This document shows positions 1-64,000 of a stretch of DNA of 64,000 nucleotides, in pieces. Origin of the DNA: Chiloscyllium plagiosum (lineage: Eukaryota); assembly GCF_004010195.1 (NCBI RefSeq), contig NC_057713.1, forward strand, positions 41,449,081 through 41,513,080, read 5' to 3'. Made by a program: the position numbers and the translations under genes. Position 1 is the first letter of the stretch; each line of letters begins with the position of its first letter. The notes beneath the pieces were generated by a model. That model ran no database searches. It saw only the letters and a program-made list of their open reading frames with translations, and was not told the origin of the DNA.

Positions 1-220
1 GCTCACTGGTCTATAGTTCCCTGGCTTGTCCTTACCGCCCTTCTTAAACAGTGGCACCACGTTTGCCAACCTTTAGTCTTCCGGCACCTCACCTGTGACT
101 ATCGATGATACAAATATCTCAGCAAGAGGCCCAGCAATCACTTCTCCAGCTTCCCACAGAGTTCTCGGGTACACCTGATCAGGTCCTGGGGATTTATCCA
201 TCTTTAATCGTTTTAAGACA
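1..220 (-). mobile_element. CR1-type LINE ORF2 fragment (N-terminal RT region), truncated by window edge
   Basis: Minus strand translates as LKRLKMDKSPGPDQVYPRTLWEAGEVIAGPLAEIFVSSIVTGEVPED*RLANVVPLFKKGGKDKPGNYRPVS, with the CR1 KSPGPD and NYRPVS motifs and one stop. Confidence 0.9.
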
Positions 221-449
221 TTAACAATGATTACACATCACATTGGACAAATTCGTAATTCTAGATTTCAAATTGCCCCATTGCCAAGTTGGGATTTGTT
301 CCATGTTTCCAGAGCATTACCTGGGGTTCTGGAGTACTTGTGACACTATCACAATGTCACTGCCTCCTGAACTCATTTATTACAAACCAAAATCTATTCA
401 AGTAAGGATACACAGATTATTATCAAAATGTTTAGAGTGCAAATATATA

Positions 450-625
450 TACAGAGGAACATTGATTATCTGACATTCAATTATCTGAATTTCAGATTAT
501 CCAGACAAGATCATAAAGTCCCAGTACTTGGCTGAAATGTGTTATCTGGGATTCAATTATCCACACATTTGATTATCCAAACAAAATGCTGCCTAGAAAT
601 TTTGAGATAAAGAAAATTCTTTCTA
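450..625. mobile_element. Degraded Tigger/pogo-like MITE
   Basis: Begins TA-CAGAGGAACATTGATTATCTG, resembling the CAGTAGAACCTCGATTATCCG-type terminal repeat; several internal ATTATCC/ATTATCT units; right end decayed. Confidence 0.4.
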
Positions 626-1063
626 AAGTATGTAACAACAATTGACTCCTTGACATAATACCTGCAGCAAATGGAGGATGAAACTTATCAGGAGAGAAAT
701 GTCACAGTGAAGGCGAAAGAGCGCTAAAGGTAAGGGAAGAGTGGACTCGTGGCATTAAGAGAGGGTACAAGATGAGAGAAAGAAAAATAGCTCAACTAAC
801 TGTGAAAGAGGGGAGTTAATGAAGAGTGCTACAATAAGACAAACTATTTTAAGAAATCACATTTAGCAAAAATGATTTCAAAATATATATAAACGATTTT
901 GATTTTGGACCCAAATATAATATTTCCTGAACTTGAAGCAAAAGACCTGGACAATACCTAGATTTGGGCTGAATAATGGCAAGTAACAGTCACACCAGGC
1001 AATGCCAGCTCGAATATGAGATCATCACGTAATCCTCCTCCATCAACACCCTGGAGTTACCAT

Positions 1064-1811
1064 CGATCAGAAACTGAATTGGACTAGCTATATAAGTACA
1101 GCGACTACCAAAGCAGGTCAGAGGCTAGAAATATCATAGGGAGTAACTCACCAAAGCCTGTTCACCATGCATGAGGCACTTGCAGTGCAGCTCCAACAAC
1201 ACTCAAGAAGTTTGCCACCATTGAGGAGAAAGCAGCTGACTTGATTGGCACAACACCCACAAGCATCCACTCCATCTACTACCAATGCTCAGTAATAGCA
1301 TTGTGTACTATCTACAGGACACACTGCAGAAATATGCCGAAGGTGCTTATGTAGCACTTTCCAAAACACTTCAACTCCCCCTCCCACTCCGTCAACGACA
1401 TGCAGGTCCTCCTCCACTGCCAAACCGTTACCACCTGCGATCAGAAACTGAATTGGACTAGCTATATAAGTACAGTGACTACCAAAGCAAGTCAGAGGCT
1501 AGAAATATCATAGGGAGTAACTCACCAAAGCCTGTTCACCATCCACGAGGCACTTGCAGTGCAGCTCCAACAACACTCAAGAAGTTTGCCACCATTGAGG
1601 AGAAAGCAGCTGACTTGATTGGCACAACACCCACAAGCATCCACTCCATCTACTACCAATGCTCAGTAACAGCATTGTGTACTATCTACAGGACACACTG
1701 CAGAAATATGCCGAAGATGCTTATGTAGCACTTTCCAAAACACTTCAACTCCCCCTCCCACTCCGTCAGTGACATGCAGGTCCTCCTCCACTGCCAAACC
1801 GTTACCACCTG
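1064..1811 (+). repeat. Direct tandem duplication, 2 x 374 bp (1064-1437, 1438-1811)
   Basis: Both units run CGATCAGAAACTGAATTGG...GTTACCACCTG with only a handful of substitutions. Confidence 0.95.
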
Positions 1812-2172
1812 ATGCCTAGAGAAGGAACGCCTCATATTCCGCCTTGGGACCCTGCAACCACATGGGATAAATATGGATTTCAACATCTTCCTCACTTGCC
1901 CTGCCCCCACATTATCCCAGTCCCAAGCCTCCAACTCGACACTGCCCTCTGGACCCATCCATCACTGCCCCCTCTGACCTATCACCTTCTCCCTCATCTT
2001 CATCCACCTATCGCTTTTCCAGCTACCTCCCCCCAACCCATACCTCTCCCATTTATCTCTCAGCCCCGACCCACGAGCCTCATTTCTGATGAAGGGCATA
2101 TGCCCGAAACTTCGATACTCCTGCTCCACAGATGCTGCCTGACCTGCTGTGTTTTTCCAGCACCAGACTCTC
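1741..2172 (+). mobile_element. Penelope-like element 3' fragment (GIY-YIG C-terminus, pyrimidine-rich spacer, family A pLTR)
   Basis: HFNSPSHS...EKERLIFRLGTLQPHGINMDF-like coding remnant, then CTGATGAAGGGCATATGCCCGAAAC and the GATGCTGCCTGACCTGCTG terminal block. Confidence 0.8.
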
Positions 2173-3225
2173 GATCATGAACACTTTCATCTAGAAGGAC
2201 AAGGGCAGCAGATACATGGGAACACCGCGATCTACAAGTTCCCCTCCAAACCCATCCACACTAAGAAATACAGAACTATTTCTTCATTATCATTGGATCA
2301 AAGTTCTGGAATTCCTTCCTAAATAGCATTGTGTGTCTACCTATAGTACATGGTCTGCAGAAATTCAAGAAGACTGCTCATGACACCTTCTGAAGGGCAA
2401 CTAGGGATGGGCAAAAAATGCTGGTCCAGCCAGTGTTGCTCACATTTGACAAGTGAATTAAAAAATTGCTGATTGCACATATAATTGAGAATGTAAGTTG
2501 TTATGAAGGTTCATTTGAATTTGAACAGGCCACGTGAATAGGCGAGAACTTAGGATATAAAATATAATGCGAATGTGTAAGGCAGAGTATTTCTTAAATG
2601 GTAAGAAGGGAGAAGTTGTTGATACTCAAGGAACCTGGGGTGTCATTGTTCATGAGGCACTAATAGCTAGCTTGCCCATGCAACAAACAAATGGGTAAGC
2701 AGATGATGATGGGCCTTCCTTTGAAAAGGATTTGAGTACAAGACATAAAGCTATTTTTCTGTGATTGTAAATCACCTTGCTGAGATTACACCTGGACTGT
2801 TGTGTACAATTTTGGTCTTGCTGCCATTGAGGGAGTGCAACAGATGTTCAGTAGACCAACTACCAGGATAGCAGAATGAGGAAACTTGACCTATTTCTCC
2901 AGATCTTCGGAGAAAATCCTTACAGGACATGATAAGACAGATTAGATAGAATAATTTCTCTGGCTACAAAGTCTGAAATCAGGATTTATGGTTGCATGAT
3001 ATAGGGAAACCCATTAAAATTGAGATGAAGAGGAATTTCTTCATTCAGAGGGTGACAAACATTTATAATTCTCTACCCATAAGGACTATGAATGTGCAAA
3101 TATTGAACAAGTTCAAGACATAAATTGATAGAATTCTGGATAGCAATGCCATCGAAGAATAGGTGGATACTGGTGTAGACATAAATGATTAACCATGGTT
3201 CAGAATGGTGAAGTATGCTTGATGG

Positions 3226-3443
3226 AGAAAGTGAGGTCTGCAGATGCTGGAGATCAGAGCTGGAAATGTGTTGCTGGAAAAGCGCAGCAGGTCAGGCAGC
3301 ATCCAGGGAACAGGAGAATCGACGTTTCGGGCATAAGCCCTTCTTCAGGATTCCTGAAGAAGGGCTTATGCCCGAAACGTCGATTCTCCTGTTCCCTGGA
3401 TGCTGCCTGACCTGCTGCTGCGCTTTTCTAGCAACACATTTCC
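3226..3443. mobile_element. Fold-back PLE pLTR cassette (family A), one hammerhead core on each strand
   Basis: Inverted arms centred near 3351; flanking duplication AAGTATGCTTGATGG at 3211-3225 and 3444-3458. Confidence 0.9.
3354..3381 (+). ncRNA. Minimal hammerhead ribozyme motif (PLE type)
   Basis: CTGAAGA-A-GGGC-TTAT-GCCC-GAAA-CGTC; mirror copy on the minus strand at 3321-3348. Confidence 0.75.
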
Positions 3444-4304
3444 AAGTATGCTTGATGGGTTGATTGGCTGACTCGTGCTCCAAATTCTCATGTTTCTAGC
3501 TCATGATTTCTCAGCAAAAATAAAAACAGCTCCGAAAGTTTTTGTCACATATTCTACAATTTTCAGATCCTGGCTGCTCCAACTGGAACTGAAAGGTCGT
3601 ACAAACAACCCATCCACATAAGTCGGAATAAATGTCTTCTGTAAAACTTAATTATTGGTTTTGTGAAAATTGTTTTGTGTCAAGGAGAGAGAACTTATGA
3701 GACCCAGCTTAACAACAACCTTTTTAATAAAATCAGATTCCACTTATACAGAAAATATTTGTTTCCAGTAAAGAAAATTAATTGTCAGCACGAATGACTG
3801 CCATTTACTAACATTCGACTTTTAGTTGTAGCGATGTTGGGGAATCACATGCAAAAGGAGCCTTTTCCTCCCACGCTTCCTGATATAATTGTGACTCTGT
3901 CAGTGCAGGATCATTGGTGCCCTGATTTTAAAACTTTTTTCAATCTATTTTGGCAGTAGGTTTTAAATTAGTGAGCTGATCAGCTACACAATGGGCTCCC
4001 GCTTCCTTTCAATCTACCTTTTCCTGCTGAGTTTCTTTTATTACAGTGTTTGTCTTCTGCCATTGAGCAACAACCATTCAGGAAGAGCTGTTGTATAACA
4101 GCTTCCTACCTACTGCTATTGATTAACAATGAAGTATAATTTAACAGGAAAATAAAGTAGCAACAGGATCCCTGACTGAATCTGAGTCATACCAATAAAA
4201 GGTCTTACCAACTTATGGTTATATTTATATTACGGTTATTTCTATCAGTGTTGAATTTACAAGAAATATTTCTACATCATTTGAAAACACAAAGCCCCAG
4301 CTGC

Positions 4305-4410
4305 AATAGAAACAGAAAGTGCTGTAGAAACTCAGCAGGCTTGGCAGCACCTGGAAGAGAGAGTAGGAGCTAATGTTTTGAGTCTGATAGCTCTTCTTTA
4401 AAAGAGCCTT
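4305..4410 (-). mobile_element. Degraded PLE pLTR fragment (family C)
   Basis: AAACAGAAAGTGCTG.AGAAACTCAGCAGG.TTGGCAGCA block, as in the copy at 50.9 kb. Confidence 0.55.
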
Positions 4411-5183
4411 ATGGGGGGGTCAGTCATTGAGTATATTCCAGGCTGAGGTCAACAGATTTCTACAAATTAAATACATTGAATGATATTAGTATAGTGCAAG
4501 AAATGGAGTTGAAGTAGAAACTCATGCACAATCTCATTAAATGGTAAAGAAGTTCTTGGTGCTGGATGGCCTACTCCTGCTCCTATGTTCTTAAATAAAT
4601 TGGTGCTGAGGGGTTCCAATGTTATTGAAAGTTATATTACCTTTTCTGTTTGTTTGTTATTGGAACTTTGAAGACGAATGTTGACATTGGGTGACTTTCT
4701 GAAGACATATTGTCAATACTTCACCAAAAATCTATTAATATCTAGTTTGACTTCAGATATTTCACGGATAAAGATTATATACCTGTAGTACCAACCTCAG
4801 AGAGAGAATGTTTCATCACTGGCATCTTGCGAGGGGTTATAGAATCAATTACACAGTGGAAAATAGGCCCTTTGATTCATCAAGTCTGCACTGACAAAAA
4901 ATACATAAAACCTACACTCGTCCCACTTTCCAGTAGTTTCCACACAGTCTTGAATGTATGATATCTCAAGTGCTCATCCAAGTTCATTTTAAAGGTTGTG
5001 AGGTTTTCTGGCTCGACTACTCTCCCAGGCAGTGGATTTCAGACTCTCACCATCCTCTGGGTCAAAAGGTTTTCCTCAAATCCCCACTAAAACTCCTGCC
5101 TTTCACCTTAAAATTATAGCCCCCTTGTATTGACACTTCAACTAAGAGGAAAAGCTGCTTTCCATCCACTCTATCCATGCCTT

Positions 5184-6124
5184 GAGGCATGGTACATTGG
5201 CGAGACCGAGCAGAAGCTATGGCAACGGATGAATGGAAACCGCATAAGAATCACCAGGCAGGAGTGCTCCCTCCCAGTCGGGGAACTCTTCAACAGTCCA
5301 GGACATTCGGCCTCGGTCCTTTGGGTGACCATCCTCCAAGGCAGACTTCAAGACAGACAACAATGAAAAGTAGCTGAGCAGAGGCTGATAGCCAAGTTCA
5401 TTACCCATGAGGATGGCCTCAACCGGGACCTTAGGTTCATGTCACACTACAGGTGATCCCACTACACTGTATATATACACATACACACACACTCCTCCAG
5501 ACTCACACAGCCCCTCTCTCATACACAAGCTCTCTCTCATATGCTCACACACACACATATATACATTCTTTCACAGACAAACACTTGCTACCCACACCCA
5601 CATGCATACACTCACTCGGTCTTCCCTGCACACACACACATAAAAGTTTGAGGTGAATTTGTACTTGCAGAATTACATTTTATTTTGCTTAAAAACTGCA
5701 TACATCCATGCAAGATTCTGTTACTCCCACTTTAGAAATAGAATCAGTCTCACCTAACACTGGGACACAGACTTTAACTTCACACCTTCAATGCACTTTC
5801 TGAGCTGAGAAGACACCTATTGTTAAAAGCTATCTTGAGAGTGCAACTTTAAAAAAGTTCTGAGATTTATATATGAAGGAAGTGAAACTAACATGGTCAT
5901 TCTAAAAGATGAAAGACTTAAGCTAAATTTGTTTAATATTGCATTCCATGACACTGCAATTCTGTTGCTATAAAGTCTTGTGTCTTATGATTCTGCTCCA
6001 CAACCAACTGATGAAGAAGCAACGCTTCAAAAGCTAGTGCTTCCAAATAAACCTTGGGCTATAACCTGGTGTTGTGTGATTTTTAAACTTTGTCCTTCCC
6101 AGTTCAACACCAGCAACTCCAAAT
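5184..6124 (+). mobile_element. 5'-truncated Penelope-like element (family B): GIY-YIG remnant, (CA)-rich tract, pLTR
   Basis: EAWYIGETEQKLWQRMNG...EQRLIAKF..HEDGLNRD reading; terminal CTGATGAAGAAGC...AAAGCTAGTGCTTCCAAATAAACC...CAACACCAGCAACTCCAAATC. Confidence 0.9.
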
Positions 6125-6577
6125 CTCAAAATCTTATACACCTCACCCTTCTCTGCTCTAAAGAAAACAACCTGAGCCCATCCACCCTCTCTTCATTGAT
6201 AAACTGCTCTATCCCAGAAAATATCCTCGTGAATCACGTTTATACACCCCCCAGTGCACTCACATCCTTCGTATAGTGATGTGACTGAAAAAAACACACA
6301 GTACTCCAGCTGTGGTCTAATTAAAATTTCATACAGCTCCAAGATGATCTCCTTGCTCATACGACTTATGCCACAACTGGTAAAGGCAATTGTCCCATTT
6401 GTCTTTTTAAATAACCTATTGATCTGCCGTGCTGCCTTTAGGAATCTGTGTATAAGCATTCCAAGATCCCTCTGTTCCTCTGAGCTTCCTATTTGTCCTG
6501 TCATTTACTGTGTAATCCCTTGTCTTGTTACTTCTTTCAAAGTGCATCATCTTACATGTATCAGCGTTAATTTTTTT

Positions 6578-6889
6578 TTAGATTAGATTACTTACAGTGT
6601 GGAAACAGGCCCTTCGGCCCAACAAGTCCACACCGCCCCGCCGAAGCGCAACCCACCCATACCCCTACATTTACCCCTTACCTAACACTACGGGCAATAT
6701 AGCATGGCCAATTCACCTGACCTGCACATCTTTGGACTATGGGAGGAAACCGGAGCACCCGGAGGAAACCCACGCAGATACAGGGAGAACGTGCAAACTC
6801 CACACAGTCAGTCGCCTGAGTCGGGAATTGAACCCGGGTCTCTGGCGCTGTGAGGCAGCAGTGCTAACCACTATGCCACCGTGCCGCCC
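6578..6889 (-). mobile_element. HE1-like tRNA-derived SINE, full length and young
   Basis: Minus strand starts GGGCGGCACGGTGGCATAGTGG (A box) with GGTTCAATTCC (B box), central TGTGTGGAGTTTGCACGTTCTCCC core and (TCTAA)n tail. Confidence 0.9.
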
Positions 6890-8366
6890 ACTAAGTTAAG
6901 TTCCATTCTGCCCATCTGAGCAATCCATCTATGTTGTCCTATAACCAAAGAACTTCTTCCCCATTGTCCAGCGCCTGGCCAATCTTTGTATCATCCACAA
7001 ATTTACCATTGTTTCCATATTTTCTTCTCTATCGTCTATATATATCACAACAAATTGGGACCCAGTACTGATCCCTGTGATACGTCACTGGACACCAGCC
7101 TCCAGTCACTCAAACAGCCTTCTACCACTACCCTCTATTGCCTGCCACTCAGCTATAACTGGATACAATTGCCAAGTTACCTTCGACCACATGTGCTTTT
7201 ACCTTCTTATCAGCCTCCCATGTGAAAACTTGTCAAATGCTTTGCTAACATCTATATAAACTACATCAACTGCACTACCCACATCTACCCACCTAATCAC
7301 CTCCTCTAAAAATTTAATCAAATTTATTTGGCATGACCTGCCTCTGACGAAGCCATCCTGACTGTCTCTGATCAAAGCTTGCTTCTCTGAATGGATAATA
7401 ATTCTCTCCTTCAGAATTTTCTCTAGTAGTTTCCTTTGGTGTGAAGGAGAAATGAAAGAACATGATTTCAGATTTAAAAAAAGGGACAGGAAGAATGAAG
7501 TGGATCTCATCTGCTGCTCCAGATACAGGAACTCCTCCACTTGGACTAGTGCCATACCTGAGAATCTGTGCTCCCACTGTGGTCCCTGGGCCTTTCTGAA
7601 ACCTAACCCTATGTGTTAAACAACCCACTCCACACCTTCAGCGCAAGTGGGTGAGTAAAACCTACATAGACAGTTCCAGGAAAATTGTATCTAATCAGCA
7701 CTTGAGAGCTGAACCTACTACTAATGATTTCAGCACTTACAGGCATGTTTAAAACCTGCTAATCATTTCCCACCTCCCAAATTATAAGGTAGATCCACAT
7801 TTTCAACTGTGAATTTCTTATTAGTAAAGTGTTCAGTTAAAGCATGTTTTCATGTGTGGCTAAAATAACCTTTAACCTTACATAAATCCATATAGAAATC
7901 AGGTAAAAATCTCTCTGCAAACAGTGTAAAACAGTGCTGTCCCTCCTTTAATTACTTAAAGAATGGGGTGTGAGATCAGATACCAGGATTGTGGCTAATG
8001 ATTAATCCACACCCATTCAAAGTCATGCAGGCTGTAAGCAAATGTTGTGCTTCTAATTATAATAGTGAGTTGCAGAACCCGCTTTTGAGTGACTGCAAGC
8101 CTCAGCAGACACCTGAGGTTAGACTTAATCTGCTTAAATCAAAACTGCAGAGAGGTAGCAGGAGTTGAATTGGTTACAGAAGAATTAAGACTCAGGTCCT
8201 CCTGATCTCCACCTCAGCTTTGGGTTTGGCACAATAAATAATTCACTTGATTGATTCCCAGGGTGAGAAGGATGTCCTATATTGATAGGCTGAATAAATT
8301 GTGTGCATGATTTTTGGAGTCAGGATGATTTAGAGATGTTTTTGTTAAAATGACAGGACAGATGGA

Positions 8367-8542
8367 GTTAAAAATCACACAACACCAAGCTATAGTCCAA
8401 CGGTTTAATTGGTGGTTGTGGATCAAGGAGCAGCACTCTGAAAGCTAGTGCTTCCAATTAAACCTGTTGGACTATAACCTGATGTTTTGTTATTTTTAAC
8501 TTTAACTTTGTACACCGCAGTCCAACACCAGCATCTCCAAAT
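8367..8542. mobile_element. Fold-back PLE pLTR cassette (family B), ribozyme core decayed
   Basis: Inverted arms GTTAAAAATCACACAACACC / GTTATTTTTAACT; TSD CAGGACAGATGGA at 8354-8366 and 8543-8555. Confidence 0.85.
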
Positions 8543-8786
8543 CAGGACAGATGGATGTAGAGTGATTGTCTTTCTGAAGGTTTGATCATTACTGGCTGGG
8601 ATGAGAAATCGATTCAATTAAAGGATTAAGAATCTTTTGAAATTTCCTGTCCTAGAACTTTTTGGGTACTCTATTGTTGCAAACATTTAAATAGATTGCA
8701 TTTTGGTCTTTCAGAGAATAAAGGGAAACTGAATTAATGTTGAGGCAAAAGATCTATTAAAATTTATATTGAATGGCAGAGCCAAT

Positions 8787-9122
8787 GGAGCAGTATGGTG
8801 GCTCAGAGATTGGCAGTGCTGATTCACACTAGAGTCAAACCTACTGGATTCAATTCCACCTTCAGGCAATTGTCTGTGTGGAGTTTGCACAACCATAGCT
8901 CTGCTCCCCACCCCCCGCTCATCCCCCACCCCACCCCCCCTCACCCCTCCCATCTGTGTGGGTTTCCTCTGGCTCCTCCAGCTTCCTCCCACAGTCCAAA
9001 GATGTCCAGGCTAGGCAGATTAACTGTGGGAAATGCAAGGCTTTGGGGATGGGGTAGGGTCTGGGCGGGATGCTCTTAAGAGTCAGTCATTCAATGGGCT
9101 GAATAGCTTATAGGATTCTATA
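8787..9122 (+). mobile_element. HE1-like SINE, older, with C-rich expansion
   Basis: A/B-box head, TGTCTGTGTGGAGTTTGCAC core, GGATTCTAT tail. Confidence 0.75.
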
Positions 9123-9664
9123 GACTTGAGGGACTTTCCACTAATGTTCATATTCTTATGTTGCTCAGAAAAGTGCTTTGAAATGTCACAATAAGTTAGA
9201 AGATGTGCCTCAAGGTTTTTGGAGGTCCTGATCTAGAAGGTACTCTGGAGGAGAGAGTTTTATAAACATCAGGGGGTCTGGAGGCTCATCAGATAGTGAT
9301 GGTGAATTCAGTGGAATTCAGAGGAATTACCCTGGTAACAGGTCAGTGAGGGAGAGCTTAATTCCTGCCAACAAAGCTAGCATTCACCAGCATGTGATCA
9401 CGCATTAACAGCCCACTGAGTTGCTGGTAACTTATGTGGCTCCAGTATTTTTAAGCACTGAGACACAACACTTGAAAAGCCATGTCTCTACAACTGATGG
9501 TATCACATACTAAGAGAAAACCTGCTATTTTGGCAAAACCATCCATACACTCCTGCTAGTTCTCTCTGTTTACAGAGAATGCAACAAAGCTCCATTGCAT
9601 CACAATGCCTTTGTTACCTCTCTGGTGCAGAAATGAAGTGAATTGAGAACTTGAAGGCACAAAA

Positions 9665-10210
9665 ACCTCTTCTTCCTCAGTTGGCTTAGGAAATTTGATA
9701 TGTCCACAAGGACCCTCACCTACTTTTACAGATGCACCAAAGAAAGCATTCTATGCAAGTGCATAACAGTCTGGTACAGCAACTGCTCTGCCCAGGACTG
9801 TAAGAAACTATAGAAAGCCCAGACCATCACAGAAGCTAAGCTCCCATCCATGGACTCTATTTACACTTCTTGTTGCTGCAGAAAGACTGCCAAAATCAAA
9901 GACCCCTCCCATCCTGGTAACACTGTCATTCAACCTCTTCCATCAGGTAGAAGATACAGAAGCTTGAATGCATGCACCAACCAGTTCAAGAACCGCTGTT
10001 ATTAAACTGATGAATGGGCCTCACTAACTTAAAATAATGTTGATCTTGCTTTGCACACTTGCTGTGCAGCCGTAACCTTATATGCCTCACCCTGTCTAAA
10101 CACCCTATGATCTATCTGTCCTTGTTTGCTATGATCTGCCTGTATGATTCTGCAAAACAAAACCTTCACCGTGCTTAGGTACATGTGACTACAACAGGTC
10201 AAATCAAATC
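9665..10210 (+). mobile_element. Rex1/Babar LINE 3' fragment
   Basis: Reads FFL..LRKFDMST.TLTYFYRCTKESIL..CITVWYSNCSAQD.KKL...KDPSHPG...LPSGRRYRSL; (AAATC)n tail. Confidence 0.8.
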
Positions 10211-10339
10211 ACATGTAGCAAGCTGGAGAAATTTCAGCAGATAAAATCATGGGCTGTGGTCACCTTCGCCACCACTAGCACAGCTCTGAAAATGAGGGCT
10301 GATTACAAACAACGAAAGTTAATGCAAGTAAACAGAAAC

Positions 10340-10470
10340 ATGAGGTCTGAAGAAGGGTCACTGGCTTAAAATGTTAATTTTTTCTCTCCACTGATGCAGC
10401 CAGTTTCTTCAGCAATCTCTGTTTTTGTTTGTTTCAGATCTCTGGCATCCACAGTTCAATATTTTATTTA
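10340..10470 (+). mobile_element. PLE pLTR fragment (family C) with decayed hammerhead
   Basis: TCTGAAGAAGGGTCACTGG...AAAATGTTAA...CTCTCCAC.GATGC. Confidence 0.6.
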
Positions 10471-10998
10471 AGGTTTATTAATGTGTCTTTATTTCTGATA
10501 ATGTTTGATATAGGCCTACCTAGTCCCAAAATGCTATCGTTTTAAAGGGGGTGTTGAAATGATGAAACTCTATACTTAATTCCACGAATTTTCTTTATTT
10601 CATTGGAATTCTCAAAAACATTTTTCTTTTTCAATTTCCTTGTGTCCTGATCTTCTGCATACCAGTATTAAAGGACAAAAGTAGTTTTTTTAAAAATAAA
10701 AAGATAGGATCAGCTGGCATAATAAATTCCACTAATCTGCATGATATGTACACAACAACCGAAGTGAATTTGGCTGCAAGGCCTTTTCCATTTCAGAATG
10801 TGAAACTGCTTTCATCTTATAAGGGGGCAGCTGCACAGTATGATGTAGGATCCTTTTCAGGACTGTGAGTTTAATCAGTTTGCAGATAGCAGTAATTGGT
10901 TCTTATCACATCAATAGAAAATTTGATATCTGATCATCTTTTCTTGTTGTTTGATCCAGGATTGAATTCCAAGTGGGGTTGGCTCTCTACGATCTTAC

Positions 10999-11150
10999 CT
11001 GACTCTCCATGTGTGCTCCTTTCTGGTGTTTGATACAAACTGATGTCCAGAAACTCAAATCAATGAAACCAGATCTACATCACAGTTCCGTTCACACTGC
11101 TGTTTGTTGTTGGTTTCTGTGCACTTTGGAGTGTGGTCTGAAGCCTGCAT
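10999..11150 (-). other. Candidate internal exon (152 nt), non-coding or unknown
   Basis: Acceptor TTTTTTTCACTGCTTTCTCCAG and donor CAG|GTAAG in non-repetitive DNA; stops in all three frames. Confidence 0.3.
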
Positions 11151-12301
11151 CTGGAGAAAGCAGTGAAAAAAATCTCATGCTTTACTAAGGTTAAGAGCAA
11201 AAGCATATTATCAAGGAGGGTGCTTTAATCTACATCTGGCTGTGTTGGCTTGAGCTAGACAATCTGATGCTGACACTGGAAATGAAAAGATACAAACAGT
11301 TCTCAGTACTTAAATTCCTCATTTCAATGAGAACTTAAAAGAAGAAAAAATAACAACATCTGGCATTGGAGAACTTGCATAATCAAAGAAATCCAAATCA
11401 TTGTGGTTATCGAGGCTTAAATACGATTACATTTTTGATCAACATTAATCCAGGTCATTTCAAAGGTACAACATGTACAATTTCAGAGCTTATCCTCTGA
11501 ACCAAGCGAATGCCGCATATGTTGTTCTACTATACTAATCTCTTCTTTCCATTTAATAATCTCTTGTAATCTATTTTCCAAAAGTGATATCATTTCTGAT
11601 TGATTAAAATGTTAAATTATGTCAAAGTATTGTGGCTCAACTCCATTCCTTTCACCTCTGATATTTTGTTGAGTTTCCTATCTTTTTGCTTACATACAAG
11701 CTGTTATCTCAACTCATATATCAGCTCATAGCCTTGAGCTACTGCTGAGCTCATATGGAAAATATTTTGACTTCGAACATGCCTGGGGAGACAACAGGTC
11801 TTGTTTTTAATGCAGCAGGAAAGAAAGAGCTAATTCAAGTAAACACACAAAATGATGGGGCTAGAGAAGTAAAATTGAGGGATAGGTTTCTGAGCATATC
11901 TTATGTATTGAGTAGCTGTTAAGTGATTCCAAGGACTACACTTGCTAGAAGTACTGTGCAATTTTTTAAAAATCTGGTAAGGTCAATTAAGAGTGACAGA
12001 ATCGAACTTCTTAGCACTTCTACAAAATCAAGTCTGTCAAATTTACAAAAACTAATGATCTTTATGCATTTAAAGCCAATTGCGTTTCTTTAAACTGCAT
12101 TTCAAATTCCAAAGTAATTTGTTAATATTATCCAAACACTACTTAGTTAAGGTAAGATATTAATGGAATTCACTGGATAATGGATTTAAATGATACTACT
12201 TAGAATCCAAGATTAATTGAATTGCTATAACTGTAAAATTAAGTGTAGAACTGAGGCGACATTTGTATTGCAGCATTCCAATGTTAAGATGTCCCACCAG
12301 T

Positions 12302-12621
12302 GATTAGATTAGATTAGATTAGATTACTTACAGCATGGAAACAGGCCCTTCGGCCCAACAAATCCACACCGACCCGCCGAAGCGCAACTCACCCAGACCC
12401 ATTCCTCTACCTTCACCTAACACTACGGGCAATTTAGCATGGCCAATTCACCTAACCTGCACATTTTTTGGACTGTGGGAGGAAACCGGAGCACCCGGAG
12501 GAAACCCACGCAGACATGGGGAGAATGTGCAAACTCCACACAGTCGCCTGAGGCAGGAATTGAACCCCAGTCTCTGGCGCTGTGAGGCAGCAGTGCTTAT
12601 CACTGTGCTACCGTGCCACCC
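12302..12621 (-). mobile_element. HE1-like SINE, full length
   Basis: Same head and core as 6578-6889, with several (TCTAA) tail units. Confidence 0.9.
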
Positions 12622-12630
12622 AAAAGGGAG

Positions 12631-12703
12631 TGGTGAATGCGGGCATCAATCCCGTTACCTCTCACATGTAAAGCAAGCACTCTACCATTTGAGCTAATTC
12701 CCC
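12631..12703 (-). pseudogene. tRNA-Ala(AGC)-derived pseudogene; anticodon position now reads TAC
   Basis: GGGGAATTAGCTCAAATGGTAGAGTGCTTGCTTTACATGTGAGAGGTAACGGGATTGATGCCCGCATTCACCA aligns without gaps to the vertebrate tRNA-Ala-AGC sequence I recall (GGGGAATTAGCTCAAATGGTAGAGCGCTCGCTTAGCATGCGAGAGGTAGCGGGATCGATGCCCGCATTCTCCA); TTTT follows 5 nt downstream. Confidence 0.85.
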
Positions 12704-14041
12704 AGTGCTTTGTATCAAATGATGTTCTGTAGGGAAATGCAACAGACTAAGGAAGCCAATGAATCATCCAGGAAAGGGTTGTTTCTCTGTGATAACTATT
12801 TTTAAAAGGTCCCACATACCTGAAATGTTAATACTGTTTTCCTTTTTGCTGATGCTGTCTGAGTTGCTGGGTATTTACTGCATTTTCATTTTTTACAGAA
12901 TCACAGAATTAGTAGGATGCAGAAGAAGGCTATTTAGCCTATATTGTCGATGACAACTGAGCCTATATTTTTTAAAATAGAGTAGGACTCTGATATATTT
13001 TCTTTAAAATAAGAGCCTTTTCAAAACATCAATAATACCACAATAATCTTCTCTTTTTCAGAAAAGACAGAAGGGCTGGAACTGATGGAAGATGTTATGA
13101 GCAGGTGAAGAGGAGTGAATCGGCTGCAACCTCACAAGGTTTTCATTATGAAAGAAGAATTTTGTTACTCAGTAATCTAAGAAAACTAATAAAATACAAC
13201 ACACACACAAGTATAGTTATAAAGTTTGGAAAAAAAGGAGTGTGCCTTAAACAAAATAGGAAACCAAGTATAGGCAGTTCAAAAAGTCCTTGGATTCCTT
13301 TTGGTGCTAGATTTTAACTTTAGACCGCGGTTCTTCAATTGATGCATTGAATAATCAGCAGTGACAAAATTTGTGCATGGATTCTCCTCTGATTTGCTTT
13401 ATCACTCAGCATTGTTTTTCGAGATGTTCAGAGAAATAAAGAAAGTTCTCAGTCCAGTTGTTAAAGATACATTTTCTTTTCACTCTCTCTCCCTATGGAG
13501 AAAAACTTTTGCCTGAAATTAATTTTTCCAGTGTAGTCCCATCTCTGGCTTCATTTTATTTTAGGCGATTTTCTTCCCCGTATATAGAACATTCAAAAAT
13601 GCCCATATCAGACAAGAGATAAAGATCAAAGTGATGAGTTACAGTCATTTTGATGACATGTTAATTTAATTAGGGACTTTTTTTTAGGAGAGTAAGCTTG
13701 GAGAGTATGATTAAGTTAGGGGTTGATTCCGTGAAGGTCATAAATAACTTGGATTATCTTGGTGCAGCAGAGTGAATGTCTCTTATTGTTTATCTCAGTT
13801 GCAGTTGGCAACTGACAGCTGCCCTTTTTCCAAATCAGATATTTTTTATTTCCATACTCTCAAAATACTTATGTTTGAATTCAAGTCCAGCCTGGTATTT
13901 TTATTACAGTTAACATCAACACAGCTTTAAGTGGTTAATTTTCCATAATTGAACTTAATGTTTTCCATTATTCTGTGAATCAATTATTCTGTCAGCCCCA
14001 TAATCAGAGAGTTCATCTTTCTGATACTTTGCTGAGCAACA

Positions 14042-14651
14042 TGGATTGAATCTTACAGGCTGGTCAGTGGTAGGAACAGAACTGGAATGCTGGTAAAATA
14101 GCTGGGTGTTGAATGATGATGGTTTTCAGATTCTGTCCCTTGATAGGGAGGCTTCCCAGTCACTGTTTGGAGAGTGGATTGACTCACTTAGCTGCTTTTA
14201 CTTCAAAAGGTCCTTTTTGGGAATCATGAAATGAGCCTGCTGGGATTTTACTCATGGAGAGTGGTCTGCAGCCACATGGCAAGGCTGCCAGCTTCATGCC
14301 AGCTTCTTGTCACAATCTATCAGGCCATTGCAGGCTGAGGCTCCATGGGGCAAAGAATTGAATGTGGGCAGCGAATGCAAGGCCAATAATTCCCCAAGAG
14401 GGGCTTCCTCTCCGATCCCCCCAGTACCCTGATCTTATTTTAATTTGATTATTTAACTGGGGGCTCCCGTAAGGTTGATCTGCTTGCCTCAGCACTGCCC
14501 CCTCTATAAGTGGAGCTGCTGAATGGTCAAAGCTGCCTTTTCTCCATTACAGCGGGCAGCATCAGGCTCCTTAATCAGATGAGGGTGTCTGATGAAATTG
14601 TTGATCCATTCCTGACAGTAGAGTCTTGAAGCCCGGGATAAAATTCAGCCT
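14042..14651. mobile_element. Degraded MITE-like DNA transposon (Harbinger-type ends)
   Basis: Ends GGATTGAATCTTAC and ATAAAATTCAGCC form an imperfect inverted pair around a GC-richer interior. Confidence 0.4.
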
Positions 14652-14839
14652 ATCATATCAAGAAAGAAAGCTACGTGTGAAACTAACCACGTTATACAAA
14701 GTCAAATTGATAGACTGGTTTTGCAGTTCCTTCCATCCAAGACTAAATTTGGAAGCTTTACTTACAATTTGATTTGACTCCAGTCTTGTCGTTTTTTTAA
14801 TTACCGAGCAAGGCACTATAATTTTAAGACCATGAGGAG

Positions 14840-16440
14840 TATAATAGAATCAAAACATATTTGCAACAGAGAAACAGCCATCGTGGCCGTTGAAAATGGA
14901 ACCATCCAGCCTAATCCCAGTTTCCAGTATTATGCCCATTGCCCTGCAGATTACGGCCCTTGAGGTTTGGATCTAGCCTCCTTTTCAATGTTTCTACATC
15001 TACTACCCTGTTAGTCAGTGAGTTCCAGACCTTTCCCAGCCTATGGATGAAAAATGATTTTCCTTATCTTCCCTCTAAATTTTCTATCAATATTTTAAAT
15101 TTAATGTTCCTTAGTCACTAACTGCTCTGCTAAAGTAAATATAATCAATCCCCACACATTTTTATACAACTTAATCTAGTCTCCCCTCAGACTCCCATAT
15201 TCCAAGGAGAACAACTCCAATCTAGCCAATCATTCCACAATGCAGCATTTTTCGAGTAACAGCAGCATGTCCCTAAATTATTCTGGTGTAGCAGAGTACA
15301 TGTCTCCTATTGTTTATCCAAACTGCAGTTGCCAACTGTACTTTCCATTCTATTGACAGTTACTGTTTTTCCAAATCATACTTTTTTTTATTTTGAACAG
15401 AGTACCAGTGGAGTAGCAGCACAGAGCGTGGGCCCATCAACTCCATCTGCTTGTAATCTTTTTTTCTTTATCCTCTGATTTTTCTTCTTGCTTTAACTTT
15501 ACCTACCTTCTGTGGAGAGCTCGGTGTCCAGTGCAATGTTTCTTGTCGGCGATGGTAGCAGTGGGAGTTGGGTTTGTGCTGCTGGTGGTGGTGGTGGTGG
15601 CAGAGGGAGGTTAGATTGTGTTCCTGGTGGCTGCAAAAGGAGGTGAATCTGGGCCTAGTGTTCAGTGTGGGACCCAACAGCTTCAGTGGCAGCTGCATTG
15701 CCGACATTGGTCCGGTGCACATTCATGGTGGCAGCAGCAGTCAAGGCAAGATGCTGCCGAAGAATGGTGATACCATTCTGTGGCAGCAGTACGGTGAAGG
15801 GACTCAAGGCTGGCCAACTGCTTCGTGCTTGGTCTCAGAGTCAGGGTGGAAGAGCTCAACTCATGCCCACAGCTAAGCACTTAAGAAGGACTGTCATGTT
15901 AAACTTATATTTTTCTACTTTATACCTAAGATTTTGTACTTTTGTACCATTGTACCTAAGATGGTTCAGGGAATGGCAACTTTGTACACTTTTTACTGTA
16001 CTCCTGAATCCTTGTACTTGAGTACACATGACAATAAAATCTAATTCTAAGGTATTTAGTGAATATTGATTCTGTAACCACTCGGGCATAACTACATCCT
16101 TCTCTGTAATGTGATGACCAGAACTGTACACATTAGTCTTTTCGTGACCAAATTAATGTTTACACAGTTCAGCTGTAACCCTGCTATTTGTACATGCAAT
16201 ACCTCAGCCAATACAAGGAGGGAGTTTACATGCTTTCCCTGCCAACTATCAAGATATCCTGCCATCTTCAGGGATCAGTAGACATTCACTTTGAGTTTCC
16301 TCACTTCCTCTATACCTCAATATTCACCCATTAATTGTAGATTATCTTGCCTTATTTGACATCCCAAATACATCATTTCACATTTCTCCAGGCTAAAATT
16401 CCATTTGCCACTCATCTACCCATCCGACCAGCTACCAGCT
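14840..16440 (-). mobile_element. Old CR1 3' region, interrupted at ~15285-16050
   Basis: CR1 3' UTR-like start, and minus-strand CVQFWS-like motif (ACCAGAACTGTACACA) at ~16120. Confidence 0.65.
15285..16049 (+). mobile_element. Non-autonomous retroelement with Rex-like 3' tail
   Basis: Inserted in CR1; ends TACACATGACAATAAAATCTAATTCTA; its 5' ~90 bp recurs at 13761-13850. Confidence 0.5.
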
Positions 16441-16718
16441 ATCAGTCGAACATTTATTAGTAGTTATTTGGCTATTATTCTTAGGTCTAGCAAGAGAAAC
16501 TAAGCCAGAGAGCCTATATTATTTCAAATCTGAACCTTGCTTTACATTTTTGAATGCAACTTATATTGAGGAAATAATTTTGACTTTGCTCATTTTACCA
16601 AATATTTAACTAGGCTACTCCTTCACTAAAATAATAAACAAGATGAGAGGAGTGCAGTTTACACTTTGCTGTTCAGGGACCTGTTAGGAACTGTGTATCT
16701 GCAAAGTACTGTACTTAC

Positions 16719-16796
16719 AAGGAAAGAAGTTCCTGCACTTCTTCCATGACAGACCGTTTGCCGAATGCAGATATATTTCAAGTGAAGTTCTGAACC
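16719..16796 (-). other. Candidate exon (78 nt)
   Basis: Acceptor GCTTTGCCCTGTCAG and donor TT|GTAAGT; two frames open; third frame has GTCATGG starting MEEVQELLS; no recognisable protein. Confidence 0.3.
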
Positions 16797-16993
16797 CTGA
16801 CAGGGCAAAGCATTCCCCACAGGGAAAAAAAGAGAAATACTTGGATTGTACTGAAGCACTGTTCTGATGTATAAAAGTCAGACCAATATGTGTGATTTAC
16901 AATTTATACTGGTTTGTACATTTAGTTTGCAACCAACCCACAAAACAGAAGAAAATCAGGACTGGAAGGTTGCATGAGAAAGAGATGAGATCC

Positions 16994-17037
16994 TGATTTC
17001 TGTTTCTCTTTTAAGTGATTTCTGTTTCTCTTTTAAG
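16994..17037 (+). repeat. Perfect 22-bp tandem duplication TGATTTCTGTTTCTCTTTTAAG x2
   Basis: Directly visible. Confidence 0.95.
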
Positions 17038-17141
17038 GCATCCTCAAGCTTCCTTTGGACATCTAAAGACTGGCCAGATTCTGGGGTTCTCAGCACAAAC
17101 TTCTCTATATACTTTATTTGGACATCTCGCTGTTGGGTAAT

Positions 17142-17850
17142 TGTTATGACATGGGGTAAGCCTTCCTGCTTAATTTAAAACCAGCAACACAGAAAAGATT
17201 TATCCTCTGCAGTAATCTGTAAAAATTCAAGTAGCCAAATACTATTTAAAGTAAAAATTAACAACTTTATTTCTTAAAGTATAACAGAGGTATAATCAAC
17301 TAACAAGTTATATTCACAAGTCCTTACTCTAACCTATCTTTTACCTTCTCTACTATAATACTAGTCCGATAAAACTCCCAATTAAGATTTACAAAACAAA
17401 CTTTCTTATCTCAAAAAGACAGCTTCGGTTCTTCTATTTGGATCTTCTTAAATCTTATTTTCTTCTTCGTAGGGATATCTGCTTCACAGGTTACTGATTG
17501 ATAAAGATACTTTTAAGTGAGATATTTTTCAGGCAATCTTTTTACGTGCTGGTATCTTGGCAGTTCTCCTCCCAACTGTTCAAGTTTTCTCCAGTCTTAT
17601 ACCCCAGAGCATCAGATTCTGTCATTGGCTTTTAAGATTGTCAGTATACTCAATACAAACTTGATTGGAATTTGGTAGTTTTCGGGGTATAATTTAAACT
17701 GATTGGTCTAATTCGAATCTGTTTTTTTGTTGTTTCCAGGCAACCAGCTACGCTGGAGCACATGTTACATTGTGTCTTATTGAGAACATTTGGTGCTGTC
17801 ACTGCTAGCTTTAACTCTTAAAGGTACAGTATACCCACATCTTCATAACA
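17142..17850 (-). mobile_element. Solo LTR (~710 bp)
   Basis: Inverted termini TGTTATGA...TCATAACA (TG..CA); AATAAA on the minus strand near 17270; flanks GTAAT/GTAGC resemble a decayed TSD. Confidence 0.7.
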
Positions 17851-19810
17851 GTAGCTAAGGAGCAAAATGGGGAGGCAGGAAGACTTGTCATAGAATCATA
17901 AAATCCCTACAGTGTAGAAACAGACCATTTAATTATTTGGCTGCACAGAGCCCTGTGCATTAAGATGTGTAGTCTTCAGTGCATGCAAGTGCACCACACT
18001 GAGACTAACTGGCAATCCTAAATTGGCTATCAGCATAATTGTGTGCACACTCAGGATATTTTAGCATGTGTTACCCATTCACAGAATGACATCTATATTG
18101 GGCACTGTGTTATGAGGTTTGCAAGCACAGACTGATTTGGCATGGTCAACAGCTGCTTGCAGTGAACAGCCAGAAGGATGTGCAGTTTGACATGAACCAT
18201 AAGTGTTTGGGATGTACAGCCCTTTTTACCTAGCTAAACTTATTATACAAATGATTAATGTCGGTATGTGGGTATCAGTTCTGGGGCAAGGCTAATACAG
18301 CATTGATAATTCATGTGAATTGTCCCAATGAGTGCTTTTTTCTCTGCAATATCTGATACTCACATTCTGTGAATGAGTAAAGAAAAGAAATTACTGGATC
18401 CTTTACATCTACCAAGAAGTTAGATCCTCAAAAATTATTTTGTGAATTTGATGCTACATGAAGGTCTGAAAGAATCTAAAGGGGTTAATACTGTATGAGT
18501 CCCATAAGCATCACCCTTTGATGATGTCAGGAGGACTCGTGGGTAGGGTAACAAAGGTTCTTGTTGGAGTCTCTTAGGTTTGTATTATAAGTCTTAGGTC
18601 TCCAGTCTCTTTAACATAACATGCTATATCCTTGTACATGGAGATAGTTGTAGAGATGCAATAAATTATGCCTTATTTATTATAATAGTCCCTTTCAATT
18701 AGACCTGGAGGTGGCTATTCTCATCCCTACCAGACCATGTAAGCCTTGGAGAAACATGTGCCTGGAAGGTATTAGTGTCAGCACAGACAACATAGTGTTT
18801 GACCTCACCATTCAGTTTTGACAAACATGAGTTCCCATTTGTAAAGCATGTTGTCACTGCCTGATCATACCAAAATTTCCAAGTGAATTGTTAAGACATG
18901 TTTCATAATCCATTTTGTTCTTTCCTTCTTTTCCATTCTTTTCTTGCTTTGTAATTGCTTAAAACCTCTAGTAGCTTTAAGGATTTGCAGTTCTGATGAG
19001 CAATTATTGATGTGAAATATTCACCCTATTTCTCTCTCTTCAAGGGCTACTAGACCTTCTGAGTGTTTGCAGGACTTTCTGATTTTATTCCTAAAAAAGA
19101 AAACTGTCAGTCTTCTTTGCGTGCAATGTCTTGGCAGTAGAAGCAGAATCCAAATGAAAGACAGCACAATGTGGTCTGGAGCAGGCAGTCTCAGCTAATA
19201 AATCGAAGCTATTATTAGGAGGCAGGGAAAACAGATGGCTGGAGGTACAAAGCAGTAAGACTCAGCAGGGAGCAGTCACCTTAAGTGCCAGTTTATGGAA
19301 AACGTGCACACACTACCAAAGGAATAGGAATCCTGGTGCAGAAACCGGGACCACAGCATTGGCTCAATCTGTAATATACAAGTATTCTCCACTCCTTATA
19401 CAGGCATCTTCATTGTTTCACAATTGTTCATGCGGCTGCAAACGTCTGCCAATAGATGGAGTTTCATCTCCTGTACCTTTACCTACAGCAGCATGATTCA
19501 AGCAGCCTCACACTCTAAGACCCTTCCAACAGTGCAACCCTTTCTCCCCATTGACAGTGTGTTGGGACCTATAATCACAAATTATTTTCTTCTTCTTTAA
19601 CTTCAACTTTCCGCATCTTATTTTTTTTCAAGTAAAAAGATCTGTTTTCTACCTCATAAAGTTTCCGAAGACTTTGCAATATGTTTTGAAATGCTTTCTT
19701 GGAGACGAAAGGTCAGAGGAACAAGAACAGACCATTCAACCTGTCAAGCCTGTTCTATCATTTTTTACAAATATGGCTGTTGGACACTTCAATGGCTTTT
19801 AGCCACAGTA

Positions 19811-20081
19811 GGGATGGCATGGTGGCAAGAAATACTGCCTCACAGCATCAGGGTCCTAGGTTCAATTCCAGCCTTGGATGACTGTCTGTGTGGAGTTTGC
19901 ACATTCTCCCTGTGTCTGTCTGGGTTTCCTCCAGGTGCTCAGGTAGGAAGCCATTGAATGCCAGGTAAATTGCCCATAGTGTTAGGTGCATTAGTCAGAG
20001 GGAAATGGGTCTGGGTGGATTACTCCTCGGAGGGTCGGTATGGACTTGTTGGGCCGAAGGGCTTGTAGGTAATCTAATCTA
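19811..20081 (+). mobile_element. HE1-like SINE
   Basis: Head GGGATGGCATGGTGGC, GGTTCAATTCC, TGTGTGGAGTTTGCACATTCTCCC core and AATCTAATCTA tail; sits within a minus-strand CR1 3' end. Confidence 0.85.
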
Positions 20082-21162
20082 TCCTCCTAACCATTTACTT
20101 CATTGTTGCCAGACATCCATCAATCTTGATGTTAAACATACCCAAAGACTAAGCTTCCACAGCTTTCTGCCTTAAACAATTCCAGATATCTCTCTGTAAA
20201 AAATAGTTCACCTACTCTCTGTCCCAAATGACATTCCCTTATTTTTTAAATTTTGCCCGCTGGTTTTAGACTCCTCAACAAGGGGAAACAGCTTACCTGC
20301 ATCTGTCCTGTTTTATTACATTAAGCATTTTGTAAGCTTCAATGAGATCACTGCCCATTCTGTGAAACTCGAGAGAATACATACTCAGATTATCCCATCT
20401 CTCTTCAGAGGCCACTCTGGGGCAAGACTGGCAAACTGTCATTTTACTCCATTGGTGGCAATAATGTCCTTCCTAAGATAAGGATTCAAAACTGCATGGG
20501 ACGCTCTTTACGTGGGGTCTAACCGAACTTCTATACAATTGAAGTAAGACTTCACGACTCCTGTACATATGAACATAACAACTAGGAGCAGGAGTAGGCA
20601 ATTCAGCCATTCCAACCTGCTCAGCCATTCAATGCGATCATAGTTGATCCCATTATGACATCAATTCCACTTTTCTGCCCACTCTCCATAACCCTTTAAC
20701 TTGTTACTAATTAAACATCTGTCTATCTCCTCCTTAAATTTACTGTGTCCCAGCATCCATGAGTTATTTACAAAGATTCATCACCCTTTGAAAGAATTTC
20801 TCCTCATCCCCATCTTAGATCTGCCATTCCTTGTCCTAAAATTATGCTCCTGTCTTTCCAGATTGCCCACCTGAGGAGACATCCTTGCTACATCTACTTT
20901 GCCAATCAAATCTAGCATCTTATGTACTCAATTAGATTACATCTCATTCTTCTAAACTTTAGAGAGTATAGGTCTGACCTGCTCATTGTTTCTTCATTAG
21001 ACAAATCCCTGAAATCAATCTAATGAATCTCCTCTGAATTGCCTTCAATGCAATTACATCCCACCTCAAGAAAGGGGACCAAACTGAATTCAAAACCCCA
21101 GATGCTGTCCCATTAATGCCTTGTGTAGTTGCAGCAATGCTTCCCTGTTTTCGTAATCTATT

Positions 21163-21340
21163 GAGGAGAAAGTGAGGTCTGCAGATGCTGGAGATCAGAG
21201 CTGAAAATGTGTTGCTGGAAAAGCGCAGCAGGTCAGGCAGCATCCAAGGCCTGAAGAAGGGCTTATGCCCGAAACGTCGATTCTCCTGTTCCCTGGATGC
21301 TGCCTGACCTGCTGCGCTTTTTCAGCAACACATTTTCAGC
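21163..21340. mobile_element. Fold-back PLE pLTR cassette (family A); intact hammerhead core on + strand at 21251-21278
   Basis: TSD TTCGTAATCTATT at 21150-21162 and 21341-21353. Confidence 0.9.
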
Positions 21341-21697
21341 TTCGTAATCTATTCCTTTAACAATAAATGCCAAAATTCCATTTGTCTTCCTTACTACCTG
21401 CTGTATCTGGGCACTAATTTTCTGTGATTCATGCATGAGGGCATCCAGATCCCTCTGCACTGAAGTACTTTGACGTTCCTCTCCATTAAGATCATAAGTT
21501 GCCACGTTCATATCTATCTGCCAAATTTTGACCTAGTCACCTAACCTATCCATATTCATTTGTAAATTTCTTATATCTTCATTGTAACTGACTTTCCTGC
21601 ATCATTTAGAGTAATCTGCTCAAAACTACTCCTTTCACTACTCCTTATGCCACCATGGCTAACTAGCTTTTAACCTTCCTGACTATCGTGACATCCT

Positions 21698-21915
21698 GAG
21701 CTGAAAATGTGTTGCTGGAAAAGCGCAGCAGGTCAAGCAGCATCCAAGGAGCAGGAGAATCGACGTTTCGGGCAGGAGCCCTTTTTCAGGAATCATCGAG
21801 GTTTCGGGCATGAGCCCTTCTTTCTCCTGCTCCTTGGATGCTGCCTGACCTGCTGCGCTTTTCCAGCAACACATTTTCAGCTCTGATCTCCAGCATCTGC
21901 AGTCCTCACTTTCTC
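21698..21915. mobile_element. Fold-back PLE pLTR cassette (family A) with internal micro-inversion
   Basis: TSD CTATC(G/A)TGACATCCT at 21683-21697 and 21916-21930. Confidence 0.9.
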
Positions 21916-22861
21916 CTATCATGACATCCTATCAGGGTTTTATGTCTTAACATTAGGGTGATTATGTATTTTATGTGTATTTTGTTGGAGAGTTGACGGG
22001 TGTCATGATCCTTTGCTAAACTTTGCACCATGTATAAATTGTTAGCAGAAGGTTGTAATGCTTGTACACTTTGATGAAAGCTTCCTTGTCCCCTGCCAAC
22101 GCAGTCTAGTTTGATGCCAGCTTGAGCACTGAATCAAGCTTTGTGTAGCCTTGCCAGCCTTTATTTATATTGTTTCCAGCACATGAAAGAATATAGCACT
22201 GATGTTAGCTTATTAAGAATGTAAAACTGAACATTGCTTTAGCTAAAACACCTTTACTGCAGTAAGGTTACCTTATTTAGTAACTCAAGAAAGTCAACTT
22301 AAAGAGAGTTACTCATGACTTCACACCATTACTTGTACCAAAGTATCTGAATTTACTTGAACTTTTGAGTGCCAATGATCTAAGAAATAATTAATGCCAG
22401 GGAGCATACTGTGATAGGAGCTGAGAGAACACCTCTGTTCAGCTCAGATATGCCAGTGGAAAGAATTATATAGGAGAAAAGGTCCACTCTAATTTGTGTA
22501 AGGATTATAAAGGAAACTGGGGGGGGTGCAATTTTTCAGTCCTCCCTTTCTAATTCTCCTGAACATAGTTCACCTGGTAAATATATAATAAAATTTGGAA
22601 TATTTCCCTCAAGTGTTATGTGTGGCTTTGGCATACGCAAAGCAGATGGACATTTTTAATTAGTCAATGATGAACCACAAATTTTTTTCCAGTCTTTATA
22701 GTGAACTGAAACAAAAAACAATTTCACTAACATACATTTGTTAAATCTGACTTCATTTCAAAGATTAAAGAAATTGATTGAAATCACACCACTGAGTTTG
22801 GAGTACACTTTGGTCCACATCCCATGATTATTGTAAATGCACAAAGTCTCAATGGGCTCAA

Positions 22862-23616
22862 TGGTGCTGCGTTATGGTAAGGCATATCAGGGCAGGATTT
22901 ATGCAGTTAATGGTAGGGCCCTGGGAGTGTTGCTGAACAAGGAAACCTGGGGTGCAGGTGCATAGTTCCTTGAAAGTGGAAGCACAGGTAGACAGCGTGG
23001 CGAAGAAGGCATTTGGCATGCTTGTCTTCATTGGTCAGGACATTGAGAATTGAATGTCATGTTGTAGCTGTACAAAAATAATACTGCGTACAGTTCTTGT
23101 TGCCTTTCCGTAAAAAGGATATTGTTAAACTTGAGAGGTGCAGAAAAGATTGATAAGAATGTTGCCAAGGTTGGAGGGTTTGAGTTATAGGGTGAAGCTG
23201 AATAAGCTGGCACTTTTTCCCCGGAGTGTTAGAGGATGAGGTGTGACACTATAGAGGTTTATAAAACCATGAACGACATGGATAAGTTAAATAGTCAAGG
23301 TGTTTTTCCAAGGGTAGGGGAGTCCAAAACAAGACAGCATACGTTTAAGGTGATAGAAGATAGATTTAAAAAGGACTTGAGCAACTTTTTCACGCAGAGG
23401 GTGGATGGAACAAGCTGCCAGAGGAAGTGGTGGAGGCTGGTACAATTGCAACATTTAAATGGCACCTGGATGGATATATGAATAGGGAGGATCTAGAGGG
23501 ATATCAGCCAGGTGTTAACAAATGGGACTAGGTCAAACAAATGGGACGTCTGGTCAGCACCTACGAGTTGGATGGATGGATCTGCTTCCATGTTGTATGA
23601 CTCTATGATTCTATGA
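22862..23616 (+). mobile_element. CR1/HER1-like LINE 3' fragment
   Basis: IEVYKTM, FPRVGESKTR.H.FKV and NFFTQRV motifs; (CTCTATGA/TTCTATGA) tail. Confidence 0.9.
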
Positions 23617-24118
23617 CCTTTCAGTTTTGTAATAGAAGTAATGTAAAACTGTCAATGCTTGCTGTTGTTCCTCATCTAAAACTAGCAGGAACCTCTGTGG
23701 ACAAAATTTCTGGAGATGAGTTTTCCTGGATGTTGGAATATAGTGGGGTGAAGTGCAGTGCAGGGAGTTGCCTGAAAATACGAGCGCCAGGCAGTGTGCA
23801 AATTTCAAGACACCCATCCAGCGCTGGCTGTAAATAACCAGGCAAGGATAGTGAGTTTAAGGAAACTCACCTCATTGCCAGTAAAAAGCTCACTCTTGGA
23901 AAATCTGAAATTCCCATTCGAGATGGGTTTCTGACCCAGGAACAGACTTAACTCCTGTTTCTATTCCCCGCGGTGAAATTCAACCCTGGAATATTCACAT
24001 GTGCAGCTAAATGTCGAAGCTCCTAACCATGATTCTACACTTCTCCTTACGATGCATTATCTCCTGAAGACTGCAAATAATTAGAAATCACTGAATTGAT
24101 GAACACTTCTACTTACAT

Positions 24119-24159
24119 CTGTCAATTTGCTGTAAAAATGAGCTACAGCAAATTGACAG
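24119..24159. repeat. Perfect 16-bp inverted repeat with 9-nt loop
   Basis: CTGTCAATTTGCTGTA-AAAATGAGC-TACAGCAAATTGACAG. Confidence 0.9.
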
Positions 24160-24729
24160 TATGAGTTACTGATACTGTTTTTTGATGTTTTTGTCAATGA
24201 TAAGTTACTGTTGTTATTTTTGACATTTTACTTAGATTTGTTTGATAATGAAGACCATCTTAAATGTTCCTCTGGAAGGTCTAAAGCATTGCATTTTGAA
24301 GGACCTCCTCAGTGCCAGGAAATAATTCATTCTGGAGAATGCAAGTAGGATTTTCCCTTCTATGGATAAGAAGGAAAAATCTTGAGAGATACAGAAATCT
24401 TGATCATTTTCACAATATGTTACATCAACTTTCTTGATGAGCATTAACATTTTTGCAAATCAAGCGGGGAAGATTTTTATCCTCCCAAATCCGTGGGATG
24501 ACTTCATTGAATCTCAATGTAAGCGGAAGCTCTTTCTGGACTTGAGGAACCTTGTTCAATAGGCATGACTGGGTTTTTAATAAAATGTTAAGTTCACAGG
24601 TATAGATAAACATCCTCACCTGCCCTGAAAGAGTCATTTAGTGGATGTCAAATTTCTCCATTAGAATAAAAGTAATCCACATATTTTAATAATATTTTTT
24701 TAAGGTTGTTTGTGACATTTTATCTTTTT

Positions 24730-25490
24730 GTTATTCATTCATTCATCTGATATGGACATTATCAGTTGGGCCAACTTTTATTGTCTGTTCCTCGTTCCCT
24801 TGAGAAGGTAATGGTGAAATACCTTCTTGAACTGGAATCCACTTCGTATAGGTAGACCAAAATATCATTAGGGAGGAATTCCAAAATTTTGACCCGGCAA
24901 CACTGAAAGAAAGGCAATATATTTCCCAAGTCAGGATGTTGAGTGACTTAGAGGGGTACTTGCAAATTGCACACATCTGCTACCATTCTCCTTCTAGATG
25001 GCAGTGGATCTAGAAGGTGCTGTAAGTGAATTTTAACAGTGCATCTTATAGATAGTACAGACTGCTACTCCTGAGTGTCAGTGATGAAGAGACTGAATGT
25101 TGTAGATATGATGCCAGAAAAACAGGCTGCTTTGTCAAGGTTCTTGAATGTTGGAGCTGTACTCATCCAGACAATTGGAGAATATTCCATCACATTCCTG
25201 ATCTGTGCCTTGGAGATGGTTGACAGGCTTTGAAGAGTAAGAAGATGAGCTACTTGCTGCAGGATGCCAAGCCCCTGCTCTTGTACACTAGTCCTGTTTA
25301 GTTTCTGACCAATGATAAACTCCAGGATGTTGGTGTTGGGGATTCGTTAATGATGATGCAATTGAATGTTTGAACGTGATATTCGGATGGTCTCTTTGGA
25401 GATTGTCATTGCCTATCACTTGTGTGGTGCAAATATTACTTGTTACTTGTTAGCCCAAACCAAGGTGTTGTCCCAGGTCTTGCTGCATAT
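24730..25490 (-). mobile_element. LINE family B 3' fragment
   Basis: Reverse complement of the 940-2465 and 59820-61095 family; VAGSKFWNS motif. Confidence 0.75.
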
Positions 25491-26084
25491 TTTCTGTCTT
25501 AACATGCTGGAAAATTTCCTTGTTTGGTAACTGTGAGAAATCATCATTGTGATAGACTGCTGATCTATTTGATGACATCAATGTTGCTGCATTCCTGAAA
25601 AGTCCCTTAGCTTGGCATCCAAAAATAAATAAATGTCAGGAAAGGTGAAATCCATGCCACAGAGATTACTGCATGGATTCCCTCCAGGCTATAGGGTTTA
25701 AGCATCATATTTCTGCAGAGCTATGTGCTGACTTACATTGTGGTGTTTCCCTGCACTGGTATTGAACTATGAGCTTCAAGAAACATCTTTGTCTACAAGC
25801 CCATTGTAGAGCTGCTAACAGCATATGTTAATTTATTGTTATTATTTGGTGATTGTAATACAAACTTTGGCACTTGAATCAAGCTACAGCACTCTATTAA
25901 GTGGGTTTCAAAGCTGTTCTATGTCAAATGCATGGTGCTTTCCATAATTCAATGTGGAATTGTTGCTAATACCGATAATCTGCAGACACATTGTGAACCA
26001 GACTCATTCACTGCTTTTTGAAAAAGAATGCAAAATAGGAACTGACTCCATAATTTACCAAATAATGTTCTAGTGTTATAAACT

Positions 26085-27730
26085 TGTAGACATTTACAGC
26101 ACAGAAGGCGGTCATTTTGACCCATCATGCCCTCTCTGGTTAACAAAGTTTTGACTCCACTAATCCTAACTTTCATTTCTTGGATGTGGAGGCTGTAACA
26201 ATGCAAATGACTATCTAAATACTGCTGAAATATTTCAAGAGTTTCTGACGCAACCACAATTTCTCAATGAGCTCCAGGCCTCCTTCACCTTCTCCTCAAT
26301 TCTTATCTTAGCCTTCTACCTCTTACCTTAAATCCATGTTCTCTGGCTATTGACACATCTACTAATGAAAAGTGTACCTTCTTATGCCTTCCCCCACATC
26401 TGTCCCCTACTTAACCTTTGCTTCTCCAAGGAAGATAACTCAGCCTATCCAATCTTTCTTCAGATCTCAGATACCTTGGCCCAGGTAGCATCTTGGTAAA
26501 TGTCCTCTGCATCCACTCCAGTGCAATCATATCCTTCAAATAACATGGTGACCAAAATTATATGCAGTACTCCTGTTCTGGCCTAACCAGCACTTTATAC
26601 AGTTCCAGCATAACCTTCTTGTTTTTGAATTGGCAAGTGGCAAATATGCTAATTTATCTTGTATTCCATTGGCTTTTACTTGAACTTCAAAAAATCTTTC
26701 TGAAGTCCATGTGGATCATATTAAATGCATTGCCTATATTAACACTGCTCTTTATATATCTTTTAAAAACCTCATTAGGTTTTCCTTTATTCTACCTGCC
26801 AATGATTTCTTAAGCACTCGCTTAGCTTTTCTAATTTCCCTTAAAGTTCCTGTTGCACTTTTTATAGTCCTCTAAAAATTCTCACATATTGTCCTCAGTA
26901 TTTGCCACACACAACTCTTTTGTCTTACTTCTAATCTTAATGCCACTTGACATGCAGAGTACTCTATCTTGGTCCCACTATTTGTCTTTATGGGACCATA
27001 TTTGCCTTGCACTCTCCCTATTTCTTCCTTGAATGCTTCCCACTGCTCTGACAATGTTTTATTGGCAAGTAACTGCTTCCATGTCTTATTTTGGTAAAAC
27101 TAGCCTTTCCTCAGTTAACAATTTTTATTCTTGGCTTATAATTATGCACAACTATCTAAAATCCAACTGCATTATTGTCACTATCTCCAAAATGCTCCCC
27201 TTCCTGAATATAAGGTCCAGAATGACATCCTAACTTTTTGGAATTTCTATGTGATGGGTAAAAGGATCTATTGGATGCCAATTAAAAATTTTGGCTCCTG
27301 CCTAACTTGCACAATAAAACTAACAAAGTTGAGACTTGGATAGTTAAAATCCCTTATGATATTGCCTTATTATTCCCACACATCTCTGAAATTTGGTAAT
27401 AAATGTAATCTCCTATCTCTCCTGATTGTTTGGGTGACAACAATACTCACCCAACTGAGGATTTGTCCCCCTTGTGTTCTTTGCTTCTAACCAAACGACC
27501 TCATTCGATGATCCTTCCAAGATATCATCCCTCCTCACTTTTATAATTCATTCCTTAATCAATATTGTGATCCATCACCCCTACCACCTCTCTCCCCCTC
27601 AATATCTCATCTGAATACCTGATAACCATGTATGTTGAACCACCAATCCTGATTATCTCTCAGTCAAGTCTTGGATCAATTATGATGTTATATTTTCATG
27701 TGCCATCAGTACCCTCAGCTCATCTGGCTC
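26085..27730 (-). mobile_element. Degraded CR1 (3' end joined to endonuclease/linker remnant)
   Basis: 3' UTR near 26090; QWEAFKEEIGRVQGKY linker motif. Confidence 0.65.
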
Positions 27731-28034
27731 ATGCTCCTTAATTTTCAATATAAGCTTTTAAGCTTTATTTATGGCTGTGGGATCATGTTCAAATAATGAC
27801 TGGACAGTGAGTGGTGAAAAGAGCCCCTTTATTCAGCACAAATGTGAGGCGGCAAAAGAATCCCAAAATACAGTTCTTACAAGAGCCCCTTTATACACAG
27901 TTCTTACATATAGGAAAATTCCATTATTATGATGATACATTGTTTTATCTATAGTACACAAAGGTTTGAAGGATTTCTGTCCTGGGAGACAGGAATGGGT
28001 TAAAACATGTGGTTTAAAGTATATGGATATATCT

Positions 28035-28485
28035 ACAAGAGAAGATGCAAATCTTGACCTACTCTTGGGAAAAAAAGGCAGGGCAGATGACTGAGGTATC
28101 AGTGGGGGAAGACTTTGGGGCCAGCAACCATAATTCTATTAGTTTTAAAATAGTGATGAAGGATAGACAGGATCTAAAAGTTGAAGGTCTAAATTGGAGG
28201 AAATTCAATTTTGATGGTATGAGGCAAGAGCTTCCAAAAGCTGACTGGGGGCAGATGTTCATAGGTAAAGGACGATTAGAAAATGAGAAGCCTTCAAAAA
28301 TGAGATGACAAGAGTTCAGAGACAGTATACTCCTTTTAAAATGAAAGGAAAGGCTGGTAGGTGTAGGGAATACTGGATGACTAGAGAAATTGGGGTTTTT
28401 GTTAAGGAAAAGAAGGAAACAGATGTCAGATATAGATAACAGAGATGAAGTGAATCCTTAGAAGAGTATGAAGGCAGTAGTACGT
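28035..28485 (+). mobile_element. CR1/HER1 ORF2 endonuclease end and linker (left part of an interrupted copy)
   Basis: VGEDFGASNHNSISFKIV...LNWRKFNFDGMRQEL..ADW (SDH motif region). Confidence 0.85.
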
Positions 28486-28489
28486 GGAA

Positions 28490-29649
28490 TATAGAACATA
28501 GAAAAGTACAGCACAGAACAGGCCCTTTGGCCCACGATGTTGTGCCAAAGTTAAATCCTAATGTAAAATATAATAACTTAACCTACGCATCCCTCAACAC
28601 ACTGTTATTCATGTGCATGTCCAGCAGTCGCTTAAATGTCCCCAATGACTCTGCTTCCACCACCACAGCTGGCAACGCATTCCATGCATTTACAACTCTC
28701 TGCGTAAAGAACCGACCTCTGACGTCTCCTTTATACCTTCTTTCTAATATCTTCAAACTATGACTCCTCGTACCAGTCAATCCTGCCCTGGGGAAAAGTC
28801 TCTGGCTATTGACTGTATCTATTCCACTCATTATCTTGTACACCTCGATCAGGTCTCCTCTCTTCCTCCTTCTTTCCAGAGAGAAAAGTCCGAGCTTATT
28901 CAACCTTTCTTCATAAGGCAAGCCCTCCAGTCCAGGCAGCATCCTGGTAAACCTTCTTTGCATCCTCTCTAAAGCCTCTATATCTTTCCTATAGTAGGGT
29001 GACCAGAACTGGACACAATATTCCAAGTGTGGTCTCACCAGGGACTTGTAGAACTGTAGCAAAACCTTGTGGCTCTTAAACTCAATCCGCCTGGTTATGA
29101 AAGCCAAAACACCATATGCTTTCTTAACAACCCTATCCACTTGGTTGGCAACTTTGAGGCAACTTGCACACCCAGATCCCTTTGTTCCTTCACACTGCCA
29201 ACAATCCTTTCTTTAATCCTATAATAAGCATTCGAGTTCGACCTTCCAAAATGTATCACTTCGCATTTATCCAGTTTGAACTCCATCTGCAATTTCTCAG
29301 CCCAGCTCTGCATCCTGTCTGTATCGTGCTGCAGCCTGCAGTAGCCCTCTATACTATCAATGACATCTCCAAACTTTATATCATCTGCAAATTTACATAT
29401 CTACCCGTCAACCTCCTCATCCAAGTAATTTATAAAAACTACAAAGAACAGAGGCCCAAGAACTGAGCCCTGCGGGACACCACTCAATACTGACCTCCAA
29501 GCAGAATACTTTTCATCTACAACCATTCTCTGCCTTCTGTCAGCCAGCCAATTCTGAATCCAGATAGCCAAATCTCCCTGTATCCCATACTTCCTGACTT
29601 TATGAATGGGCCTACCATGGGGAACCTTATCAAATACCTTGATGAAGTC
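28490..29649 (-). mobile_element. Young 5'-truncated CR1 LINE with a 185-aa open ORF2 C-terminal segment (28583-29140)
   Basis: LVRPHLEYCVQFWSPY, RRKRGDLIEVYKIM, FFTQRVVNAWNALP; upstream FADD and FDKVPHG; (TTCTATG) tail; small deletion near 29160. Confidence 0.95.
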
Positions 29650-31068
29650 AGGGAGAACTAGGGATTTGGATACAGAACTGACTCAAAGGTAGAAGACAGA
29701 GAGTGTTGGTTGCTTTTAAGACTGGAAGCCTGTGACCAGTGGTGTGTCACAAGGATCAGTGAGGGGTCCATTCCTTTTCATCATTTATATAAATGATTTG
29801 GATGTGAACATAGGGAGTATCGTTAGTAAGTTTGCAGATGACACAAAATTTGGAGGTGTCATAGACAGTGAAGAAGGTTACTTCAGAGTACAACAGGGTC
29901 TTGATCAGATTGGCAAATGGGCTGAGAAGTGGCAGATGGAGTTTAATTTAGATAAATGTGAGGTGCTGCATTTTGGAAAAGCAAATCAGAGCAAGACCTA
30001 TACACTTAATGGGAAGCCCTTGGGAGTGTTGCTGAACATAGAGACCTTGGAGTGTAGGTTCATAGCTCCTTGAAAGTGGAGTCACAGGTAGATAGGATAC
30101 TGAAGAAGGCGTTTGGTATGCTTTCTTTTATTGGTCAGAGCATTGAGTATAGGAGTTGGGAGATCAAGTTGCAGCTGTACAGGACATTGATTAGGCCAGT
30201 TTTAGAATATTGCTTGCAATTCTGGTCTCCATCTTAATGGAAGGATAATGTGAAACTTGAAAGGATTCAGAAAAGATTTACAAGGATTTTATATGTTTAG
30301 ATTCCCTACTGTGTGGAAACAGGCCCTTCAACCCAACAAGTCCACACTGATCCTCTGAAGAATAACCCATCCTGGCTCATTTCCCTAAATGTCCCCTTTA
30401 CTAATGCACCTAACATTATGGGCAATTTAGCATTGTCCAATTCATCTGACCTGCCCATCTTTTGGAATGTGGGAGAATCCGGGGCACCCGGAAGAAACTC
30501 TCGCAAACACAGGGAGGATGTGCAATCTTCACACTTACAGTCACCCGAGGCTGGAATCAAACCCAGGTCCTTGGCCCTGTGAGGCAGTAGTGTTGACCAC
30601 TGAGCCACCGTGCTGCCCCAGGATGTTGCCAGGGTTGGAGGATTTGAGCTATAGGGAGAGTCCGAATGGGCTGGAGCTGTTTTTCCTGGAGCATCAGAGG
30701 CTGAGGTGGCCCTTTTCACAAAATCATGAGAGGCATGAATAGCATAAATAGACAAAATCATTTCTCTGGCGAGGGAGAGTCCAGAGTTAGAGGTTTTGTG
30801 TGAGAGGGGAAAAATTTGAAAGGGACTTTGGGGCAACATTTTCACACAGAGGGTGGTGTGTGTATGGAATGAGCTGCCAGATGGAGTGGTGGAGGCTGGA
30901 ACAATTACAACATTTAAAATGCATCTGGATGGATATACGAACAGGAAGGGTTAGAGTGATATGGGCCAAATGCTGGCAAATGGGACTAGATTAGATAGGG
31001 ATGTCTGGTTGGCATGGATGGGTTGGACTGAAGGATCTGATTCAATGCTGTACATCTCTATGACTCTA
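29650..31068 (+). mobile_element. CR1/HER1 RT to 3' end (right part), interrupted by a SINE
   Basis: SGVSQGSVRGPFLFIIYINDLD...SKFADDTK...WQMEFNLDKCEVLHFG; CTCTATGACTCTAT tail. Confidence 0.93.
30293..30618 (-). mobile_element. HE1-like SINE nested in CR1
   Basis: SINE head at 30618; short duplication AGGAT on both sides. Confidence 0.88.
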
Positions 31069-32329
31069 TTACTAAATGCTGGCTGTTCTTTCTGATGGAA
31101 TTAAGAGTATCTGTCTGGTCTTCTTGATAATTAAGAGACATTAGTCCTTTGGTCTTTTAAGTTACTAAATGTTAGGGAAAATAATAGGCTTATATGCTCT
31201 GAATAAGTTAGAAATTGCACCTGCACTTCAAAAAAGAATAGAAGATATTAAACTGATTACTGCAGCTGGGTTGTAGATTGGTTTACTATTTGCTGATGTG
31301 AATTTCATTTATTCATGCAATTTCACTTAAACAATGTTTTGACAGTTAGTTTCTTAAAGGGATAACGGCCCAGTTAAAAGGTATTTTAAACAGTACATGC
31401 TAATTGGGGAAACTGGTGTTCTGTAATCTATTCCGGTCCAGGAGGTGGTTGGTAAGGATTGATTAATGTTATAATGTTTTGTGGAGACTTGATGGGGATG
31501 GTATTGTTTACGATATTGATACCTTTTCAGAGGTAGCTAGGCCTAAACACTGCTTGTAGCAAAGGCTGATAAGAATTGAAGGTGTGAAAAAGCAGTAATG
31601 ATTGAAAGAGTTGTTTTAATCAGAAAGTGTTGCTTTAATTTGGTCTACCTTATGATAGTAAAATATATTACAAAACTGTGGTTTTCTGAATGAATGAATG
31701 AAACTGTGTATTAGTAAATAACAGGCTAGTAAAGAAATATGAATGAACAGGAACCCAGTATTGATTAATATAACAAGCTGGTGAGTGAGTAGTAAAGATA
31801 ACCTTTACTTACCTTTAACCTAAAGAAACACAGTGTCTCACAGGGCCTTACTTTAATGTAATATCTAGGCACAAGAGATGAGAGAGAAATTCCCATTACT
31901 TACTCATCTGTTCTCCTGCTGTCTCAAACTCTGACATTGTTGAAGCAGCTCTATCTGTTTCTGGGATATCCATGTTCTTGTGGCCACTTTAAATATCATT
32001 GTTGACACAGGTCCACTGCCGGTTGGTCTGCCTGCTTCTGTTTGGACCAACTTGAGAAAATGCACTGATTCTTGTACTTCACTACTCTCCGGGTCACCAT
32101 CAAAGTTAACAATTTAATCAAAGGATCCATAGTTCCAAATTAATCTGTCTGATTGTATAAGATTAACAGTAAATATTGACCAGGTTCTTGCACTTAACAG
32201 AAACTACTGTTTCTTACAAATAAGTAAGGCATAGGTAAACAAAACTTTGAACTGTCAAATATGTCATTCAAATAACTCTATTATCTGATACTCTACCCCC
32301 TTTTTAAAGACCTAAACAAGTAAAATCAG

Positions 32330-32537
32330 CATAGTCCCAGAGTATCATAGGGCTATTCTCTCATTAGAGAGAATTGACTGGTGGCAGTTTGATGTAAGGG
32401 TCACCATGCCTCAGATGAAGGGTAAGGTTGAGAAGGTGGGAACTTCATGGTGAGCTCAGCTGGTGCAGAAATTGAAGCTATGCTGTTGATCTCACTCTGC
32501 ATCGCAAACCAGCCATCCAATCAGTTGAGCTAACCAA
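32330..32537 (-). mobile_element. Old tRNA-derived SINE (different family)
   Basis: Minus strand starts GGTTAGCTCAACTGATTGGATGGCTGGTTTGCGATGCAGAG with a B-box-like TTCAATTTC; related remnant at ~58320-58460. Confidence 0.55.
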
Positions 32538-32603
32538 CCTTCCCCAAACCCCTACACACTCATGCAGATACACAGACAAATAAATTGGCAATATGGGTGG
32601 AAT

Positions 32604-32699
32604 CTGAGCTGGAAGTGTGTTGCTGGAAAAGCGCAGCAGGTCAGGCAGCATCTAGGGAACAGGAGAATCGACGTTTCGGGCATAAGCCCTTCTTCAGGA
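32604..32699 (-). mobile_element. Single-arm PLE pLTR (family A, ~96 bp); intact hammerhead core at 32670-32697
   Basis: TSD ATGGGTGGAAT at 32593-32603 and 32700-32710. Confidence 0.88.
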
Positions 32700-33183
32700 A
32701 TGGGTGGAATGAAAAACACTGGGGAAACACAGTTCATTAGCACCAGTCTATAGGGCTTGAGAAACTATCTTTTAGCTGCGAGTGTTATAATCAATACCTT
32801 CTTGAAATCATGTTTTGGCCTTGTCTGTTTTCTGTGGTAGCAAATTCCACAGGCTCACCACTCCCTGGTGAAAGAAATTCTCCTCATCTCAGTCCCAAAT
32901 GGTCTACCTGTATCCTTAGACTGTGACCCCTAGTTCTGGACTCTGCTGTCATCAGGAACATCCTTCCTGCATCTACCCTGTCTAAGCATGTTAGAATATT
33001 CTTGGCTTATATTAGATCTCTCTCTATTCTACTAAAGTCCAGTGACAGTGCAAAGGGAATACTGGAATTTTAAAAATCACATTTATTGAAGCATATTGTG
33101 AGTTGTATCTAATCTTGCTTTCATTGAACAGTGAGGGCTAAAGCAGTCATCATTGAGCAGAACTAGTGGAGAGCTGTTTGACA

Positions 33184-33460
33184 AGGCAGCACTGTGACTC
33201 AGTGACCTGGGTTTGATTCCAGCCTTGAGTGACTGCCTGTGTGGAGTTTATATGTTCTCCTGTGTCCATTCTCTCTGGGTGCTCCGTTTCTTTCCACAGT
33301 TGTGTGAGGTTAGGTGGATTAACTATCCTGAATTGCCAAATTGTATTGTTCAGGGATGTGCAGTCTAGTTGGATTATGAGGGTCTGGAATGCTCTTTGTA
33401 GGTTAGTGCAGGCTCGATTGACTGAGTGGCATCTTTCTGTACTGTAGAGATTCTATGATT
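33184..33460 (+). mobile_element. Degraded HE1-like SINE
   Basis: TGTGTGGAGTTT..ATGTTCTCC core and GATTCTATGATT tail. Confidence 0.7.
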
Positions 33461-34116
33461 GAAGCAATAATGTTCTGATTAGCCCTGAGCAGGTAATTAT
33501 GGCTTGTGTGGGTACTAGTGCAGCAGAGAACTACCTAGTCTGCAAAGAGAGACCAGTGAAAGCTCTCTGTCTATCTCTCTCTCTCTCTGTCTGTCTCTCC
33601 GATGTGGAGGTTACTAGAATGTTTCCAGTAACAGCTGAACACCTTTCACTCACATTTCTCTGCAAATTCCTTGTTGAAGGAATAAAATGCCTTCAAAGAC
33701 AGTGAAAGGACAAATTTATAATCGATACATGAAAGACAGTATGCATGCAAACAATATCAGACATTGTTGGAAAAACTCAGTAGGTCTGGCAGCATCTGTG
33801 GAGTGAAAGCAGAGTTAACTTTTCAGGTCAAGTGACCCTCAGAGCCTTCATACTTTCAGAGTGCGCAGACAAGAGTGTGTCAGCAGCAAAGAACTGAAAA
33901 GAAAGGAAGAAAAAGAAACAACACATTGAACCATGATCCAGATTGATGCCATTGAACTATATTGTCCTGATTTATTTTTTCTTTTCTCACCCTTAACATC
34001 CATATCTTTACTGTCTTTGTTTGTGAAGATGGAAATTGAAGGAGGATATAGTTTAATATGTAGAGTTAGCAATTCATATTTTATAAATGCCATTAGTTAA
34101 AGACAAACTGTAACCG

Positions 34117-34506
34117 AGTCACAGAGTCATACGGAATGGAAACAGAGTCTTCATTCCAACCAATCCATGCCGATCATAATCCCAAAATAAACTAGTCCCA
34201 CTTGCCTGTGCTTGGCCCGTATCCCTGCAAATATTTCTTATTCACGTACTTACCCAAATGTATTTTAAACTTTGTAACTATACCTGCATCTGCCACTTCC
34301 TCTGGGGAAGTTCATTCCACACTCTATATAAAAAGGTTGCCTCTCAGATTTTTCTCCCCTCACCTTAAAAATATGCACCTTAGTCTTGAAATCCCCTACC
34401 TTAGGGAAAACGCACTTGCTATTCACCTTATCTAAAGCCCTCATGATTTCATAAACCTCAATATGGTCACCCCTCAACCTTCTACACTCCAAAGAAAGAA
34501 GTCCCA
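34117..34506 (-). mobile_element. CR1/HER1 3' fragment
   Basis: SLECRRLRGDHIEVYEIM...FPKVG; GAGTCACAGAGTCAT tail. Confidence 0.85.
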
Positions 34507-34554
34507 TAAACAATTATTTTTTGCTAAGTACAGAAACCTGGTGAATGTTTTCTT

Positions 34555-34720
34555 TTAACCTGAGCTCATCAGTCAGAATTGAAGATGAATTACACTGGAC
34601 TCGAGGCATTAACTCTGTTTTTCTCTCTTCACAAATGTTGCCAGATCTGCTGGATGTCTTCAGCATTGGATTTGTTTGTTTCAGCTTTCCAACATCTGCA
34701 GTGTTTTGCTTTTATTTGAG
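34555..34720 (+). mobile_element. Degraded PLE pLTR (family C); similar relics at 33750-33845 (-) and 45785-45920 (+)
   Basis: TTAACTCTGTTTTTCTCTC..CA.ATG.TGCCAGA.CTGCTG block. Confidence 0.55.
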
Positions 34721-35059
34721 ATATTGGGTGTATCAGCCTCCTGTCACTGTCAAGGAGCAAGGAGGAGTCTTGTTTCAATATGTCTGATATAATCAAACAG
34801 AACCTGCATCTCTGTGGGCTCTGCTACTTCTCTGTATTGCTGTACCAATCCAGAAGCACTGGCAGCACTGTCCACTAAACCTTTGCAGCCTTTGTGTGGT
34901 GGACAGGTCAACCACATCTCTGCTCCATCTTGGAGATGCAACAATACTTTCTGCCAAATCAAGACTTCCTCTGCAACACCTTCAGAAAAGAGCTAGAATA
35001 TCTCCAGACACTTTTCAATCAAAAACATCCAAAAGATTATCTTATCTGCTGTTTTAGGG

Positions 35060-35430
35060 TGCTTTTGTTATTTGTTGAAGGTTGGGGACATTATTACATA
35101 GTTTGGCTTTTAATGCCCACCTGTAATTGTTCAGAGGGCAGTTAAGAGTTAAACACATTGCTGTGATAGCTGTCTGCAGTCACTTGTAGGCCAGACAAGT
35201 AGGTTTAGCAAATTTCCTTTCCTAAATGGCATGACTGAACCAGACAGGTCTTTAAGGCAACCAAGAGTGGGTTACAAGGTGACCATTAGGGAAGCTTTCT
35301 ATTCCAGATTTTTTATTGCTTTCAAATTTCACCATCTACAATGATGGCGTTTTGGACTCCTGACCCCAGAACACTATCTTGGGATTCTAGAAATGTAGTC
35401 CAGTGACATTATTACAACATCACCACTTAC
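35060..35430 (-). mobile_element. SINE sharing the LINE family B tail
   Basis: Reverse complement of the 42540-42862 type sequence (TTTAGGAAAGGAAATTTGC...CCTACAAGTGACT). Confidence 0.55.
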
Positions 35431-36489
35431 CTTAGCACAGGGCTCATGTTGCTGCTTCATGCTTCTTATTTGCAAAATAAATCATGAGGAAGCTGCGTGG
35501 CCATGAACTGCCCAAATTTGAAAACTTGGCATCACGCCAGCTGATTGGGATATGTGGCCTTGGTGTAGTGTTGATTCAAAGCCAAGTGGTACAGGCAGGA
35601 AACACCCCTTCATGCCTTGCTCATTCAGTAACACTGCATAGTCACATAGTAAGCAGCTGAGACTGTATCCAGACAAGGAAAGAAGCACAAGGCTTCCATT
35701 GACAGCAGGGAACTACGTGAGGCAATTTTCTATTTGAGTATTTAAAGAACGTAGAGTCAGGTGTGGACACAGATACCTCAGCAGAGGGTTCATCAGGGAG
35801 GAGCTGAAGGTCAAGGACTTGTTCTCAGAATAGATACAACATCTATCTAAGGAATGGAATGAACCACAAGCAGGCTTTGACCTTCTAAAGTTTGCAGTGG
35901 AGGTTAAAAATTGTCTTAAGGCACAGCTGAGTGCACCGCAATTATTCAGAATATGCATGCTGAATGATCAGTTGAGTCATGGTTGCTGCATGAGATCAGC
36001 TTTCTATAAATTTTAGCTAATCAGGAGCAGTTGATGAGCACAGCAGATCAAGTGCACAGCCATTCCAGCTGGAAATACCCAAGTTTTTGAAATCTGAGGT
36101 ATCAGCATCCATATCGAATGCTGAATTGGACAAGGATTTCTACAGTTCTGTTTAATTGAATGAACGTCTGTACCATAGAATGCTATAAATCATTACCCAA
36201 GTGTAAGAGAATGACTATAGATCAACCAATTTATGCTGATCACTACAATGTTGTTTTCTGCCTCAAAAGGAGCTCAATGCCTACCTCCCTGTATTTCAGG
36301 GACTGGTTAATATTTAATCCTGTTAAAGAGTCAATGGGACTGCCAGCTGTCTACTGCATTCCCATTATCCAAGGAGATTCTGAATCAAACTTAAGAAATC
36401 CTTGGTTATTGAATGGAGTTTATAAACTGGCCTTTACAATGGTACATTTTTTTATGCAAAAAGGTTTGAAGCCCAGACAATGTCAGACT

Positions 36490-36810
36490 ATTTCTTTATT
36501 TCATTCATTCATGGAACGTGGATGTTCCTGGCTGGACCAGCATTTATTGCATCTCCCTAGTTGCCCTTGAGAAGGTACTTGTAAACTGCCCTCTTGAACT
36601 GTTGCAATCCATGTGCAGAGGTAGATCCATAAGGGAGAGAATTCCAGGATATCGATCCAATGACACTGAAGGGACAATGCTTTATTTCCAAGTCAGGATG
36701 GTGAGTGGATTGGAAGGGAATTTGCAAATGGTGGTGTTCCCATTTCAATGGTGTTTCTGCTTCCCTTGTTCTCCTAAAAAGTTATGGTCATGGGTTTGTA
36801 CAGTGCTGTT
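36490..36810 (-). mobile_element. LINE family B 3' end
   Basis: FSVIGSISWNSLP...AHGLQQFK..LLKGN* terminal ORF2 motif. Confidence 0.75.
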
Positions 36811-37076
36811 TTAGCAACCTAATTTATATATTCTCCTGGAAAGTTTGCTCCTCCTGTTTCTCATGTGGTCTGTTGTGGGATAATTCTAAATAATTTTTTT
36901 GAATTGCTTTGATATTCATTTGAAACTGTACAACAGATAACATAACAGAACTTTGTGAAGAGTATTAGAGACGGAAATGATAGATGACTCTTGAAGGATT
37001 TTGATGTTGGATTGCTCTGCATAGCGCCTGTGTTTGAAGTACCAAACACACACAGTTTGACACTTACGGTCCGAGA

Positions 37077-38615
37077 TCATAGAATAGAATAAAAAATTAA
37101 TAAGGCAGAAGACACATTTGGCCCACTGAGTCTATGCTGACAAAATCACTCTAAATCGATACTAGTCCCATGTTCCAGCTCTTGGCTGCTCATCCAAGTA
37201 ATTTTTAAATGTTGTGAGGTTTCCTGATTCAACAATCCTGCACTAGTGCATTCCAGATTCCTACCACCCTCTGGGTGAGAAGGGTTTTTCTTAATTCCTG
37301 TCAAAACCTCCTGGCTTTCACTTTTAAATTATTCCCCATTGTTGTTGATCCTTCAACTAAGGGAAGACAGCTGCTTTCTATTGATCCTCTCCATATCCCT
37401 CATAATCGTATTCAACTCAATCAGGTCTTCTCTTAGCCTTCTCTGCGTGAAAGAAAACAATCTGAGTTTATCTAGCCTCCCTTCATAGCTAAACTGCTCC
37501 ATCTTTGACAAAATCATGGTGAATCACCTCTGCAGCTCCTCCAATGCAATCACATCCTTCCGATAGTGTAGCGATCAGACTGAATACACTGTTTCAATTG
37601 TGACCTAAGAAACGTCTTGTAGAGCTCCAACATAATCTCCCTGCCCTTAAAATCTGTCTTACGGCCGATAATGGCAAGTGTCCTAAATTCTTCCTAACTA
37701 TCTGATTCACCTGCGCTGCTGCCTTAAGTGATCTATCATAGCATCCAAGATCCCTCTCTGTCTTGCCATTCGTTGAGTATTCCCTTGTCTTGAAACTTCT
37801 TCAAAGTGCTTCACTTCACACTTGTCAGGGTTGAATTCCATTCACCACTTACCTGTCCGGCTGACTCGCCCATTTATTTCCTCTTGTAGCCTTCTTCCTC
37901 ACTATCAATCTCCCAGCAATTCTTGTGTCACCTAAAACTTACCTATCATCTCTCAAACATTTTCTTCTATATCATTTATTTATATCACAAACAATGCAGG
38001 GCTGATATTAACTGAACACTGCTGTTTTCCAGTACCACAAGGAGCCTTCTATCACTGTCCCCTCTCCCCTACCACTAAACAGATTTTGGATCTAACTTGT
38101 AATGTCATCTTGGATCCCATGTGCTTTAACCGTCTTTACCAATATCTCATCTGGGACCTTGTCAAAGGGCCATACAGAAATCCATATAAGCTACATCAAC
38201 TTCACCTACACATCTGGACACCTCCTTGAAAAACCCAGTTAAATTTATTTGGCATGACAGCTCTCTGCCAAATGTGATGCTGGAAAAACACAGCAGGGCA
38301 GGCAGCATCTGAGGAGCAGGAGAATCGACGTTTCAGGCTTATTCCTGAAGAAGGGCTTATGCCCGAAATGTCGATTCTCCTGCTCCTCGGATGCTGCCTG
38401 GCCTGCTGTGTTTTTCCAGCATCACATTTTTCAACTCCAATTTGTCTCCAGCATCTGCAGTCCTCACTTTCTCCTAGCTCTCTGCCAAAGCCATGCTGAC
38501 TATCCCTGATCAAAATCTTGCCTTTCCAAGTGGAGATTAATTCTCTCCTTCAGAATTTTCTCCCATAATTTCTCTACCACTGGTATGAGCGTGGCTGGTC
38601 AACCTCCCTTCTTGA
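37077..38615 (-). mobile_element. CR1 LINE RT to 3' end (same subfamily as 4838-7440)
   Basis: IRDSQHGF and FDKVP motifs; CATAGAATAGAAT tail. Confidence 0.85.
38273..38475. mobile_element. Fold-back PLE pLTR cassette (family A)
   Basis: TSD AGCTCTCTGCCAAA at 38259-38272 and 38476-38489; + core CTGAAGAAGGGCTTATGCCCGAAATGTC. Confidence 0.9.
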
Positions 38616-38769
38616 AAATGGACATCTATATTTGTGGCAGGAAGTACACAGCAAAATGATCTTGTTAAAGCCCCATTCCTTCATATGCAGCACTTACTCC
38701 TTCACAAGTGTTATAATATGCAGTGCCCCCTTGTTCTCTCCAGTCCTTCTATGCTGCTTCCATTGTGAA

Positions 38770-39020
38770 CTATAGACGAGATGTGAGGAAAAATGTCTTC
38801 AACCAGAAGGTGGAGTGAATCTGGGACTCAGATGAAGGTGGTTAAGGCAGAACCTCTCATAGTATTTAAGAGATGTTTAGATGTGCACTTGCAATGCCAA
38901 GATGTACAAGGCAATGGCCAGATGCTGGAAAATAGGATTAGAATAGTTAAGTGGTTATTTTTGACCAATAAGGACATGATGGGCTTTTTTCTGTGCTTTA
39001 GAGCTGTATGACTGTATGAG
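38770..39020 (+). mobile_element. CR1 3' terminal fragment
   Basis: VVKAEPLIVFKRCLDVHL; CTGTATGACTGTATGA tail. Confidence 0.7.
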
Positions 39021-40159
39021 CTGATGTGTAAGACTAAGGGAATGAAGTCAGTCATTGTCATTTAATTCTCGCCCACATCGCATAGCTTTTTCATATTGGT
39101 GTCAGTTAACTAGAATAGCCACATCACGTCAGCCTCACACACTGAGTGTCATTCTCAGATTGTGTACCATTTACACAAAATGGAATTATAGTGAATCATA
39201 AGCTTGTTTTCACTTTTCTATAGTTGAAAATTAACCCTGATGCAAAACATATGTTCTCATATGTTTTACCCTGATGTAAATATATTTTTTAAGTCAGTTG
39301 GATTTCAATTGTGTGGGAAGACATTATAAAGTATTTAAGTAAGGCAAAAACACATTTATTTTGTTGCATGCTTTTCATGTTTCTCAGAAATAAATGTTAT
39401 TACCTTAACAGTAACTCAATTATCAGTGAGGAGGAACAAAACAATCAGTAACACTATGCTTTTGCAAGGCATCTCCACAATTGTTGGTCTCATCAAGTTC
39501 CAAGTATTACAACTATACAGCTGGCAAATAACGCAAGCGTCTGCAACAATTTAAAAATGCATCAATATTTTGCCCTAGTTTGGACTTAATAATCCATTTC
39601 AAGTCTCATGTCTGCAAAAAAGAAAAATCGCTACATACGATAGGTGCATAAAAGGATTGTAACAGCATTCATAATGGAATGAAAGTTAATATCCAGTGAG
39701 CACAGTAACATGGCATCCAAGATCCTTACATGTGAAGGTATTTCAAGTTTTTAAAGCTGACTGATTTGCATTCTTAAAAATGTTCCAGATTATAAATTGC
39801 TAAAGCTTAACCCTGTCCTAAAATACTTTATATCATTAGCACCATGCAAGAATCGGTGTTAACCAGACTCTGGTTACATTTTTGCGTATATAAGTTACTG
39901 ACTACATTTTACCCGTTTCCCCATGCTCAGTTCTCCTGGGAACACATCATATCCTGGGGTCTCTTTCAAGGTTCTGTTCTTTCTAAATTATTTCAGTCGT
40001 GATCTAAGTAATGGCTCAACAGTTTTGTTCTTTTACATATTTGATCCTTCCTTATGGAAATACCAAGGGTCCTTGTCCATTTGCAACATTAATATGAAAA
40101 TGTCACTTCCGTTACAGTGTCCATAATGCATTTACAACATTTAAAAAATAAATACTTTG

Positions 40160-40950
40160 ATAGTACAATGGCTTTAAGAGGTATATTTTGTCCTTTTCTA
40201 TGATGAAGAAAGGCTGAGATGAATGAACCAAGTAATCTGTTCTAAGCCAATGAAATTAACATCTTGTGAGGCCTTTGGGTTTTTTTTTTAACTTGGAGCA
40301 ATAGAAGCAGCCTGAATGGGTCGGGTCAAACTTCCACTAGAACTAGGATTTTTAGTTGTAGCTTTCAGCTGTTGTTGGAATCTTGAAGCTAGACGTGGAA
40401 GCTCTTATTCCTCTCTCTGTTACAGCTATAATTTGGGGTTATCTTCCTGCTGCTAGAATTCTATGTCAGACAATTTATTTTACTAAATTTTCTTTTACCA
40501 AGGGATGTTATTATATTGGACCTGTTAATTGATAGTAGTTAATATTTTGTTATGATGTGGAGGTGCTGGTGTTGTACTGGGGTGGACAAAGTTAAAAATC
40601 ACACAACACCTGGTTATAGTCCACAGGTTTTGGAAGGTTCCACTAGTTACCTGATCAAGAAGCAGTGCTCTGAAAGCTAGTACTTACAAATAAACCTGTT
40701 GGACTATAACCTGGTGTTGCATTATTTTGTTAAGCATTTTGATAGAGTTACAGTTACGCCAATTATTTTCTTTTATTTTGTTTTGTCTGTATTTTAACTG
40801 TAAAGATAAAGTACGTTTTGCTTAAAGTCAAGTAGTTTGACCAATTAAATTGCATCTGGAATGCAATACCTTACACTTAACTTTGTAATAAGAAAGGCTC
40901 TAGGCTATCTTCTAAATATATTTTGAGGGGCTTTTGTCTGATCCATTGTA
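40160..40950 (+). mobile_element. Probable degraded LTR
   Basis: LTR-like composition with an ATAAA signal near 40806; termini decayed. Confidence 0.3.
40553..40722. mobile_element. Fold-back PLE pLTR cassette (family B)
   Basis: Inverted arms; TATTTTGTTA duplicated on both sides; core CTGATCAAGAAGCAGTGCTCTGAAAGCTA decayed. Confidence 0.8.
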
Positions 40951-41454
40951 ATACACTTAGCCTCAAATATTCCGGTACAGTGCCAATTCACCACCATATA
41001 ATTCATAAATGAACTTGAGGAAGAGCACAATTTTTCTTTTCAAGGTTCTTCTTGAGATTTTCTCAAGACTTTGGGGGAATAATTTCATTTTTAGGGCCTC
41101 CTTTGTCATTTTCACAAACTAATTTATTATGTGATGCAATTATATTGTAAGGACAGCTCTGTGATGACTTGGAATATCTTGAATCACTCAGAAACAGAAT
41201 TAGAAAAATTAATCAATATCCTCAATAATAATAATTCTGATATAATATAATATAAACACATGGGTTCAAATTCCACTGGTATAATTCAAATTGAATTAAT
41301 AATTTGGAATATGCATCTAATGTGCATCACGGAATGGCTATTATGAGACCATTGATGCTTGTTGTAAAATCCTGATGAGTTTATGAATATCCTTTAGGAA
41401 AGAAACTCAGCCAAACTTACCTGGTAACTTTATAGATAACCAATATTGTCAATC

Positions 41455-41850
41455 AGGCTTGCAATATTGTGCATTTGAAGCTATGTATGTTAACACACAA
41501 GGTTCTGTTCTTTGCAGACAGAAAGAACAGATACATAACACAACAAAACAGGTGAAGGATACAGTTTGGTTCGTTTATCTACACAATGCTTTGACCAAGC
41601 AGAGTCAATCTGCCTGGATTAATACTTAAGCAAAGTTTGGTAGCTAACTGTCAGTCATCATCTAACTGTTGCAGTTCCCATGATAATGCTTCTACCAATC
41701 AGAATTGACTTGCCAACTAACCATAACTCCCATCTTATAGTATAAACAAATGGGCTGATTTCCTTCACCTTGATGGTTCTTATGAATTGTTCTGTTGAGT
41801 TCAAGGTAAAAAAAACTTTGACAAATTATGTCTTTTTCTGCAATATGTAG
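41455..41850 (+). mobile_element. Old PLE 3' fragment (fourth family)
   Basis: FEAMYVNTQGSVLCRQKE resembles a GIY-YIG C-terminus; decayed CTGTTGAG...AAAACTTTGAC core-like motif near 41790. Confidence 0.45.
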
Positions 41851-42539
41851 AATGTTGCCGTTTGGTTAGAATGTAATAAGTTGTCTGAGCTGTTCTGATA
41901 GAATTTGCCACACCTGTCAAAAAATGAGCAGTGTTTTCAGAGCATGATGTTAGATCTCAATTAGTACGAAGTCACCTCAGTGCTTATATTTAACAGCTTT
42001 GCATGTGCAGAACATTAACAAGAAGTGGAAATCCCCAAGGAACAGCTGCATAACTGAATAAGCATTGAATTAACACAGCATGCCAAAGGTATGTGATGTA
42101 TTAAAGGTCTGATTCACTTATACACTTCACCTGCATGACCATTATCCCTGTTCCAACATTGACAGCTCCCAAGAATACAGCAGCAGTCAACTGAATACTG
42201 ACTGATAATATCCATTTTTAAGAGTTCAGCTAAAGGTTAGGTGTGTGACTGAGCTTTAAAGTAACTGATTTGTGAAGAAAGGATAATAAAATGCACCCAC
42301 CCAGCAAACTGTAACCCTCTTGGCATTAGTGTCACTAAGCTCTTTTATACTACAGGTGTGCAGACAGCAGATAGTGTGCAGTTTACTGTTCCTTGTCTGT
42401 ATTCCACGTGTATAAATACTGCCAATCTTTGATATTCTAATAAATTCACAAATTAAGGGATTATGAGATCTGGTTTGTATAAAGGTATGAAACTGGAGCT
42501 TTACATTTTTACTGCTCAAACAACTAAGTCTCAGAAAAA

Positions 42540-42862
42540 AATAATGATCATGACATCAGAAAAACCCATTTGGTTCCCGAATGCCATTTAGGGAAGGAAA
42601 CTGCTATCCTTATCTGGTCTGGTCTGGTCTACATGTGACTTCAGACCAACAGCAATTATTGACTTTTAATTATCATCTGGATAATTCGGGATGGGCAATA
42701 CATGTTGGCCTAGCCAGCAATGCCTATATCCCTGAGGCGGGAAGTGAACCCGGGTCTCTGGCGCTGTGAGGCAATAGTGCTAACCACTGTGCCACCGTGC
42801 CGCCCACTGGATAATTCGGGATGGGCAATACATGTTGGCCTAGCCAGCAATGCCTATATCCC
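42540..42862 (+). mobile_element. SINE with LINE-B tail, containing an HE1 head fragment (42733-42805, minus) between identical 56-bp repeats
   Basis: 42677-42732 is identical to 42807-42862. Confidence 0.8.
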
Positions 42863-42865
42863 ATA

Positions 42866-44035
42866 ATTTGGAAGTGCTGGTGCTAGACTGGGGTGTACAA
42901 AGTTAAAAATCACACAACACCAGATTATAGTCCAACAGGTTTATTTGGAAGTACTAGCTTTTAGAGTGTTGCGCCTTCATCAGGTGGTTGTGGAGTATAA
43001 GATTGTAAGACACAGAATTTATAACAAAGCTTTACAGTGTGATTTAACTGAAATTATATATTGAAAAAATGTTCCCTCCCAGTCGGAGAACACTTCAGCG
43101 GTCTGGGACATTCGACCTCGCACCTTCGGGTGACCATCCTCCAAGGCTGACTTTGGGACAGGCAACAACGAAAAGTGGCCAAGCAGAGGCTGATAACCAA
43201 GTTCGGTATCCATGGGGATGGCCTCAACCGGGACCTTGAGTTTATGTCACACTACAGGGGACCCCACTGCACTACACACACACATAGACTGACGCACACT
43301 CACAGACAGACAGACACAGACACAGATACACACACACACAGACACTCCTACAAACACATACTCCTACAGCCACATACACAGTCCTACAAGCACATACACA
43401 CTCCTACAGACCCATACACTCACACAGACCCTCTCTCATATGGAAGCTCTCACACACACATACTCCCACACTCACATGCACACACACCCTCTCACAGACT
43501 TATACCCCTTTACACCCACACTCACACACATACACACACTCTCTCACAGACACTTATAACATCCCCCCTCCATATACACACCCACATGCACACACACACA
43601 CACATAGGTTTGTGGGGTGAATTTGTACTTGCAAAATTACACTTTATTTTGCTCAAGAACTGCAAGAATCCATGTAAGATTTTGTAAATCTGTTTTTTAG
43701 ATTAGAATCAGTCTGAATATTGTGGCATTTACAGTCTCACACAGGGCACCTCACACCTTAAATGCATTATCTGGGCCGACATGTGTAATTCTGCAATTTA
43801 CATATGAAAGAACTGAAACCAAAATACCCATTCTAAAAGATGAGAGATTTAACAAACAATCCAGGTGTTTTTTGATATATAATTTCAATTACATCACACT
43901 GTAAACTTTTACTATAACTTCTGTGTTTTAGGATTCTATACTCCACAACCACCTGATGAAGGAGCAGTGCTCTGAAAGATAGTGCTTCCAAATAAACCTG
44001 TTGGACTATAACCTGGTGTTGTATGATTTTTAACC
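42866..44035 (+). mobile_element. Penelope-like element (family B): inverted pLTR (42866-43070), GIY-YIG remnant, (CA)-rich tract, pLTR
   Basis: SLPVGEHFSG.GHS...QQRKVAKQRLITKFGIHGDGLNRDLEFMSHY; ATATCCCAT repeated at both flanks. Confidence 0.9.
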
Positions 44036-44619
44036 TCATATCCCATGAATGAGCAAACAAAATAGAAACTGAAAGGAACAGTTTACATTTAGATGCACAA
44101 TGGCTCAGATTTGTAGATCAACGCAATTGATTGTGCATTTTGCATGCTGTTTACTCCTGATGTGTCTGTGCAGATATAAACCGCAATGTGTAATTAGGAG
44201 CAAAATTACTCTACCTAGAGTGAGCCAAATTTTAGACAAAGTAAAGGTGTGACTGTGCAATTTAGTGCCACTGGAATCTAGGATCATTTGATTCCAACTT
44301 TTAAAAAGTTGGTTTAGTCCCTGAACAGGAGGGAGCCAACCAGGCAACATTGTTGGTGATAATGGCTGGGATGTTATCAGCTGGGGGATGAGGTACTGGG
44401 AAGAATGTTAGCTGGGGAGCCACTTTGGGACAGTCCCTAATGCTGGCAAGATGGTGGAGACAACAGATTAGGTAGTGTTTGGGTTCCTGGCCCATACACT
44501 CCCTTTCAGCTGACCAGCCACATTCTTTTTAAAATTATTTTTATTATTTCTTAATATTACTTTTTATTTCATCTTTTGTATCAAATTTATTTTTCCTTCT
44601 GTCTGTGGCTGAGGTATGG

Positions 44620-44880
44620 CAGTTTTGGATAGCCCCGGGTTCTGAGCAGTTTCAATAGGCCCCTGCCTCCTCACAGTTTCAAGAAACTTGCCCGGTCATC
44701 AACAGTTTCAATAGCCCCTGGCTCTTGGGCAATTTCAAGAAGCTTACCCAGTCATCGAAAGTTTCAATAGGCCCCTGGCTCTAGAGCAGTTTCAAGAAGC
44801 TTGCACGGTCATCGACAGTTTCAACAGGCCCCGGCTCTTGGGCAGTTTCAACAGGCTTGCCCGATCATCAACAGCCGCCG
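44620..44880 (+). repeat. Dimeric minisatellite: ~28-bp monomers alternating A/B, ~56-bp higher-order unit
   Basis: CAGTTTCAA followed alternately by TAGGCCCCTGGCTCTTGGG-like and GAAGCTTGCCCGGTCATCAA-like spacers; about 4 dimers. Confidence 0.9.
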
Positions 44881-45451
44881 CATTCTTGGAGGTTTCTGGA
44901 GGCTCCCCCTGTACTATCTTCAGTAGTTGGACAGGCCCCAGTCTTTGGCAGTGCCAGTTCATGAAACCAGAGGCCGTGGAATGAGCAAAAAATAATATTT
45001 GTTTTAACTTTTTTTTGAAATGTATAATTTATGTAATTAAATGGCTCTATTATCGTGGTGACTTATACACGTTTTACTGTATTTTCACAAATATAATAAC
45101 AACGAATTTCTATCTATATCCTTAGTGTTGGCCATCTCTTGTGGAGATGTTTTTAAAGATGGAAAACAGTCATTTCTTTGGTGGGGGCAACATTGTCGAC
45201 GGCTGATTTACCTTCCTTAATTAGCCACGACTCCTGACCACCATTCATTAACTAGAGAGTAACAACAACATTCCTTTGTAAGCCTCTGGTTGCACAGAGA
45301 TGCCATCCACTTTACAGTATCAGGATTTTGATGTTGCTGACAACATTTTACCCATTGATTTTATCTTTTCTGTGTCTTGAAAAGGATGCCACAGCATTAC
45401 ATATCTCAACTGGTTTGCAATTGTCTCATAATTGGTGCAGCAATTTCTGTT

Positions 45452-45545
45452 GAAACTTTATTGCTGGAACAGCACAGCAGGTCAGGCAGCATCCAGGGAA
45501 CAGGAGATTCGACGTTTCGGGCACAGGCCCTTCTTCAGGAATCCA
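45452..45545 (-). mobile_element. Single-arm PLE pLTR (family A variant, ~94 bp)
   Basis: TSD CAGCAATTTCTGTT at 45438-45451 and 45546-45559. Confidence 0.88.
45505..45544 (-). ncRNA. Best-preserved hammerhead ribozyme motif (type I topology)
   Basis: GGATTC-CTGAAGA-A-GGGC-CTGT-GCCC-GAAA-CGTC-GAATCT: stem I GGATTC/GAATCT, 4-bp stem II, palindromic ACGT, GUC site. Confidence 0.8.
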
Positions 45546-46379
45546 CAGCAATTTCTGTTCCTAGTTATACAACGTTGTTTGTATCTACAGAGACCACACA
45601 TCCCCTAAAACTCACCACCTCACCAGGAATAATAGGCATGTGAGTATGTGTCACACAGTTAATTATGTTGTCCTGTTGGGGATTACATGAGTATGACTCA
45701 TCATACATGCTAAATCTCAGTTAATTCAATTTCTCAATTTGTTCAGTTTCTCTACAAGGATAACACATATAATCTTATAACCAATGTGAAGAGGAGTCAT
45801 GCAGGACTCAAAACACTAGCTCTGTTTCTCTTTCTAGATATGCTGCCAGAGCTACTGAGTTTCTACAGCGCTCTCTGTTTTCATTTAATCTGTCCAGCAT
45901 CCACAGTACTTTGCTTTTATTTTACAGGATGAATTGTGTTTTTGCGCACGATATATTGAAGAGTGGAAAGAAAGATGGGACTGCTGAAGGCTGCTAGGTT
46001 GCAAATGTGTGTGTAAAGAAATCCTGTGGAGACTGCATTTGGAGATGAGGGAAAATTGTTAGTAGGATCTCAGAAGAAGTATCATTATATTGATTTGTAC
46101 AGTGTAACTATCATCAACCCTTGGTGCCATTGCAAATGGTTGATATAAGTTATTTTTTTGACATAAAGTGATTATATAACACAAAATAGCTCAAAGTATA
46201 ACAAGAGCAAAGATGGAAGTCTACTTTTTTGGAAGGTTGAGAAGTTACTGTCTGTCCAACATCAAAGTATTAATTAGGCTTTATGTTTAAAATGGGATCC
46301 GCCTTCTGTTAAAATAACAGACGGAACTCTCCCAAACAGCTTGTTGAGCTTCACATGATATATGATAGTCAATCAATAA

Positions 46380-46700
46380 GCTTTCAGGGTGTAGTCTTGG
46401 TTGTCATATGGCAAACTGTTTTCACACAGCAAGGTAATCCAAACAATAAGGTAAATGATCAGATAATATTTTATTTTTAGTAATGTTGGTCAAGAGCAAA
46501 CTTGCCTGTTTTCTTTGAAAAATGACCTGGTATATTTTAATTTGCAAAGAGATGAATGAAACCTTAGCTTAACGTCTGATTTGCTGTAAATGCAGCCAGG
46601 AAGTAGCTGATGATTCAACATTAAGTGCTCAAATCTCTGGTTTGAGCCTCGAAATTCCCAAGCCTTTTGATTGAGAGGTGAGCTCTGTCACTGAACATGA
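46380..46700 (-). mobile_element. Ancient DeuSINE (SacSINE1-like) remnant
   Basis: CACACAGCAAG, ATGATCAGATAAT..TTTTTAGT.ATGTTGGT, TTAACGTCT.AT and GTGCTCAA.TCTCTGG blocks in the order I recall for that family. Confidence 0.55.
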
Positions 46701-47197
46701 CACTAATATATATTTATATTAGTAGATAATTACTTTGGGTGATATTGGATGAGGGAGGATAGTTGTTCATTTCTTTAAACCGTGAAGTGGGATTTTCTCA
46801 TAGAGAATCAGACAACATTGCTAAAATCACCTATTTCTACCTCTGAAATATCATGAAAATCTATGTATTCCTGATTAAAATCTTATCCACGCCTTTTGTT
46901 ACCCCTAGACTTGCCTATTTCAACATATTCAAGGATGAAAGTCCTCACACACCTTAAATTTGAAGAAACTGAAATCTCTCTCCAGTATTCTTCATCATAC
47001 CATGCCCCATTTACATGTCATTCTTGTCTTTATTCTAATTTGTTCCCATTAAGCAAGACTTCAATTGTAGTATTTTCATGCTTGTTTACAAGTTCCTTTA
47101 TAACTTTGCCCCTCCCTACCACTGTGTACACCTTTAATTCTGGCCATTTGAGCATCCCTCATTTTAATTGTCTAATGTTGGTGCATATGCCTCAGTC

Positions 47198-48412
47198 ATA
47201 GAGTCATAGAGATGTACAGCATGGAAACAGACCCTTCGGTCCAACCCATCCATGCCAACCAGATATCCCAACCCAATCTAGTCCCACCTGCCTGCACCCG
47301 GCCCATATCCCTCCAAACCCTTCCTATTCATATACCCATCCAGATGCCTTTTAAATGTTGCAATTGTACCAGACTCCACCACTTCCTCTGGTAGCTCATT
47401 CCACACACGTACCACCCTCTGTGTGAAAAAGTTGCCCCGTAAGTCTCTTTTATATCTTTCCCTTCTCACCCTAAACCCATGCCCTCTAGTTCTGGACCCC
47501 CTGACCCCAAGGAAAAGACTTTGCCTATTTACCCTATCCATGCCCCTTATAATTTTGTAAACCTCTATAAGGTCACCCCCCAGCCTCCGATGCTCCAGGG
47601 AAAACAGCCCCAGCCTGGTCAGCTTCTCCCTAGAGCTCAAATGCTCCAACCCTAGCAACATCCTTGTAAATCTTTTCTAAACCCTTTCACGTTTCACAGC
47701 ATCTTTCCGATTGGAAGGAGACCAGAATTGTACACAATATTTCAACAGTGGTCTAACCAATGTCCTCTACAGCCACAACATGACCTCCCAATTCCTGTAC
47801 TCAATACTCTGACCAATAAAGGAAAACATACCAAACACCTTCTTCACTATCCTATCTACCTGCAGCTCCACTTTCAAGGAGCTATGAACCTGCATTCCAA
47901 GGTTCAGCAACACTCCCTAGGACCTTCCCATTAAGTGTATAAGTCCTGCTAAGATTTGCTTTCCCTTGCATTTATCGGAATTAAACTCCATCTGCCACTT
48001 CTCAGCCCATTGGCCCATCTGGTCCAGATCCTGTTGTAATCTGAGGTAACCCTCTTCGCTGTCCACTACCCCTCCAATTTTGGTGTCATCTGCAAACTTA
48101 CTAACAATACCTCTTATGCTCGCATCCAAATCATTTATGTAAATGACAAAAGTAGAGGATCCAGCACCGATCCTTGTGGCACTCCATTGGTCACAAGCTT
48201 CCAGTCTGAAAAACAACCCTTCACTACCACCCTCTGTCTTCTAGTTCTGAATCCAAATGGCTAGTTCTCCCTGTATTTCGTGAGATCTAACCTTGCTAAT
48301 CAGTCTCCCATGGGGAAACTTGTTGAATGCTTTACTGAAGTCCATATAGATCACATCTACCACTCTTCCCTCATCAATCCTCTTTGTTACTTACTCAAAC
48401 AACTCAATCAAG
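47198..48412 (-). mobile_element. CR1/HER1 LINE RT to 3' end, relatively young
   Basis: YINDLD...SKFADDTKIGG, GDLIEVYKIIRG, NFFTQRVVRVWNELP; CATAGAGTCATAGAG tail; inserted in an L2-like remnant. Confidence 0.93.
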
Positions 48413-48799
48413 TCCAGACCCCTAAACTCTGGAATTACCTCCCTAATGATTCCAGCCTCAAAAGAAACCTATTAAAAAAGTTTTTAGCCATCAGTCCTAA
48501 GGAATCTCACATTGCTTTTGCTAAAGGCAGGTAATGTTTCAATTTTTCAGAGAGTTTCTTTCTATGAGGGTAGTAAGATTTCCTACCATACCTTACTAAA
48601 CTCAGCTTATTAAATACTGACTTCACTTCCACATTGTCCTTTATATTTGAATTTATCCATATCTTACCACACACCATTCCTTTGACAACTCACCGCTCAC
48701 CAAATATCTGCAAGAAGACTAGAATCCTTGTGCCCATGCCATCTACAAAAGCCTGTTATGTACCCTGAGAAGCTGCCTTGCACAATCCTTGATATTTGC

Positions 48800-48910
48800 T
48801 TCAGGCAAGATAGACAAGGTGAAATTGGTGCCCAGTTTTGCAGACAGGGACCTACAGCTCCAAGTAAATGGGGTGATGAAAGATGCAGGATGTCCTCTGT
48901 CCCATGACTA
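48800..48910 (+). mobile_element. Possible Harbinger Myb/SANT ORF relic
   Basis: VPSFADRDLQL...DVLCP resembles the PRF.D.DL...DVLFP start of Harbinger Myb-like proteins. Confidence 0.25.
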
Positions 48911-49911
48911 GCAGTTTTCCTCCCAAAAACACTAACCCTGTAAGCCCTCTCTGCTGCCTACTCATTTGTTTCGGACACCTCCCCATCTGAACCAAAAATA
49001 ACTACTGTAGCACCCAATTTTGTCTCCCTTGATGTTCGCCTCTTTGTCATCTCAGGTGGAAAATAGTCCACAATAGAGCAGAAAGAGGTGGGCTGTCCTC
49101 CATTCAGCTTCTCAGTCCCTTTGCATTTAACATCCTGACTCTGATCATCCTGCATGGCTGATTGACCATATCCAAAACCCAGGACTGATATCAGAAACTG
49201 CCCTTGACTTCCCTTCTGAGCGAAAGTACTTCCCTTGACTGGACTTGACAGAGGCCTGCTGACTACCATGATAACCCTCCTTGCTTTGTGTCTGCTTTAA
49301 ATGCACAAAAGCAAATAGAAGTAATAAAAACTCTGATATCTCTGGCTGAGATGGCAAAGCACAAAAAAGATAATGCAAGGCACGGAGGCCATTAGTATCC
49401 AGGTGATCTCAATGTGAGTGAATGAGAGCAAGTGAAGAACACAGAGATGCAACCTGGTGCAGCCCATGAGCTGGGTGCATGTCACTGAGCACACAGTGTC
49501 CTTACTGCAGCATTACAATGGTAGTTGCTGGTGCAGCTCAAGGTGCAGCATGGAACCACTAAGATGAGCAACGAGAGTACTCAGAGGCTGGCAAATGTCA
49601 GATGCCAATGTCCATGGATCTGGGGTGATTGTGGCCAGTCACCATGGCGCAAGTCCCAAGATATTGGTGTCCAGAGCGCAACGTGGAGTTAATTTGGGGC
49701 CAGATGTCAACTGAAGTTGCCAGCTATCAATTCTGACCTGCACACCAAGAATTCTTAATGTCTAGTTTGTCTGGGATGTTTGGTAAGATCGGAAACTGAT
49801 ACTAATGGGATGAGTTGTGCTATTAATAAGGTGCTTAACAAGCAACAATTCCCTTCAATGACAACTCACCAGTGCCTAGTGAGAAACTCAGTTCATTTTT
49901 TGACCAATGAA

Positions 49912-52165
49912 TAAAAGATATAGTACTGTTCGGAGAATTCAGCCCCTCAAGCTTGTTTCTGCCTTTTAATATGAACATGGCTGATTTCATCTCAACATCA
50001 ATTTGACTTTCCTGTCTGTTCTCAATATCAGTTCAACCCATTACTGATTAAAAGTCTGTCTACCACTTTCTAAATTTACTCAATGTCCTGACATTCACCA
50101 CACTCAGCCTAATAAATTTCACAGATTAATGGCCCTTTAAAAGAAGTAATTTCTTCCTACCTCCGTTTTAAATCTGCTTTCCCTTATCCTAAAACTATGA
50201 CCTCTCATTCTCAATTGCCCCACAAGAGGGAACATTCTGTCTGCATCTACTTTGTCAATCCACTGTAGCAACTTACGTACCTCAATTTGATCTCCTCTCA
50301 TTGTTCCAAACTCTAGAGAGTACAGGTCTGAACTACTCAATCTCTCTTTGTAAGACAAGCCCTTTCCCTCTGAAATCAATCTAGTGAATGTCCTCTGAAT
50401 TGCCTCCATGCAGAACAGCACTCCAGAAATTGGACGCAATATAGGTGTCATCTCATTAATACCTTATACAGCTGCAGCAATGCTTCACTACTTTAAATAT
50501 GTGCATATTAAATGTAAATTCCATTTCCCTTTCTTATTACTTGCGGTACCTGCATATTAGTTTTCTGCGATACAAGCATGAGGGCACCCACATCCCTCTG
50601 CACTGAAAGACTCTGAACTTTCTGTCCATTTAGACCATATGTTACTTTTCTATTTTTCCAAGCAAAATGAATAAGCTCACACTTACACACATTAAACTGC
50701 ATCTGCCAAATTTTGGCCCATTCACCATACCTATCTTCATCCATTTATAAATTTCTTATTTCTGCATTGCAATTTACTTTCTCATTTATTTTACAGTCAT
50801 CTGCAAATTTGACTATAGTATTTCCTATCCCTATATTCATGCCATTACCATTGATCATAAATAGTTTGGTCCTCGAGGAGCAAACCTTATGAATGAATGA
50901 AACAAAACCAGAAATTGCTGGAAAATCTCAGGAGGTCTGGTAGTATCTGTGGAGAGAAATCAGAGTTATTATTTTGGATTCGGTGACCCTTCCTTCAGAA
51001 CAGTTCTGAAGAAGGGTCACGGAACCCAAAATGTTAACTCTGATTTGCCGTACAGATGCTGCCAGACCTGCTGAACTTTGTCAGCAATTTCTGTTTTCGG
51101 TTCTGATTTCCAGCAACCACGATTTGTTTTTTTTTTATCTTGCGAATGAATGAATGATTTTATTGTTACATGTATTCTACAGTGAAAATTACAGTAAAAT
51201 ACAATGAAATCCTTCTACTGTCACCATGATCTGGAACCATTTTGAATTCTGCTGCTGCCAAAACTGGACCCGACCGATATCAAATTCGCTAATCCTCAGG
51301 CGCCAACTTTCATCACTGGTTCGACGCTGACGTTGCCTCCGTTGACGTGACAGCCAATACTGGGTCCCGTACTCACCCCTCCACCAACATCCTCAATGCC
51401 GCCGCCAGAACCCACTCCAGGCTCACCGATCACTGCCATAATCTGTGGTTATAATTGTGGTGCCCCACTAATTACATATTGCCAACCTGAAGAAGACTCA
51501 TTTATCCTGACTCTCTCCTTTCTGCTGGTTAGCCAATCCTCTATCCATGCTAAATTACCTCTAACCTCATGCAATTTCACACTTCTTTTCACAACTTACT
51601 CTCCTACCTATCCATGTGTCATCAACAAACTTCGCAGCCTTATCTTTGATCCCTTCATGAAGATGTTGATTTGGATTGTAAAATGTTGAGGCCACAACAC
51701 ATTGTGGTACACATGTCATTACACCTTGCCAACTTGAAAATAACTAATTTATTCGCTGAAGATGGCCCATTTATTTTCTGAAAATGACTGATTTAGGTCA
51801 ACTTTCTGTTTTCCCATTAACTAGCCAATCCAGGCTAATATTATATCACCAAGTGCATGAACTTTTACTTTATCACAGCTAGCTTTGATGTGGCACATAT
51901 CAAATGACTTTCTCCAAATTTAAGCACAGAATATCCACTAATTCCCCTTTATCTGGGGTGCATGTCATTTCTTCAAGAAGTCCAATAACTTGGTTGAATA
52001 TAGTTTCCCTTTGACGAAAACTGCCTGATTAACTTTTTTTATGTAGCTTGTTGTAACATTTTTAATAATGGATTTAAACATCTTCACTTTGACAGATTTT
52101 AGACTAACTGGCCTGTAGTCTACTGCTTTTGGTTTTCTTCTCTTTTTGAATAAACATTGCCATTC
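49912..52165 (-). mobile_element. Degraded CR1 pieces with nested inserts
   Basis: IQRTFTRLI, WAKIWQMQFNVCKCELIHF, DYRPVSLKSV motifs. Confidence 0.8.
50902..51138. mobile_element. Fold-back PLE pLTR cassette (family C)
   Basis: Arms meet at CTTCAGAAC-A-GTTCTGAAG (~51002); flanks CTTATGAATGAATGAA / CTTGCGAATGAATGAA. Confidence 0.85.
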
Positions 52166-54419
52166 CTGCAATCCTGAGATCTCCTCCCAGGCAGCTCTGT
52201 GGATGCATCCATTCCACATTCACTGCAGCAGTTCTTGAAGGAGGTTCAGCACCAACTCCTCAAGGGCAAATAGGGATGGTTTAGAAATGTTGGTTTTGTC
52301 CGAAACACACACATCCCAAGTACATGTTTGTTTTATAGTATAATGAGTATGACTATAACCCTATATTTTAAAAATAAGAAAAGCATAACAAAAGTGTTTT
52401 ATTTTACTAATCAGAATGACTGAGGATCTGTGGGTAAATGATTTCCAACTTGCCAGAACAGTCAATTGTTTGATAAAGCTTCATGATGCATTATTAGGAA
52501 ACTTGCATTCTGAAATCGACAGAACATTATACAGCTTTAAATTGGATTATCAATTCAATAATGTGTGCTTTCCAAAGGAAAGGACATGGTTTCGTTTCTT
52601 GCATCTGTGAATGTAGGTGGATTGTCTGGAAATTTGTTAACAACAATTTTAATGAGATTTTATAAAAAACCTTTGAGGTGAATCATTCAGTGTTTTAGAA
52701 AATGAAGAGTAGAAGAGAAAAAAAGGACTGTTGTCTTATGTCCCTCATGAAGTGCCATATGACATATGGAAACAGAGGCAGAAGCAGTTTCCTTTTAGAA
52801 ATGTAGGAGCATCTAGAAAATCAGTGAGAGAGCATATCATTCATGGAGAAAGGCCTGAAAGAGTAACTGTGCAGTTTAGCCATCTCCCAAACAGTCAGGG
52901 CTGGAGAAAAGAAGTCCTGAGTGGTTTGATACCTGTATGAGAAGCTCACAAAAGAGAAGGGTTTGGAAGAGGAGTTTAAGGAATCTATGTTAAGAATTAA
53001 GTGAACCTTGTTAATATTTGTTTAAAAGTCTCATGATGATACATTAACTAAAGAAGATGGTGTGAACGCAGAAAGAAACAAGGTATAGTTATGCAAACCA
53101 AATGAGAAATGTTGAAGTAGAAAGAAGGTAGGTCATCACTGAGGTTTGTCTATTGTTTTGATAGTCGGAATTGTTGACATTTTATTTCTAATATTTGCAA
53201 TAACAGTCATTTTAAATAGTTCTTCTAATCTAAAATAGATGAGCTTATTCCCTTTTACTTGGAACAAGCTTTGCATTTCTTTTGTTAAAATTGTACTGGC
53301 AGCCTCTTGTGAATATATTCAGTGACTGAGGCCATGGTAAACAAATTGCAAAATGCATGCTCTATCAAGCCAGGTTTCATTTTTGGATCTGACCTGCTTG
53401 GTGTGAGCATCAGCTGGGATCATATCAAAATGCACGATGTGTAGATTATATGTGTCATTATATTTATAAATGTATATGCATTAATGTATGTCTAAGCATT
53501 TGTATGTTTGTTTATTAAATGCAGATGATCATAGTATGAATCTTTACATGCTTAAGTAAAAATCAGTCAATGCTTGGCTTGTAATCAAACTCTGTGAGCT
53601 ATCAGTATAAAGACTGTGAAATTGGAATCCCTCCTCCTACCCTATTCACTCTCATTATAAGTTCTGTGTTCCAACTAAAACCACCCAGGTTGCATTTTTT
53701 CCACTTTAATTGCTGATATTCTCCAGGCTTTTTTGTTTGAAAAATATATGACTCACAAGAAACTATCTATCAGCCAGCTGGAAGTCATGTATAGTTACTT
53801 TTCATGCTCAGTTTTTCCATTCCAGGGACTAGGTTCAGTGGTCAAGTTGTCTAAAAGAGGCAGGAAGTGAAAAACTGCTTCATGTCTTGTAGATTGAAAG
53901 CAGTTCTGAACATTTAAAATCTTATGGAATACAGTTCCACAAGCAGGTTAAAAGAGCTATGCTCCAATAACCTGTTTGGCAGACAAGGATTTAAATTATA
54001 AGGTTTTTGTTCCTTCAGATTGTCTTGAAAAGAGCAGCAGGCAATCAGTCTCCTTGTGTAGCAGCAGGATAATTTCAGGACGTATCCAGATCACATGCTG
54101 CACTTCCAGGCTCTGATTTCAACCTTTGTGACAAATGCATCAGTAATTTGGTCAATTTTCTGCTGTACCACACAGTGGGACATTTCACGATCAAATGACA
54201 GCTATTGGCTGGAAAGGGAAATCTTGGCTCACACATTTATGGACAGTGCACGCCTCCTGCTGGCCATTCCATAAAGTTACATTGTTCTTTCTGCTCTGGT
54301 ATCACTCTGTTTTACTTTCTTGGATTGAGAATCACAGCGACTGTGCCAAAGGCCTTTCGTAGAAAATATAAAGTGAACATGATGAATTTGGAAATATAAA
54401 CCATCAGCTGACTTCAATA

Positions 54420-55285
54420 ATTATGAGACTGCTTGTCTGAAATCCAATACCGCATGAGCAGAAATTTCTTCCAATTAAATACTGGGAACACTGTATTCAG
54501 TCATTGTTTTCATCGCTTACTCTTTATTCGCACTACTGACTCCACCCATCTCCTGGGCAACAGCTTGAGTTTAAGGCAGTCTGCTCCTAACCTTGGCATC
54601 ACATGTGATCCTAACAAACTATTTATATTCATGTTATCACTAAGGCCTCCCATTTCCACCTGCAGTAGACTGTCCAACTTTACCCTTATCTCAGCTCATC
54701 CATCACCAAAACCTTAATTCATGCCTTTAGCTTCTCCAGGTTTGACAATTCCAACATTGTCCAGGTTGGTCTCCCACTTTCTACTCTCTATAAACTTGAG
54801 CTCACCCAAAATTCTGCTTCTCACATGTCTTAAATTGCAGCAAGACTCATTCCCCTATCACCACTGTGTTAGTTGAACACATTAGTTCCTCACCAAGTCA
54901 ACTTTATTGTTTTCACATTTATCCATGGGCTTAGTCTTGCCTTTCTTTATAAAAACTTCTCCAGCCCCACAACCTTCCAAAGTATCTGCACACTTCAACA
55001 CCTGGCATCCTGTGCCTTGCTAATTTTAACTGATCCACTATTGGTACTGATGTTTTTGTTTGTTTAGAGTTCATGTTCAGAATTACTCACCCTAACAATT
55101 CTCTGCTTTGGTATTTGGCTTTCCTGTGTTAAGAATCTCCATCAGGCCTAGAGCTTTGACTCAATTTTATGGTCATCTGATCTAATAGCTTCTTATGTGA
55201 CTCAGTATAATACCTTGTCTTACAATGGGAAGTGCTGTGTGATATTTAGTTATATTAAAGATGCTATAACAGTATAAGTTGTTTA
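54420..55285 (+). mobile_element. L2 LINE 3' fragment
   Basis: CLSEIQYRMSRNFFQLNTGNT, NLGITCDP; tail TATATTAAAGATGCTATA...TAAGTTGTT. Confidence 0.75.
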
Positions 55286-56029
55286 AATAATTATAATAAA
55301 AATAGTTAAATTAGATACATCTACTGGTACCTTCTACTAATGATTGTCATGGCATATATTTATTTTATATGTGCAAAAATGGTTGGTCACAAACCAGGGA
55401 GACATGAGTAATGGACAGCCAGATCAATGGCTCAGACCTCCAGATTCTCACAGCCTTATGAAGTCAAGTTAGCGAATAGATGTCAAGTTTATTTAATTAC
55501 TTGTCACTTGTCTTTAAATGCTATGAAATGGGATTAGTTTAGTGCAGCACCCCCACGAGTAGTCTTTATCAATGTTTATGCATTATAGTCATTAATCCAT
55601 TGATTCATGCTTTATTTTTCTCTGACTCAAAATCTGATAACTTCTATGCTATCTTCCTATGTTCCTGAGCCAACACCAACTTTATTGTATTACAACTTTC
55701 CATTTACCAATAGTCAACTACAACATGAAGAAAATGACAAACCAATTAGTAATAAGGTTGACTTATGTTAACAAGTTAGGGACTGGTTTGAGTTTAAAAC
55801 TCACTTGATTCCATTACCAAACAGCACATTTAATTAAACATGCATGAGACAAATATCGCCAGCAGTTGGGTACAGTTTTGTGCAGCAGGACCTGCATTAC
55901 AATTTCAAGCAGTAGAGTACAACGTCTCTCGTGTGTAACCCACAAAATTAGAGGTGAAAGATTGTACTGGCTAAAAATCAGATATCCAGCCAACCAGGCC
56001 CAAAATTTTACCTGAAAATCCCACCCCAC

Positions 56030-56300
56030 GAAACAATGAGACAAGAGTGCAAATCAGGGGAATCCATATTGGGATTTTCGACGAGGTTAAGACAACTGGC
56101 AGATACATGTAACTATGGTTTAATCCTCAATGAAGTGCTGAGAGACCATTTGGTATGTGAGATTAAAGATTTATCCGTGCAAAAGCACCTGCTAGTTGAA
56201 GCCCAATTGAACTTCAAACAGGCATTACAACTGGGCTTTGTCATTGGAAAATGCAGCAAGTGGAGCATATGAGCTACAGGGTAGGCTAACGGAAGTTCAT
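56030..56300 (+). mobile_element. Ty3/Gypsy gag remnant
   Basis: GESILGFSTRLRQLADTCNYG..LNEVLRDHLVCEIKD.SVQKHLL.E..LNFKQAL matches the Gypsy gag GES..F...LR.LA..C.FG...LRDRLV.GI.D pattern. Confidence 0.8.
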
Positions 56301-56304
56301 ATCC

Positions 56305-56930
56305 TTGTCAAAAGAGAAAATGCTGGAAAATCTCAGCAGGTCTGGCAGCATCTGTAAGGAGAGAAAGGAGCTGACGTTTTAAGTCTAACTGACCCTTTGT
56401 CAAAGTAAAAAAAAAGGAGAAATAGGGAGGTATTTATGCAAGGCTGAGAGAAGGTGAGTCATGACTCCAGAAGCAAAGATAGCAATAAAGAGGTGATAAT
56501 GACAGTGCATAGAGAGATTATAGGGAGATTAGGAGCTGTGAATGATCATGGCTGAAGCCGGTGCTATGTGACAAAATATGGGAGGGATGGGGGGATGGGT
56601 GCAGCAGAGGCAAAATGAAAAACAGGGGAGAAGGGTAGCAAGGGGGAAGAGGAGAGGAAAAAGGTGATGAGAGAGTGGGTAAGAGAGAGATAGAGAGACA
56701 ATCAAGAAATAAGAGGTACAGAACAGTGAAAAAATATTTTTAAAGGGGTAAATAAAATAAATGAAATAAAATTGTGGAGCTCAATGAAAACAGAGGGGTC
56801 GAGATGGGATAATCATCTGAAGTTTTTGAATGCAATGTTGAGACCAGCAGGCTGTAACGTGCCTAGTCGGAAGATGAGATGCTGTTCCTCCAGTTTGCAT
56901 TGAGCTTCACTGGAACATTGCACTGGAACA
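56305..56930 (-). mobile_element. PLE 3' fragment (family C related)
   Basis: Minus strand CSSEAQCKLEEQHLIFRLGTLQPAGLNIAFKNFR*, then a pyrimidine-rich spacer and pLTR. Confidence 0.85.
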
Positions 56931-57829
56931 CTAGCTTGCCTCATGCACCCAGAATGTCTCAGAAGAAATTCATTCTCTTCTTCAGGTAGCAAGTTGTTGA
57001 TGTAGTAACATCTTCTGTGACCATTTTAGATTCCAAGGTATCTTCAATGCTTCATGGAGAGAGAGAACCCACAGGTTCCAGAGCTGTCGGAAAGCCAGGC
57101 ATGTTTTGCTCCCACACTGTTTGCAAATATCTGAATTTTATATGTCAATGGACCTGACCTCATGTCGATCATGCCCCTTACCCATGAAGGGCCATTCCTG
57201 TGGTTCCTACACCAAACTTCATCCCCTGAAGTAAACTATATCTCTCGCTTAGCAGAGTCTTGTGTCCAGCATTGGCATTCCTGATGCTGTTTCACAGGCA
57301 AAGTATTATAACCCCAATGTACATTTTAATAGCCAGCTAAAGCTATTATTGATTACCATATTGTAGGATTAATTCATACCACAATGATTTCCTTGTTAGT
57401 TATGTTGGAGTCAGCTTTTCATCTGAAAATACAAATAAACCTTTTCAGCCTGCAGCACTTTGAACAGCTACAGACACCTTGCTGACCCTTCAAAATAATT
57501 TGCCCAATCCTTTCAAAGCTCTTTGCTGCAGGCAATCCTGGACTACTCCCAAGTGAATCAGATTTAAAGTTGATTTACTATATCATAACAAAGCACTTAA
57601 GTTTCACTGAATGTGGCATTCTCTGTGCCTGCTCCTTATTTGCAATTTCTGTCCTTAACTGCATGCAAGCTAAAATTACATTTATTTATAAAGATCAAAA
57701 GACGAATTTAAAAAGGCCAAAGTGCTGCTGTAACTCTGCATGTTAGTGTGAGCTATAATAAATTTTATCGTTCCTAGTATTTAGTTCAAGATATACGGGG
57801 AGGAAGGGGGAAGGGTCAGGGTAGTGAAA

Positions 57830-59250
57830 TATAACCATATTCGATGGAAAAAGGATAAAATTAGAGACTGTTTATGCAAAAGTACATTAAAGGTAGATAT
57901 GATGATGGCATAAATAGAAATTGACATGAGATAATGGCCATTACATTGATATGATTGCAAGGTTAATAAGGCTAGGAACTGAATATTCAGTAATATTTGA
58001 CATTTTGGAACAACAGGCAGAAAGGTAAATAAGATACAATAGCTCTTTAATGTACAATGAGTTCAGTGCAGTAATGTGAAAGGCTCTTGATTCAGAAAAT
58101 TAAGATATGGTGTCCATTTGGGAGAAGGTCAGCAAAGCAAGGGAAAGAAGTCACCATTCGGAGTTGCCTATGAATCCCTGAATAGTAGCTACCTGCAGGA
58201 TGAAGCTTAAATCAAGAAATAATTCGGGCATGTCAGAAAGATGTTAGAATAATTATTGCTACTTCAATCTTCATACTTCATCTCATAAATTCTTTGCAAT
58301 TCACATAGTTGGATTGTGTCAGCAATGGCATGCTGATATATTCCATTCTCAGGGTAAGGAAATTTATCCCAAGCCTATCACAGTTGTAACAGGAACTGAA
58401 ACTGCACTGGCTGCATTGTTTCACACTGCATGCTAGCAATTTAGCCAATTGATATAACCAGACCCAAATCTGGTAAAAGAATGTATTTAGAACGGCTTCT
58501 TAGACTGATGCATTGTATAACCAAACAAGTAACAGGTTATTTTAAGTCCAATCATGTGTACTGAGACAGGATTAATTAATGATCTTACAGTAAAGAATCT
58601 CTTGGAAGAATAATTATACCAGGTTGAAATTTCACATTCAGTTTGATAGTGAGTAACCTGGATCAAACACTAGTTCTTACATTTAAATAAAGGCAAATGC
58701 AATGGTTGGATTGAAAACTAGATTTAAAAAGGATAAAATGGTGGATAAGCAGTGTTAGATATTTAAGGAGGTACTTCATATGTTTCCGCTCAGATATATT
58801 TCATTGAGAAATAAGAACTTATGAGAATGATAAACTATATATGATGAACAAAAGAAATTAAGAATGAGATGAAATTGAAAGAGAAGTCATACAATGTTGT
58901 GAAGATTAGTCATGATATAGAGATGCCGGTGTTGGACTGGGGTGTGCAAAGCTAAAAATCAAACAACATCAGGTTATAGTCCAACAGATTTAATTGGAAG
59001 CACACTAGCTTTTGGAGCACTGCTCCTTCATCAGGTGGTTGTAGCTATAACCATCTGATGAAGGAGCGTCGCTCCGAAAGCTAGTGCTTCCAATTAAACC
59101 TGTTGGACTATAACCTGGTGTTGTGGGATTTTTAACTGCGAAGATTAGTGGTATGGCAAAAGATTGGGAAATTTTAGAAACCAGTGAAGGATGAGGAAAA
59201 ATTGAAAACAAAGAAAGCAAATAGACTGTCAGAGTGGACTTGTAGGAAGG
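57830..59250 (+). mobile_element. Very degraded CR1 endonuclease/linker region
   Basis: Remnants resembling NA.SI...DI.AIT..WL and GV.Y.P motifs; many stops. Confidence 0.5.
58911..59136. mobile_element. Fold-back PLE pLTR cassette (family B); intact + core at 59055-59083
   Basis: CTGATGA-A-GGAGC-GTC-GCTCC-GAAA-GCTA; TSD TG(T/C)GAAGATTAGT at 58898-58910 and 59137-59149. Confidence 0.9.
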
Positions 59251-59819
59251 CTAATGATTAACAAAGCTTTAGTTTAGTTATTTTGACCTAATCCAGAAAG
59301 TGAGGTACTAATATAATATTCTGCTTAACTGAAGTCAACGTAAGACACATTTTATTTAAGTCAGTATTGCCACATGGTTAAATTTAAGAATATATTGGTT
59401 TGTAATGTTATTACTCCAGTGAGAGAGAGGTTTTTGTAGCTTTATTGGAGGATACAATAAAAGCTTTGAAGTGAAATACTTTTGATTTGAAATTGGCTGA
59501 GTTTAATTTAGTACCTATGGAAAAAATTCTTTAAAAAAAAAAGTATACACAACAAGCCTGTAATATGTGGGCATTATTTTGGAATTGGATTCTGTAAATT
59601 GTTTTGTACTTTTGTAGTTATTTTGACCTTTTACATGTATTGTATTCATTGAGTTTAGAATAATGAGTGGCAATCTTTTTGAAAATATAAGATTCTAGGG
59701 GAGTTGACATGGTAGATTTGGAGATCTTGTTTCCCATTGTAGGACAGTCTAGGCATATTCTCAGAATAAGGGGTTAGACATTTAAGACAGAGATAAGGAG
59801 GAATTTCTTCTCTCAGAAG

Positions 59820-61097
59820 CAGCACCTGCTCAGCAATAAGTGACACCCAGTTTGGGTTGCACCAGAGCCACTCAGCTCCTGACCTCATTACAGTCTTGGT
59901 TCAAACAAAAGAACTGAATTCCAGAGGCGTGGTAAGAGTGACAGCTCTTTGCGTCAAGGCTGTATTAAACTGAGTGTGGCATCAATTTGCCATAGCAAAA
60001 CTGGAATCAATGTGTATCATGGACAACACTCCACTGACTGGAGTCATAATTTCCACAATGGAAGATGGTTGTGGTTATTAGAGATCAGTCTCCTGGTCCT
60101 TGGACATCTCTACCGGAGTTCTCAGGATAGTGTCCTAGTCCTAAACATTTTCAGCTGCTTCATCAATGACCTTACCTCCATTATATGGGCAGAGGTGGCA
60201 CGTCCTTCGATGATTGCACAGTGTTCAATACCATTCTCAGCTCCAAATATACTGAACCAATCCATGCCCAAATGCAACTAAACTTGGATGATATCCAGGC
60301 TTGAGCTCAGAAATGTCCTAGGAATAGTTGCACTATACAATTGCCAACCAATTACCAACTCCAACAAGAGATCATTTAACTACTGTCCCTTGACATTCAA
60401 TGGTTTTGAATCCCTGAAACCCCCAAGGATATCAACCTGGTGGCAAAGTTGTGGGGGTTAACCAGAAACTGAACTGAACTAGCCATATAAAACAATAGTT
60501 ATAAAAGCAGGTCAGAGATGATAATCCTGCAGTGAGTAACTAGCCACCTGACTCCCCAAAGCTGGTCTACCATCTACAAGGCATAAATCAAGACTGTGAT
60601 TGAATACCCCCCATTTGCTTGGAAGGGTGAAGCTCCAACACCTCTCAAGAAACTTGGCACCACCCAGGACAAAGTGGCTTGCTTGATTGGCACCACATCC
60701 ACAAATATTCATTCCTTCTACCATTCAGTAGCAGCTGTGTCTACTATCTACAAGACGCACTACAGAAAATTGCCAAAAACCTTAGACACACTTTTCGAAT
60801 CCATGACCACTTCCATCTAGAAGGACAAAGGCAGCAGATACTTGGGGACACCACTACTTGCAAGTTCCCCATCAAGCCACTCACCACCCTGTCTTGGAAA
60901 TATATTGCTATTCTTTCAATGTTAGTAGGTCAAAATGCTTGAATTCCATCCCTAACAACATTGTAGATCTACTTACAGCACATAGACTTCAGTAGTTCAA
61001 AAAGGCAATTCACCACCACTTTCTGAAGGGTAAATAAGGATGGATAATAAATGTTGGTCTAGGCAGAGATGTCCACATTCCACAAATATGTAAAAAT
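59820..61097 (+). mobile_element. LINE family B, RT to 3' end
   Basis: QFGL.Q.HSAPDL, QDSVLVLNIFSCFINDL and MIEYPPFAW..APT.LKKL.TTQDK.A.LI motifs. Confidence 0.85.
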
Positions 61098-62696
61098 GTT
61101 GCATTTTCTGCACTTGCATGGTTGCTGCCAAAGATAGGGAAGGAGTATTGGGATGTTTGAGAAATGGACAAGCATGTGATGGAGGAAAGAGGCACCTCAA
61201 ATCCTCAAAAGAACTTTTGGGAATGGGGTCATCATAGATAATGGCAGAAATGATGGAGGATGATCTGTTGATTATAAAGCCTTGAGAGCTGGAAGGTAAG
61301 GGGGAGGGGAATCGTGTCATTGTTCTGGGAGGGAGGTGTAGAGATTAATGTGGAATTGTGGGAAATAAATGGACATGACTATGTCCTGTAGTTGATGTGG
61401 GGGAAGAATCTTCTGCTGAGGAAGAAGGAGGATGAATGAGAAGCACTTATATGGAAGTTTACATCTTCAAAGTAGATGTAGTGTAAGAGACAGAGAAACT
61501 ATCATTCAGACATTCACACTTTCTCCAATTGCACCATTTGTTTCTTTACTTTTCCCACTCACTTTAGCCTTGCATCATCAAATGTTTTAACATTTCTTTC
61601 TCCTATATTCCCACCCATCACAGACATTCTCTCAGAGGGTTTGTGAATCTTTGGAATTCCCTTCCCCAAAAGGCAGTGGATGCAGAACCATTAAATAAAT
61701 TTAGAGGCAGATAGATTTGAAGGAAGGAATGCCACGAGAATCATCACTGTGGCAGTGAGATGTCTCTTAGGCTCATTCATGAGCCTATGCACAGCAATTA
61801 TCTTTAAACTCAACTGGAATTAATTGTGACTCAAGAACTGAATGTGACTGACACAGGTCTCCTGCATCTCCCAAAATGCACCCAGAAAATCCTGCCAGCC
61901 TGTAAGGGGGTGGGCAGCCGTTTCTCTCAGTCAGTGCCCAGTAGTCAAAGGTAGAGGCTGCTGAAAGCTACACACATGCCCTTGCGTCTGGCTAAGATTC
62001 TTCACCAGAGAACTCTCACCCCACCAATAATAAATCTCACTCCATCTGGGGATCTAGCAACAATCCCTGAGGGTCAGTAGATTTCTAGCAAAAGTAACTG
62101 ATGGTACTGGAGAGTTGCCAATCTATTAATGGTGCTTGGAATTTTCCCCAAGGGAGGCTTTGACTGAGTTCATGGCATGTTGCTGTCCAAGTCACTGTTC
62201 TTAAAATGTGTTCAAAATTCCATGGTAAGATGATTTAGAGCTTTCACTGGTTCTCCAGCCAGAATTCAGCACTCCGATCTCCTCAAATAAATTCCACCCA
62301 TGAACTCTGTTTGTCTCTCCCTGTAGATACTCAGTGGCTATGATGCACACCGTTTATATCATGAAATTATTCCAAAACAGAATGTGTGAGTCAGTAAAAT
62401 CAAGCACATGAGAATGCAATCAATAATCACAGGTCATTACCTTACAGTGCTATACTCCATGAAGAAAATTAAAACATTGAATCTGTTCCTGCTGCTTTAA
62501 GAAGAGTGCAGGGAATGATGTGATGATGCATTCCAAGAGGTTTCAACACCCTCCTATTCAGAGGTGGATTACGTGGGGCCTTGTCACTTTGCAGTGCGAA
62601 CATTTGCATCAAAGAACACAAGAAATAGGGTGAAGGCTTTCCCATTCTCTTCATATCTGACCTGTCCAGAAATTGAATTCTAGAATTTATCTTTGA

Positions 62697-62991
62697 ATCA
62701 TAAGATCTCTCCAGTGCAGCTAGAGACCATTCAGCCCATTGAGCCTGCACCTACCCTCGAAAGAGCACCCCACCCAGACCTACACCCCACCCTATTTCCA
62801 CATTTACGTGGCTAATCTATCGAACCTACAAATCTTTAGACTGTGGGGGGAAGCCAGAGCACCCAGTCAAAACCCACGCAAACATGGGGAGAACATGCAA
62901 ACTCCACACAGAGAGTCACCCAAGACTAGAATCAAACCAAGACCCCTGGTCCTATGAGGCAGTAGTGCTAACCATGTGCCACAGTGCTGCC
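62697..62991 (-). mobile_element. HE1-like SINE, older
   Basis: GGGAGAACATGCAAACTCCACACAGA core; head at ~62990. Confidence 0.8.
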
Positions 62992-64000
62992 TATCTATGG
63001 TGGCAGTTAAATTGAGCATAACTCTAAAATGAGAATCATGGTGATATCCTGGCATTCTGGGTACACGGCTTTGCATAGTAATTTAGGCAAGGAAACCTGA
63101 TTCATATCCTGTATGATTTTCATTTGAATGATGTAAATTGGCCACAAACAGATTATGCTGTATGTTTCTGTTTCTGCACCCAGGAACATCAATCATGAAA
63201 TTTAACCTGCTATTATTCCACGCTTTGAAACTTCTGTTTTTTGAAAAGCCACTGAATGAAGTTTTTAATGTTAACAGTTTCCAGAAAGTATCATTACCTT
63301 TGGTCCTGTTGCCTGGAAATATTAAAACATGACTTCATTTGGCACGACCACAGACAATTTGTGTAATTTTTCCTCCACCTTATTAATGAACAGAAATAGA
63401 ATGTTTTGGAGTCTTACTGTTGAGCTTAGATTTAGATCTCATTTTATCAGTTGAAGGAGCCTGACTCTTTAAGATTATGCTTTTATTACCAGCTTGAAAC
63501 CAGTTTATTATTTAGAACTTTGGTGTGGCTTTGAAACCATTGTTATCCAATATTACAATTCAGAGTAAAAGTTGGCTCACAGTTTATATTTGCAGCAATA
63601 ATAATCACATCAATTGTCACATCTTAGAAGTGACAATTTTCACTCAGACATATAGATCATAGTTGAAAGATGTTAAGGCCAGATTAATTCCTGTGCAACA
63701 GTCCACATAGATGATCTTTTAAGAATTTTGTTTTAATACTCTGCTTCTTCATATTTTTATTTCTGAAAGGAAAATAGATTTACAGATAGCAATGCAATTA
63801 ACCCTTCAAAGTTTAGTATTGACTCCAATGAATCGAGCAATAGCCTTCCCTTTATGAAAATGAAATCCAATATTAGGGGCACACCAAAGGAAAATAAAAA
63901 AGATCAAAGTTGGTATATTACAAGTCTGCTGTAGGTGCCACAGCACCTTAGCTTAGGGAGCACATTATCTTAATTAAACATAACAAACTGTGGATGCTGG

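Follow-up and report, generated by a model that had tools for sequence, protein, structure and literature searches.

With a probability of about 0.7, the eight hairpin-shaped inserts described here come from Penelope-like retrotransposons (PLEs): each would be an insertion of the element's hammerhead-bearing end, extremely shortened at the 5' side and primed on both strands. We confirmed that all eight are genuine and have a duplication of host DNA on both sides, one of these (in family C) being weaker. The cassettes stand at the short end of a PLE insertion series that includes a 1173-bp copy with an ORF end (42865-44037), since that longer insertion shares their layout and carries an ORF end that has PLE-type relatives. 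The hairpins were likely made afresh at each insertion and did not spread as a hairpin element; as an element class, the cassettes are ordinary.

Inserts and target site duplications

Thirteen insertions were scored in a single window, the whole 64-kb stretch of shark DNA analysed, and nine of them consist of a 5'-truncated copy with an adjacent inverted copy, head to head. A preliminary description had listed eight palindromic inserts in three families, with flanking duplications of about 10-16 bp and, in families A and B, a fixed arm asymmetry of about 30-50 nt. All eight were recovered as inverted pairs within a narrow size range (170-242 bp; 8 cassettes in 64 kb) and with duplications of 10-15 bp; the asymmetry, measured at 32-48 nt, extends to family C as well. 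Beyond these eight, the window holds a 1173-bp insertion of the same design, two single arms (94-96 bp) flanked by duplications and two longer direct copies with ORF ends. In the following list, arm positions are numbered relative to the C in the CUGA core, and the second range is the span with duplication where one is given.

3226-3443 (218 bp; 3211..3458): family A cassette, tailed arm on the - strand, short arm on the + strand, symmetric centre at 3351; 15-bp duplication (15/15) at 3211-3225 and 3444-3458
8367-8542 (176 bp; 8354..8555): family B cassette, short arm -, tailed arm +, left arm without hammerhead core, three-piece junction; 13-bp duplication (13/13)
21163-21340 (178 bp; 21150..21353): family A cassette, tailed arm from +40 and short arm from -1, not nested; 13-bp duplication (13/13)
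21698-21915 (218 bp; 21683..21930): family A cassette, three-piece junction with an additional inverted hammerhead-core piece at 21795-21822; 15-bp duplication (14/15, one mismatch)
38273-38475 (203 bp; 38259..38489): family A cassette, older subfamily with variants common to both arms; 14-bp duplication (14/14)
40553-40722 (170 bp; 40543..40732): family B cassette, tailed arm from about +24 and short arm from -2, not nested; 10-bp duplication (10/10)
50902-51143 (242 bp; 50891..51154): family C cassette, symmetric centre, decayed core; 11-bp duplication inside an ATGA repeat
58911-59136 (226 bp; 58898..59149): family B cassette, both arms from -10; 13-bp duplication (12/13, one mismatch)
42865-44037 (1173 bp; 42856..44046): family B long insertion with inverted tailed arm 42866-43068 (-), 5'-truncated ORF end 43070-43258 (+) with one stop, 3' UTR and untailed direct end; 9-bp exact duplication core
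5178..6125 (+): family B direct copy with endonuclease-end ORF fragment 5178-5456, 3' UTR, hammerhead and tailed end; no duplication found
1738..2165 (+): family A direct copy with endonuclease-end ORF fragment 1738-1896, 3' UTR, hammerhead at 2086 and short end; duplication unconvincing
32604-32699 (96 bp; 32593..32710, -): family A single arm, 5' end at -2, short 3' end; 11-bp duplication
45452-45545 (94 bp; 45438..45559, -): family A single arm, 5' end at -5, short 3' end, helix I of its hammerhead fully paired; 14-bp duplication

When 1500 random position pairs were scored, none equalled the duplications of seven cassettes, and 0.2% reached a score of 9. The family C duplication at 50902 is a weaker observation, because there was no score at the first boundaries and the 11-12-nt repeat came from a wider scan with no matching null and lies in an ATGA microsatellite. 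Target site duplications are variable in length (9-15 bp in 11 of 13 insertions) and show no AT enrichment (63% AT, compared with 60% for the window); a search around the two long direct copies yielded no convincing duplication. Exact-pattern scans for further copies in viral, metagenome and prokaryotic collections gave no matches. The region's sampled words were present at 71-76% in four DNA-type sequencing runs and at 31-33% in a second organism; no RNA run was listed.

Coding relatives

The coding content of the window consists of endonuclease-end fragments only, and the RVT_1 and GIY-YIG-type ends are known from relatives of families A and B. For the family B fragment, 54 candidates yielded matches to 22 longer proteins. 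One of these, from a shark, combines RVT_1 with a DKG motif, a cysteine linker and a YIG-type C terminus. The family A fragment matched 51 representatives in the full scan, and among the 12 relatives that were scanned, six had a GIY-YIG match (one over the curated cut-off), with RVT_1 too in two of those six. Relatives of the ORF end in the 1173-bp insertion likewise encode a reverse transcriptase and a GIY-YIG-type endonuclease. The DKG motif is present in relative P0010 and the CX2-5CxxC linker in relatives P0010, P0005 and P0043, the window fragments beginning downstream of the linker position. Sequence similarity indicates that families A and B are kin of ORF-bearing copies. The three window ORF fragments had no match in Pfam, a word-indexed database held no longer relatives of the family A fragment, solved structures gave no match to a family B relative, and family C had no ORF-bearing copy within the window.

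Arm ends, the tail, and the hammerhead

In all nine inverted inserts one 3' end is long and the other short (P = 0.002 under independent 50:50 draws), so that a tail of 32-48 nt is confined to one end. Short and long arms end at +81 to +93 and +122 to +126 in family A, at +71 to +81 and +117 to +121 in family B, and at +94 and +137 in family C. Hairpin elements and MITEs are defined by matching terminal inverted repeats and a duplication of fixed length; here, the ends are offset and duplication length varies. In families A and B the tail can pair with an upstream segment over 9 bp; this stem was dropped as a signal, since 40 and 55 of 500 shuffles reached the same length, and single arms folded no better than shuffles (6/6; z -1.0 to +0.5).

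Judged by sequence pattern, the terminal repeats appear to carry a minimal hammerhead: the full core pattern with a 4-5-bp helix II is present in 9 of 17 region-spanning arms, the other eight, including both family C arms, being decayed. An Rfam search returned no match to a hammerhead family; of its nine matches, all except a tRNA-like one lay under the gathering score, and these, mostly microRNA models on hairpins, were judged chance matches to long stems.

Nine of 12 family A and B insertions extend at most 1-12 nt upstream of the hammerhead core (-12 to -1). The predicted ribozyme cut (+27/+28) falls about 30 nt downstream of these 5' ends, which argues that the inserts are not cleavage products and so speaks against "ribozyme-bounded RNAs" in that sense. 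Of 21 arm starts listed, only two (+24 and +31) fall within 4 nt of the cut, and self-cleavage was rejected as the origin of the 5' ends. The count of 5' ends covers insertions other than eight single family C-like copies (4310, 10346, 12804, 18993, 33741, 34580, 45787 and 56310), which were left out because they are old and mixed; in five of six scanned the duplication is absent and in the sixth it overlaps the core, and some of these copies may run further upstream.

Junctions and the mode of formation

The claim that the arms meet at or near the hammerhead core is too simple: three junctions are symmetric (3226, 50902 and 58911), in three cassettes one arm has an offset start (+14 at 38273, +24 at 40553 and +40 at 21163), and two cassettes have three-piece junctions (8367 and 21698). 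Excluding CpG sites, arm divergence in family A is 1.9% within a cassette and 8.4% between copies, and at 21163 the arms disagree at one variable site, 2 nt off the junction. In family B, two arms of one cassette (14.3%) are no more alike than arms of different copies (13.1%), which restricts the signal of a shared template to family A.

On the main reading, the element's enzyme probably nicks both target strands 10-15 bp apart and primes one cDNA per nick, one likely starting at the far (tail) site of the RNA and the other at the near site. Both cDNAs would mostly halt at or just past the hammerhead, which may be a copying block or the 5' end of the RNA, and would probably then be joined head to head, sometimes via a short self-complementary stretch, and filled in; a single extended nick would leave a single arm with a duplication. 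Within the window, the duplications, the long and short 3' ends with their pairing in every inverted insert, the unique junctions and the relationship of families A and B to copies with ORFs are consistent with this reading, and the two cassette 3' ends fit two priming sites demonstrated in vitro. In a more specific version, which we consider less likely than not, a dimeric PLE enzyme makes two copies of a single RNA on opposite target strands, beginning at sites some 35 nt from each other. The usual template would then be either a dedicated RNA of about 130 nt, starting at the hammerhead's upstream edge, or the 5' end of an mRNA, giving a strong-stop-like product. The preliminary description invoked two templates; the subfamily variants common to family A arms fit one RNA equally well, and we lean towards one. 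The analysis supports the proposals in that description of a PLE origin and of two priming events that form the palindrome during insertion.

Much less probable is a hairpin intermediate, in which antisense RNA (a template suggested for rotifer PLEs) or a first cDNA primes itself from a short palindrome close to the hammerhead, after which the hairpin integrates and the endonuclease trims the tail of one arm. Published work favours self-priming from palindromes at inverted junctions (PMC3846280) and attributes the tail to endonuclease resolution (PMC8557442), and the variants common to both family A arms agree with such a route; three of eight centres are symmetric and self-complementary, and a self-primed hairpin explains these as readily. 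However, neither arm contains the other in three of nine inverted inserts (21163, 40553 and 42865), which a single self-folding cDNA cannot produce unless trimmed afterwards; the reverse-transcription start sites of the anole element by themselves match both tail boundaries (PMC11167929); and the single-arm inserts, each within a duplication, show the same 5' and 3' ends without a hairpin.

Transcription of the entire palindrome and its reinsertion by PLE enzymes, as a self-propagating non-autonomous hairpin retroelement, would account for the narrow sizes, the fixed ends, the density and duplications that enclose the whole unit. We consider this improbable: none of the eight junction 24-mers, with up to 3 mismatches, recurs elsewhere in the window, so the identical junctions at unrelated loci that the preliminary description had proposed to look for were not seen, which counts against self-copying of the hairpin; no two of the four family A cassettes share a centre; and the 1173-bp ORF-bearing copy shares the design and its ends. 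Insertion in two steps, with a later copy homing into an earlier one, or a subsequent DNA rearrangement, is more improbable again, for although the enzyme of the anole element is able to nick its own pLTR (PMC11167929) and the three-piece junctions would suit such a history, a single duplication encloses both arms in 8/8 cassettes with none inside, and family A arms agree in subfamily; the earlier view of each palindrome as one insertion event is upheld. An assembly or library fold-back artefact is hardly credible, given arm divergence of 1-23% across cassettes, unequal ends and host duplications on both sides.

If the more specific version with one RNA copied twice is correct, the stubs would be a large natural record of the unsolved inverted-pLTR step, and would represent a SINE-like PLE output in which an uncut ribozyme sets the element's 5' boundary. 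The origin of PLE inverted repeats and one-sided tails is stated to be unresolved (PMC8557442). With barely more than two arms and clean duplications, the stubs make both priming sites and the stop points visible for each event, and a genome-wide census would bear on the number of RNAs, on two nicks versus self-priming and on the hammerhead as RNA start or copying block.

Comparison with known systems

The inverted pLTR, one-sided tail of 30-40 nt, enclosing duplication and junction palindromes are already published; no shark-specific account was found in the literature searched. In endonuclease-bearing PLEs, a 5'-truncated copy lies head to head with an adjacent inverted pLTR within an 8-10-bp duplication, with the tail at a single end and palindromes at inverted junctions (Arkhipova et al. 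2013, PMC3846280; Fig. 2 legend of Craig et al. 2021, PMC8557442). The shark cassettes share all of these features but are mostly bodiless (two arms of about 50-140 nt), have duplications of 9-15 bp and have 5' ends that pile up at the hammerhead's upstream edge, a limit not found in the available portions of published accounts.

For Poseidon of Anolis carolinensis, in vitro work showed that the tail is bounded by two internal start sites, separated by about 34 nt, and that both target strands are nicked and extended; a dimer is predicted (Frangieh et al. 2024, PMC11167929). The hammerhead lies about 85-120 nt upstream of the ends, and its core must unfold for copying to pass (Fig. S2C legend). 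The complete inverted product was not shown, and the available text does not address inverted products or the 5' ends of genomic copies. The start sites, two-strand nicking and extension, and hammerhead position fit the shark inserts; unlike Poseidon, the relatives of the shark families have the cysteine linker of the Neptune and Nematis clades (CX2-5CxxC, preceding the endonuclease; PMC8557442), and the shark duplications lack AT enrichment.

Metazoan PLE minimal type I hammerheads occur mostly in truncated, scattered copies, with some opposite-strand pairs 100-700 bp apart in Schistosoma (Cervera and De la Pena 2014, PMC4209133). They resemble the shark hammerheads in their CUGANGA/GAAA core, extra base before helix II, 4-5-bp helix I and minimal helix III, whereas the pairs are reported, in the available portions of that study, without duplication, tail or junction analysis or mention of sharks. 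Non-LTR retrozymes are short, non-coding, hammerhead-bearing and PLE-derived, like the shark inserts, but form head-to-tail tandem units (bioRxiv 10.64898/2026.07.22.740005). No such units were present among the copies found in the window, where the inserts are head-to-head pairs or single arms that start upstream of the cut site. In LINE-1 twin priming, element RNA is primed by both target strands, giving an inverted 5' piece within one duplication, and the two pieces cover separate parts of the RNA; in contrast, the shark arms overlap almost fully and begin at two fixed sites.

Duplication-bounded palindromes in three families

The palindromic inserts studied here (cassettes, named by their start positions) fall into family A (3226, 21163, 21698 and 38273), family B (8367, 40553 and 58911) and family C (50902). 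Scanning the 64-kb window for inverted repeats returned 16 pairs, of which 13 fall inside a cassette or link two of the eight. Duplications of 10 to 15 bp with at most one mismatch border seven of the eight; in the corresponding null, none of 1,500 randomly drawn pairs of positions reached a score of 10, with a maximum length of 22 as against 30 for the cassettes. For the family C cassette the duplication is 11 bp long and lies inside an ATGA repeat; it was seen only in a wider scan that carried no null. On these inverted pairs and edge duplications, with 50902 resting on the wider scan, the inserts are real and the preliminary description of eight duplication-bounded palindromes was correct. 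Between 21150 and 21930, two young family A cassettes lie in opposite orientation, 340 bp apart, each with its own duplication.

Profile searches of the window for all copies gave seven family A and five family B insertions, cassettes included.

Family A and B insertions other than the cassettes
42865-44037: family B insertion of 1173 bp, comprising a tailed arm in inverted orientation, an ORF end truncated on its 5' side and a direct end that has no tail
5178-6125: family B direct copy, tailed
1738-2165: family A direct copy
Two single family A arms, one of 96 bp (11-bp duplication) and one of 94 bp (14-bp duplication)

A 9-bp exact duplication core encloses the 1173-bp insertion. Adjoining it, at 42677-42862, perfect direct repeats of 56 bp, unusually long for a target duplication, enclose 75 bp of an abundant SINE-like repeat. 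At 1064-1811 there is a 374-bp tandem duplication (97.9% identity), with a family A ORF fragment beginning inside the second unit. A tRNA-like sequence at 12631-12703 (-) scores 39.1 bits with Rfam, above the gathering score, has no ARAGORN call and is likely a pseudogene. Repeated open frames occur at 28583-29212, 47278-47676 and 7199-7615 (-); we take them to resemble LINE reverse-transcriptase ends.

Identity of the elements

Among 54 candidates, 22 longer proteins matched the family B ORF fragment, most of them carrying shark names, the best being from Chiloscyllium punctatum (78% identity); in several cases the match is a host gene model into which the repeat has been incorporated. The host itself is probably a shark. 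One of the 22, from Heptranchias, combines an above-cut-off RVT_1 with a DKG motif, and also has a CX4CX2C linker and an end of the form VVY...YIG. The family A fragment matched 51 representatives, and GIY-YIG was found in six of the 12 scanned, two of these six also having RVT_1. Because their ORF-fragment relatives carry these RVT_1 and GIY-YIG-type features, families A and B are identified, at the level of sequence, as ends of Penelope-like elements (PLEs); they are probably Neptune-like, the linker being known from relatives rather than from the window fragments. In a profile search family C resembled family A downstream of the hammerhead, and it is assigned to PLEs on that likeness. The annotated host gene models P0003, P0011, P0015, P0017 and P0035 contain PLE endonuclease-end sequence and are probably annotation chimeras or exonised PLE copies.

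As pattern matches, the predicted hammerheads agree with the minimal PLE hammerhead of PMC4209133. The core pattern and a helix II of 4 to 5 bp are kept in 9 of 17 region-spanning arms, and the copy at 45452 has a fully paired helix I, owing to a change downstream of the predicted cut. A family C-like copy at 56310-56500 has a core that reads as the U3-A8 hammerhead variant of the same paper; it may represent a fourth family that continues upstream. At 2118-2135 (family A) and 50942-50960 (family C), some 45 nt downstream of the hammerhead core, a pyrimidine tract and CAG are followed by ATG, resembling a splice acceptor ahead of an ORF start; the arrangement is missing from young family A copies.

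One tailed and one untailed arm

Counting from the C of the CUGA core, the 3' ends of family A arms lie at +81 to +93 (short) and +122 to +126 (long), those of family B at +71 to +81 and +117 to +121, and those of family C at +94 and +137. All nine inverted inserts, namely the eight cassettes and the 1173-bp insertion, pair one tailed with one untailed arm, offset by 32 to 48 nt (P = 0.002 under independent 50:50 ends). The fixed asymmetry proposed earlier thus holds, family C included, and it is the PLE tail.

We propose, as the likely mechanism, that staggered nicks 10 to 15 bp apart in the target would each prime one cDNA, one from each start site; both cDNAs would usually end near the hammerhead, and their ends would then be joined and filled, with single priming giving single arms. 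In three inserts, 21163, 40553 and 42865, 5' truncation has gone further in the tailed arm than in its untailed partner; neither arm therefore contains the other, which excludes a single cDNA folding back, barring later trimming of the tail. A self-primed hairpin would need such trimming in these three inserts and is unlikely. Less probable again is a self-propagating hairpin, one of two readings offered in the preliminary description, for which identical junctions were expected: none of the eight cassette junction 24-mers recurs elsewhere in the window. Two separate insertions per palindrome are very improbable, and an assembly artefact is hardly credible, since, in the assembly sequence, arms within cassettes diverge by 1 to 23%, their ends are unequal and duplications flank the inserts.

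As to the templates of the proposed paired cDNAs, family A arms diverge by 1.9% within a cassette versus 8.4% between copies, and arms of one cassette have subfamily variants in common, the sole exception lying beside the 21163 junction. A single RNA copied twice would account for this, as would a pair of RNAs from the same active subfamily; in family B, arms of one cassette are not closer to each other in this way. At 58911-59136 the helix II loop and a 2-nt indel distinguish the two arms, which would imply two templates if these differences are subfamily variants. The centre of 3226 is a self-complementary pentamer, doubling as the 5' strand of helix I, and is a possible annealing point.

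5' ends at the hammerhead

In 9 of 12 family A and B insertions the furthest-upstream 5' end falls between -12 and -1, the value of -12 for 8367 having been judged by eye at a junction of three pieces. In the remainder it is near -348, -830 and -883, and in the family C cassette it is at -3. This pile-up, in 10 of 13 insertions, has P = 3e-9 under a constant-hazard model, a crude null applied to few events, and eight of the 13 had been picked at the outset for shortness; of the other five, two end at -2 and -5, and the remaining three extend further. Because the predicted cut (+27/+28) lies downstream of these ends, the templates are not simply cleaved RNAs: self-cleaved RNA was rejected as the template, and the earlier idea of ribozyme-bounded RNAs, taken in the sense of cleavage products, is not borne out. 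PMC11167929 likewise reports that cleavage is unnecessary and that no RNA ends occur at the hammerhead cut.

Two readings of the pile-up remain, namely that the RNA begins there or that the folded hammerhead core stops copying. The Fig. S2C legend of PMC11167929 has it that the core must unfold. In Drosophila Penelope, transcription begins 46 bp ahead of an intron of 75 bp, and the end of this intron adjoins helix I; initiation exactly at the hammerhead is therefore not general. Family B has a TATA-like stretch some 80 nt upstream of its core, more distant than a start at -10 would lead one to expect.

Comparison with published PLE insertions

Literature searches turned up no account of inverted PLE stubs lacking a body in sharks, of 5' ends peaking at the PLE hammerhead or of PLE twin priming; Repbase or Dfam, subscription papers and supplements may hold one. 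The suggestion of an undescribed shark system stands to that extent, but the insertion design itself is already published. Two features, with figures here from one window, merit a genome-wide test: the strict pairing of one long with one short arm, and the pile-up of 5' ends. In published accounts, PLEs carry an inverted 5'-truncated copy and a 30- to 40-bp tail, often at one end only (PMC8557442); in an anole PLE the tail is bounded by two internal start sites, and both strands are nicked and extended (PMC11167929); and rotifer units have inverted pLTRs (PLE terminal repeats bearing the hammerhead), one with a 31-bp tail, together with 8- to 10-bp duplications and palindromes at junctions (PMC3846280). 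The cassettes are a new set of examples of this known design.
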